Below are positions 1 to 35,690 of a DNA stretch of 35,690 nucleotides, piece by piece (positions within the stretch are counted from its first letter, which is position 1; each line of letters starts with the position of its first letter). The notes beneath the pieces are model-generated. The model saw only the letters and a program-made list of their open reading frames with translations, was not told where the DNA came from and did not search any database. The DNA is from a virus. A program made the translations under genes and the position numbers. The stretch covers positions 1 to 35,690 of IMG/VR virus record IMGVR_UViG_3300045971_000156, one strand, 5' to 3'.

Positions 1-127
1 TTAGCACTGAACCGTTCTTTAACCGCCTCAGAAACGTCCACAATCACGCTCATGCGCTTTTGGCTAACGTCTGGTGTGCCAGTAGGGGTATGGATGATCT
101 TTGGCTCTACGGGCTTGCTAGAGTCGA
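1..127. repeat. Terminal direct repeat, left copy (identical to 35564..35690)
   Basis: Read base by base, 1-127 (ttagcactgaacc...gctagagtcga) recurs exactly at 35564-35690. The implied unit length is 35,563 bp. Confidence 0.95.
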
Positions 128-485
128 TTGCGTCATGTTCAACGATTTCTAGGGCAGTAACCCACAGGTAACGACGCAAATAAGTCTGCACCGCACCTAG
201 ACGCTGTACCTCATGCAGTCCCTTCATTTCGCAGGTAGACATGGGAGACTCAATCACAAACGATTGACCGTCTGTTGTGTCAACAATCGTCAGTTTGGCA
301 ACGTCAACGCCATACGAAACAACTCCGCACAACCCATGCGCTGAAAAGATTTCCTGAATCACTGGCAGGAAGTCACCCAATTCAAAGTAGTCGTACTTCG
401 CATAGCTGTTGTAGCCTGACTTTTTCAGCTTGCGTGATTGAAGGTCAAGTCTTGCTGCCATCAGCTTGGTGTAAATGTTGCTCAT
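1..485 (-). CDS. erf: ERF-family single-strand annealing recombinase, 5' part (gene continues across the junction to 35416; about 210 aa in total)
   Basis: Absent from the ORF track because it runs off the window edge. My manual minus-strand translation from the ATG at 483-485 is open down to position 1 and in frame with 35416..35690. It reads MSNIYTKLMAARLDLQSRKLKKSGYNSYAKYDYFELGDFLPVIQEIF...GAVQTYLRRYLWVTALEIVEHDAID. The N-x-Y-A-K-Y-x-Y-F-x-L block and the TY-x-RRY block match the ERF family as I remember it. Confidence 0.85.
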   Translation of the reverse strand, partial: MSNIYTKLMAARLDLQSRKLKKSGYNSYAKYDYFELGDFLPVIQEIFSAHGLCGVVSYGVDVAKLTIVDTTDGQSFVIESPMSTCEMKGLHEVQRLGAVQTYLRRYLWVTALEIVEHDAIDSSKPVEPKIIHTPTGTPDVSQKRMSVIVDVSEAVKERFSA

Positions 486-661
486 TCCATTTCCCCTGTC
501 ATGTAGTCTTTAAAACTGTCGTAGTAGTTACCAGACTCGATCACGTTGATAAGCATGGTTCCGTTGCCAATCCTGGCGTCGGTCTTATTCATCAGAAAGT
601 CGCTGTATTGATCGTCAAGTTCATAACGATTCATTGCTTTTTCAAATTCTTCTTCTGTCAT
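482..661 (-). CDS. Hypothetical small protein (59 aa, acidic)
   Basis: Manual translation gives MTEEEFEKAMNRYELDDQYSDFLMNKTDARIGNGTMLINVIESGNYYDSFKDYMTGEME. Its stop overlaps the erf start as ATGA at 482-485. It falls below the track's length cut-off. Confidence 0.5.
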   Translation of the reverse strand: MTEEEFEKAMNRYELDDQYSDFLMNKTDARIGNGTMLINVIESGNYYDSFKDYMTGEME

Positions 662-670
662 GGTGTTCTC

Positions 671-784
671 TTATATTGGTAGTTCACTAAACGCATGTTT
701 CATTGCTAGATATGCTGATTTCAAAGGACCGTAGATCGCACGATTCCAGCGGTATTCCCATTTCAAATATTGAAGGGTGCTCAT
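671..784 (-). CDS. Hypothetical micro-ORF (37 aa)
   Basis: Manual translation gives MSTLQYLKWEYRWNRAIYGPLKSAYLAMKHAFSELPI. The start overlaps the upstream stop as ATGA at 781-784. It fills an otherwise non-coding gap. Confidence 0.3.
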   Translation of the reverse strand: MSTLQYLKWEYRWNRAIYGPLKSAYLAMKHAFSELPI

Positions 785-996
785 AGCCACCACCTTTTTG
801 TCCATTTGACAGATGATTGATAACGGTCTTTCACATCAGCATGGAAGGAAGCTGTTTTGGCAGATAGTCCGATATCACAAGCTATAGACCAACACTTTCC
901 ATCCCACCAACGCACAACTGTTTTTGCCTGAATGGTGCTTGCAGGCCACCATCCGATTGCTGGCGGTTTTCCTTTGTGCCATTTGATTTGTTTCAT
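781..996 (-). CDS. Hypothetical Trp-rich protein (71 aa)
   Basis: Track ORF 781..1005 begins at a GTG. The ATG at 994-996 (MKQIKWHKGKPP...) overlaps the upstream stop as ATGA at 993-996, so I prefer it. Confidence 0.6.
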   Translation of the reverse strand: MKQIKWHKGKPPAIGWWPASTIQAKTVVRWWDGKCWSIACDIGLSAKTASFHADVKDRYQSSVKWTKRWWL

Positions 997-1139
997 AGCC
1001 ACCACTCCAACAACACGCCTACAAATGTCAATCCAATCACTACAGCAAGAAAGATGTCCACTAACCTGTTCTCACGCTCATAGCGTTCAATAGAACAGGC
1101 GTAGTTCGATTCATTGATGATGTCTTTGACGGTTTTCAT
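993..1139 (-). CDS. Hypothetical small membrane protein (48 aa, C-terminal hydrophobic helix)
   Basis: Manual translation gives MKTVKDIINESNYACSIERYERENRLVDIFLAVVIGLTFVGVLLEWWL. ATGA overlaps occur at both ends (1136-1139 and 993-996). Confidence 0.45.
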   Translation of the reverse strand: MKTVKDIINESNYACSIERYERENRLVDIFLAVVIGLTFVGVLLEWWL

Positions 1140-1435
1140 GCTGCTTTTCTCAGTGAAGGAAATTCAGGGAATGTCTTGTTAAACAAGAGCTTGTAATAGT
1201 CAGATTGACCTTGATTACGCTGATGCTCATAGCAGTCCATGTCAAGATCGTTCAACTGATCAGTGGTCAGGTACTGGTCAATCTCAACACCGTCTTCAGT
1301 GCAGACCACCATGTCGTTGATGGTGTTTGTGTCATCGTCGTAGTCGTACCAGACGGTCACGATCTTTACGCCTTGTCCAATTAGCTTGGTGAAGCTGAAC
1401 TGCTGATCTTTGTATGCTTGGCTCATTTGGGTCAC
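1136..1435 (-). CDS. Hypothetical protein (99 aa), first gene of the leftward early operon
   Basis: Track ORF with an ATG start. It is acidic and matches no family signature I recognise. Confidence 0.65.
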   Translation of the reverse strand: MTQMSQAYKDQQFSFTKLIGQGVKIVTVWYDYDDDTNTINDMVVCTEDGVEIDQYLTTDQLNDLDMDCYEHQRNQGQSDYYKLLFNKTFPEFPSLRKAA

Positions 1436-1612
1436 TCCTGTTTATCTTGCTGCGATGGACGTATCTTACATCAAATATCGGATAAACGATACGGATAGGC
1501 GAATATGTTTTAATCGGAATCACGCTACCGATTGAAAAAAGCTAAAACGTCTACGGGTTGACCCTAATCAACTGCTTGATTTCGGGGAATTGGTACAGTG
1601 TGGCGGGGGTCT
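1436..1612 (-). promoter_or_regulatory. Non-coding gap between the repressor gene and the leftward operon; candidate PL-like promoter/operator region
   Basis: A 177-bp gap in an otherwise gene-dense strand, at the same relative position as lambda PL. It contains GATA/CGGATA repeats (1481-1498), ATATCG (1475-1480) and CGAATATG (1500-1507), which resemble halves of the 1990-2002 palindrome. It also has an AATCGG-N10-CCGATT inverted repeat (1512-1533). Confidence 0.3.
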
Positions 1613-1945
1613 TTACGCCGCCTGGATGTTTCCTGTGTTGGCTGACTTTAGGCCGCGAACCATGTGCAAAACAACCTCTCTTTGTGCTGGTGACAGTTCA
1701 ACATAAAGACGCATTAATTCATTCGATCCCACTATCTCTCCCTTCGTACCGTACATGACTTCCTCTATGGAAACGTCCAGTTCTCGGCACAGGGATAGCA
1801 GAACAGTAGCGGAAAACTCCTTGTTCTTGCTTTCTATGTCTGACAGGGTGCTTTGCGTGATCCCACACGGCAGGGCCAATTCAGCCTGACGAATGATCCC
1901 GCGCTCTAGACGAAGCCGCCTGATTCTTTGTCCGATAGTTTCCAT
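1613..1945 (-). CDS. CI-like repressor, XRE-family HTH (110 aa), with no peptidase S24 domain
   Basis: IGQRIRRLRLERGIIRQAELALPCGITQSTLSDIESKNK is a classic HTH_3 pattern. The gene is divergent from a Cro-like gene across 71 bp. Confidence 0.85.
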   Translation of the reverse strand: METIGQRIRRLRLERGIIRQAELALPCGITQSTLSDIESKNKEFSATVLLSLCRELDVSIEEVMYGTKGEIVGSNELMRLYVELSPAQREVVLHMVRGLKSANTGNIQAA

Positions 1946-2016
1946 AAATCACATTGTGCTTATGCTTTGATAAATTAAATCAGACATAACATATCGAATA
2001 TGAGATACTCTGCGGC
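1946..2016. promoter_or_regulatory. Divergent immunity switch region (PRM/PR analogue) with palindromes
   Basis: A perfect 5-3-5 palindrome CATAT-CGA-ATATG lies at 1990-2002. CACA-T-TGTG lies at 1950-1958 and TGAT-N7-ATCA at 1968-1982. A TTGATA -35-like hexamer lies at 1967-1972. No Shine-Dalgarno precedes the repressor ATG. Confidence 0.5.
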
Positions 2017-2223
2017 ATGACTAAAGCAGACGCAATCAAACATTTCGGAACCCAAGTGAGGCTAGGTGAAGCCTTGGGATGTAAGCAACACACTATTTCA
2101 GGGTGGGGCGAATACCCACCTGACAGCAGACAACTCCAAATCGAACGGGTCACCCTCGGAGCACTGAAGGCAGAACCCGAGTGCATGGACCGTTTGCTTG
2201 GATTTGTGAAGGACGCGCAATGA
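2017..2223 (+). CDS. Cro/YdaS-like small HTH regulator (68 aa)
   Basis: AIKHFGTQVRLGEALGCKQHTISGWGEYPPDSRQLQIERVTLGAL matches the Cro/YdaS-type pattern (HTH followed by IE-x-x-T-x-G-x-L). The gene is divergent from the repressor. Confidence 0.75.
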   Translation: MTKADAIKHFGTQVRLGEALGCKQHTISGWGEYPPDSRQLQIERVTLGALKAEPECMDRLLGFVKDAQ

Positions 2224-2960
2224 CATTCGCAAATCTTGCGCTTGAACTTGATTTTTCACAGTGCGATAGCGCACACAAAGCAGAGAAATCAATGAAAAAC
2301 GAAATCATTGAATCGTGTAAACCGATCTTCTTTGACATTAACAGCCTTCCACTATCAGACAAGGTTGATTGCATCAACGCGCTGCGTGAAATGCTCCATG
2401 TGCTTTCTCCATTCAACTCAGAGCCTGTTGACTTTGTGAAGTGGGTAAGCAATTCACTGGTCCACGCAAACGACTACAACCCGAACAGCGTTGCACCGCC
2501 TGAAATGGAATTGCTCAGGCATTCAATCGCGGCTGACGGGTACACACAGCCCATTGTTTCCATGCCTGATGCAGACACGTATGAGGTCATAGACGGGTTT
2601 CACCGACATAGGGTAGGTAAGGAGTGCCAAGACATTCAATCGCGTGTCCACGGCTATTTGCCATTGGTACAAATTCGCTCTACTCAACAAGACAAAACAG
2701 ACCGTATGGCATCAACCATTCGGCATAACAGGGCAAGGGGAGAGCACCGGGTTGAATCAATGGCTGAAATCGTTGTTGAACTGAAACGCAGGTTTTGGAA
2801 TGATGAAAAGATCGCCAAAGAGTTAGGAATGGAGCCTGACGAGGTTTTACGGTTGACTCAAGTTACCGGGTTAGCTGGATTGTTCCAAGACCGTGAATTC
2901 TCCGAAGCATGGGAAGCAGACACATTCCAAGAAACCGAGGGTGACGATGACCTTAATTGA
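2220..2960 (+). CDS. ibrB: ParB/sulfiredoxin-fold protein, IbrB-like (246 aa)
   Basis: The ATG at 2220 overlaps the cro stop as ATGA; the track start at 2181 is a GTG. YNPNSVAPPEMELLRHSIAADGYTQPIV...YEVIDGFHRHRV is the ParB N-terminal-domain DG-x-HR signature as seen in IbrB/DndB-type proteins. Confidence 0.85.
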   Translation: MTFANLALELDFSQCDSAHKAEKSMKNEIIESCKPIFFDINSLPLSDKVDCINALREMLHVLSPFNSEPVDFVKWVSNSLVHANDYNPNSVAPPEMELLRHSIAADGYTQPIVSMPDADTYEVIDGFHRHRVGKECQDIQSRVHGYLPLVQIRSTQQDKTDRMASTIRHNRARGEHRVESMAEIVVELKRRFWNDEKIAKELGMEPDEVLRLTQVTGLAGLFQDREFSEAWEADTFQETEGDDDLN

Positions 2961-3333
2961 TGATCGTCTGCCAAGCGAAGGTGAGATTTGGCATCCGTGG
3001 ACTGACCTTGAAGAATCTGACAGCGCCATGTGGGGAAACGTCAGCAACAGGAAAACATGGCTAGACATTGCCATTCTGTTCACTGGTAATGCTGATCTAT
3101 ACGGTGAGTGGATGCTGAATGTGTTAGGCGAGTGGAAAAAGTCGTGTGAGCACAACCTTAGCAAATCTGGCGACAAAAGGGCTTGGATTGGTCACGCTGC
3201 CGTGGCATTAGCAATTAACTGCCCTGAAGATATTGTGCGTGAAGCATGGGGCCATTTGTCTCAAGAACAGCAAGACGCTGCCAACAAGAAAGCCTCAGAA
3301 GCAATAGAAAAGTGGAGGCTAACAAATGCCTAA
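2947..3333 (+). CDS. Hypothetical protein (128 aa) sandwiched between the ParB-like and PAPS-reductase-like genes
   Basis: The ATG at 2947 (MTLIDDRLPSEGEIWHPW...) is internal to track ORF 2893..3333. It overlaps the upstream gene by 14 nt and the downstream gene by 8 nt. It is Trp-rich and contains CEHNLS and WIGHAA blocks. I recognise no family. Confidence 0.6.
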   Translation: MTLIDDRLPSEGEIWHPWTDLEESDSAMWGNVSNRKTWLDIAILFTGNADLYGEWMLNVLGEWKKSCEHNLSKSGDKRAWIGHAAVALAINCPEDIVREAWGHLSQEQQDAANKKASEAIEKWRLTNA

Positions 3334-4546
3334 GCGCGGTCTAGGAATGGACGTTCTAACTGCTGCACAGCAGCGCATTGAATGGACATTTGACAACTTC
3401 CCAAAAATCTATTGTTCTTTCAGTGCTGGAAAAGACAGCGGGGTAATGGTTCATTTGGTCTGCCAGGAAGCCCGTAAACGTGGCCGCAAGATAGGATTGT
3501 TCTTGCTGGATTGGGAAGCGCAATTTACCGCAACGATTGATTTTGCCAGACAGATATTTACTGAATACGCAGATTGCACCGAGCCTTACTGGTGCGCTGT
3601 ACCAATGAAAACATGGAATGCAGTTTCAAATTTTCAGCCTGAATGGACTGCCTGGGACGAATCAAAGAAAAACCTTTGGGTTCGTCAAAAGGAAACGATC
3701 AGCATCAAAGACACAAAAGAGTTTCCGTTTTGGTACGAAGGAATCATGTTTGAGGAGTTTGTACCTACTTTTGGTCAATGGTATGCAAAAGGAGAACTGT
3801 GTGCGGCATTTGTCGGCATTAGAGCACAGGAGAGTTTGAATCGGTTTAGGACGTTGGCTAGAGACAAGCCAATGTATCAAGGAAAACCATTCACGACCAA
3901 CGTGGTTGAAAACGTCTGGAATGTTTACCCAATCTATGACTGGAAAACTGAGGACATTTGGACATATCACGGAAAGACAGGACTTGTATACAACAAGCTG
4001 TATGACCGAATGCACCAAGCCGGGTTAACGCTGCATCAAATGCGTATCTGTGAGCCTTTTGGTGACGAGTCTAGAAAAGGCTTGTGGCTGTACCAAGTGA
4101 TTGAGCCTACGGTATGGGCTAAGTTAGTTCTACGGGTTAACGGAGCCAATACAGGAAAGATTTACAGCAATGAGCGCGGTAACGTCATGGGTAATCATGC
4201 AATATCTCTACCTGAAGGTCATACCTGGGAGAGTTTCGCCAAATCATTATTAGAAAGCACCCCACCTAAAACAGCTTGTCATTACAAAAACAAGATTGCT
4301 GTTTACATCAAATGGTGGATGGCTAGAGGTTATCCAGATGGGATACCTGATGCTATTGATTTGAAAATAGAAAACGCTGGCAAAGCTCCAAGCTGGCGCA
4401 GGGTATGTAAGACATTACTCAAGAATGATTACTGGTGCAAGTACCTAGGCTTTAGCCCAACAAAAACAAGTGCTTATCAAAAGTACAACGACTTAATGGC
4501 TAAACGCAGAAAAGCATGGAATATTTTTTCGGAGGAGATTAAATGA
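3326..4546 (+). CDS. ibrA: PAPS-reductase-fold (PP-loop ATP pyrophosphatase) protein, IbrA-like with a C-terminal extension (406 aa)
   Basis: It has the PP-loop variant SFSAGKDSGVM and the FVGIRAQESLNRF block. The C-terminal NDYWCKYLGFSP block is typical of IbrA-type proteins. GGAGG lies 7 nt upstream of the ATG. Confidence 0.88.
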   Translation: MPKRGLGMDVLTAAQQRIEWTFDNFPKIYCSFSAGKDSGVMVHLVCQEARKRGRKIGLFLLDWEAQFTATIDFARQIFTEYADCTEPYWCAVPMKTWNAVSNFQPEWTAWDESKKNLWVRQKETISIKDTKEFPFWYEGIMFEEFVPTFGQWYAKGELCAAFVGIRAQESLNRFRTLARDKPMYQGKPFTTNVVENVWNVYPIYDWKTEDIWTYHGKTGLVYNKLYDRMHQAGLTLHQMRICEPFGDESRKGLWLYQVIEPTVWAKLVLRVNGANTGKIYSNERGNVMGNHAISLPEGHTWESFAKSLLESTPPKTACHYKNKIAVYIKWWMARGYPDGIPDAIDLKIENAGKAPSWRRVCKTLLKNDYWCKYLGFSPTKTSAYQKYNDLMAKRRKAWNIFSEEIK

Positions 4547-4740
4547 CACAAGCAGAACTAATCATCCAGCGCCTTAAAAAAGGCTGGACCAGCCCCTTAG
4601 ATGCGCTTTATAGCTGCGGAACTCTCAAGCTGGCTACTCGGGTAGGTGAACTTCGCCGGGACGGTTTTGAGATTGAAGACCGTTGGAAAGAGGAAAACGG
4701 AAAGCGGTTCAAAGAGTACAAGTTTGGGGAGGTGTCATAA
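4543..4740 (+). CDS. Small winged-helix DNA-binding protein (65 aa)
   Basis: TSPLDALYSCGTLKLATRVGELRRDGFEIEDRWKEENGKRFKEYKF matches a common phage/plasmid HTH family (L-x-L-x-x-R-I-x-E-L-R-x-x-G-x-x-I). The start overlaps the upstream stop as ATGA. Confidence 0.7.
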   Translation: MTQAELIIQRLKKGWTSPLDALYSCGTLKLATRVGELRRDGFEIEDRWKEENGKRFKEYKFGEVS

Positions 4741-5475
4741 ATGCGCGTCAAGAATTGGGAGAAGTTTCAACACTTCAAAGACCGTAGACCACCGTGGATC
4801 AAACTTTATCGTGATCTTTTGGATGATGTTGAGTGGCATGAGTTGTCTGGAGATGACTCAAAAACTCTCGTAATGATTTGGGTTATCGCAAGTGAAAACC
4901 TTGGTGAACTACCAGACATAAAGACACTGGCATTTAGGCTAAGAACAAATACGAAACAGCTTGAAAGTGCTGTGAAACGCCTTTCTCACTGGTTGATAAC
5001 AGAACGATATCAAGACGATATCAATGTGTCTCAAATTAATTCAGTAGCTGAAGTTAGTGATCACCAAGAGACAGAGAAAGAGACAGAGAAAGAGACAGAG
5101 AAAGAGACAGATACGCCTAACGGCGTGTCGTTGTCTGTTTGGCAAGATTTCAAATCCATTCGTAAAACCAAGAAGGCAGCACTTACCCAAACGGCAATCA
5201 ACAAAATCCGCTCCCAGGCTGACAAAGCGGGGGTAAGCCTACAGGCTGCATTGGAAACGTGTTGTGAGCGTGGGTGGGCCAGTTTTAACGCTGAATGGCT
5301 GCAAGAAAAGCAGAAAGCCTATACGCCACCGCAACCAAATCAAACCGTACCTAGCAAACCCGGCATTGACCCAACGCTGGCCCGGTTGATCCAGGAGCAA
5401 ACCAGCGGTGCGGTTAAGCCACCTAGCGCAGAAATGAAAGCAAGGCTGGCACAACTTCGAGGGGTGACAGTATGA
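4741..5475 (+). CDS. Putative replication initiator / replisome organiser (244 aa)
   Basis: The N-terminus NWEKFQHFKDRRPPWIKLYRDLLDD is typical of phage replication-organiser proteins. The C-terminal half (WQDFKSIRKTKKAALTQTAINKIRSQADKAGVSLQAALETCCERGWASF) resembles DnaT/O-like DNA-binding domains. Tandem repeats lie inside the gene. Confidence 0.6.
   Translation: MRVKNWEKFQHFKDRRPPWIKLYRDLLDDVEWHELSGDDSKTLVMIWVIASENLGELPDIKTLAFRLRTNTKQLESAVKRLSHWLITERYQDDINVSQINSVAEVSDHQETEKETEKETEKETDTPNGVSLSVWQDFKSIRKTKKAALTQTAINKIRSQADKAGVSLQAALETCCERGWASFNAEWLQEKQKAYTPPQPNQTVPSKPGIDPTLARLIQEQTSGAVKPPSAEMKARLAQLRGVTV
5068..5111 (+). repeat. 12-bp tandem repeat GAGACAGAGAAA x3.7 inside the replication gene (encodes ETEKETEKETEKET)
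   Basis: Read directly: gagacagagaaa at 5068, 5080 and 5092, then gagacaga at 5104. Confidence 0.9.
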
Positions 5476-5621
5476 CAAAAGAACTAGCCAACCAAATCCT
5501 GAACCTATGGAGATCAGGTGCAAGACACTACCAACAATCCATTATTGACCAATGCCTCGTTATCACTGGCGACATTACGGGATCGCTTAATCACTCACAT
5601 ATTGTGGATGAGGATGCATGA
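5472..5621 (+). CDS. Hypothetical small protein (49 aa)
   Basis: Manual translation gives MTKELANQILNLWRSGARHYQQSIIDQCLVITGDITGSLNHSHIVDEDA. ATGA overlaps occur at both ends (5472-5475 and 5618-5621). I prefer it over track ORF 5518..5754. Confidence 0.5.
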   Translation: MTKELANQILNLWRSGARHYQQSIIDQCLVITGDITGSLNHSHIVDEDA

Positions 5622-6244
5622 TGTTGAATACGCCCGTCACGCAGCCAGATACTACGCAACCGAGTTACCTTGGATCAATATTAACCAAGGGCTTAGGGAA
5701 TCAATTGAAGCAGAAAAGTTGTCGTGTCTGCAAAACAAAGTTTCAACCGACTAAACCAATGCAATCTGCGTGTTCCGTTGAATGTGCAATACAAGTATCT
5801 TTGAATAAAAGAGATAAATTAGTTAAAGCAGAAGATAAATTGAGACGTGAAAAGTTGAAATCACGGTCGGATTGGTTGAAAGAAGCGCAAACAGCATTCA
5901 ACGCATATGTGCGCCAGCGAGATATTAACCAGCTATGTATCTGCTGCGGAAAACCATTAACCCATGATTCTGTTGGTGGTGGTTATGACTGCGGACATTA
6001 CAGGTCTGTCGGATCAGCACCGCATTTGAGATTCCATGAGGACAACGCTCATGCCCAAACAAAGCAGTGCAACCGTTACGGTGCTGGACGTGCGGTTGAC
6101 TACCGAATCGGACTGATCGCAAGGATCGGACTACAAGCCGTTGAAGCATTGGAGTGCGACACCAGTACCAAGAAGTACACGATAGACGAACTGAGGGCGA
6201 TTAAGAGCCTTTACAGCGCCAAATTGAAGGAGTTGAAAGCATGA
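5618..6244 (+). CDS. ninG: NinG/Rap-family recombination endonuclease (208 aa)
   Basis: CRVCKTKFQP...QSACSVECA, WLKEAQTAFNAYVRQRDINQLCICCG, DCGHYRSVGSAPHLRFHEDNAHAQTKQCN and YRIGLIARIG match the lambda NinG layout. Confidence 0.85.
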   Translation: MMLNTPVTQPDTTQPSYLGSILTKGLGNQLKQKSCRVCKTKFQPTKPMQSACSVECAIQVSLNKRDKLVKAEDKLRREKLKSRSDWLKEAQTAFNAYVRQRDINQLCICCGKPLTHDSVGGGYDCGHYRSVGSAPHLRFHEDNAHAQTKQCNRYGAGRAVDYRIGLIARIGLQAVEALECDTSTKKYTIDELRAIKSLYSAKLKELKA

Positions 6245-6444
6245 CTCACGTTCAAACGGCAAGACAAGGTCACAAGTACCAGTTTGATGACAAGCAAGTG
6301 ATCTGCCTGGAAAACGGATATGTGGTCAAGGTAAGAGAACTGTTAGACGGTGAAGGTTGGAACCTTGGAAAAGAGTTAACGGTTAAGGCAAGTTGGCTTC
6401 AGCCCTTACCCATGCAGTATTTCCACAACGAGACACCTAAATGA
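6241..6444 (+). CDS. Hypothetical protein (67 aa)
   Basis: Track ORF with ATGA coupling at both ends. Confidence 0.6.
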   Translation: MTHVQTARQGHKYQFDDKQVICLENGYVVKVRELLDGEGWNLGKELTVKASWLQPLPMQYFHNETPK

Positions 6445-6764
6445 ACGTACCAAACAAAGCAGTTAATTATGTGATTGCAAATGCAGGTAAGTTTGCACAA
6501 GCAAAGGCAATGCGGGTATATCTTGAGGAATTCAGAAAGTCAAAGAAAGCAATACTAATGGGTCAGAGTAGTTTAGAAGCTGCAAATGCCCGTGAACAGT
6601 TTGCATATTCTCACCCTGAGTATCTTGAGTTACTTCATGGACTTAGAGAAGCAGTTGAAGTAGAAGAAAAACTCAAGTGGGACTTAATCGCAGCACAGGC
6701 AAGGATTGATGTGTGGAAAACAGAAAGCTATTTGGAAGGTCGCTTAGAAAGGTCTGTTAAATGA
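6441..6764 (+). CDS. Hypothetical protein (107 aa), predicted helical
   Basis: Track ORF with ATGA coupling at both ends. Confidence 0.6.
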   Translation: MNVPNKAVNYVIANAGKFAQAKAMRVYLEEFRKSKKAILMGQSSLEAANAREQFAYSHPEYLELLHGLREAVEVEEKLKWDLIAAQARIDVWKTESYLEGRLERSVK

Positions 6765-7282
6765 ATCCAATTGTTGATGAACTGAATGAACTATTTGAAT
6801 ACAAAGACGGTAATTTATACAGGAGAAATAATTCTGGTTGTGTAAAAGCTGGAACAAAAGCAGGATGGGAAACTGTTTGCAATGGTAAAAAATACATAAA
6901 ACTGAACATTAGACATCAAACATATTACTTACATAGAATCATTTATCTAATGAAACATGGTGTAGATGCTAAATGCATCGATCACATCGATGGAGATTCT
7001 TTGAATAACAACGTTGAAAACCTGCGTGAAGCAACTCAAAGTCAGAACGTTGCAAACAGTCAAAAGAGGAAAACAAACACCAGTGGATTTAAGGGAGTGA
7101 CTTACAGAAAGGACACAAAAAAATGGGGTTCTGCCGTAATGGTTAATGGTAAGCACATAAGTCTAGGAAGTTATTTGACAAAAGAAGATGCTTCTGATGC
7201 CTATGTAAAAGGCTCGATCAGATATTTTGGTGAGTTTGCTGAATCTGCTAACAATCGTAGTCAAGACCGGGCAACTCAATAA
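6761..7282 (+). CDS. HNH homing endonuclease with AP2-type DNA-binding domain (173 aa)
   Basis: HRIIYLMKHG...IDHIDGDSLNNNVENLREATQSQN is the HNH_3 signature. GFKGVTYRKDTKKWGSAVMVNGKHISLGSYLTKEDASDAY is AP2-like. The gene is locally AT-rich: I counted 18 G+C in the 60 nt at 6781-6840. Confidence 0.85.
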   Translation: MNPIVDELNELFEYKDGNLYRRNNSGCVKAGTKAGWETVCNGKKYIKLNIRHQTYYLHRIIYLMKHGVDAKCIDHIDGDSLNNNVENLREATQSQNVANSQKRKTNTSGFKGVTYRKDTKKWGSAVMVNGKHISLGSYLTKEDASDAYVKGSIRYFGEFAESANNRSQDRATQ

Positions 7283-7299
7283 ACCAACCTGGAGCCGCA

Positions 7300-7590
7300 A
7301 TGCTTAGAAAAGGCGTGAAGATCACTTTCCAGAACAGGCATTCACTTGTCAGCAAGGTCTATCAAATGATCCTTGAGGGCAACACTTCAAAGCAAACCAT
7401 AGTCAGAAGGCTCCACATAGATCAATCAAGGGTGCAGTCAGCACTATGGAACCTGACCTATGCAGGTAACGTGAAATGCGTCAGGATCGAAGGAAAGATC
7501 AGGTATGTATTAGCAACGGAGGACATAAAGCCTAAGTTTGACACCAGTTCACTTCTAACTATTTCCTTTATACACTATGACGAACAATAG
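7300..7590 (+). CDS. Hypothetical protein (96 aa), possible winged-helix DNA binder
   Basis: GGAG lies upstream of the ATG. KQTIVRRLHIDQSRVQSALWNLTYAGNVKCVRIEGKIRYVL has wHTH-like periodicity. Confidence 0.6.
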   Translation: MLRKGVKITFQNRHSLVSKVYQMILEGNTSKQTIVRRLHIDQSRVQSALWNLTYAGNVKCVRIEGKIRYVLATEDIKPKFDTSSLLTISFIHYDEQ

Positions 7591-7738
7591 TATTTGTATA
7601 TCAAAAAGTGGTAGACCAAATAAGCCTGACAAGCAGAAACCAATCCTGTTCAGGCCAAAGAATAAGAAGGTTCGGGATAAGTTCTATGAGTTGGGTGGTG
7701 GTAGGTGGATTAACAGATTGTTGGAAGGATTAACATGA
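7577..7738 (+). CDS. Hypothetical basic small protein (53 aa)
   Basis: Manual translation gives MTNNSICISKSGRPNKPDKQKPILFRPKNKKVRDKFYELGGGRWINRLLEGLT. Its stop overlaps the next ATG as ATGA at 7735-7738. Confidence 0.45.
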   Translation: MTNNSICISKSGRPNKPDKQKPILFRPKNKKVRDKFYELGGGRWINRLLEGLT

Positions 7739-8040
7739 ATAACGGTTTTGAATGGGAATGTGGTGACACATCAGCAGTCACCAAAGCGGTTGAGGATTTT
7801 GTAAGGTTTAACGTAGAGGCGGCATGGATGGTCGCTTTTAGGGATGCAGGAATCTGCATAGAGACAAAAAAAGGTCAGTGTGTGCTAACCATCTCAGACG
7901 ACGATGCTCTTATCCACAGGTCATTTGGATTGGAAGATATTGGGATGTTCATGATGTACAACAAGGAAGAAAAAGCAAAGGGAGTCGCGTTCTTAAAAGA
8001 ACTGATTGCTTTGGTTGAGTCTCAAGAAGATGAAGAATGA
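7735..8040 (+). CDS. Hypothetical acidic protein (101 aa), last early-right gene
   Basis: Track ORF with an ATG start. Confidence 0.6.
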   Translation: MNNGFEWECGDTSAVTKAVEDFVRFNVEAAWMVAFRDAGICIETKKGQCVLTISDDDALIHRSFGLEDIGMFMMYNKEEKAKGVAFLKELIALVESQEDEE

Positions 8041-8041
8041 T

Positions 8042-8063
8042 CCCTTTACCTTGACTGACAATA
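8042..8063 (+). promoter_or_regulatory. Late motif copy 1: CCCTTTACCttgaCTGACAATA
   Basis: One of five intergenic copies. GACAAT lies at 8057-8062, 33 nt before the ATG at 8095. Confidence 0.6.
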
Positions 8064-8094
8064 GCACATCAAACCACTTTTGAAGGACTGAATC

Positions 8095-8163
8095 ATGGCA
8101 ACAAAGAAACCAGCTAAGAAACCAGTTGACAAATGCCCTCCAAAAGGTAAAGGTAAGTGCTGA
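8095..8163 (+). CDS. Candidate 22-aa Lys-rich micro-ORF (MATKKPAKKPVDKCPPKGKGKC)
   Basis: AAGGA lies 7 nt upstream of the ATG. It is the first ORF after late motif copy 1. Confidence 0.3.
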   Translation: MATKKPAKKPVDKCPPKGKGKC

Positions 8164-8210
8164 TTTAGGGTTTACCCTGATCGGCGAACAATCCAAAAGG
8201 AACTCGCCAA

Positions 8211-8603
8211 ATGGAATTAGCAGAACCGATTGTTAACGGAAAATTAACGGTAAATCCTAGTCATTTCAAACCTGGAAATAAACTCGGTGTTGGTCGCCCA
8301 AAGGGAGCGAGATCAAGACTCCAAGAGAACTTCTTAGTCGTACTGGCTGAAGACTTTAAGGAGAACGGAGAGGATGCAATCGTCAAGATGCGCCAAGAAC
8401 GTCCGTCAGAGTATGTCAAGTGCATTGCAAGCCTAATGCCAAGACAACTTGAACTTGATCGACCTTTGCAGGAAATGACTGATGACGAACTCTACGCTGG
8501 CATCGCCGCCCTTCAACGCCTCGTTGATGCTGAAAACGCTCGCCAAGGAAGCGCAGACACGGCAATCTCAGAACCGACTCTACTCTTACCGTCCGTACAC
8601 TAA
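8211..8603 (+). CDS. terS: Putative terminase small subunit (130 aa)
   Basis: It sits immediately upstream of TerL. The FKPGNKLGVGRPKGARSR block is common in small terminases of this type. Confidence 0.6.
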   Translation: MELAEPIVNGKLTVNPSHFKPGNKLGVGRPKGARSRLQENFLVVLAEDFKENGEDAIVKMRQERPSEYVKCIASLMPRQLELDRPLQEMTDDELYAGIAALQRLVDAENARQGSADTAISEPTLLLPSVH

Positions 8604-9915
8604 ACAGAAAGAGTTTCACGACCAAGCAGTGAGAGAACGCCTGTTGATGGCAGGTAATCAGCTTGGAAAGACCGTAGCGGGTGCGTTTGAGATGGCAATG
8701 CACCTGACAGGCATTTATCCTGATTGGTGGAATGGCATACGGTTTGACAAGCAGGTAGCAGCATGGGCAGGGTCAGTGTCGACACTAGCCACACGCGACA
8801 CAGTTCAACGCCTTGTATGCGGTCGCCCAGGCCAGCTAGGGACGGGGTCAGTACCCAAAGACCTGATCACTGATTCAAAGTCAGCAATGGGAACTCCTGA
8901 CCTTCTGGACCATATCAAGGTTAGACACGTTTCAGGCGAAGAATCAACCTTAGCTTTCAAGTCTTACGAACAGGGCCGGGAAAAGTGGCAGGGTGAAACT
9001 CTGGACATTGTGTGGTTTGACGAAGAGCCAAGCCAAGACATCTACAGCGAAGGGTTGACACGAACCAACGCAACGGGTGGAATGACCTACATGACGTTCA
9101 CCCCGCTATTGGGTATGTCAGACGTTGTTAAACGCTTCCTGTTGGACAAATCACCCGGTACTGGTGTCACGACCATGACCATAGATGACGCTGAACACTA
9201 CACGCCAGAACAACGTGCAGCAATCATTGCCAGCTACCCGGCACATGAGCGTGAGGCTAGAACAAAGGGAATCCCAACGCTAGGCAGTGGTCGAATCTTT
9301 GCTGTACCTGATGAAATGATCTCCATTGATCCGTTTGAGATACCTGAGCATTGGGTGCAGATATGTGGGATTGACTTTGGATGGGATCACCCAAGCGCAG
9401 CGGCTCGGATAGCTTGGAACCGTGATGATGATGTGATTTACGTCACCTCGGCGCATAGACAACGTGAACAGACACCACTTTTGTTCGCAGCTACCGTCAA
9501 ACCTTGGGGTGAATGGATGCCCTGGTCTTGGCCGCATGACGGTTTACAGCACGACAAAGGTTCTGGTGAGCAGTTAGCAGAACAGTACAAGGCGCAGGGT
9601 TTGAATATGCTCGCCGAACGTGCAACCCACGCGCCAAAGGACGGTGAGGACGAGGGAAGCGGTGGAAACGGGGTAGAGGCTGGACTGATGGACTTGCTTG
9701 ACAGGATGCAATCAGGGAGGTTCAAGGTGTTCAAGCACCTGACTGATTGGTTTGAAGAATTCAGGATGTATCACCGAAAAGACGGAAAGGTAGTCAAGAC
9801 AGACGATGACTTGCTTTCAGCGACAAGGTATGCGGTGATGATGAAACGTCATGCCATTACCAAACCAAGACCAGCTAAACCAATCAAGTACGCACAGAGC
9901 AGATTCGTAGCTTAA
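8527..9915 (+). CDS. terL: Terminase large subunit (about 462 aa; alternative start 8482)
   Basis: It has Walker A (AGNQLGKT), Walker B (LDIVWFDEE), the nuclease block ICGIDFGWDHPSAA and a C-terminal DDDLLSATRYAVMM. The conserved YRPYTKQKEFH block forces a start upstream of the TerS stop, at 8527 or 8482. Confidence 0.9.
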   Translation: MLKTLAKEAQTRQSQNRLYSYRPYTKQKEFHDQAVRERLLMAGNQLGKTVAGAFEMAMHLTGIYPDWWNGIRFDKQVAAWAGSVSTLATRDTVQRLVCGRPGQLGTGSVPKDLITDSKSAMGTPDLLDHIKVRHVSGEESTLAFKSYEQGREKWQGETLDIVWFDEEPSQDIYSEGLTRTNATGGMTYMTFTPLLGMSDVVKRFLLDKSPGTGVTTMTIDDAEHYTPEQRAAIIASYPAHEREARTKGIPTLGSGRIFAVPDEMISIDPFEIPEHWVQICGIDFGWDHPSAAARIAWNRDDDVIYVTSAHRQREQTPLLFAATVKPWGEWMPWSWPHDGLQHDKGSGEQLAEQYKAQGLNMLAERATHAPKDGEDEGSGGNGVEAGLMDLLDRMQSGRFKVFKHLTDWFEEFRMYHRKDGKVVKTDDDLLSATRYAVMMKRHAITKPRPAKPIKYAQSRFVA

Positions 9916-9937
9916 CCCTTTACCTCCTTGGACAATC
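9916..9937 (+). promoter_or_regulatory. Late motif copy 2: CCCTTTACCtcctTGGACAATC
   Basis: It begins the base after the terL stop codon. GACAAT lies at 9931-9936, 24 nt before the portal ATG. Confidence 0.5.
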
Positions 9938-9959
9938 CTCATATCTAGAGGATTTGCCT

Positions 9960-12248
9960 ATGAAGATGGACGATGAAGAGCTAATTTCGCTCCTTTCCAA
10001 GAAGGAAGGTGATGCAGCTTCCTATATCCACGGAACTTTGGGCATTGAGCGTGAACTGGCTTTGCGTTCGTACTACCAAATGCCCTATGGCAGCGAACAA
10101 GAGGGTTGGTCCCAGATCGTCGCATCAGATGTTTCCGATTCGGTAGAGTGGATCTTGCCAGCACTGCTGAAAACCTTCACCAGCACCGACAAAGCGGTGT
10201 CCTTTGAGCCTACACGCGAATCAGACGTAAAAGGTGCTGACCAGGCTACTGACACGTGTAACTATGTTTTCTACAAGCAAAACAACGGCTTCCTGATCCT
10301 TTACACCGCTATCAAAGATATGCTAACCGTGCGTAATTGTGCGGTGATGTGGCGTAAGGAAACACTAGAAACAGTCTCAAGCATCCCGTTTAAGGGTGCA
10401 AGTGAGGAAATGCTTGCCATGCTGCTACAGCAGGGTGAGGACGCTGAGATCGTAGAGGCTAACACAGCACCTATCCTTGACCAACAGGGTCAGCCACAGA
10501 TTGATCCTATGACGGGACAGCCTGTTATGGGCTACAACGGTCGGATTAAGCAGACTGAAAAGAAAACAATCTGTAAGGTAGAAGCATTCTCACCTGAAGA
10601 CTTGCTGGTGGACCGTGAGTGGACTTCTCCCTTGTTGGATGATTGCCCCTACGTGTGCAGGTTGATGGCCGTCACCTTGTCAGACTTGAAGCTGATGGGG
10701 TTTAAGGACGTTACACCTGAAGAACTACGCGCATCTGACATGGTTGACGGTGCCAGTGCTGATGCTAACTTCCGCACAACCAAGGCTAATCAGATCGGTA
10801 CAGCTTCATCTAACTTTGGTTGGACTGATGACCACGACGATGATTCAATGGCTACCGGGTTTCTCAGGATTGAGTACGTCCTGGTTGACGCTGACGGTGA
10901 TGGTGTAGCAGAAAGACTGTGTATCTACCGACTAACCGACAGGATTCTGTCAAAGGAAGTCTGTTCGCACGTTCCGATTGCTACGTCTAGCCCAATCATC
11001 AACACACATCGGTGGGACGGTATGTCCATTGCTGATGCGGTGGGTGATTTGCAGAAACTGCACACTGAACTGTTGCGGCAGACACTGGACAACCTCAAGT
11101 TAACCAACAATCCACGAACTAAGGTGCTAACTGATGCTAACTGGTCGCCATTAGCCAACATTGATGACCTTTTGGACTCACGAATTGGCGGGATCATCCG
11201 TCAACGTGATGTTAACGCGATAACTGAACAGATAGTCCCGTTCTCTGCTGGCGCTTCCCTTCCAATGTTGGAGTACGTTCAAGGCATGAGGGAAAACCGT
11301 ACCGGGGTTTCACGTACATCAATGGGATTGAACCCTGATTCACTGAACAACACCGCGACAGGTCGCCAGATCGACCAATCGGCTGCGATGCAACGTATTG
11401 AACTGATTGCACGGATCATCGCTGAAACGCTTGTTAAACCGATATTCAAGGGCATCCTTAAGCTGTTGACTGAAGGCGGGATGGAAAAGTTAGCCTTTCG
11501 TCTGCGTGATGAGTTTGTTGAGTACGACCCTAACGAATGGCGTGATAGTTATGACATGACCATTAACGTCGGTCTAGGTTCGGGTGACACCATGCAGAAA
11601 GCTGGACAACTCATGTCCATCTGGCAGATGCAACAAGCTGCAATGCCTATGGGTTTGGCTAATCCTTTGAATCTTTACCACACCGCGTCGAAAGTGGTGG
11701 AAAACGCAGGCTTCAAGGACGTACAGAATTTCCTGACTGATCCTAGTAAAGCTCCGCCACAGCCGCAACAGCCTCCGATTCAGATTCAGTTGGAGCAGAT
11801 GAAACAGCAGGGCGATGCTCAAAAGTATCAAGCACAGACCCAGGCTGATATTCAGAAATTCCAAGCTGAAAAGCAGATAGAAGTGCAGATTGAACAAGTC
11901 AAAGCACAATCTCAGATCCAAGCAACTCAGGCCACGTTAGAACTGCAACGGGCGAATGATGAGCGTGATGCAGCTCGTGAAATGGCAAAGGCTCAGTACG
12001 ACGCGCAACTTGCCCAACAGCAGTTGGAGTTTGACAAGTGGAAGGCTGAATTTGACGCGCAGACCAAGATCTACATTGAACAACTGAAGATTCAAGCATC
12101 AGTTCCTCAGACCGCACCTGAACAAGCTAACGAAATGACTCAGGTCCTGTCTGGTCTACAGGCAGTCATTGCACAGATGTCAGCACCAAAGATGATTGTC
12201 CGTGATGCCTCTGGTAAGGCTATCGGTGTCCAACACGTTCAAGGATAA
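9960..12248 (+). CDS. Portal protein (762 aa) with a long Q-rich C-terminal coiled-coil
   Basis: Position after terL and size both fit. The N-terminal block LALRSYYQMPYGSEQEGWSQIVASDVSDSVEWILPALLKTF is typical of podovirus-type portals. GAGGA lies 7 nt before the ATG at 9960; the track start at 9954 is a TTG. Confidence 0.85.
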   Translation: MKMDDEELISLLSKKEGDAASYIHGTLGIERELALRSYYQMPYGSEQEGWSQIVASDVSDSVEWILPALLKTFTSTDKAVSFEPTRESDVKGADQATDTCNYVFYKQNNGFLILYTAIKDMLTVRNCAVMWRKETLETVSSIPFKGASEEMLAMLLQQGEDAEIVEANTAPILDQQGQPQIDPMTGQPVMGYNGRIKQTEKKTICKVEAFSPEDLLVDREWTSPLLDDCPYVCRLMAVTLSDLKLMGFKDVTPEELRASDMVDGASADANFRTTKANQIGTASSNFGWTDDHDDDSMATGFLRIEYVLVDADGDGVAERLCIYRLTDRILSKEVCSHVPIATSSPIINTHRWDGMSIADAVGDLQKLHTELLRQTLDNLKLTNNPRTKVLTDANWSPLANIDDLLDSRIGGIIRQRDVNAITEQIVPFSAGASLPMLEYVQGMRENRTGVSRTSMGLNPDSLNNTATGRQIDQSAAMQRIELIARIIAETLVKPIFKGILKLLTEGGMEKLAFRLRDEFVEYDPNEWRDSYDMTINVGLGSGDTMQKAGQLMSIWQMQQAAMPMGLANPLNLYHTASKVVENAGFKDVQNFLTDPSKAPPQPQQPPIQIQLEQMKQQGDAQKYQAQTQADIQKFQAEKQIEVQIEQVKAQSQIQATQATLELQRANDERDAAREMAKAQYDAQLAQQQLEFDKWKAEFDAQTKIYIEQLKIQASVPQTAPEQANEMTQVLSGLQAVIAQMSAPKMIVRDASGKAIGVQHVQG

Positions 12249-12251
12249 ACC

Positions 12252-13364
12252 ATGTCAAGCACACTAAGAAACGGTGAAACCCGTGACCTAAATCTCACAG
12301 CATCAGACTACATCGCCCTAGTCGCTATTTCAGGAACCTACACGGCAACAGTTGTCCGTGGCAATAGCTCTGGAACTGTTCTAGGGACTAACGCAACTGG
12401 CGGAACTTACGGTCCTTACACAGGTGGTGCTGTTATCAGGGTGGCGACAAGCGCATCAAGTGAGGTTGACTTTGACATCGGCGCTAGTCCGGTAATTGTG
12501 TCTGATACGTTCGTAATGTCCTCAATCAATCCTGTCACCGGGGGGATTAGTATTGGTGTGCTTCCGTACGCGCAACTAGATGCCTATTATGCTGGCACAA
12601 AGATGACTTTCACGCCCGGTGCGGGTGGTGGGGCATCCGTTGCAAACAGCGGGGTCATCACTACGCCCGGCGGCACTGACATCGTTATCGGTGTAGCAGG
12701 AAAGGTATTCTACGAAAATGCCACAGCCAATATCACTGGCGCTGGTCATTCCGTAGGCTCCCTTGGTTGGTCAGTTATCAACGCAACTGGCCGCACCACA
12801 CAACTTGCAATTGGCTCAGAAGGCAAGATAGACGTAATCGCAGGCACCGTGACCACGGGTGTGCTTAACGAATCACAGCTTGCATCAAATGCCGGAACCA
12901 TTAGCACCCTGATCGGCCAACGCTCTGCTGTTGTCGCCAACACCGGGACGATAGGTTATTACGTCGGTCATTACTTCCCTGACCACTCTGCAATTTCAGG
13001 TATCACGACCAAGCGGTGCTATCAGTCCGATGATCCAAATGCGCCAATGGTAGTCAAGTCTTTGGTGGTGTCTCAGGGTGTGTATGCAGTGGCACCAACG
13101 GCAGGGCAGACGATCACTATCCCTGACAACTACGGCGACTATCTTGTGATGCCAGCAGGAACACTGGCAACCCTGACGATCAACTTCCCTGCTGCACCGA
13201 TTGATGGGCAAGAGATCACGATCAAGACAAGCCAAGCACTTACTGCGTTGACCCTCAGCGGGAACGGCAAAACCATGTTTGACGGTGTGACAACGATGGC
13301 GGTTAACGCCTTCGTCACTTACAAGTATTACGCAGGCTCAACCCTGTGGTATCGCAAGGGTTAA
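12252..13364 (+). CDS. Hypothetical virion protein (370 aa), Gly/Thr/Ser-rich and fibre/beta-helix-like
   Basis: Track ORF with an AAGGA RBS. Its composition and short beta-strand periodicity resemble tail-fibre or spike proteins. I recognise no family. Confidence 0.6.
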   Translation: MSSTLRNGETRDLNLTASDYIALVAISGTYTATVVRGNSSGTVLGTNATGGTYGPYTGGAVIRVATSASSEVDFDIGASPVIVSDTFVMSSINPVTGGISIGVLPYAQLDAYYAGTKMTFTPGAGGGASVANSGVITTPGGTDIVIGVAGKVFYENATANITGAGHSVGSLGWSVINATGRTTQLAIGSEGKIDVIAGTVTTGVLNESQLASNAGTISTLIGQRSAVVANTGTIGYYVGHYFPDHSAISGITTKRCYQSDDPNAPMVVKSLVVSQGVYAVAPTAGQTITIPDNYGDYLVMPAGTLATLTINFPAAPIDGQEITIKTSQALTALTLSGNGKTMFDGVTTMAVNAFVTYKYYAGSTLWYRKG

Positions 13365-13411
13365 AACCTAATCCCCTCTGCACAAAGAACACAAGTTAAG
13401 GAGTAATTTAT

Positions 13412-13825
13412 ATGCCAACAGCAAGCTACACCAAGATCACAGCAGGTATCGAGCCATTGCTTGAAGCCATCAACGTCGGATCTGACACTTGGAAGATTGC
13501 CCTATCCAATGCAGATGCTACGGCTAAAACCACGTTTGTCGCAGGTACGGATGACCTGGCTACAGGTGCAGGCTACACCGCAGGTGGTAACGCTTGCACA
13601 GTGACCACAGCAGCACAGGTGGCGGGTACTTATACCTTCACACTTGGTAACCCGGCAGTGTGGACCGCATCGGCTTCTATGGGTCCATTCAGATACGCCA
13701 TCCTTGTGGACACGACCACATCAACGCCTGTTGCTCAGTGGGACTATGGGGTAGGTGGCGTAACCTTAGCAAGCGGTGACACGTTCACCTTCACATTCTC
13801 TGGTAACGTCTTTACAGCGGTTTAA
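13412..13825 (+). CDS. Hypothetical virion protein (137 aa)
   Basis: A strong AAGGAG RBS precedes it. The blocks GAGYTAGGN...VWTASASMGPFRYAILVD recur in conserved phage structural proteins of unknown role (from memory). Confidence 0.65.
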   Translation: MPTASYTKITAGIEPLLEAINVGSDTWKIALSNADATAKTTFVAGTDDLATGAGYTAGGNACTVTTAAQVAGTYTFTLGNPAVWTASASMGPFRYAILVDTTTSTPVAQWDYGVGGVTLASGDTFTFTFSGNVFTAV

Positions 13826-13827
13826 TC

Positions 13828-14571
13828 ATGGCTGATAACACAGCACAAAACGGCACGGCCACTATCGCGGCTGATGACGTCACTACCCTGAATGGCTCGG
13901 CCTCGTCTGGTGTCCTGGTTCAACGGATGAAGCCTGTATGGGGTGCAGATAACTCTGCCAGGGACACATCAGGCGCTTTCCCACTCCCTGTAACGCTAGA
14001 CGGTGATGAGCTTGTTACCTATGATGGTCGTACAAGTAGCTTCCGTATGCCCGGCAGGGCGGGAACCGCCGGGCAAAAGATTTTCAGCATCTACAACACA
14101 GCAGGATCAGGTGTTCTTGTTAGGCTAAACGAGATACATGTGCACATGACTGCCACGGTGATCAAGGCTGTGACAGTATTGCCCCCTATGGTGCGTATTT
14201 ATCGAGTAACGGCTGCACCCACAAGCGGTACTGCCGGGACAAAACAGCCAAAGGATTCAACCAAAACGTCTAGTGCCAGTGTTGCCATTCTGTTTGACGC
14301 CTCCGCGGACGGAACATCGTCTGCAACAGCATTGACCGCTACCCCTGTAGCCGGGGCAATTACCGCTCAGTTTGCCCCTCGGATGATCACTGCCGCTGGC
14401 TTTGACATGATCTTCAAGATGGAGTTTCTTAGCGGAAGCAGTGAGTACATCATCTTGCGAGAGGGTGAGGGCGCAGTCTGTGTTTTAGATTACGTGTTGG
14501 CAACGCAGAATCCTGTCACTGACATGTGGATGGTTACATCGGATTGGACTGAATACACAGCGGTAGCCTGA
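13828..14571 (+). CDS. Hypothetical virion protein (247 aa)
   Basis: Track ORF, tightly packed with its neighbours. Confidence 0.6.
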   Translation: MADNTAQNGTATIAADDVTTLNGSASSGVLVQRMKPVWGADNSARDTSGAFPLPVTLDGDELVTYDGRTSSFRMPGRAGTAGQKIFSIYNTAGSGVLVRLNEIHVHMTATVIKAVTVLPPMVRIYRVTAAPTSGTAGTKQPKDSTKTSSASVAILFDASADGTSSATALTATPVAGAITAQFAPRMITAAGFDMIFKMEFLSGSSEYIILREGEGAVCVLDYVLATQNPVTDMWMVTSDWTEYTAVA

Positions 14572-14572
14572 T

Positions 14573-15583
14573 ATGTCTTTGCTACTGCTACTTAGAGCGA
14601 GTGGTGGGGCAGCAAACTACACTCTGACAGGTAACGCTGGGTCATATTCCCTCACTGGTGGGTCAGCGGTACTCACCAAAACAAGCGGGTCTGTTGCCTA
14701 CACACTGACAGCAAACGCAGGTTCTTACTCGTTAACCGGGGGAACTGCGTCACTAAAGGTCGGCAGAAAGATCACCGCCAATGCGGGTTCTTACGCTCTA
14801 ACTGGCGGGACTGCTTCACTCAAGGTAGGCAGGAAACTCACAGCCAATGCAGGCACATACACCCTCACAGGTGGCTCTGCAACGCTCACAAAGTCAACAG
14901 GAAGCCTTGCATACACCCTAACCTCTAACCCAGGCTCATACAGCCTTACAGGTGGCACGGCAAGCCTAAAACGTGGATATTTCCTAACGGCAAATGCTGG
15001 AAGCTACTCGCTAAGTGATGGTGCGGCTAGTTTGTCAGTTGGTCGAAAGATCACAGGCTTGGCAGGGACGTACTCGATAACGGGTGGTTCTGCTGTACTG
15101 ACAAAGACCGGGACAGGTCCGACAAGCTACTCACTTACTGCTCTACCAGGAACTTACCTGATCACTGGATCAAGCGCAACGCTAACTTGGTCGGGTGAAC
15201 ATGCTCAGGGATATTCCGCTGAAATCGACCTCACACCACGTAAATACTACGTCAAACGCCGTGGTAAGTTGTTCCTGTTCAACACTGCACAACAGGCAGA
15301 TGATTGGATGGAAGCTGATGATCAGGCTGAAGAAGCTATCCAGAAGGCTCAAATCTCGTCTAGAAGGTCAAAGATCAGGGTAAGAAACAAGGTCATCACT
15401 GTTAAACCGATTGAAACGGTTGACATTCCCCAACTTCAATCCTTGGTTAACAGACTTGACCTGAAGGTAAATTTACCCCAACTTGTCAAACAGCAAGAGT
15501 TTGAACGGGTCATGCAGGTTATGGCACTTGCACAGCAGATGGTTGAAGAAGACGATCTAGAGTTACTTTTATTGTTGGGGTGA
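14573..15583 (+). CDS. Repeat-containing hypothetical protein (336 aa)
   Basis: It carries eight tandem units of 22-27 aa (LTANAGSYSLTGGTASLKVGRK-like). The N-terminus is MSLLLLL and the C-terminus is ELLLLLG. Confidence 0.65.
   Translation: MSLLLLLRASGGAANYTLTGNAGSYSLTGGSAVLTKTSGSVAYTLTANAGSYSLTGGTASLKVGRKITANAGSYALTGGTASLKVGRKLTANAGTYTLTGGSATLTKSTGSLAYTLTSNPGSYSLTGGTASLKRGYFLTANAGSYSLSDGAASLSVGRKITGLAGTYSITGGSAVLTKTGTGPTSYSLTALPGTYLITGSSATLTWSGEHAQGYSAEIDLTPRKYYVKRRGKLFLFNTAQQADDWMEADDQAEEAIQKAQISSRRSKIRVRNKVITVKPIETVDIPQLQSLVNRLDLKVNLPQLVKQQEFERVMQVMALAQQMVEEDDLELLLLLG
14618..15190 (+). repeat. Eight in-frame tandem coding repeats of about 66-80 nt
   Basis: The periodicity is seen in the protein at aa 16-206 (YTLTGNAGSYSLTGGSAVLTK / YTLTANAGSYSLTGGTASLKVGRK / ITANAGSYALTGGTASLKVGRK ...). 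Confidence 0.85.
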
Positions 15584-15586
15584 GAT

Positions 15587-16291
15587 ATGGGACTACTCGA
15601 TAACATCAATTTCCAGCAAAAGAAGGGTGAAGGCTCGTATCTTCAGCAACAATACCCTGAAATCCTTGGCGCACTGAAAGGACTGATGGGTACTGCACCT
15701 GATGAAGTCGGTGGGTCGGTGCTTGACCAGTTCCACCAACAAGTCAAAGATGGTGCTGATGTTGGATACGCAACCAATTTAGTTTCTGGCTTGTTTCCAT
15801 TCGCAGCGACTAAAGCACTTGGCTTCAGCAAAATACCTTCGATGCTTAATGAAATAAGTCAAATTTATCAAGATACTGGACAAATCAAGAAGTTAAGCAA
15901 AATTCCTGCTGTTGTCCTTTCAAAGGCAGAACAAGACGCATTTAATGCTGCTAGGGTCGGTAAAGAACCTAGATTAACCTCACCTGTACTTGATTACAGG
16001 GGAAATCATCACTTCAACAGTAGGGGTCCAACAGAATACGGGAACAACTACACAAATGAAGATTTATTACAGCAACTAGACGCTATATCAGGTCAGAACT
16101 TGTTTTTAAGAAATGACAGAGTTGGTCCAGCATTGCAGACGATAGGGAAACGGGTTGACAACTACGGGAAAACCGTTCGTGATAAAGCTGTAATAGCTGT
16201 TGATCAAAACGGTAAAGGAGAGTTATTTTCCATCATTCCTGAAGGAGATGGATTGAGAAAAGGGGAAAAGGTCCAGAGTACACCGCGTTGA
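15587..16291 (+). CDS. Hypothetical protein (234 aa), N-terminus MGLLD
   Basis: Track ORF with a GGGGTGAG RBS. The 3' two-thirds have lower GC than the flanking genes by my spot counts. Confidence 0.6.
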   Translation: MGLLDNINFQQKKGEGSYLQQQYPEILGALKGLMGTAPDEVGGSVLDQFHQQVKDGADVGYATNLVSGLFPFAATKALGFSKIPSMLNEISQIYQDTGQIKKLSKIPAVVLSKAEQDAFNAARVGKEPRLTSPVLDYRGNHHFNSRGPTEYGNNYTNEDLLQQLDAISGQNLFLRNDRVGPALQTIGKRVDNYGKTVRDKAVIAVDQNGKGELFSIIPEGDGLRKGEKVQSTPR

Positions 16292-16392
16292 TCCGGGGAC
16301 CGTGCTTGTCCTGTTTCAGACAAGATCCGGAAAAGTGTAACAGCAGAACCTTTGCAAGCATTCTACAGCCAAAAAATCAGGCTTGTCAATTC

Positions 16393-16414
16393 CCCTTTAC
16401 CACTGCTGACAATA
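16393..16414 (+). promoter_or_regulatory. Late motif copy 3: CCCTTTACCactgCTGACAATA
   Basis: GACAAT lies at 16408-16413. The A of the ATG at 16420 is the 7th nt after the hexamer. Confidence 0.55.
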
Positions 16415-16419
16415 CCCAC

Positions 16420-16719
16420 ATGGACGATAAATCACTGTCATTGCGTGGTCGTGAAGCACAGTCTTTGCTGGATAACCCACTACTGACTGAAGCACTAGCA
16501 ACCATGCGTAAAGCTACGGTAGATCAGTGGAAAGACATGGATCTCCGTGATAAGGAGGGTGCGTTACTTCTGCTTCAAATGGCAAAAGTAACTGATCGAT
16601 TTGAAGGCATTTTGAGGGGCATTGTGGACACCGGGAAACTGGCACAACGCCGCATTGATTTGGACGCAATCCGCGATGAACCCGCTGCAAGGCGATTCAT
16701 GCGTAAGGTTTACGGCTAG
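16420..16719 (+). CDS. Hypothetical protein (99 aa), possibly translated from a leaderless mRNA
   Basis: This is an internal ATG of track ORF 16288..16719, whose own start is a TTG inside the previous stop codon. The upstream 44 codons look non-coding and contain motif copy 3. There is no Shine-Dalgarno. Confidence 0.6.
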   Translation: MDDKSLSLRGREAQSLLDNPLLTEALATMRKATVDQWKDMDLRDKEGALLLLQMAKVTDRFEGILRGIVDTGKLAQRRIDLDAIRDEPAARRFMRKVYG

Positions 16720-16733
16720 GTACTTAGCTTTTT
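16715..16733 (+). terminator. Weak candidate intrinsic terminator
   Basis: GCTAG-GTAC-TTAGC forms a 5-bp stem with one G-U pair, followed by TTTTT. It overlaps the stop codon. Confidence 0.25.
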
Positions 16734-16800
16734 AGCGAATGCAGCGATGCACCGCAATCCCTTCTAGTACCAAGAGGGGGGATTTTGATGGAAACTGAAA

Positions 16801-17778
16801 ATGAGCGAACAAGCTTCGGCACTCGCGCCAGAGTCAGGAAATCTGAGCGACTTGGCTAACTTTCTTGCGGAAACTCCCGAACAGGAACCCGTTGACGAGG
16901 AAGAACAGTCAGAAACCGTAGACGAATCGACCCCTGAATCTAACGAATCAGGCGATACCGAGGACTCTCAAAACGACGAACAGGACGTTGACCCGGAAAA
17001 CCCGGACGATGAACAACCTGCACCCGTTGAAAATAAGATCACCGTCAAGGTGAAGGCAGACGATGGTACTGAAGAAACCTTGGAGCTAACGCCCGAGGAC
17101 ATCGCAGGAAGCTATCTACGCCAAAAGGACTACACCAAGAAGACCCAAGAATTGGCTAAACGTGAAAACGATGCAGTCGAGTTTTTGAAGTCAAAGCACG
17201 AGAGTATTCGCCAAGAATATTTATCACAGGCTGAACTTGCACGGGCAGCGGTGATTCAGATGGCGGGTATCAAAACCGAGGATGAGTTGGCTCAATTAGC
17301 TAGTTCTGACCCGGCGGCATGGGTGAGTGAGACACAGCGACAGCGGCAGATCAGCAACTACTTGAACGCTCTTGATCAACAGATCAACGGTGAAAAGCAC
17401 AAGGCTGAAACGGAATCCAAGCAGAGACAGGCGCAATCCTTACAGCAACAGTACGCCCATGCATGGGATGCACTTAGCAAAGAAAAGATTGATAAACCTG
17501 CACTTGCAAAGATTTACGGTGACGTGAACAAATCCTATGGTTTCTCCAACGAGGAACTAGGTAATGTTTATGACCCTCGCCTAGTGAAGATGATGCGTGA
17601 CGCTACTGCTTATCAAGCACTTAAAGCCAACAAAGGCAACGTCACCAAACAAGTCTCAGCTTCACCGAAATTGCCACAACGACAAGCTAACCCGGCAAAA
17701 GAGATCGACAGGGCTATGGACAACAAGTTCAAGTCAGGTCGGGCAAAACTTAACGATTTAGCCGCATATCTGCGGTAA
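16801..17778 (+). CDS. Putative scaffolding protein (325 aa)
   Basis: It sits directly upstream of the capsid gene. It has a highly acidic N-terminus and a long, Q/E/K/A-rich, helix-prone body. Confidence 0.6.
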   Translation: MSEQASALAPESGNLSDLANFLAETPEQEPVDEEEQSETVDESTPESNESGDTEDSQNDEQDVDPENPDDEQPAPVENKITVKVKADDGTEETLELTPEDIAGSYLRQKDYTKKTQELAKRENDAVEFLKSKHESIRQEYLSQAELARAAVIQMAGIKTEDELAQLASSDPAAWVSETQRQRQISNYLNALDQQINGEKHKAETESKQRQAQSLQQQYAHAWDALSKEKIDKPALAKIYGDVNKSYGFSNEELGNVYDPRLVKMMRDATAYQALKANKGNVTKQVSASPKLPQRQANPAKEIDRAMDNKFKSGRAKLNDLAAYLR

Positions 17779-17790
17779 GAAAGAAACAAA

Positions 17791-18771
17791 ATGGCAATTC
17801 CTACTAACCTATGGCAAAAGACTAACACTGGCTTCAAAGGCGCTCGTGAGGACTTGCTCGACAAGATCTTCAACACCTCGCCAACTGAAACGCCAGTTAC
17901 CTCGGCAATGGGCCGCGTCACTGCGACTTCCGATTTTCATGAATGGCAGACCGACGCCTTGGCTTCCGCTGACCCGGCAAACAAGATGGTTGAAGGCGAC
18001 GACGCCGCGCTCGCTGTCCTGACTGGTACTTCACGCTTGGGCAATCACCTGCAAACCTTCAACGGTGCAGTGGGTGTGTCTCGCCGCGCTCAGATCATCA
18101 AGAAAGCTGGTAGAGCGACAGAAATGAGCTACCAAAAGGGCAAAAAAATGCTCGAAATTAAGCGCAACATAGAAGCTATGGTCTTGTCACCGACTCAAGT
18201 GGCTATCGCAGCTACCGTGTCTGTAGCAGGTCAATCTGGTGGTCTTGGTGTTCAGTGCGTGTCCAACCCGTTGCATAACGGTGCTGGTGCTACTGCCGCT
18301 TGGACCTCTGGCGCTCCTACTGCCGCAATCACTGCTGGTACGAACCGCACTTGGACGAAAACCCTGCTTGACACGGCTTGCCAGAACGTCTTTACGACCT
18401 CTGGTTCGTTCGCTGAAATGCTGGTGGTTTCCCCCAACCACAAGTCTCTGTTCTCTGCTTTCGCATCGGTGGCTCAAAACCGCATCGACGTGAAGGGTGG
18501 CAAGAACTCCCAGGCAACCATCGTCGGTGGTGCTGAAGTATACCTGTCGGACTTTGGTGGTATCACCGTGATGCCTCACTACCTGATGGCGTCTGGCGAT
18601 ACGGCTTACTTGTTGAACACTGACTACCTTGATCTGGCATTCTTGGACGGTTTCGTTACCTCCGACCTCGCCAAGACGGGTGACAGCGAGCGTGTTTTGA
18701 TCACGGCTGATGCTTGCTTGGCAGTTCGCGCTCCTACAGCACAGGCAAAAATCACCAACCTGACCCCGTAA
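17791..18771 (+). CDS. Major capsid protein (326 aa), HK97-fold family
   Basis: The N-terminal block REDLLDKIFNTSPTETPVTSAMGRVTATSDFHEWQTDALA matches a capsid family I remember from SU10-type and other podoviruses. It follows the scaffold gene and is followed by the strongest terminator in the window. Confidence 0.85.
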   Translation: MAIPTNLWQKTNTGFKGAREDLLDKIFNTSPTETPVTSAMGRVTATSDFHEWQTDALASADPANKMVEGDDAALAVLTGTSRLGNHLQTFNGAVGVSRRAQIIKKAGRATEMSYQKGKKMLEIKRNIEAMVLSPTQVAIAATVSVAGQSGGLGVQCVSNPLHNGAGATAAWTSGAPTAAITAGTNRTWTKTLLDTACQNVFTTSGSFAEMLVVSPNHKSLFSAFASVAQNRIDVKGGKNSQATIVGGAEVYLSDFGGITVMPHYLMASGDTAYLLNTDYLDLAFLDGFVTSDLAKTGDSERVLITADACLAVRAPTAQAKITNLTP

Positions 18772-18790
18772 TACGGTTTTGCGTTGTCTT

Positions 18791-18818
18791 AAGGCTCACT
18801 TCGGTGGGCCTTTTTTTA
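18791..18818 (+). terminator. Rho-independent terminator after the capsid gene
   Basis: AAGGCTCAC-TTCG-GTGGGCCTT forms a 9-bp stem with one G-U pair and a TTCG tetraloop, followed by a T-run (tttttttat). Confidence 0.85.
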
Positions 18819-18841
18819 TGCTCCGCATTAACCAAAGTTAG

Positions 18842-18863
18842 CCCTTTACCGTTGCTGACAATA
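18842..18863 (+). promoter_or_regulatory. Late motif copy 4: CCCTTTACCgttgCTGACAATA
   Basis: It lies 24 nt after the terminator. GACAAT is at 18857-18862, 27 nt before the ATG at 18889, which has a TAGGAG RBS. Confidence 0.65.
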
Positions 18864-18888
18864 CTCCTATTAGCTAGGAGTTTTACGC

Positions 18889-19206
18889 ATGGAAATCGAA
18901 AGCAATCTAACGATTGACGATGGTGTAAATGAGTTTGGAACTAAGCGTGAAATCATCCTTGAGGGTGATCAGATCGTTGAAAAGCTGACGTATGACGCTG
19001 AACCATTGCTCAGATACGCTGAACAAGCACGGATAGCCACCCGTGGTGATAGTTGGGGTAATGGTCACTTTGTAGGGGTCATTCCAATTCCTGAATTGGT
19101 AAATATACAAAAAACATTCCAAGGTGCAGAAGAAAGAAAACACGCAATTCTTTCCTATATCAAAAACAGGCCAAAGTATGCAACCTTTGAGAAGTTCCTC
19201 AAATGA
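18889..19206 (+). CDS. Hypothetical virion-module protein (105 aa)
   Basis: Track ORF with a good RBS. Confidence 0.65.
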   Translation: MEIESNLTIDDGVNEFGTKREIILEGDQIVEKLTYDAEPLLRYAEQARIATRGDSWGNGHFVGVIPIPELVNIQKTFQGAEERKHAILSYIKNRPKYATFEKFLK

Positions 19207-19796
19207 GCACCTACGCCACACTACAAACAGACGTTGCAGACTACCTGCACCGCACTGACTTGACGGCAAAGATGCCGACGTTCATCGCCCAGGCTGAAGC
19301 GTCTATCTTTCGTGAGATTTCAATCAAGGCCACAGAAACGTCTGTAATCGGCGTTACGGTAGGTGGATATGCAATCCTTCCTGTTAATTTTGGATCGGTC
19401 ACAAGGCTTTCTATCACGGCTAATGGCACAGCTAGGGTTCTGGATTACATTGCTTTAGCCGACACAGCAACGGCAAGCATATCAACGCCGGGTTTCTATT
19501 CATTTGAAAACGGTAATCTGAGGATTTGGGGATCAACAGATGGTCAGGCTTACACGCTTTACTACATCCCAACGATTACCCCACTGTCAAACATCAACAC
19601 GACAAATTGGGTGCTTACCAATGCGTCTGATCTTTATCTGTACGCTACCGCACTAGAAGCAGCTAAGTACATCCGTGACGATGCACAGATTCAAGGTCTA
19701 ACCGGGATGGTGGGTGCAATCGTAGATTCTGTTCGCAGATTGGCTGAACGTGTGGGTGTGCCGTCTAGTGGGTCTTTGCAGATCAAGGCACGGTAA
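19203..19796 (+). CDS. Putative head-tail adaptor (197 aa)
   Basis: The N-terminus LQTDVADYLHRTDLTAKMPTFIAQAEASIFRE is typical of adaptor/connector proteins. Size and position (before a large nozzle-like gene) resemble T7 gp11-type adaptors. The start is ATGA-coupled. Confidence 0.45.
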   Translation: MSTYATLQTDVADYLHRTDLTAKMPTFIAQAEASIFREISIKATETSVIGVTVGGYAILPVNFGSVTRLSITANGTARVLDYIALADTATASISTPGFYSFENGNLRIWGSTDGQAYTLYYIPTITPLSNINTTNWVLTNASDLYLYATALEAAKYIRDDAQIQGLTGMVGAIVDSVRRLAERVGVPSSGSLQIKAR

Positions 19797-21352
19797 TGCC
19801 TTTTACTCACATCAAACAGGTAGGTCAGTACGGTGTAAACCGTGACCTATCGTCGTCTGAACTTTCACCTAATTCCTGGACAGACTGTCAAAACATCCGA
19901 TTTCTTGACGGGTCGGCGTATCAGTTCTATGGTCATGGTGAGGTTTTCCCCGGTACGGTGGTAGAGCCTTACCACGTTTTGCCTGTTTCTGTCTTAGGTG
20001 TAAGAAACTGGCTTTACGCTGGTGCGAACAAGATTTATCAAGTCAATGCTACTGGTGGGGTTGTTACCCACACCAACATCACCCGACAGACTGCATTGGT
20101 TGATGTGAACTACGCAGCAACTAAGAACAGTTGGACTTCTACTGTTTTGGGCGGGATTCCCGTTCTAAATAACGGAGTTGACGTTCCGCAAATGTGGTCG
20201 TTGTCAGGTAAATGCACCGCACTAACCAATTTCCCGGCATCAACTACCTGTGCAGTGATCAGGGCTTACAAAAACAGCCTGATTGCTTTGAACGTGACCA
20301 AGACAGGGACTAACTACCCATTCATGGTGAAGTGGTCACACCCGGCAGACCCAGGAACTGTACCTGTATCTTGGGACATTGCAGATGCGACTAAGGACGC
20401 TGGTGAAGTTGATTTGGCAGAAGGGTACGACTCCATTGTGGATGGTCTAGCCCTTCGTGATTCATTCGTTATCTACAAACAGCAATCGGTTTGGAGAATG
20501 GATTACACAGGTGGGCCATATATCTACAAATTCTCCAAGGTACTCGGTACGTCAGGGGCCATGAATCGGAACTGCATCACCGAACTTGACGGACAACACT
20601 TCGTATTGACGGCTGATGATGTGGTGATCCATGACGGTAATCAGGCGGTTTCTGTTTTAGATAAACAGACAAGACGTTTCCTGTTTGCCAACATTGACTC
20701 ACAACTGGTTAATCTTTGCTTCGTTTTCAAAAACCCGTACATGAATGAGGTTTTTGTTTGTTATCCAAGCGCCGGGGCTACATCCTGCAATCAGGCGATG
20801 GTCTGGAATTGGGTTGATAAAACGATCAGTTTCAGGGAAATTCCAAGTCTCAATCATGCACAAGTTGGTGCGTTGGACAACGGACTTTCTCAGACGTTTG
20901 ACGGTGATGAAAGTCCTTTCGACAGCGACATTACCGCATTCAACGCAGGGGACTTCACACCTGACATTGCCCGTGTGGTGATGGCAAGCGGGGGCACCAA
21001 ACTCTACCAACTGGACAGCAGCACGACATTTAACGGGACGTTGCCTACAGCCTACCTGGAGCGTAAGGGACTGCATTTTGATGCACCTGAATCAATCAAG
21101 TTGATTAAGAGTATCAGACCAAGGATTGCAGGCACGAACGGAGCGACGGTCAACATTCAAGTCGGTTGGTCAAACGAGCCTTATGAGGCACCTACCTACG
21201 GGTCTGTGATCCCGTTCACTATTGGGACTTCTGTTAGCTGCGACACCATGACTTCAGGTAGGTATATGGCGATTAAATTCTCTAGCGGAACTGCTTACCA
21301 GTGGCGGTTAGATTCGTACTCGATTGACGCACAGATTTCGGGGGCATGGTGA
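19796..21352 (+). CDS. Putative tail hub / nozzle protein (518 aa)
   Basis: It follows the adaptor-like gene. The N-terminal block GVNRDLSSSELSPNSWTDCQNIRFLDG resembles tail tubular B-like proteins of podoviruses (from memory). Confidence 0.4.
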   Translation: MPFTHIKQVGQYGVNRDLSSSELSPNSWTDCQNIRFLDGSAYQFYGHGEVFPGTVVEPYHVLPVSVLGVRNWLYAGANKIYQVNATGGVVTHTNITRQTALVDVNYAATKNSWTSTVLGGIPVLNNGVDVPQMWSLSGKCTALTNFPASTTCAVIRAYKNSLIALNVTKTGTNYPFMVKWSHPADPGTVPVSWDIADATKDAGEVDLAEGYDSIVDGLALRDSFVIYKQQSVWRMDYTGGPYIYKFSKVLGTSGAMNRNCITELDGQHFVLTADDVVIHDGNQAVSVLDKQTRRFLFANIDSQLVNLCFVFKNPYMNEVFVCYPSAGATSCNQAMVWNWVDKTISFREIPSLNHAQVGALDNGLSQTFDGDESPFDSDITAFNAGDFTPDIARVVMASGGTKLYQLDSSTTFNGTLPTAYLERKGLHFDAPESIKLIKSIRPRIAGTNGATVNIQVGWSNEPYEAPTYGSVIPFTIGTSVSCDTMTSGRYMAIKFSSGTAYQWRLDSYSIDAQISGAW

Positions 21353-21615
21353 GATCAACACAGGGTCAGATCAACAGATATGCGGCTAGTCCCGTTCCTA
21401 GCGGTGATTTGTCCACGTTTCTAAAGATTGAACTAGCAAGGATTGAATCAGCGATGAATGCTATCGCTGATGGTCAGTTGGACGTGACTACAGTAGCACC
21501 TACAAAGCCTCGTGACGGGATGATTCGCATGGCAGATGGGACAAGTTGGTCACCGGGTGGATTGGGTGCAGGGGTGTACTGTTATTACGCAGGAAATTGG
21601 GTCAAGTTAGGCTAA
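21346..21615 (+). CDS. Conserved small virion protein (89 aa)
   Basis: The PTKPRDGMIRMADGTSWSPGGLGAGVYCYYAGNWVKL block recurs in many podophage tail modules. Its function is unknown. Confidence 0.6.
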   Translation: MVRSTQGQINRYAASPVPSGDLSTFLKIELARIESAMNAIADGQLDVTTVAPTKPRDGMIRMADGTSWSPGGLGAGVYCYYAGNWVKLG

Positions 21616-21626
21616 AGGAATAAATC

Positions 21627-22562
21627 ATGGCAACAGCATTAAATCTAGGTTTTGGGGCATCAAATCCCTACGTTGCTAATCAAGCAACAGCGTTGCAAAA
21701 CGCAAGCAATCAAAACCTTCAACAGAACGTCATGCCTGGTATCGGTCAGGGCGCACAGATGGCGGGTGGGTACGGTGGATCACGTCAAGGGATTGCCCAA
21801 GGTGTCGCTGCGGGTAACGCTCAGACAGGCGTGGATTCAGCTACTGCGAATCTTTACTCAAATGCCTACGCACAGGATCAAAATGCACAGTTGCAGCGTG
21901 ATCAGATGGCGGCACAGCAATCAATAGCATCAATGCAGAATCAAACCGCGCAACGTGGTCAGGATAAGAGCTATGACCTTGGAATGGCAAACAACGATGT
22001 AAACCGACTCGGGGTAAACAATCAGTTCACTCTTGGACAGGGAAACCTTGCGCTAGGAAATCGTCAGGCCGATCAATCTTACGGACTTGGTCTTGGTAAT
22101 CTTGGTCTTGGCTATCAAAATAGCGATCAGCAATATAACCTTGGACTTGGAAACCTTGCTGTAAATAACAAACAAGCCGATAACACCTACTCATTGGGTC
22201 AGGGTCAGTTGCAGAACCAATTTCTTGCCAATAAAAATAACTATGACCTTGGATTACGTCAGAATGATCTAGGCTTTGCAGGTTTGGATGCAAGCATTTC
22301 CAACAACAATTTCAACAATCAACTAAGTTCCGCTAACTTTGGTCTGAATGCTTTCAAAACACAGCAAGATGCAAACAACCAAGGCATTCAAGCTGGTACA
22401 CAGATTCAGAATACTCCTTACGACTATTGGAATGGCTTTAATACATCTGCAAATAACGTAGGTAACGGACTTCCAAGCACGACACAGAGCCAAACCGCAT
22501 CGGGTAATCCGTGGCTAGGTGCTTTGGGTGGATGGCAACTTGGCTCAAAAATTGGTGGATAA
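21627..22562 (+). CDS. Q/N/G-rich low-complexity protein (311 aa), putative internal/ejection protein
   Basis: It contains repeated Y-x-LGLGNL units and lies in a run of large genes before the tail fibres. Confidence 0.55.
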   Translation: MATALNLGFGASNPYVANQATALQNASNQNLQQNVMPGIGQGAQMAGGYGGSRQGIAQGVAAGNAQTGVDSATANLYSNAYAQDQNAQLQRDQMAAQQSIASMQNQTAQRGQDKSYDLGMANNDVNRLGVNNQFTLGQGNLALGNRQADQSYGLGLGNLGLGYQNSDQQYNLGLGNLAVNNKQADNTYSLGQGQLQNQFLANKNNYDLGLRQNDLGFAGLDASISNNNFNNQLSSANFGLNAFKTQQDANNQGIQAGTQIQNTPYDYWNGFNTSANNVGNGLPSTTQSQTASGNPWLGALGGWQLGSKIGG

Positions 22563-22571
22563 GGACTAATC

Positions 22572-23867
22572 ATGGCAGACACTAACCCGTTCACATTAGA
22601 TTATCAACAGTTCTTACAGGCAATGCAGCCTTATGCTGCGGCCAATGGTGGATCGTACAACTGGAACAGTCCTGAAGGACAAAACGGAAGTGTCGGTCTT
22701 ACGTTAGCCAACGGTAAGACATGGGCACCAAGTGGCGCGGCTTCAGGTGTTGAGTTTATTCCTAAAGGGACTAAAAAATATATTGGTCCTAACCCTGGAT
22801 CAAACAAATTTGAACGGTCGATTGGAGACCCCTATGCTGATCCAGCTAACTATGCTGCACCAACGTCTGAGGATACTTGGAAAATATCGGGTGATATGTC
22901 TGCATTGTTAGGTCAAAACGATACCAATGCTCATAAAACGATCGAATATCGGCAACAAGACGGTAAGTTAATTCCTACCAAAACTGAGGATTGGCAGAAT
23001 AAAAACACTGGTTTTGGTGGATTTCTAAAAGATGCGTTATCCACAGACGCATTCAAGGCATTTGGGTTACTCACAGGCGCAAGCATGTTAGGTGGTCTTG
23101 GTGGCGCTGGAAGCGGTTTAGACGCAGCAGGAGGTGCGCTAGGCGGTGCAGATGCTGCTGCTAATGCAGGACTTGCGTATGGTGGCGCGGCAGACGCAGG
23201 GGGGGGTCTGCTATCTGGTGCAGCAGGACTAGACGCAGCGGGGGGTGCTATCGGTGGAGCGCAAGCTGCTGCTGACGCTGGTCTAGCTTACGCAAACGGT
23301 TTAACTGCTGCTGACATAGCGGCTATGGGTGGTTCTGTGGGTGGTGCTGCTGGATTTGGTAATGTTGTTTCATCTGGTTCAGGTCTTTTATCTGGTTTAG
23401 GTTCTATCGGAACTGTATTAAAAGATAACGCAGGTTTGATAGGTGCTGGTCTAGGTGCAATTGCTAGTGGACAAGACCAAACCCAATCCACAACAGCTTC
23501 TAAAGAGCCGTGGGCAGCGGCAGCACCTTGGATGAAGCAAAACCTAGCCACAGGTCAGAAGTTGCAGGATTACTACCAAAACAATCCATTCAACGATCAG
23601 CAAAAATCCTCTTACCAAAACCTGTTCACGGGCATTGACAACTTCAACCAGAACACCATGCCAGCACTGACAGACTTTGCTAACCGTGGCATGAATACAG
23701 CCTATCAGCGTCCTACAGGTGGTGCGGTGGGTAGTGGTGGTGGGTACGGTGGTGCTGTGCAGCCTGGTGGCCTTATGGGTACAGGTGGGCGTGGTTTAAC
23801 TGCGCCACAGATGCAGTCGCTTGGTCAAATTGATTGGACAAAGGTTAACCCCTTTGCAAAGGTGTAA
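22572..23867 (+). CDS. Gly/Ala-rich protein (431 aa), putative internal/ejection protein
   Basis: The central GLDAAGGALGGADAAANAGLAYGG block is duplicated as GLDAAGGAIGGAQAAADAGLAYAN. Confidence 0.55.
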   Translation: MADTNPFTLDYQQFLQAMQPYAAANGGSYNWNSPEGQNGSVGLTLANGKTWAPSGAASGVEFIPKGTKKYIGPNPGSNKFERSIGDPYADPANYAAPTSEDTWKISGDMSALLGQNDTNAHKTIEYRQQDGKLIPTKTEDWQNKNTGFGGFLKDALSTDAFKAFGLLTGASMLGGLGGAGSGLDAAGGALGGADAAANAGLAYGGAADAGGGLLSGAAGLDAAGGAIGGAQAAADAGLAYANGLTAADIAAMGGSVGGAAGFGNVVSSGSGLLSGLGSIGTVLKDNAGLIGAGLGAIASGQDQTQSTTASKEPWAAAAPWMKQNLATGQKLQDYYQNNPFNDQQKSSYQNLFTGIDNFNQNTMPALTDFANRGMNTAYQRPTGGAVGSGGGYGGAVQPGGLMGTGGRGLTAPQMQSLGQIDWTKVNPFAKV

Positions 23868-23869
23868 AC

Positions 23870-25120
23870 ATGGGATTACTAGATGCCTTGAACACTTACG
23901 AAGGTCAGCAAGGGTTAGGCTTGCTTGCTGCGGCTGGCCCACGATTCGACAACGCCAGTTTCTTTCAGCGATTGCAAGAAGGAATGGGTTCTGCTGACAA
24001 GTGGAAACGTGAACAGGCGAAGGCTGAACTTGAGAAACTTCAAGTCGAGGAATACAAGCGCAAGGTCGCTCAAGAACAGTTGGATCAGCAACAAGCACTT
24101 GTCAATAAGGAAGCAATCAGAAATCAGTTCATACCCATGTCTGGTGGACAAGCAATGGCTAACGGCCAAGGCCCAACGCTTGCTAATACTCAGAATCTAG
24201 GTCAGATGCCTAAGTTTGATCCTGCTACGTTCTTCCAGCAAAACCCAAATGCTGATGTGTCGGCGTTAAAGGGTGCGGTTGACATTAACCAGATGATGAA
24301 CCCGGCGCGTGAGTTGATGAGTGTTCCTGAAAACAATGTGGTGATTGATAAGCGTACGGGTCAATCAGTGTTCACTGCACCAACTAAACCAAAGGAAATT
24401 GATCCTAACAAACCGTTCTACATGGTTGACGGGAAGATAACTCCCAATCCTGATTTTCAGGCATTTGATCTAAGTAAATCTAAAGCAAGTGCAACACACG
24501 TCAATACTAATGCAATTAACAACGTAAACGCATTTGAACCATTCAAGAACAAAGTTCAGGGGGAAATGGGGACAAACTTAGTTAAGAGTTTTGATACCTT
24601 ACAAAACATTCCACAAACTATTCAAGCATTAGACGCAGCAAAAGCTACTATTCCAAATGCCAAAAACTTTCTTGGAAGTGGTGGCGAAACAAAACTAGCA
24701 ATTGCTAAATTCTTTAATAGCAATCTTGGTACAAGTATTGACCCTTCAGGCGTTGCAGACGTAGAAACGCTTAAATCTCAGTTGTTCTATAACATCATGG
24801 ATAACTTGAAAAAGATGGATGCAAGTCCATCACAGCAACAACAGCAAAAAATGTCTGAGGCGTTTGGTAATATTAATACTGATCCCAAAGCGTTGCCTCA
24901 AATTATTGATTTCTATCGTAGTCAAGTTACGTCAAAAGCAAAAGAACATAACAGGCGTGTAGATCAGACATTGTCAGGTCCATCAGGAATTCAGTTTCCT
25001 TATGACATCCACATTGATTTACCTAAAGAAAATGCGTCAAAGACTGTTGTTGGTACTGGTACATACTACGGTAAAAAAGTGAATAAATACTCTGATGGGA
25101 GAGTTTACTATGCCAATTGA
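23870..25120 (+). CDS. Hypothetical large virion protein (416 aa), N-terminus MGLLD
   Basis: Track ORF with a coiled-coil-like segment (KAELEKLQVEEYKRKVAQEQLDQQQ). Confidence 0.6.
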   Translation: MGLLDALNTYEGQQGLGLLAAAGPRFDNASFFQRLQEGMGSADKWKREQAKAELEKLQVEEYKRKVAQEQLDQQQALVNKEAIRNQFIPMSGGQAMANGQGPTLANTQNLGQMPKFDPATFFQQNPNADVSALKGAVDINQMMNPARELMSVPENNVVIDKRTGQSVFTAPTKPKEIDPNKPFYMVDGKITPNPDFQAFDLSKSKASATHVNTNAINNVNAFEPFKNKVQGEMGTNLVKSFDTLQNIPQTIQALDAAKATIPNAKNFLGSGGETKLAIAKFFNSNLGTSIDPSGVADVETLKSQLFYNIMDNLKKMDASPSQQQQQKMSEAFGNINTDPKALPQIIDFYRSQVTSKAKEHNRRVDQTLSGPSGIQFPYDIHIDLPKENASKTVVGTGTYYGKKVNKYSDGRVYYAN

Positions 25121-26645
25121 TCCAAGAATGGTTAAGTGGGATAACGAACCTACTGATGCGCCAGAGATAGACCCTCGTATGGTCAAATGGGACGATGGTC
25201 AATCAAATGACAATCAATCATGGTTTGACAAGCAAAGCAAAGGATTAGCTACAGCACCTATCAATGCTTATCTTGGCCTAAAACAGATGTTTGGTGGACT
25301 TGATCCTATCGAACAGAATATCCTTGCACAAAACAAAGAGGCTGAAAAGAAAGCACCAATTGCTTCCATTGGGTCTAACCTGCTAACCGCTGTTCCTTCA
25401 ATTCTCGCGGGTGGATTGTCTATCCCTGCGGCTGCTGGATTTGGTGCAATCAATGGCATGGTTCAACCTGTTGAAGGTGATCAAACCTTATCCAACATTG
25501 CATCAGGAAAACTAACTAACTCGGCTCTAGGTGGTGTGTTTGGTGCGGCTGGTCAGTACGGATCAAATAAAATCGCTGGCGCACTTGCTAACCGTTTTGC
25601 TACTAAATCTGCTGAATCTGCTGCTGATGCCTCTAGAAATAGCGTAAAAGATGCTGTTTTAGCTGAGTCTCGTGGTGCAGGTTACACAGTCCCACAATCT
25701 CAAGTTCAACCAACATTCTTTGGTAATCGTCTTGAAAGCATCGGCGGGAAAGCTGCTGTAAAGCAAGAAGCTACGCTACGCAACCAAGAGGTTAGCAACG
25801 CACTAGCAAGAAAAGCAATCGGACTCCCTGAAGACGCACCGTTGTCTTTGGGAAATATCGCCAAGGTTAGAGAACAAAGCTATGCGCCTTATGTTGAGGT
25901 GTCAAAACTTCCCGTAAGGCCAGCACAGACAGGAAGCACGTTAACCAACACGCCAGCTATACCTGGTTTCAATCCAGCGGCAGAACTGGAAGCATTGAAG
26001 GTTGCTAGGGCTGACGCACAGGCATGGTACAAGGCTTACAACGCTACGCCTCATCCTGACACACTGACAAAGGCAAAGGAAACCCAAGCACTTGCTGATT
26101 CAATTGAACAATCTTTGCAAGACTATGCCAAGTCTCAAGGTCGGAAAGACTTGATACCTGAACTGGTAAAAGCAAGGAAAGAAATCGCCAAAACCTATAC
26201 GGTTGAACGTGCTTTGAACAGCGCAACGGGTGACATCAATGCGCCTGTTCTTGGTCGATTAGCAGGAAAGCAAAAACCACTATCTGATGGTTTAGACACT
26301 ATCGGAAAGTTCAATCAAGCGTTTCCACAGATTTCACGCCCTGGTGTAGCGACTCAATCCCCTGGTGTTAGCTTTGCAGAACCTGTATCAATGGGGTTAG
26401 CTGGCCTTGCTGGTCAAGCTGCAACAGGAAGCCCAATCGGTCTAATGGCGGCAGGTTTGCCATTGTTGCGTGGTCCTGCTAGATCTATTGCGTTGTCAAA
26501 AATGGCGCAAGGACCAAGGAATTACGACATTGGCGCACTTACCCGATTAACAGGAAAGATTCCCAAGGATGCGTTTGACGTCCTTGGGCTTGGAACCGCT
26601 GGTTACGCAACCCCGTTTATCGGTGGATTGTTAGCGGCACAGTGA
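25110..26645 (+). CDS. Hypothetical large virion protein (511 aa)
   Basis: GGGAGA lies 7 nt before the ATG at 25110. The N-terminus carries the duplicated IDPRMVKWD motif, and Gly/Ala hydrophobic stretches lie near the C-terminus. Confidence 0.6.
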   Translation: MPIDPRMVKWDNEPTDAPEIDPRMVKWDDGQSNDNQSWFDKQSKGLATAPINAYLGLKQMFGGLDPIEQNILAQNKEAEKKAPIASIGSNLLTAVPSILAGGLSIPAAAGFGAINGMVQPVEGDQTLSNIASGKLTNSALGGVFGAAGQYGSNKIAGALANRFATKSAESAADASRNSVKDAVLAESRGAGYTVPQSQVQPTFFGNRLESIGGKAAVKQEATLRNQEVSNALARKAIGLPEDAPLSLGNIAKVREQSYAPYVEVSKLPVRPAQTGSTLTNTPAIPGFNPAAELEALKVARADAQAWYKAYNATPHPDTLTKAKETQALADSIEQSLQDYAKSQGRKDLIPELVKARKEIAKTYTVERALNSATGDINAPVLGRLAGKQKPLSDGLDTIGKFNQAFPQISRPGVATQSPGVSFAEPVSMGLAGLAGQAATGSPIGLMAAGLPLLRGPARSIALSKMAQGPRNYDIGALTRLTGKIPKDAFDVLGLGTAGYATPFIGGLLAAQ

Positions 26646-26801
26646 GTCTTTAGGACCACCACGATGTTTCAAAAGTTGATTCTTGAGCCAACTTTCAGGC
26701 ATGAATCTGTGAACTGTCCAACGGATACCAAGTGCAAACACACCAAAAAGCAAGAATGCAAACAGTGGTTTAAGAATCAAAGCAATTAGCCAAGTGTCCA
26801 T
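26631..26801 (-). CDS. Antisense small membrane protein (56 aa)
   Basis: Manual translation gives MDTWLIALILKPLFAFLLFGVFALGIRWTVHRFMPESWLKNQLLKHRGGPKDSLCR. AGGGGA lies 5 nt upstream of the ATG. It converges with the 511-aa gene and overlaps its end by 15 nt. Confidence 0.5.
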   Translation of the reverse strand: MDTWLIALILKPLFAFLLFGVFALGIRWTVHRFMPESWLKNQLLKHRGGPKDSLCR

Positions 26802-26829
26802 GATTTCCCCTTAGACAACCATCCTACAC

Positions 26830-26851
26830 CCCTTTACCCACAAAGACAATA
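26830..26851 (+). promoter_or_regulatory. Late motif copy 5: CCCTTTACCcacaAAGACAATA
   Basis: GACAAT lies at 26845-26850, 20 nt before the tail-fibre ATG at 26870. Confidence 0.55.
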
Positions 26852-26869
26852 CCCTATCTGGAGTCAAAC

Positions 26870-27487
26870 ATGGCACTTGAATCGGCTACATACATAAGTG
26901 ATCTAGTGATCACTAACCCTACCGGGTCTGATGCCAAGTCCACGGCAGACGATCACCTGAGATTGATCAAGACAGCGGTTAAGGCAACTTTCCCCAACAT
27001 CACAGGGACCGTCACACCAACCCACACTGAACTGAATTACGTTGCTGGTGTTACCAGTGGCCTACAGGTTCAATTCACGTCTAAGGCTGATCTAGCAAGT
27101 CCCACGTTCACCGGAACTCCTGCGGCTCCAACAGCGGCACTGGCAACGGCAACGACTCAGCTTGCCACTACTGCTTTTGTTCAGACTGCAATCGCTAACG
27201 TCAATGTTCAGACTGCTTTGGTTGTTGCGTTGGTCTCAGCCACCACCCAAACCGCAGTCGCAGGCGCTCACTACATCCTGACCAACGTCGCAGCAACCAC
27301 AGTCACGCTACCTGCAAGCCCTGTAAGTGGCGACACGGTGTGGGTGACACCAACAAACGGGCTGACTACCAACGTCATTGCTAGGAATGGTCAGACGATC
27401 ATGGGCTTGGCTGAGGATATGACCGTGGATAACGCTAATGCAACGGTTGAGTTGCGATTTGTAAACAGTGATTGGAGGTTAGTCTAA
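26870..27487 (+). CDS. Tail fibre protein (205 aa)
   Basis: ATYISDLVITNPTGSDAKSTADDHLRLIKTAVKATFPNITG...ELNYVAG...ASPTFTGTPAAPTAALATATTQLATTAFV is the conserved tail-fibre N-terminal domain pattern. Confidence 0.8.
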   Translation: MALESATYISDLVITNPTGSDAKSTADDHLRLIKTAVKATFPNITGTVTPTHTELNYVAGVTSGLQVQFTSKADLASPTFTGTPAAPTAALATATTQLATTAFVQTAIANVNVQTALVVALVSATTQTAVAGAHYILTNVAATTVTLPASPVSGDTVWVTPTNGLTTNVIARNGQTIMGLAEDMTVDNANATVELRFVNSDWRLV

Positions 27488-27948
27488 TGAGTACGTTAAG
27501 TCAATTCGCGGGTGGTAATCTGCCACCTAAGGTACTTGTCAATGCGCAAAGCGCAGGTGGCGGTTCAGCTGGCTCGTTTATTGCAGGAATAGTTGCAGGA
27601 AATAACGGAAATGCAAAATACTTCGCCTCTGGTGCATTAACGGCAAATACTTTAGCAACGCTACTTAGTGTCACTGGCGGGGGTGTTGTAGAGCTATTGG
27701 GCGCATATTGCGCAGATGCAACAAGCCGCACGATCAGAGTAAAAATTGTGATTGATGGCATTACGGCATTTGACGCAACCTCGGCTGCGATAGCTGCTGG
27801 TAACCAAGGGATTATGTGTATTGGATCAGGTGGCACAACAATTGTTCCATCATTTGTTCCGTTTAAATCATCCCTTCTGGTTCAAGTCGCATCAAGTTTG
27901 TCTGAGACAGACAAGATCTTCACTGGCATTCGTTACTGGACAACCTAA
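27487..27948 (+). CDS. Hypothetical tail-fibre-associated protein (153 aa)
   Basis: The ATG at 27487 overlaps the upstream TAA, and GGAGG lies upstream. The track start at 27472 is a TTG. Confidence 0.6.
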   Translation: MSTLSQFAGGNLPPKVLVNAQSAGGGSAGSFIAGIVAGNNGNAKYFASGALTANTLATLLSVTGGGVVELLGAYCADATSRTIRVKIVIDGITAFDATSAAIAAGNQGIMCIGSGGTTIVPSFVPFKSSLLVQVASSLSETDKIFTGIRYWTT

Positions 27949-27950
27949 CT

Positions 27951-28283
27951 ATGAACATCACATACGAAACCAATGAAAAAGGCGAGTCCGTCAAAGTCAC
28001 CACCACAGACAGCGGTACGGTAATTAAGGAGCTTGATCGCCCCGTGCCTATCGTTGTCAATACGACTATCAGCAAGCGCGAATTTCTCAAGCGATTCACG
28101 CCCACTGAATACGCTGCCATCAAAACCGCAGCCAACGCCAACGCGACTTTGGACTGGTACTGGCAGCAATTCCTATTGGCTGAATTTATTGACCTAGCCG
28201 ACCCGGACACGGTAGCGGGCATCCAAATGCTTGAAGGCGCTGGCCTACTCGCACCGGGCCGGGCCGCTGAGATTCTTGCGTAA
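27951..28283 (+). CDS. Hypothetical protein (110 aa)
   Basis: Track ORF. The blocks ISKREFLKRFTPTEYAAIK and GLLAPGRAAEIL are common in phage tail-proximal small proteins. Confidence 0.6.
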   Translation: MNITYETNEKGESVKVTTTDSGTVIKELDRPVPIVVNTTISKREFLKRFTPTEYAAIKTAANANATLDWYWQQFLLAEFIDLADPDTVAGIQMLEGAGLLAPGRAAEILA

Positions 28284-28352
28284 CTCCAAACCGGACTTTC
28301 GAAGGACTACGCCAGCGGTTCACGCAAGAAGCTGGCACCTTAAAGGAAAACT

Positions 28353-29066
28353 ATGTGGATATGGATTGCACTGCTTTTAGGACTGCTTACCAAAGCACAG
28401 GCGGAGCCGACAGTGTCTGTATCGCTAGGCGTGACGCGGGGCAACACGCAACCAAGCGGTATCTGGTGGCAGAAAGAGTATCCGCGTACCTATGACAGTT
28501 CAGCACCCAGCTTCACACTACGGGTAGACAACCCTGTTGCTGACGGTTGGAGCGTAGGGGTTGGGTATGCCTTCATCGGAAACTTCCACTCGGACGCTCT
28601 GGCGCAAGGAAGTGATCCTGCCTACGCCGCTAAAGCACCTTACCCACTGTCCCGGTGGATTGGTAGCCAAAAGCAAGACGGTATGTTTGTTGTAGCTCGT
28701 AAAACGTGGGGAAACTGGTACGCCGAGGCTGGTCCCATGCTGACCCGCACATCGTTCTCAATGACGGTTCTGGGTGCTGTGCCTTGCGTTGAGGACGTGC
28801 CGCGTACCTGCCTGATCCCAGACTATTCTGGCATCAAGGATTTGTATGTCGGCACACCGCGCCAAATGAAGGTGGAATTTGTCGGAGGCGTGGGCTATCA
28901 AGTATCGAAAAACACCTCTGTGCAGTTCAACGTCTACCCGACAAGAATCGTCAAGCCAGCACCTGAAGATGTTGGCGCAGGATTTGGTGGGGCACAGGTG
29001 GACTCAGGGCCGGGGATTCTCAAAGGCTACTCAGGCAACCTATCACTTGGATGGACATTCAAATGA
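28353..29066 (+). CDS. Secreted beta-barrel outer-membrane-like protein (237 aa)
   Basis: It has a signal peptide (MWIWIALLLGLLTKAQA/EP). Amphipathic beta-strands alternate (VSVSLGV, WSVGVGYAFIG, VEFVGGVGYQV, VQFNVYP). The C-terminus is an aromatic strand, NLSLGWTFK. Confidence 0.6.
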   Translation: MWIWIALLLGLLTKAQAEPTVSVSLGVTRGNTQPSGIWWQKEYPRTYDSSAPSFTLRVDNPVADGWSVGVGYAFIGNFHSDALAQGSDPAYAAKAPYPLSRWIGSQKQDGMFVVARKTWGNWYAEAGPMLTRTSFSMTVLGAVPCVEDVPRTCLIPDYSGIKDLYVGTPRQMKVEFVGGVGYQVSKNTSVQFNVYPTRIVKPAPEDVGAGFGGAQVDSGPGILKGYSGNLSLGWTFK

Positions 29067-29284
29067 GACAACGCCTGTTCACCATCCTGATCGCGCTGGA
29101 TGTGTTCATCTTCGCGTTGATCACCCTTGGTGGCAGCAAAAGGAACGAGACTATCTCAGCCTGCGCTTGGGACATGGATGTGGCCGACAAGTGGCAGGGT
29201 AAGTTCTTTCGCCCAATCATAGACTTTCTGCTTCGCCCATTGGGGGCCGATCATTGCTTTAGGGCTTGGGAAATTGAACAGTGA
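29063..29284 (+). CDS. Small membrane protein (73 aa)
   Basis: The ATG at 29063 overlaps the upstream stop as ATGA. It has an N-terminal TM helix (LFTILIALDVFIFALITLGG). Confidence 0.55.
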   Translation: MRQRLFTILIALDVFIFALITLGGSKRNETISACAWDMDVADKWQGKFFRPIIDFLLRPLGADHCFRAWEIEQ

Positions 29285-29628
29285 CTACCTACTCTGACTT
29301 TTCAAGACTGGACTTTGACGTGACTGAACGACGAAAAACCGACGAGGAAATCGTCAACCTAGTGCGGCAAATGTTTGTCGAGTTGAAGCAGATGCGTGAG
29401 GACTTGCACGTTCACATCAGAGATGAAACAGTGGTGATCCAACACGCTTTTGTAGATTCTGACCTCGACGGGCATCGCGCAGCACATCAAGCGTGGATAC
29501 GCCATGCAGAGGCCAAGGCAGCATTTTGGGAAAAGCTACACAGCACCCTAGTCACATCCGGTGTGCTGGCTGTACTTGCGTTCGTCTTGATAGCTGCGTG
29601 GAAGGCATTCCTAGAGGGGCCAAAGTGA
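29281..29628 (+). CDS. Hypothetical protein with a C-terminal TM helix (115 aa)
   Basis: The GTG start overlaps the upstream stop as GTGA. The C-terminal segment is LVTSGVLAVLAFVLIAAW. Confidence 0.5.
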   Translation: MTTYSDFSRLDFDVTERRKTDEEIVNLVRQMFVELKQMREDLHVHIRDETVVIQHAFVDSDLDGHRAAHQAWIRHAEAKAAFWEKLHSTLVTSGVLAVLAFVLIAAWKAFLEGPK

Positions 29629-29801
29629 AACCGTTCGACAAGAACTTTGTCTCTCGGCAGACGCTGGAGGAACAGCTCCTGACGCTCAAGGAAAAGCTGT
29701 GGCAGTCTGAACAGCAGTACGCCGATACCGTTCAGCCGATGGATGACGATGACTTAGACGAACTTGAAGGAGACAGCAATGGACCCAATCACGATAAGTA
29801 G
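29625..29801 (+). CDS. Hypothetical acidic small protein (58 aa)
   Basis: A GTG start within track ORF 29493..29801 overlaps the upstream stop as GTGA. Confidence 0.35.
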   Translation: MKPFDKNFVSRQTLEEQLLTLKEKLWQSEQQYADTVQPMDDDDLDELEGDSNGPNHDK

Positions 29802-30198
29802 CATTTTCGGCATCGGCTCCAAGATCATCGACAAGCTGTTTCCAGACCCTACCGAAAAAGCCAAGGCGCAGCTTGAGTTGGTCAGGTTGCAGCAGTCAGG
29901 TGAGTTGGAAGAAGTAAAGGTTCAACTGTCCGCAATCCTGGCAGAAGCCAGCAGCGCAGACCCGTGGACAAGTCGTGCCAGACCGAGTTTCCTGTATGTG
30001 GTCTACATTCTCCTGCTGTGGTCAATCCCTATGGGCATTCTGACAGTGTTCAAGCCTGATGCTGCTGCATCCTTTACCCACGGTTTCCAAGCCTGGATGC
30101 TGGCGCTCCCGGAACCCGTGTTAACTCTGTTCGGTGTGGTGATGACCGGGTACGTGGCCGGTAGGTCATGGGAGAAGGTCAGGGGCGCGGCGAAGTAA
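29779..30198 (+). CDS. Holin, 3-TM GTA-type holin family (139 aa)
   Basis: A GAAGGAG RBS precedes the ATG at 29779. IIDKLFPDPTEKAKAQLEL...AEASSADPWTSRARPSFLY followed by hydrophobic helices matches the 3-TM gene-transfer-agent holin family as I remember it. Confidence 0.7.
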   Translation: MDPITISSIFGIGSKIIDKLFPDPTEKAKAQLELVRLQQSGELEEVKVQLSAILAEASSADPWTSRARPSFLYVVYILLLWSIPMGILTVFKPDAAASFTHGFQAWMLALPEPVLTLFGVVMTGYVAGRSWEKVRGAAK

Positions 30199-30406
30199 AC
30201 TCAGCCCTGATGACCCTGACTTTTCTACCTACTGACCCCCAACTGTCCCGATTTATGGGTCTGTCATTGGTAAGTGTGGTGCCCAGGAAGGGAGTCTCAA
30301 ACGTGCTTCAACGTGACGTGATAGTGCAGTTTCATAGGGAAAGTGCGTAAGCAAAGCACTATCCAATCTGGTTTAGTATTGGGCAACTGTCCCGATACTG
30401 ACCCGA
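30199..30406. promoter_or_regulatory. Candidate attP / integrase-binding region
   Basis: This is the non-coding gap upstream of int. CAACTGTCCCGAT is repeated at 30240-30252 and 30384-30396. ACTGACCC is repeated at 30231-30238 and 30397-30404, with the order of the two elements swapped. Confidence 0.5.
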
Positions 30407-31393
30407 ATGCCAACAATCATCAAACGCGATGGCGGCTATCAATGCCGCATCCGACTCACAGGCCATGATCCTGAATCTGAAACCTTTGACACCAAGGCCC
30501 GTGCCCAGGCGTGGGGGTTCAAGCGTGAGGCCGAACTGCGCGACCAGAAGCATGGAACCGTTAAAGCTACCCTGCAAGACTCAATCGACAAGTACATCCT
30601 TGACGTTTGCCCCACACTCAAGTCGGGCCACAACATCAAGAAACGCTTGCTAGCGCTGTCCAAAGTACCCGGCCTACTCCCAACCCTTCGCCAACTGCCC
30701 GATGTTTCAGCCGCTGACTTTACCCGTTTCCGTGACACCAGACTCGCCCAAGTGAGTGTTGCCACGGTCAGAAAAGAACTGGTCATCCTCAGATCAGTCT
30801 TGGAGTCGGCTCGGCGGGATTGGGGGATGCTGCAAATCAACCCCTTGGCTGACGTTAAGAAGCCACCAGCGCCACCAGACCGTAAAAGGCTGATGACTGT
30901 GCAGGAGCGTGATCAAATCGTTGCCATGCTCGGTTTTGAAGGCACGGTGATAACCTTACAGCATCAAGTCTCGGTAGCTTTATTGCTTGCGCTGGAAACG
31001 GCAATGAGGGCAGGGGAAATTCTCGGTCTGACGTGGGACCGGGTACACCTAGAAGCTCAGTATGTGAGCATGGAAGAAAGTAAGAACGGTGATCGCCGGG
31101 ACGTTCCACTGTCAAGCAGGGCAGTTGAGTTGCTGGAATTGATGCGTTATGTGAATTCCCATAACGTATTCACAGTTACCAGCGCCAGTCTGGACGCCTT
31201 GTTCAGAAAATCACGTAATGCTTGCAAGATTGAAAACCTGCACTTCCACGACAGTCGGGCCACTGCTTTGACAAACCTATCAAAGAAGCTGGATGTGCTG
31301 GAGTTGGCTAGGATGGTGGGGCATCGTGATCTGAAAAGCCTGTTGATCTACTACCGCCCGACAGCATCCACACTTGCAGCTAAGTTAGGCTGA
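30407..31393 (+). CDS. int: Tyrosine integrase (328 aa)
   Basis: The catalytic-domain blocks are TAMRAGEILGLTW (Arg), HFHDSRATALT (H-x-x-R) and GHRDLKSLLIYY (His and Tyr). Confidence 0.9.
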   Translation: MPTIIKRDGGYQCRIRLTGHDPESETFDTKARAQAWGFKREAELRDQKHGTVKATLQDSIDKYILDVCPTLKSGHNIKKRLLALSKVPGLLPTLRQLPDVSAADFTRFRDTRLAQVSVATVRKELVILRSVLESARRDWGMLQINPLADVKKPPAPPDRKRLMTVQERDQIVAMLGFEGTVITLQHQVSVALLLALETAMRAGEILGLTWDRVHLEAQYVSMEESKNGDRRDVPLSSRAVELLELMRYVNSHNVFTVTSASLDALFRKSRNACKIENLHFHDSRATALTNLSKKLDVLELARMVGHRDLKSLLIYYRPTASTLAAKLG

Positions 31394-31939
31394 CCACTGC
31401 GCTGCCATTGCGTTTGCAATGCCTTGATACGTCCTCGACCTGTTCTTCCATCTGTCAGGACCAGGTGGCATGTGGTGGACGATTGGTTTTCTACCGTCAA
31501 CCAGATTGGTAGGGTAAAGTTTTGGCAGACCTTTCAACCACAGACAAGTCGCCTTTGTTTCCCCATGCCCAAACATCCAAGGTTGAATCACCTGGCTAGG
31601 CTTGCGTATCCTGGTGCTGATGATGCTCACCGGGTTCTCAAGGCATATCTTTGGCACTGGCGCATCAAGCAATCGGCGCACAAACTCTAACGCCTCTTGC
31701 TGTACGCCTGATTCCTGTTTGGCAGCAAAGTGACGCGCACCGCTTACCGCAAGGTGAGTGCATGGCGGGTGGCATATCATTAAATCGTAAGACGCCAGAT
31801 CAAGGTCAAACACATCACCCTGATAGTGATTGCCCGGTGTCTCGCTTGGCAACAGATCACAACTCATGGCGTCATGCCCAAGCTCGGCAAAGGCGTTGCG
31901 TACACGCCCGGAATATTCGCAAGCAATTAGGATTTTCAT
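31385..31939 (-). CDS. Compact C5-cytosine DNA methyltransferase-like protein (184 aa)
   Basis: The ATG at 31937-31939 overlaps the xis stop as ATGA. ILIACEYSG resembles motif I, HPPCT is the catalytic Pro-Cys, CLENPVS is the ENV-type motif and RSRTYQGIANAMAAQW resembles motif X. Confidence 0.7.
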   Translation of the reverse strand: MKILIACEYSGRVRNAFAELGHDAMSCDLLPSETPGNHYQGDVFDLDLASYDLMICHPPCTHLAVSGARHFAAKQESGVQQEALEFVRRLLDAPVPKICLENPVSIISTRIRKPSQVIQPWMFGHGETKATCLWLKGLPKLYPTNLVDGRKPIVHHMPPGPDRWKNRSRTYQGIANAMAAQWSA

Positions 31940-32166
31940 AGTACTACCTTCGCCCAAGCCATGATCGAGTCACGCGACCAACGCGGTTGCTTGAATCTGT
32001 CCAACTTTGGAGGGAAGTCGGGCGAGTTCTGGATTTCGTTTTTCACATAGCTGTACTTGAATCCGCAGAACTCGGCAACGTCTTCCAGCGACATGATCAC
32101 TGGCGGGTGTGCCCTGGTCATCGCCCTGGCGACTTCAGTCTCTAGAATTTTGTCTTGGTCAGTCAC
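31936..32166 (-). CDS. xis: Excisionase/AlpA-like small DNA-binding protein (76 aa)
   Basis: MSLEDVAEFCGFKYSYVKNEI...PKLDRFKQPRWSRDSIMAW matches the AlpA/Xis HTH pattern. It lies adjacent to int. The GTG start is GTGA-coupled. Confidence 0.6.
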   Translation of the reverse strand: MTDQDKILETEVARAMTRAHPPVIMSLEDVAEFCGFKYSYVKNEIQNSPDFPPKLDRFKQPRWSRDSIMAWAKVVL

Positions 32167-32342
32167 GTCAATTCCCCCTTCAACGACAGCAAAACCATCC
32201 TCACGTCCCGGCTCTGTGCCGCCTTGAGCCTGAATTCGATCATGTCAAGCAACCGCTGCTTTTCTTCTGATCGTGCTTTGTCTTGCTGACAGTAGGTGCA
32301 GTACGACTCACCGTAGGGGTGGGCATGGGGGCAAGCAATCAT
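32163..32342 (-). CDS. Hypothetical Cys/His-containing micro-protein (59 aa)
   Basis: Manual translation gives MIACPHAHPYGESYCTYCQQDKARSEEKQRLLDMIEFRLKAAQSRDVRMVLLSLKGELT. It is coupled at both ends. Confidence 0.45.
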   Translation of the reverse strand: MIACPHAHPYGESYCTYCQQDKARSEEKQRLLDMIEFRLKAAQSRDVRMVLLSLKGELT

Positions 32343-32455
32343 TTAACTCTCCTTGCAATGCCGGGTGCCCAGCATCTGAGTGTGCCGCCGTGGAACGGGA
32401 AGTCTTCATAACGCCAATCCCATCGAAACGTCTTGCGAAGCTGGCGAAGTTTCAT
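32339..32455 (-). CDS. Hypothetical micro-protein (38 aa)
   Basis: Manual translation gives MKLRQLRKTFRWDWRYEDFPFHGGTLRCWAPGIARRVK. It is ATGA-coupled at both ends. Confidence 0.35.
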   Translation of the reverse strand: MKLRQLRKTFRWDWRYEDFPFHGGTLRCWAPGIARRVK

Positions 32456-32655
32456 TTATCCTCCAAATAGTCAACACACCCGCCACCAATGAACCTGCCT
32501 TGCATGAACGGTGTTCGCGGTCCGTAGTCCTCTCTGCGCAGGTAGCGCAGGCAGTGAGTACAAAGAGGCTGTATGTCTGTTTCAAGCGCACTGTCGATGA
32601 TGCGTTCTAGGGTTTCACCGTTGCATCTAAAGCAGTCGAGTGCTAGGTAGGTCAT
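32452..32655 (-). CDS. Hypothetical zinc-ribbon-like protein (67 aa)
   Basis: This is an internal ATG of track ORF 32452..32682 and is ATGA-coupled. It carries CFRC...CTHC cysteine pairs. Confidence 0.5.
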   Translation of the reverse strand: MTYLALDCFRCNGETLERIIDSALETDIQPLCTHCLRYLRREDYGPRTPFMQGRFIGGGCVDYLEDK

Positions 32656-32822
32656 TTGCTCCCCTCCACCCTCAACGGGCACTTGTCTGAAAAAGGTGGT
32701 GCAACCCTGACACCCAAGCTCACAGGCTCTTGTAGGTTGATCTTCCTAGCGCATCCGTGACACTCTTTGTCCAGCTTAGAGCCGAACTCAACGCGATGCC
32801 ATACGGCCATGCAGCGGGTCAT
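32652..32822 (-). CDS. Hypothetical Cys-rich micro-protein (56 aa)
   Basis: Manual translation gives MTRCMAVWHRVEFGSKLDKECHGCARKINLQEPVSLGVRVAPPFSDKCPLRVEGSK. It is ATGA-coupled at both ends. Confidence 0.45.
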   Translation of the reverse strand: MTRCMAVWHRVEFGSKLDKECHGCARKINLQEPVSLGVRVAPPFSDKCPLRVEGSK

Positions 32823-33151
32823 ATCTTTCCCCTGATGGCAGCAAAGTGCGCTGCCAGTTCCCGTGCTTTGTGCTTATTCACACCTTCACGCACCAAGTTG
32901 ACAGCCACCATATCAAGCCACTCTTGAGGCTCAGGCACTGGCGGGTGTAGGTAGAGTGGCGTTCCATTGGGTATGCTTCTGTCAATGGTTGCGCTCTTTG
33001 AAACCTCGCCATGAATTGAGTAGACATACCCAACAGGCTCACAAGCCTCCACCGTCGCAGCTTGGAAGGCAAGCATCTGGGCTTCGGTGTACCACTTGGT
33101 TGTGGGTTTCTGCATCTCCATATTCAACGGAGGTAATGGTGGTAAGCTCAT
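32819..33151 (-). CDS. Hypothetical protein (110 aa)
   Basis: Track ORF 32819..33358 starts at a TTG and overlaps better-looking ORFs. The ATG at 33149-33151 (MSLPPLPPLNMEMQKPTTKWYTEAQ...) is ATGA-coupled to the upstream micro-ORF. Confidence 0.55.
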   Translation of the reverse strand: MSLPPLPPLNMEMQKPTTKWYTEAQMLAFQAATVEACEPVGYVYSIHGEVSKSATIDRSIPNGTPLYLHPPVPEPQEWLDMVAVNLVREGVNKHKARELAAHFAAIRGKI

Positions 33152-33267
33152 GATGGTGTCCCCCACAGCATCAAAACTATGGCCCCAAGGGTCATGCGAA
33201 CTGGCTTTCCGATCACGACGCGTTTGCTGCGGTATCTCTTGCCACCCCGGTGTCTGCTGCTGCTCAT
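33148..33267 (-). CDS. Hypothetical basic/hydrophobic micro-protein (39 aa)
   Basis: Manual translation gives MSSSRHRGGKRYRSKRVVIGKPVRMTLGAIVLMLWGTPS. It is ATGA-coupled at both ends. Confidence 0.35.
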   Translation of the reverse strand: MSSSRHRGGKRYRSKRVVIGKPVRMTLGAIVLMLWGTPS

Positions 33268-33440
33268 ACCGCACTCCATTGATCGTTTTGTTTCTGTACC
33301 ATCTTCTTAAACTCCAAGTTCTGTAGGTGGGACCGTGCCCACACTTTGTGTTTGCCAAATGCGTCAGCTATTTCGTCCGGGGTGCTGGCGGGGTGCTGGC
33401 GCAGCCAGTGGTATACAGTGAACATTACTCGGCCTTTCAT
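33264..33440 (-). CDS. Hypothetical small protein (58 aa), possible wHTH
   Basis: This is an internal ATG of track ORF 33264..33560, with GGGAG 6 nt upstream. The protein reads MKGRVMFTVYHWLRQHPASTPDEIADAFGKHKVWARSHLQNLEFKKMV... Confidence 0.5.
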   Translation of the reverse strand: MKGRVMFTVYHWLRQHPASTPDEIADAFGKHKVWARSHLQNLEFKKMVQKQNDQWSAV

Positions 33441-33547
33441 ATCACACTCCCAATCACAGTTACAAGATAAGCCACTACTGCAAGCGCGATACAAACTATG
33501 AAGATCACGGTGGCGATACCGAGATCGTCTATTCCGTCGTCGTTCAT
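33437..33547 (-). CDS. Hypothetical single-TM micro-protein (36 aa)
   Basis: Manual translation gives MNDDGIDDLGIATVIFIVCIALAVVAYLVTVIGSVI. It is ATGA-coupled at both ends. Confidence 0.4.
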   Translation of the reverse strand: MNDDGIDDLGIATVIFIVCIALAVVAYLVTVIGSVI

Positions 33548-33969
33548 TGTCTGCACTCAATTTCTACACACACGATGCGTAGTAGGTCGGCTTGGATTTC
33601 CCTTGCTGCGGCCCTTGCTGCGCCCCATGCTACGTCCCATGCTGCGGCCCCTGCTGCGGCTAATTCGGAATCAGTAGCATTTCCGTTAGCATGACGCTCT
33701 GCAACGTCAATGGCTGCAATACTTCGTGGGTCGTTCATTAAGTGCCGCACACTGCGAGCGCAATCCACAGCGTATAGGCGTATCTCACTCTGAAAGCCAT
33801 CTACGGAGCGTAGGCACCACAGCGCATCGTCTAGGCTGTTGCTGTCGAGGATAGTTGTGATCGCCAGTGGCTCATCGTCAGCTTTTGTTTTACCTAGATT
33901 GGACAATAGCTTTTTCCAGCCCGACTCACATGGTGAACAGGCTCGGATGCGGTTGAGTGTGGTTTTCAT
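33544..33969 (-). CDS. Hypothetical protein (141 aa) with an Ala-rich helical C-terminus
   Basis: The ATG at 33967-33969 (MKTTLNRIRACSPCESGWKKLL...) is ATGA-coupled. The track start at 33981 is a GTG. Confidence 0.6.
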   Translation of the reverse strand: MKTTLNRIRACSPCESGWKKLLSNLGKTKADDEPLAITTILDSNSLDDALWCLRSVDGFQSEIRLYAVDCARSVRHLMNDPRSIAAIDVAERHANGNATDSELAAAGAAAWDVAWGAARAAAREIQADLLRIVCVEIECRQ

Positions 33970-34115
33970 AGCATCACCCACATAGCAATTCCTACCGCAA
34001 TCATTCCAAGCACTGCGCCGAATAGTTGGTTGCTTAGTCGGCGGTCAATTTCAAGTTCGCAGTCTTCTGCTGACTTTGTGGGGCGCAGGGTGCCTTTGGT
34101 GTACGGTGCAGTCAT
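33966..34115 (-). CDS. Hypothetical small protein with a C-terminal TM helix (49 aa; alternative start 34130)
   Basis: Manual translation gives MTAPYTKGTLRPTKSAEDCELEIDRRLSNQLFGAVLGMIAVGIAMWVML. It is ATGA-coupled at both ends. Confidence 0.45.
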   Translation of the reverse strand: MTAPYTKGTLRPTKSAEDCELEIDRRLSNQLFGAVLGMIAVGIAMWVML

Positions 34116-34282
34116 TTCATGGGACTCCATCTTGTCGCCGGGGTGTTGGCGTGTTTCATGTAGAAGTGGATCAAGAAGTTGAACGTCTGGGTATATGACA
34201 TTTCTACACCAGAGTCTTGTTTCAACTTATCCTTTATCTTGTCGATGTCAACTGACACTGGGACTGTTATTCGTTTCAGCAC
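34112..34282 (-). CDS. Candidate ribbon-helix-helix protein (56 aa, GTG start)
   Basis: Manual translation gives (M)LKRITVPVSVDIDKIKDKLKQDSGVEMSYTQTFNFLIHFYMKHANTPATRWSPMK. A KRITV beta-strand followed by two helices is the RHH pattern. The start choice is uncertain. Confidence 0.4.
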   Translation of the reverse strand: MLKRITVPVSVDIDKIKDKLKQDSGVEMSYTQTFNFLIHFYMKHANTPATRWSPMK

Positions 34283-34632
34283 GACACACCAACCGATCTG
34301 TAGTCTTTTTTCCTGTCAGGCCGCTGGTAGCATGGTGTCTGCTCCAACTTTCCTGCCAGCTTGTTCATTCGATTGGGCTGGACTATCTGGCCGTCTGTTG
34401 TCTGATACCTGATCAATCGGTTAGCCACCGACAAACCGTCTTCAGTGAGTGAGTAACGAACGATGTGCATGTTGCCGACTTTCGTTTTCTTCACAAGGTC
34501 TTAATAGTACAAATCAGGTAAAAGACGGGTCAATGTTGATTGATCAATCTTTAGCTCTTCTGTGATTTCTCTTGACCGTGCATCTACTCGGCCAGCCAGG
34601 TAAATCATGATGCGCTCTTGGGTTTTAGTCAT
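34276..34632 (-). pseudogene. Winged-helix DNA-binding gene interrupted by an in-frame TAA (34501-34503)
   Basis: The ATG at 34630-34632 reads MTKTQERIMIYLAGRVDARSREITEELKIDQSTLTRLLPDLYY, then TAA. The same frame continues DLVKKTKVGNMHIVRYSLTEDGLSVANRL..., which is track ORF 34276..34494. The two halves together form one complete wHTH (recognition helix plus wing). Confidence 0.55.
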
Positions 34633-34634
34633 GA

Positions 34635-34925
34635 TCAAAAGGGGATATCACTGTCATCGTCTTGTGGTGGCAACTGACGCGCCTGTGATACGCCAAAACG
34701 CTTGTCACTTGCTGGCTTCGGCGGTGGCTTTGCTGCTTCCTTTGGTTTGACAGTCAAAGACATGAACTTGTCGCCTGTCTTTTGGCTAGTCTTTAGCCAA
34801 GCATTCAGCCAGTAATCAACACCGTCCACGTTGATTGAGCCTGAGTAATCAGGGAATGTTGGCTTTGTCTTTTTGCTAATAGCATTGAACAAGACGCCAG
34901 TATTTGTATTGTCAAAATCAGTCAT
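34635..34925 (-). CDS. Short SSB-like protein with an acidic DDDSDIPF tail (96 aa)
   Basis: The C-terminal ...PPQDDDSDIPF matches the conserved SSB C-terminal interaction tip (D-D-D-I-P-F). It lies next to erf, and its start is ATGA-coupled to the HNH stop. Confidence 0.6.
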   Translation of the reverse strand: MTDFDNTNTGVLFNAISKKTKPTFPDYSGSINVDGVDYWLNAWLKTSQKTGDKFMSLTVKPKEAAKPPPKPASDKRFGVSQARQLPPQDDDSDIPF

Positions 34926-35407
34926 TTGAATTCCCTTTTGAATGTCTTTCCAGTTAGAACGCGATTGATGGTGTTGTAGGTCACGTTGAAATGAGGCGCA
35001 ATTTCGCTAGCTTTGAATCCCATTTCGTTCATGTCTTTTATCCATCCCAAACACGACTTAGTGAGTTTTGCAAACGAGCTTTTAGTCCCAATGTTTGCTG
35101 TTCCATGCAGGATGGCATCTTGAACATTCTCGCTACGTGTCCCCCACCTTAAATTTTCTAGACTGTTGTCAAGCCTATTACCGTTTTTGTGCAAAACCTC
35201 TTGCCCTTTCTCTGGATTTCCAACAAACGCTTGCAACAGTAGTCGATGGATATAGAAGGTGTTTGACTTGTTGTTGATTGAAAAATTGACGGTTCTATAT
35301 CCGACCAATCCAACCTGACAAGCCTTTTCTTTTCCATTCCTAAACACGCGACCATCTTCCGTTATGAATACGTTTTCACAACCAACAATATGGCTTATGT
35401 CTTTCAT
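34922..35407 (-). CDS. HNH homing endonuclease (161 aa)
   Basis: The N-terminal GYRTVNF...FYIHRLLLQAFVGNPEKGQEVLHKNGNRLDNSLENLRWGTRSEN is an HNH_3-type motif. The C-terminal IAPHFNVTYNTINRVLTGKTF is HTH-like. It is inserted between erf and the SSB-like gene. Confidence 0.85.
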   Translation of the reverse strand: MKDISHIVGCENVFITEDGRVFRNGKEKACQVGLVGYRTVNFSINNKSNTFYIHRLLLQAFVGNPEKGQEVLHKNGNRLDNSLENLRWGTRSENVQDAILHGTANIGTKSSFAKLTKSCLGWIKDMNEMGFKASEIAPHFNVTYNTINRVLTGKTFKREFK

Positions 35408-35415
35408 GATTTACC

Positions 35416-35690
35416 TTAGTTAGTTGTTAGGTTTTCCAAGGCAACAGACTCGCCTTGTTTCTTGATTGCGCTGCGGACATTGCTAGGCAACAGCTTCCAG
35501 AGGGCAACTTTCTCGTCACCGTCAACGATGCCTGAGTATTCTTCCCAAGCTCCGAGAATGTCGTTAGCACTGAACCGTTCTTTAACCGCCTCAGAAACGT
35601 CCACAATCACGCTCATGCGCTTTTGGCTAACGTCTGGTGTGCCAGTAGGGGTATGGATGATCTTTGGCTCTACGGGCTTGCTAGAGTCGA
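35416..35690 (-). CDS. erf: ERF-family recombinase, 3' part (same gene as 1..485)
   Basis: Track ORF 35416..35616 remains open upstream to the window end (...DSSKPVEPKIIHTPTGTPDVSQKRMSVIVDV...). It joins in frame, through the 127-bp repeat, to 128..485. Confidence 0.85.
   Translation of the reverse strand, partial: DSSKPVEPKIIHTPTGTPDVSQKRMSVIVDVSEAVKERFSANDILGAWEEYSGIVDGDEKVALWKLLPSNVRSAIKKQGESVALENLTTN
35564..35690. repeat. Terminal direct repeat, right copy (identical to 1..127)
   Basis: Exact match on direct reading. Confidence 0.95.

Follow-up and report, generated by a model that had tools for sequence, protein, structure and literature searches.

Directly downstream of cro in the viral record IMGVR_UViG_3300045971_000156, whose 35,690 nucleotides make up the window analyzed here, three overlapping genes encode an IbrB-type ParB-like protein, a Trp-rich protein that we call Mid, and an IbrA-type PP-loop enzyme. 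Mid is an obligatory third component in this module type: the IbrA/IbrB pair was known before, and what is new here is a large phage-restricted subset with an obligatory third protein of unmatched predicted fold. In our preferred reading, to which we assign a probability of roughly 0.4, sequence comparison points to the trio as one functional unit, a three-component variant of IbrB/IbrA that would carry out ParB-guided, ATP-dependent (adenylating) modification of phage DNA. On this reading, the module is neither a sulfur assimilation, a partition, nor a Dnd phosphorothioation system.

The rightward early operon is headed by a P22_Cro family Cro (2017..2223, + strand; Pfam P22_Cro, 2.7e-16), which is divergent from a CI-type HTH repressor (1613..1945, − strand; Pfam HTH_3, 9e-10, and Phage_CI_repr, 1.5e-4; PHROG 4 'transcriptional repressor', 7e-13). 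Following cro on the + strand are the genes for the IbrB-type ParB/Srx-fold protein (2220..2960, 246 aa), Mid (2947..3333, 128 aa), the IbrA-type PP-loop ATP pyrophosphatase-family enzyme (3326..4546, 406 aa), a small winged-HTH protein (wHTH; 4543..4740; Pfam HTH_39, 1e-5), and a replication-initiation O-like or primosomal protein (4741..5475; PHROG 678, 6e-19; PHROG 6451, 1e-11), such that the trio lies 3' of cro and 5' of the O-like gene. Because successive ORFs overlap—by 4 nt for cro/IbrB, 14 nt for IbrB/Mid, 8 nt for Mid/IbrA, and 4 nt for IbrA/wHTH—five genes from cro to wHTH are chained, with an ATGA shared between the cro stop and the IbrB start and another between the IbrA stop and the wHTH start. 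A Shine-Dalgarno-like GAGG/GGAGG sits upstream of every start codon, and no terminator-like site was found on the + strand within the block. These results confirm on the + strand the three ORFs and the 14- and 8-nt overlaps of the original prediction, and the overlaps, the separate Shine-Dalgarno sequences, and the cro gene just upstream support its view of an early, co-translated trio. In a lysogen, the CI repressor would silence the rightward early operon and hence the trio. This temperate phage also carries an integrase gene (PHROG 1, 3e-49), and no tRNA genes were found in it; a megablast of positions 1500-5500 against 50,697 phage records gave no match to close relatives at the DNA level. 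We also considered the wHTH protein as a fourth module member and rejected it, as a homologue occurs in 2/90 loci, once upstream and once downstream.

Judging from its homology, gene 1 is an IbrB orthologue with a ParB/Srx fold: BLASTP gives 50% identity over 183 aa (E=1e-65) to the annotated IbrB of E. coli phage PhiR5_2, PHROG 2159 matches at 1e-68, and Pfam ParB_N matches at E=1e-4, which is under the gathering score. The ParB N-domain spans approximately residues 69-135 and carries the motifs NDYNPN, DGFHR, and TIRHNRARGxH, with DGFHR (residues 125-129) at least 95% conserved among 88 orthologues, bearing out an earlier assignment to the ParB fold from a DGxHR motif. After this domain we infer a C-terminal HTH-like segment, IAKELGMEPDEVLRL. 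A role as the ParB of a ParABS partition system was rejected on several grounds: the protein scores 21.7 against a cut-off of 58.45 for TIGR00180; the GERRxR box II reads DGFHRHR, replacing the catalytic Glu with Phe; and no ParA ATPase is adjacent, the neighbours being cro and Mid in a phage that carries an integrase. A parS-like site was likewise rejected: the window contains just one strong repeat, CCTTTACC-N6-GACAAT, which is non-palindromic, lies in the late region, and is absent from 97/97 related loci. No repeated candidate binding site common to the window and related loci was found.

Gene 3 is, by its domain content, an IbrA orthologue, with a PAPS_reduct domain at residues 28-228 (PF01507, 9e-17; 62 bits, cut-off 22.5) followed from residue 233 onward by DUF3440 (PF11922, 9e-41; 140 bits, cut-off 25). 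It matches PHROG 2302 at 6e-90, is 47% identical to and colinear with coliphage IbrA, and carries the C-terminal motif W..RGYPDGIPD...PSWRRVCKTLLKNDYWCKYLGFS at residues 330-377. The PP-loop SFSAGKDS is invariant and approximately 60 further positions are at least 95% conserved, so the predicted nucleotide-binding site is intact and the earlier description of a PP-loop enzyme with an IbrA-type C-terminal extension holds. Foldseek matched the N-domain of a predicted structure of moderate confidence (pLDDT 75) to CysH, FAD synthase, and CysD (1e-8 to 1e-4), and less strongly to the tRNA thiolases NcsA and TtuA; the DUF3440 half of the model returned no structural match pointing to nucleic-acid binding, which counts against action on DNA. 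Among 84 orthologues, C371 (NDYWCK, in the C-terminal tail) is 99% conserved and every other Cys column at most 68%; a CysH-like thiol step via the tail cysteine is conceivable, a further point against the adenylation reading.

The middle gene had been described as coding for a Trp-rich protein of 128 aa with no recognised family. We count 9 Trp in the 128 residues, and searches of Pfam, PHROGs, NCBIfam, PADLOC, and PDB sequences all came back without a match. Mid nonetheless belongs to a sizeable unnamed family (654 clusters at 50% identity), with 574 homologues at 66-86% identity and conserved residues that include M28 W29, W63, S66 C67, W80-G-H83-A-A, C92-P-E94, R98, W101, N113, and W123. 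The AF2 model is confident (pLDDT 91.9, pTM 0.84) and has seven helices in an all-alpha fold for which no PDB neighbour was found (Foldseek best E=1.6, TM <0.35), while a BFVD structure search retrieved only a homologue of Mid itself; given a confident model without a PDB neighbour, Mid is not DndE-like. We rejected the idea that Mid is a stand-alone DUF3440 paralogue (hhalign of Mid vs. IbrA, probability 0.2%), and discarded the top match of a representative search (P0121; 3,017 aa, 50 stretches) as a tandem-repeat junk ORF with summed weak matches.

The Mid family occurs almost only in phage sequence, with 214 matches in IMG/VR, compared with 7 in 185,579 species genomes (all on MAG contigs) and 0 in 72,556 plasmids. 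No Mid was found in E. coli genomes, where the sole signal was a weak DNA match to two-gene ibrA. Mid proteins from a Mycobacterium phage and from gammaproteobacterial phages are approximately 50% identical, and such identity across distant hosts is easier to reconcile with a universal substrate or partner than with a protein specific to one host.

Surveying the neighbourhoods of middle-gene homologues, as the original prediction had proposed, we found that the pair does co-occur with them: among loci selected by Mid, a ParB-like gene is present in 90/90 and IbrA in 89/90, the lone exception stopping at a contig edge. Conversely, in all 4 loci selected by IbrA (67-79% identity), Mid lies between the ParB-like gene and IbrA. 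This reciprocal linkage supports the earlier view that the inserted gene makes a three-component variant, and with more than 570 Mid homologues the gene arrangement is far beyond chance expectation. The three genes are co-directional and occur in the orders ParB-Mid-PAPS (51 loci), PAPS-ParB-Mid (32), and Mid-PAPS-ParB (6), which are cyclic permutations of one order, in phages that span several bacterial phyla. The identities of the three proteins to those of the window co-vary across loci (r = 0.75-0.91). In natural fusions (P0132, 2e-12; P0166, 8e-9), Mid is attached to the DUF3440 motif from the C-terminus of IbrA, and by their sequence these are a physical link between Mid and the IbrA C-terminus rather than a sign of homology. 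In 31 loci, which make up essentially the entire PAPS-ParB-Mid subtype, the ParB protein has an Ectoine_synth cupin (Pfam, 1e-32 to 1e-35) either fused to it or directly beside it. The flanking genes mostly encode primosomal, replication-initiation, helicase, and RecE/exonuclease proteins, and in other phages the module sits within replication modules that have no cro/cI context.

Comparison with the classical IbrA/IbrB of E. coli (the ECOR-9 island and prophage or coliphage copies such as that of PhiR5_2) reveals the same PAPS_reduct plus DUF3440 enzyme and an adjacent, co-directional IbrB-type ParB-like partner. Two genes, ordered ibrA-ibrB, make up the classical system, which is often moron-like after lysis genes or in a chromosomal island, whereas the one described here has three in the order IbrB-Mid-IbrA at the head of an early operon. 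No Mid homologue was found in classical loci L091-L093 and L098 (order ibrA-ibrB; HMM E>1), and since classical IbrAB pairs work without Mid, Mid appears dispensable for the core chemistry, which counts against our preferred reading. IbrA/IbrB-type pairs are widespread among phages, prophages, and the chromosomes of enterobacteria, with more than 7,900 IbrA-like clusters scored, and the K-12 strain of E. coli has a homologous pair, ybdNM, encoding the paralogues YbdN/YbdM. Classical loci are annotated 'co-activator of prophage gene expression', and Sandt, Hopper, and Hill (2002, J Bacteriol 184:3640), the only genetics on IbrAB, reportedly showed that it activates prophage eib gene expression. 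These genetics read as regulation and count against the modification view. No unusual DNA modification is known in E. coli K-12 despite its ybdNM pair, which also counts against that view, although the operon is repressed there. Our literature search found annotations only, and no biochemical study, for IbrAB, YbdNM, or DUF3440.

The pairing of a ParB/Srx-fold DGxHR-type protein with a PAPS-reductase-family PP-loop ATP pyrophosphatase also recalls DndB/DndC, as well as SspB/SspD and BrxP, in which the DndC-, SspD-, or BrxP-type PP-loop enzyme acts on DNA. The original prediction had drawn the Dnd parallel, which stands at the level of the folds and fails beyond it: IbrA scores 19 bits against the DndC equivalog TIGR03183 (cut-off 290.4), its PADLOC similarities are limited to DndC at 4.5e-6 over approximately 95 residues and BrxP at 6e-5, the ParB-like protein has no match to a DndB model in Pfam or PADLOC, and the 84 IbrA orthologues have no conserved cysteine cluster for a DndC-type Fe-S centre. 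No DndA/IscS, DndD/SspC, or DndE was detected when the trio and wHTH were compared with PADLOC and the seven genes from cI to RepO with Pfam, and Dnd systems lack both DUF3440 and Mid, which are present in the trio.

DpdB, which acts with DpdA in 7-deazaguanine modification, and phage ParB proteins acting with thymine dioxygenases (5mYOX) are orphan ParB-fold partners that the modifying enzyme requires in order to act on dsDNA (PMC13229309, PMC12839542, PMC10164549). These pairs resemble the module in placing a mobile-element or phage ParB-fold protein beside an enzyme, the likeness here consisting of conserved adjacency only, and we consider such partners the best functional analogy for IbrB. 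DpdA is a TGT-like transglycosylase and 5mYOX an Fe/2OG dioxygenase, both unrelated to the PP-loop IbrA, and neither system has a Mid-like third protein. Lambda NinC is likewise a PAPS_reduct-family protein whose gene lies in a lambdoid early region (replication/nin), and literature cited in PMC10695390 lists it as non-essential. Unlike IbrA, NinC presumably stands alone, with no DUF3440, ParB-like partner, or Mid.

Under our preferred reading, the trio would be made at the very start of lytic growth alongside the replication genes, and IbrB, through its ParB fold and HTH, would bind phage DNA, probably with an NTP like other ParB-fold proteins. It would then deliver or activate IbrA on DNA, with precedents in the DpdA partner DpdB and in the ParB proteins that activate thymine dioxygenases. 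IbrA would spend ATP to adenylate a nucleic-acid oxygen, either a phosphate or a base carbonyl, a step we propose because this chemistry is common to CysD, FMN adenylyltransferase, DndC/SspD, and TilS-like PP-loop enzymes; resolution of the adenylate would leave newly replicated phage DNA covalently modified. Mid may be a stoichiometric accessory subunit, bound to the DUF3440 tail of IbrA, to IbrB, or to both, that serves as adaptor, specificity factor, or activity gate, and the benefit would be phage DNA that is protected or marked during lytic growth. A bolder version, which we hold to be doubtful in its full detail, has the trio and its cupin-bearing four-domain sibling installing a novel covalent DNA modification by PP-loop adenylation, with an NTP-dependent ParB-fold clamp guiding the enzyme along replicating phage DNA and Mid as a new-fold specificity or gating subunit. 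A base carbonyl might in that case be converted to an amidine-type or otherwise substituted base, as in lysidine formation in tRNA.

Several other readings were weighed against this one, beginning with a regulatory module in which IbrB would be a ParB-fold DNA-binding switch or anti-silencer (cf. VirB, KorB) that turns on phage genes from the lambda cII slot, with IbrA and Mid modulating it via a nucleotide or small ligand. The genetic definition of IbrA/IbrB as eib activators, the position directly after cro, the putative HTH-like segment of IbrB, and the existence of ParB-fold transcription regulators all speak for this possible, if doubtful, reading. It leaves unexplained the strict conservation of the PP-loop catalytic site and the recruitment of an EctC-like cupin in 31 loci, and it sits poorly with modules that have no cro/cI nearby and with the lack of a repeated candidate binding site common to related loci. 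The small-molecule character of the EctC-like family could instead favour an anti-defence enzyme acting on a host molecule, with IbrA using up or adenylylating a nucleotide, a cofactor, or an immune signal in early infection and with IbrB and Mid as regulators or scaffolds. The earliest possible expression position and the structural relatives of the IbrA N-domain that act on small nucleotides (CysH, CysD ATP sulfurylase, FMN adenylyltransferase/FAD synthase) are consistent with such a role, but IbrA comes with an obligatory ParB-fold/HTH partner and with replication genes as neighbours, PADLOC and anti-defence families give no match beyond the weak DndC/BrxP similarity, and no result points to a target; we consider it unlikely. 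The original prediction had left the choice among nucleic-acid modification, regulation, and anti-defence. The comparative evidence leans toward an enzymatic, DNA-directed activity, given the ectoine-synthase-like domain in one subtype, the replication genes nearby, and the strict conservation of the PP-loop.

RNA modification could be suggested by the many PP-loop ATPases that act on tRNA bases via adenylated intermediates, together with the weaker structural matches to NcsA and TtuA: like TilS, TtcA, and other PP-loop RNA-modifying enzymes, IbrA would modify tRNA or rRNA and retune translation for phage genes. We regard this as quite improbable, as Pfam and NCBIfam searches detected no RNA-binding domain, tRNA genes are missing from the phage, IbrA is partnered by a ParB/HTH protein, and the Fe-S cysteines of NcsA and TtuA have no counterpart in it. 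A prophage defence or superinfection exclusion system that marks self DNA, of the Dnd, BREX type 4, or PAPS-reductase-plus-ParBc kind, might account for the weak PADLOC similarities, and a 2026 preprint does describe candidate defence clusters pairing PAPS reductase with ParBc-domain proteins. Yet the genes lie in a lytic early operon behind cro that CI would repress in a lysogen; no nuclease or restriction partner, cysteine desulfurase, DndD, or DndE accompanies them; plasmids lack Mid and bacterial genomes hardly ever carry it; and the DndC equivalog score is far under its cut-off, making this reading very improbable. Least credible is an auxiliary metabolic gene, with IbrA a genuine PAPS reductase that raises sulfur assimilation in the host, although this agrees with the Pfam PAPS_reduct match, with the usual database name, and with the interpretation given to a PAPS_reduct gene in a published phage genome paper. 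IbrA scores 45.8 bits vs. 254.2 for TIGR02057 and 42.6 vs. 154 for NF002537, has no ECGLH motif (the nearest corresponding position, C242 in RICEPF, is 56% conserved), and has an obligatory linkage to a ParB-like protein, to Mid, and to replication genes.

With a second subset that adds an ectoine-synthase-like enzyme domain, and with fusions that tie Mid to the IbrA C-terminus, the vague IbrAB pair becomes a defined multi-subunit system with testable parts. If the DNA modification reading is true, it would give phages a further, new chemistry for escaping restriction and set right a widespread mis-annotation of such genes as auxiliary metabolic ones, and if PP-loop adenylation is involved, it would give the 20-year-old IbrAB/YbdNM family a first biochemical function. 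Three culturable phages are carriers of the module: Pseudomonas phage Amjad_SA, Pseudoalteromonas phage XCL1123, and Mycobacterium phage Gaia.

The window spans the complete genome of a temperate phage: its two ends carry exactly the same 127 nt in direct repeat (1-127 = 35564-35690), which marks the contig as a circular assembly of ~35,563 bp, and genes for an integrase, large terminase, portal, NinG and an HNH endonuclease lie elsewhere in it. Directly after a P22_Cro-family cro gene (2017-2223, + strand), which forms a divergent pair with a CI-type repressor (1613-1945, - strand), we recovered the three ORFs of the original prediction on the + strand with their exact coordinates: gene 1, an IbrB orthologue (2220-2960), gene 2, encoding the middle protein Mid (2947-3333), and the IbrA-type gene 3 (3326-4546). 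The junction sequences likewise agreed with the predicted overlaps, 14 nt between gene 1 and Mid and 8 nt between Mid and IbrA. An ATGA is common to the cro stop and the gene 1 start, and another translationally couples the IbrA stop to the start of a 65-aa winged-HTH gene (HTH_39, 4543-4740) abutting a replication O-like gene. Every start in the block is preceded by a ribosome-binding site of GAGG/GGAGG type, and no terminator-like site was found on the + strand inside the trio block. Homologues of the winged-HTH gene occurred in only two related loci, upstream of the ParB-like gene in one (L012) and downstream in the other (L041).

Both outer genes belong to the IbrB/IbrA family. Gene 1, predicted as a ParB-fold protein with a DG-x-HR motif, is indeed an IbrB orthologue (50% identity over 183 aa, E=1e-65; PHROG 2159, 1e-68) that falls short of the model for partition ParB; conserved within it are the motifs NDYNPN, DGFHR, which stands where partition ParB has GERRxR, and TIRHNRARGxH, and its C-terminus carries a putative HTH-like segment. 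Gene 3 proved to be the expected IbrA-type PP-loop enzyme, with a PAPS_reduct domain (9e-17) followed by DUF3440 (9e-41), and is colinear with annotated coliphage IbrA at 47% identity. Among 84 orthologues, conservation reaches 95% or more at the PP-loop SFSxGKDS and at ~60 further positions. In the AlphaFold model of IbrA (pLDDT 75), the N-terminal half matches CysH, FAD synthase/FMN adenylyltransferase and CysD, while the DUF3440 half found no structural match.

Mid, a 128-aa Trp-rich protein, belongs to no recognised family, as had been proposed, with no match in Pfam, PHROGs, NCBIfam, PADLOC or PDB sequences. We collected 574 homologues from a 90%-clustered database, mostly 66-86% identical, and clustering at 50% identity divides the family into 654 groups. 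Conserved residues include M28-W29, W63, S66-C67, W80-x-G-H83-A-A, C92-P-E94, R98, W101, N113 and W123. A confident AlphaFold model (pLDDT 91.9, pTM 0.84, 40-sequence alignment) comprises seven helices; Foldseek returned no neighbour in the PDB (best E 1.6, TM <0.35), and the sole BFVD match was the Mid homologue of Pseudoalteromonas phage XCL1123. Profile comparison ruled out paralogy between Mid and any region of IbrA. The top-scoring Mid "relative" in the representative library, P0121 (3,017 aa), was discarded as a tandem-repeat ORF whose score summed 50 short stretches. P0213 (251 aa) is a Mid homologue fused to a C-terminal region resembling a GNAT acetyltransferase, with a weak Acetyltransf_10 match under the gathering score (E=1.3e-3).

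The neighbourhood survey revealed that Mid is tightly linked to its partners. Across 90 loci selected through Mid (80 of the 214 confirmed in IMG/VR, 7 on MAG contigs and 3 in cultured phages), an IbrB-like gene was present in all 90 and an IbrA-like gene in 89, the remaining locus stopping at a contig edge. The trio genes were co-stranded throughout, in orders that are cyclic permutations of one another (ParB-Mid-PAPS, n=51; PAPS-ParB-Mid, n=32; Mid-PAPS-ParB, n=6), and the identities of the three proteins to those of the window co-varied (r = 0.75-0.91). Pseudomonas phage Amjad_SA shares the window's order. In the reverse direction, an ORF of 111-133 aa separated ParB from IbrA in all four loci selected through IbrA matches (67-79% identity), and the Mid HMM recognised this ORF in each (1e-32 to 1e-59), which bears out the suggestion of a three-component variant. 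Mid was found on none of 72,556 plasmids and turned up very rarely in 185,579 species genomes; it comes from hosts or bins such as Pseudomonas, Pseudoalteromonas, Mycobacterium, Polaromonas and Methylotenera, as well as from MAGs of Planctomycetota, Chlamydiae and Nitrospirota type, and Mid of Mycobacterium phages is ~50% identical to that of the window. Flanking ORFs (census, n=126) fell mostly into primosomal, replication-initiation, helicase and RecE/exonuclease families. The module is a conserved, co-inherited and co-translated three-protein unit, expressed early, in which the ATP alpha-hydrolase-type site is intact and one partner has a ParB fold.

Classical IbrAB loci, in contrast, have two genes in the order ibrA-ibrB without Mid, as in coliphage PhiR5_2, S. 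thermophilus phage CHPC1230, Lactobacillus phage AQ113 and an E. coli ATCC 11775 island; an IbrA-like gene is present in 167 records of cultured phages, Mid in only 5. The module as a whole thus stands apart within the IbrB/IbrA family by its obligatory third gene, its gene order (IbrB-Mid-IbrA in the window) and its early-operon position. Our literature searches brought up no biochemical work on IbrAB, YbdNM or DUF3440. The comparative result is solid and, as far as we can tell, new, and it opens the old IbrAB question to experiment.

Two features of related loci bear on how the module might work. Thirty-one loci, which make up virtually the entire PAPS-ParB-Mid subtype (Mycobacterium phage Gaia, 2736-3632; L001, 3069-3458; 29 further loci), carry an Ectoine_synth cupin (PF06339, 1e-32 to 1e-35), either fused N-terminally to the ParB protein or as a separate ORF just before it; as a second enzyme domain in the module, it argues for a catalytic pathway. 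An extra small ORF of the gp105 family lies in the ParB/Mid gap of Gaia and in the PAPS/cupin gap of L075 and L082. In addition, three Mid-related proteins (P0132, P0166 and P0167) bear a C-terminal extension of ~70 aa homologous to the final portion of DUF3440 (residues 316-386 in the IbrA of the window; BLASTP 2e-12 and 8e-9, Pfam DUF3440 2e-5), with the common motif W..RGYPDGIPD...PSWRR..LLKND...LGFS, and at the P0166 locus the neighbouring IbrA retains its own copy. We infer that this motif is a docking element common to both proteins, which would point to physical association of Mid with IbrA.

As a hypothesis for the function of the trio, we propose, with a probability of about 0.4, that IbrB would bind DNA and recruit or activate IbrA, which would adenylate an oxygen on nucleic acid and so lead to covalent modification, with Mid as an accessory subunit. 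Such chemistry is common to the PAPS-reductase/PP-loop superfamily. The proposal draws on this chemistry, on the replication-gene context and on published precedents in which a ParB-like protein assists an enzyme that modifies DNA: DpdB, which works with DpdA, and phage ParB proteins that activate T-dioxygenases on dsDNA (PMC13229309, PMC12839542, PMC10164549).

Other readings were weighed as well. A regulatory role is doubtful, and an anti-defence enzyme acting on a small-molecule target is slightly more doubtful still. Modification of RNA in place of DNA is unlikely, and a defence function is decidedly improbable. That gene 3 is a true PAPS reductase is least credible of all. Its scores fall far below the curated cut-offs for both CysH and DndC. 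The predicted likeness to DndB/DndC held only for the pairing of folds, and the module failed every Dnd-specific test. The sole near-invariant Cys of IbrA is C371 in the C-terminal tail (99% of 84 orthologues), a pattern that makes it unlikely that IbrA inserts sulfur by way of an Fe-S centre, in the manner of DndC or TtuA; a single-thiol step is conceivable.

We also observed several repeated elements in the window. The motif CCTTTACC-N6-GACAAT has five exact + strand copies (8043-8062, 9917-9936, 16394-16413, 18843-18862 and 26831-26850), compared with 0.01 expected by chance and five reached in no shuffle, and was found in 0/97 related loci. At least the copies at 9917 (TerL/portal) and 26831 are intergenic in the late region when ORFs of at least 110 aa are counted, and the motif may serve as a promoter for late genes or as a site for a regulator. 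Within the replication O-like gene, the 12-nt unit AAGAGACAGAGA is repeated in tandem (5066-5111) and encodes (ETEK)n; this array could be an iteron-like element of an origin located, as for lambda O, inside the coding sequence of the initiator. A degenerate 12-nt tandem repeat of ~5 units (33599-33658) lies within a - strand ORF (33544-33981).

Follow-up and report, generated by a model that had tools for sequence, protein, structure and literature searches.

We wanted to identify what a 22-bp repeat in front of the late gene blocks of a phage genome does and which factor reads it. The DNA analyzed, referred to here as the window, is the whole stretch of 35,690 nt. The exact pattern CCCTTTACC-N6-GACAAT occurs five times in the window, at 8042, 9916, 16393, 18842, and 26830, always on the + strand and always between genes (5/5), and so all five copies of the original prediction were recovered. 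Copy 1 begins 2 nt past the stop codon of the ORF at 7735-8040, copy 2 begins immediately past the TerL stop at 9915, copies 3 and 5 lie inside the gaps at 16292-16419 and 26646-26869, respectively, and copy 4 is located past the major capsid gene. The pattern had no match in 100 dinucleotide-preserving shuffles of the window, so that matches are not equally frequent in shuffled sequence, and, when up to three mismatches were allowed, the single extra match (at 10173, in the portal gene) was within chance (0.76 expected). The 22-bp motif ends 31, 22, 5, 25, and 18 nt before the start codon for copies 1-5, i.e. 5-31 nt, which is close to, but not exactly, the 7-33 nt proposed originally. The view that the window contains only two further TTTACC strings (at about 3523 and 15474) did not hold, as TTTACC is present 15 times on the + strand and 14 times on the - strand.

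Beyond the window, the motif is shared by a large family of uncultured phages that have SU10-type structural genes and portals 54-73% identical to that of the window. When the window and 80 related loci were scanned for TTTACC-N6-nAnnnT, the gene (+) strand had 130 matches and the opposite strand had 6; expressed differently, nAnnnT is present at N6 after 44% of the + strand TTTACC strings but after 3.4% of those on the - strand. The number of motif sites per genome is 4-6. The comparison establishes that the motif is non-random, strand-specific, and conserved. As a separate observation, we note a near-copy, TTTACC-N7-GACAAT, at 33889-33907 (+), which lies antisense to the early-left genes and has no CCC flank. 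The N7 spacing is functional in the L001/L072 lineage of the family, and the C at position 0, present in 129/135 family sites, is missing from the near-copy, the function of which is uncertain.

The second block of the motif varies among the relatives, but all of its variants conform to nAnnnT (GACAAT, GATAAT, GAAAAT, CACAAT, TAAAAT, TACGAT, and others), and the A at position 2 and T at position 6 of a sigma70 -10 hexamer are present in both the window GACAAT and the family variants. At the family sites, C(-1)/A(+1) is enriched 6-7 nt downstream of this -10-like hexamer, and 25/146 unique sites that have a start codon within 200 nt have an ATG 6-7 nt past the hexamer, with varying bases in between. 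In the L001/L072 lineage, the upstream block is spaced by N7, yet the ATG is still 6 nt from the hexamer. The family logo contains no -35 hexamer (≤0.13 bit of information at -35 to -30), and TTGACA is matched no better in the -35 region (mean best match, 3.10) than in a control region (3.13). An extended -10 TG (at -15/-14) is not conserved either, as the logo shows T/G at position 10 and T/C at position 11, both with little information. Because of the nAnnnT variation, the C/A 6-7 nt downstream, the clustering of ATG codons, and the lack of a -35 or TG, we place GACAAT at -12 to -7 and the upstream block at about -27 to -16. This supports the first of two readings offered originally, namely that GACAAT is a -10 that lacks a -35 and is preceded by an element at about -20 to -28. 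The upstream element is thereby an asymmetric 12-bp sequence, C-S-C-TTTACC-A-M-T, that is centered at about -22 to -24 and abuts the -10, and the second block behaves like a sigma70 -10 hexamer. That this would be a -10 for the housekeeping sigma is an assumption; prophage relatives suggest a host among the Betaproteobacteria. Further, at about 25 promoters, including that of window copy 3, the ATG of a conserved gene coincides with the predicted +1, which implies leaderless mRNA. The resulting features of the window are as follows.

7300-7590, + strand: gene encoding the 96-aa winged-helix protein that is proposed as the late activator (by synteny, co-occurrence, and residue-base covariation)
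7577-7738, + strand: gene for a 53-aa basic protein (GRPxKP ... RDKFYELGGxRWxNRLLEGLT), overlapping the winged-helix gene by 14 nt
8042-8063, + strand: putative late promoter 1, with upstream element CCCTTTACC(TTG), -10 GACAAT at 8057-8062, and predicted start at ~8068-8069; serves a 22-aa ORF at 8095 and the small and large terminase genes
9916-9937, + strand: putative late promoter 2, with -10 at 9931-9936 and predicted +1 at A9943; serves the portal gene and the next five genes
16393-16414, + strand: putative late promoter 3, with -10 at 16408-16413 and predicted +1 at the A of the ATG at 16420; serves the 99-aa, scaffold, and major capsid genes
16420-16719, + strand: conserved 99-aa gene with homologues in 51 loci, its ATG being the predicted promoter 3 start
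18791-18819, + strand: intrinsic terminator with a 9-bp stem (5 G-C pairs) followed by a T-run, ending ~23 nt before promoter 4
18842-18863, + strand: putative late promoter 4, with -10 at 18857-18862 and predicted +1 at A18869; serves the adaptor and tail genes
26830-26851, + strand: putative late promoter 5, with -10 at 26845-26850 and predicted +1 at ~26856-26857; serves the tail-fiber and lysis block

It is very probable that the five repeats serve as promoters for the late genes of a temperate, podovirus-like phage whose structural genes are of the SU10 type. In the relatives, the homologous first promoter immediately follows the winged-helix gene or overlaps its end, and in most of the relatives with this winged-helix gene, the portal gene is preceded by the motif or a variant. 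A strong terminator had been proposed just before copy 4, and the terminator at 18791-18812, followed by a T-run, confirms it; the pairing of a terminator with a promoter 4-type site past the capsid gene recurs in the relatives. Promoter 4, very probably a late promoter like the others, would act as the restart promoter behind the capsid-gene terminator.

We next consider the factor that reads the 12-bp element, which, in place of the usual -35 contact, is most likely a small, previously undescribed phage winged-helix protein of 96 aa. The protein belongs to a conserved family (93-100 aa) that is encoded directly upstream of promoter 1 in the relatives, after NinG and just before the terminase genes, and an HMM of the family has matches in 32 loci. 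Two lines of evidence link it to the motif. First, the protein and the motif co-occur: a repeated xxxTACC 7-mer ranked first or second in 16/21 loci with the protein and in 0/12 loci without it (Fisher p = 2e-5), and the prophage relatives in Polaromonas and Ramlibacter have neither. Second, the two covary. The recognition helix is predicted at residues 42-55, and Trp50 covaries with the motif; in an AlphaFold model, the covarying residue is on the recognition helix (the C-terminal tail of the window protein is divergent and modeled with low confidence). With respect to bases 1-2 of the TTTACC hexamer, Tyr, Trp, Phe, His, Leu, or Asn at helix residue 9 goes with TTTACC, Ala or Ser with ATTAC(C/T), Glu with CTTACC, and Arg with TCTACC. 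This pairing has no exceptions among ~45 distinct proteins, but it represents only ~3-4 independent changes because the variant specificity classes stem from one or two related sub-clades ("NLAYIGA") of the protein. The Ala and Glu pairings were forecast before the contigs in question were read, and both held. Contacts of Glu with C, of Arg with a G:C pair, and of a hydrophobic side chain with the methyl group of T are chemically sensible. The family had no match in Pfam, NCBIfam, or PHROGs and no tblastn match in 50,697 GenBank phage records, and the closest structural matches of the protein are generic winged helices of the ArsR/SmtB/MarR type.

The explanation that we consider probable is that the repeats are late promoters without a -35 that are activated by the winged-helix protein. 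Physical binding, activation, the identity of the sigma factor, and contact with the polymerase are here inferred from the sequence comparison. Of the conserved genes in the early-right operon, the winged-helix gene would come last, at the position of lambda Q. Its product would bind, probably as a monomer and via the recognition helix, to the 12-bp element abutting the sigma70-type -10 (GACAAT) of each late promoter and would recruit or stabilize host RNA polymerase. Five late units would be turned on in this way: terminase, portal and following genes, scaffold/capsid, adaptor/tail, and fiber/lysis. The third would begin at the A of the ATG and give a leaderless mRNA, and the capsid-gene terminator would end units 1-3, with promoter 4 restarting transcription. 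We note, as a caveat on the activator role, that a protein bound at -27 to -16 is more often a repressor. A variant of the proposal, which is rather improbable, is that the protein is no conventional activator but acts as a stand-in for sigma region 4 and docks on the host polymerase (e.g. on the beta flap or a remodeled sigma). If so, upstream recognition would occur one helical turn nearer to the -10 than normal, and the promoters would form a new bipartite -24/-10 class with a simple, re-programmable one-residue/one-base code.

The location of the winged-helix gene after NinG and before the terminase genes also recalls lambda Q itself, the binding element of which lies between -35 and -10. 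Further, about half of the relatives have an intrinsic terminator 60-100 nt past promoter 1, before terS, in an arrangement resembling a Q-type antitermination unit. The protein might, as a Q/AlpA-like antiterminator, bind in the promoter, move to RNA polymerase, and let terminators be read through without any effect on initiation. This is unlikely for several reasons. Promoters lacking a -35 or TG should be weak unaided, whereas Q-type promoters are constitutive; a -10-like pause element is neither enriched nor conserved at +1 to +25; and there are 4-6 sites per genome (five in the window) compared with one for Q-type units. The capsid terminator is immediately followed by a restart promoter, a conserved arrangement that would be pointless unless upstream transcripts stop there. 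In addition, the window has no terminator after promoter 1, and the candidate proteins match no Q, AlpA, or antiterminator family.

It is very unlikely that the repeats are stoperator-like sites at which the winged-helix protein or the immunity repressor keeps the late genes off. Cluster A mycobacteriophages have oriented intergenic repeats to which a repressor binds, the binding position overlaps the promoter core, and the closest structural matches of the winged-helix protein are repressors of the ArsR/SmtB/MarR type. The orientation and the spacing to the -10 are, however, strict (N6; N7 in one lineage), which argues against occlusion because stereospecific activation needs such spacing and simple occlusion does not. 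Promoters without a -35 should require help, the site is asymmetric as opposed to the palindromes of ArsR/MarR dimers, and the winged-helix gene closes the early lytic operon and lies outside the immunity region. The immunity repressor itself, an HTH-only protein of 110 aa in the window but one of 226-239 aa that carries an S24 peptidase domain in relatives, is not the motif reader because such CI-like repressors differ among genomes that have the motif in common.

We regard it as equally doubtful that the reader is a host alternative sigma or an unrecognized phage sigma-like protein to which the winged-helix gene is linked by synteny alone. The two-block -24/-12 geometry is reminiscent of sigma54, and phiEco32-type phages, which have an SU10-type structural module too, use their own sigma factors (PMC8948821). 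The sigma54 GG/GC at -24/-12 is nevertheless absent, the blocks being TTTACC and GAcAaT, and the second block varies as a sigma70 -10 does. The window proteins that were scanned, i.e. all but a few ORFs shorter than ~110 aa, contain no sigma homologue or RNA polymerase domain, in agreement with the original observation that no such gene is recognizable, and the largest ORFs encode the portal and virion proteins. The residue-base covariation, moreover, binds motif specificity to the winged-helix protein. Finally, the second reading offered originally, in which TTTACC serves as a weak -35 and is followed 16-17 nt downstream by a poor TATnnn as the -10, is scarcely credible: TTTACC agrees with TTGACA at 4/6 positions and TAT is present 16-17 nt downstream in 3/5 copies, but the family logo has no -10-like conservation downstream, the conserved Y-A-T there is better read as the start site, transcription would start past the ATG for copy 3 and ~25 homologues, and the invariant GACAAT-type block stays unexplained.

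Our verdict on the winged-helix protein and its late promoters is that they would form a new example of a general kind of activator/promoter pair that is already known. By analogy of promoter layout, the closest analogue is P1 Lpa (with host SspA), to our knowledge the sole well-known precedent for an activator site that abuts a -10 without a -35; in both phages, several late promoters per genome consist of a -10 and an element at about -22. The P1 element is an inverted repeat, whereas the window element is asymmetric. PMC3152322 describes the P1 late promoters as having a normal -10, no functional -35, and an element near -22 bound by the small phage protein Lpa. No Lpa homologue was found among the three candidate proteins in PHROGs, Pfam, and NCBIfam, the window protein having no PHROGs match. 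The T4 middle promoters (MotA/AsiA, "sigma appropriation") likewise keep the sigma70 -10 and replace the -35 by a phage-specific box, but the MotA box is centered at -30, ~12 bp from the -10, whereas the window element has a different sequence and abuts the -10 at about -22 to -24; family scans detected no MotA or AsiA homologue in the window. Lambdoid Q and Pseudomonas AlpA have a similar gene position, a site in the promoter spacer, and, as in some of the relatives, a leader terminator, but differ in that the window has multiple sites, no -35, no pause element, a restart promoter, and no homology to them. phiEco32 gp36 and phage 7-11 gp47 serve phages with a related SU10-type module and phage-specific motifs before the late blocks; these phages encode their own sigma factors, with promoters of the type tAATGTAtA or GTAAtg-16-aCTA (PMC8948821), as opposed to the different motif of the window, in which no sigma gene was found. 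Mu C/Mor, P2 Ogr, phi29 p4, and RinA-type proteins are small phage activators of late operons that act via host RNA polymerase (PMC3152322). Their sites are upstream of the -35 or span it (-30 to -104) and are mostly repeats, unlike the single, asymmetric window site at -27 to -16, and the protein families are unrelated to that of the window protein.

The proposal gives a testable account of how late genes are switched on in a large group of uncultured temperate phages, the hosts of which are probably Betaproteobacteria, and it introduces a DNA-binding family of ~95 aa that is new in having no member in Pfam, NCBIfam, or PHROGs or among sequenced phage isolates. The residue-to-base code (aromatic-T, Ala/Ser-A, Glu-C, and Arg-TCTACC) would provide a built-in design for specificity-swap experiments and could yield small orthogonal promoter/activator pairs. 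With the motif, it also becomes possible to annotate leaderless genes and the boundaries of late operons in the genomes of related metagenomic phages.

The original prediction had named all three genes at 7300-8040 as candidates for the factor. The evidence of synteny, co-occurrence, and covariation favors the 96-aa gene at 7300-7590, and the genes for the 53-aa and 101-aa proteins are not likewise supported. No relative encodes a homologue of the 101-aa protein (7735-8040), which also has no match in PHROGs, Pfam, or NCBIfam. The 53-aa basic protein, which also has no family match in these three collections, is present in a subset of the relatives only (L003, L055, L060-L062, and L064). It may be an accessory factor; in L055, the winged-helix protein carries it as a C-terminal fusion.

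The window has the layout of a lambdoid, temperate phage, and its 35,690 bp make up the whole contig. The genes are arranged as follows.

1613-1945, - strand: CI-like repressor (immunity)
2017-2223: P22-Cro-like protein (immunity)
Early-right operon: ParB-like protein, PAPS-reductase/DUF3440, O-like replication protein, NinG, HNH
7300-7590, 7577-7738, and 7735-8040: three small overlapping genes, encoding a 96-aa winged-helix protein, a 53-aa basic protein, and a 101-aa protein, respectively
Late genes: terminase, portal, scaffold, major capsid, adaptor/tail, fibre, holin
Beyond the late genes: integrase, then leftward early genes

The window proteins scanned included neither a sigma factor nor an RNA polymerase. 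A DNA-level search of GenBank phages gave no close relative of the window, and its portal protein was only 31-33% identical to those of LUZ24/N4-like and freshwater phages in GenBank. We assembled relatives by a portal search of IMG/VR, which yielded 80 loci with 54-73% amino-acid identity (L numbers below denote loci of uncultured related phages); the Pfam domains SU10_portal, SU10_MCP, and SU10_adaptor are present in the relatives.

The sequence CCCTTTACC-N6-GACAAT matched the window exactly five times, at 8042, 9916, 16393, 18842, and 26830, always on the + strand (late promoters 1-5), and none of 100 dinucleotide-preserving shuffles contained a match, which bears out the original prediction of a genuine five-copy motif. 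All five copies are indeed intergenic, and the terminator proposed to precede copy 4 is real (18791-18812, with a T-run, ending ∼23 nt before that copy). The distance to the following start codon was, as claimed, short, with a measured range of 5-31 nt rather than 7-33 nt. The list of two further TTTACC strings was incomplete, as TTTACC occurs 15 times on the + strand of the window and 14 times on its - strand. With three mismatches allowed, a single extra match appeared, within the portal gene, a number consistent with chance. Further, we noted a near-copy, TTTACC-N7-GACAAT, at 33889-33907 (+), which is without the CCC flank and antisense to the early-left genes; it may act as a weak sixth late promoter making antisense RNA or may have arisen by chance (∼1 in 100 by a rough count). 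Adjoining late promoter 3 and facing in the opposite direction is a near-consensus sigma70-type promoter, TTGACA-18-TAGAAT (11/12 matches), at 16389..16360 (-).

Many of the 80 portal-search loci recurred in an exact-motif scan of IMG/VR. When the window and the 80 related loci were searched for TTTACC-N6-nAnnnT, 130 sites were found on the gene strand compared with 6 on the opposite strand, and nAnnnT followed at N6 after 44% of + strand TTTACC strings compared with 3.4% of those on the - strand. A logo built from 135 unique sites gives C-S-C-TTTACC-A-M-T-nnn-G-A-c-A-a-T, with C then A preferred 6-7 nt past the hexamer; it carries no appreciable information in the -35 region and has no TG, and the best TTGACA match in the -35 region was on a par with that in a control region. 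The second block, compared at homologous positions, was GACAAT, GATAAT, GAAAAT, CACAAT, TAAAAT, TACGAT, or others, a pattern of variation such as would be expected of a -10. The first of two readings offered originally, with GACAAT as the -10, is therefore supported by the variation of this hexamer, by start codons 6-7 nt on, and by the uninformative -35 region; the second, with TTTACC as a -35, is less likely. This places GACAAT at -12..-7, TTTACC at -24..-19, and the entire upstream element at ∼-27..-16. We conclude with high confidence that the five copies are, from this comparison of sequences, promoters. A T7-like promoter was rejected because the proteins scanned include no phage polymerase and the hexamer shows the variation of a -10; a translation-start-associated sequence because the element precedes the inferred start and start-codon distances run from 6 to >100 nt; and a packaging site or mobile repeat because the shared part is only 22 bp, with promoter geometry every time.

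Of the 146 unique sites with a long-ORF start within 200 nt, 25 had the first such start 6-7 nt past the hexamer, a sharp peak in the distribution of distances. Nearly all of these 25 precede a conserved 99-aa gene (16420-16719 in the window), and the six bases between hexamer and ATG are variable. In several relatives, an in-frame stop codon adjoins the motif, so that translation could begin no earlier than this ATG, which falls on the predicted +1; this implies a leaderless mRNA. Further, every late promoter of the L001/L072 lineage has TTTACC-N7-TAnnAT instead of N6-GACAAT, so that the spacing has shifted in a coordinated manner, and the ATG is still 6 nt from the hexamer despite the N7. 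This indicates that the start is set by the hexamer and not by the upstream block.

The original prediction placed the responsible phage factor among the three genes of 7300-8040, and position, co-occurrence, and covariation support this and narrow it to a single gene, 7300-7590. In nearly all motif-bearing relatives, a conserved 93-100-aa protein (pattern MLKKNQPVKF.RP.STMR ... QV.SAL.NL..IG ... GRS.Y..PG ... CL.GV.SIF.V), encoded after NinG, ends just before or overlaps promoter 1, and the window winged-helix protein is a 22-33% identical member of this family. An HMM for the protein found it in 32 loci, window included; it is missing from motif-less relatives with sufficient upstream sequence. 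As our final criterion of co-occurrence, we used a repeated xxxTACC 7-mer with promoter geometry ranked first or second, which was found in 16 of 21 protein-positive and 0 of 12 protein-negative loci (Fisher p = 2e-5); earlier criteria were too noisy (loose regular expression, p = 0.007; ≥3 repeated 7-mers, p = 0.125). Neither protein nor motif occurred in the seven loci of a portal-based genome scan; prophage relatives in Polaromonas and Ramlibacter lack both. The window protein as sole query retrieved 2 proteins by word-indexed search and 7 by exhaustive phmmer, and the family alignment retrieved 93 clusters in a collection of 5.8 billion proteins, named at source "hypothetical protein" apart from two automatic "TFIIE alpha" labels. 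Pfam, NCBIfam, and PHROGs hold no family for it, and sequence searches of solved structures, as well as fold searches, gave only generic ArsR/MarR-type winged-helix matches.

Across the family, the motif changes with one helix residue, X in ...SAL-X-NL..., without exception among ∼45 distinct proteins.

Pairing of helix residue X with the upstream motif
Y, W, F, H, L, or N: TTTACC; most loci
A or S: ATTAC(C/T); L028, L170, L177/L178, L182
E: CTTACC; L172/L173, L179/L180
R (with Asp four residues earlier): TCTACC; L016, L032/L033

The A and E pairings were first predicted from the protein; the contigs, retrieved only later, bore both out. An AlphaFold model (pLDDT 74 overall, 82-92 over residues 11-70) has H1 at 16-25, H2 at 31-38, and a recognition helix at 42-55, followed by a wing (58-71); Trp-50, on the recognition helix, is the residue that covaries. 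There is thus good support for the winged-helix protein as the probable reader of the motif. Reading by a host alternative sigma factor is less likely, and the immunity repressors are not the reader, since they vary among genomes with a common motif. No relative has a homologue of the 101-aa protein. The 53-aa basic protein, whose family has an AT-hook-like GRPKKP segment, is restricted to a subset of relatives; in L055 (3130-3594), this family and the winged-helix protein are fused into one 154-aa protein, which hints that the basic protein is an accessory factor.

The best-supported model, which we hold with moderate confidence over antitermination, is that the winged-helix protein would bind the asymmetric element and, once bound, activate initiation by host polymerase at promoters without a -35. 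The main rival is that the protein is a Q/AlpA-like antiterminator, as would be suggested by its gene position, by a site inside the spacer of the promoter, and, in roughly half of the relatives (L003, L008, L010, L013, L015, L028, L040, L041, L170, L172, L177-L179, and L181), by an intrinsic terminator 60-100 nt past promoter 1. However, the -35 is missing, there is no conserved pause element, each genome has 4-6 sites, and a terminator and restart promoter are conserved as a pair after the capsid gene, indicating that upstream transcripts truly end there. The leader terminator, which is absent from the window and preceded in its carriers by a conserved CTCC(C) at ∼+10..+16, may serve to terminate the early operon or to attenuate expression of the terminase. 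That the copies are repressor sites is less likely, as the strictness of their orientation and of their distance from the -10 is more in keeping with stereospecific activation than with occlusion.

The closest functional analogue of the proposed activation is the P1 late promoter, which combines a -10 with an element that is bound by Lpa and centred at -22 (PMC3152322); however, there is no homology to Lpa, and the element in the window phage is asymmetric. T4 MotA/AsiA shares the logic but differs in position and proteins. Phages phiEco32 and 7-11, which have the structural module in common with the window phage, rely on sigma factors of their own and on other motifs (PMC8948821). A literature search gave no match linking TTTACC to a late promoter. 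Judged on sequence, the putative activator and its promoters form a new pair within a general kind that is already known; they do not make up a new category.

In the small-terminase (terS) 5' UTR, we noted a conserved RNA hairpin, GGCGAACAATCCAAAAGGAACTCGCC (8184-8210), followed by the ATG at 8211, with homologous sites in ∼45 related loci. Compensatory changes occur in both of its stems (outer pairs CG26/UA3/AU1 and GC18/UA5; an inner pair that is CG in 18 cases and UA in 13, with none broken), the loop is in many cases a GNRA tetraloop, and a Shine-Dalgarno-like GGA lies within the 3' strand of the inner stem. The hairpin, which may be a translational operator for terS, also occurs in relatives without the winged-helix protein and is thus independent of the promoter system. 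No Rfam family matched the window. Long, conserved, structured-looking non-coding stretches of 300-550 nt, some between two promoter copies, may encode non-coding RNAs in relatives (L051, L053, L055, and L060-L064 in the leader after promoter 1; L164, L169, and L170 in the TerL-portal gap); the window has nothing comparable. Finally, a tiny lysine-rich ORF, MATKKPAKKPVDKCPPKGKGKC (8095-8163), lies between late promoter 1 and terS, and peptides resembling its product occur in L010, L013, L028, and L065.
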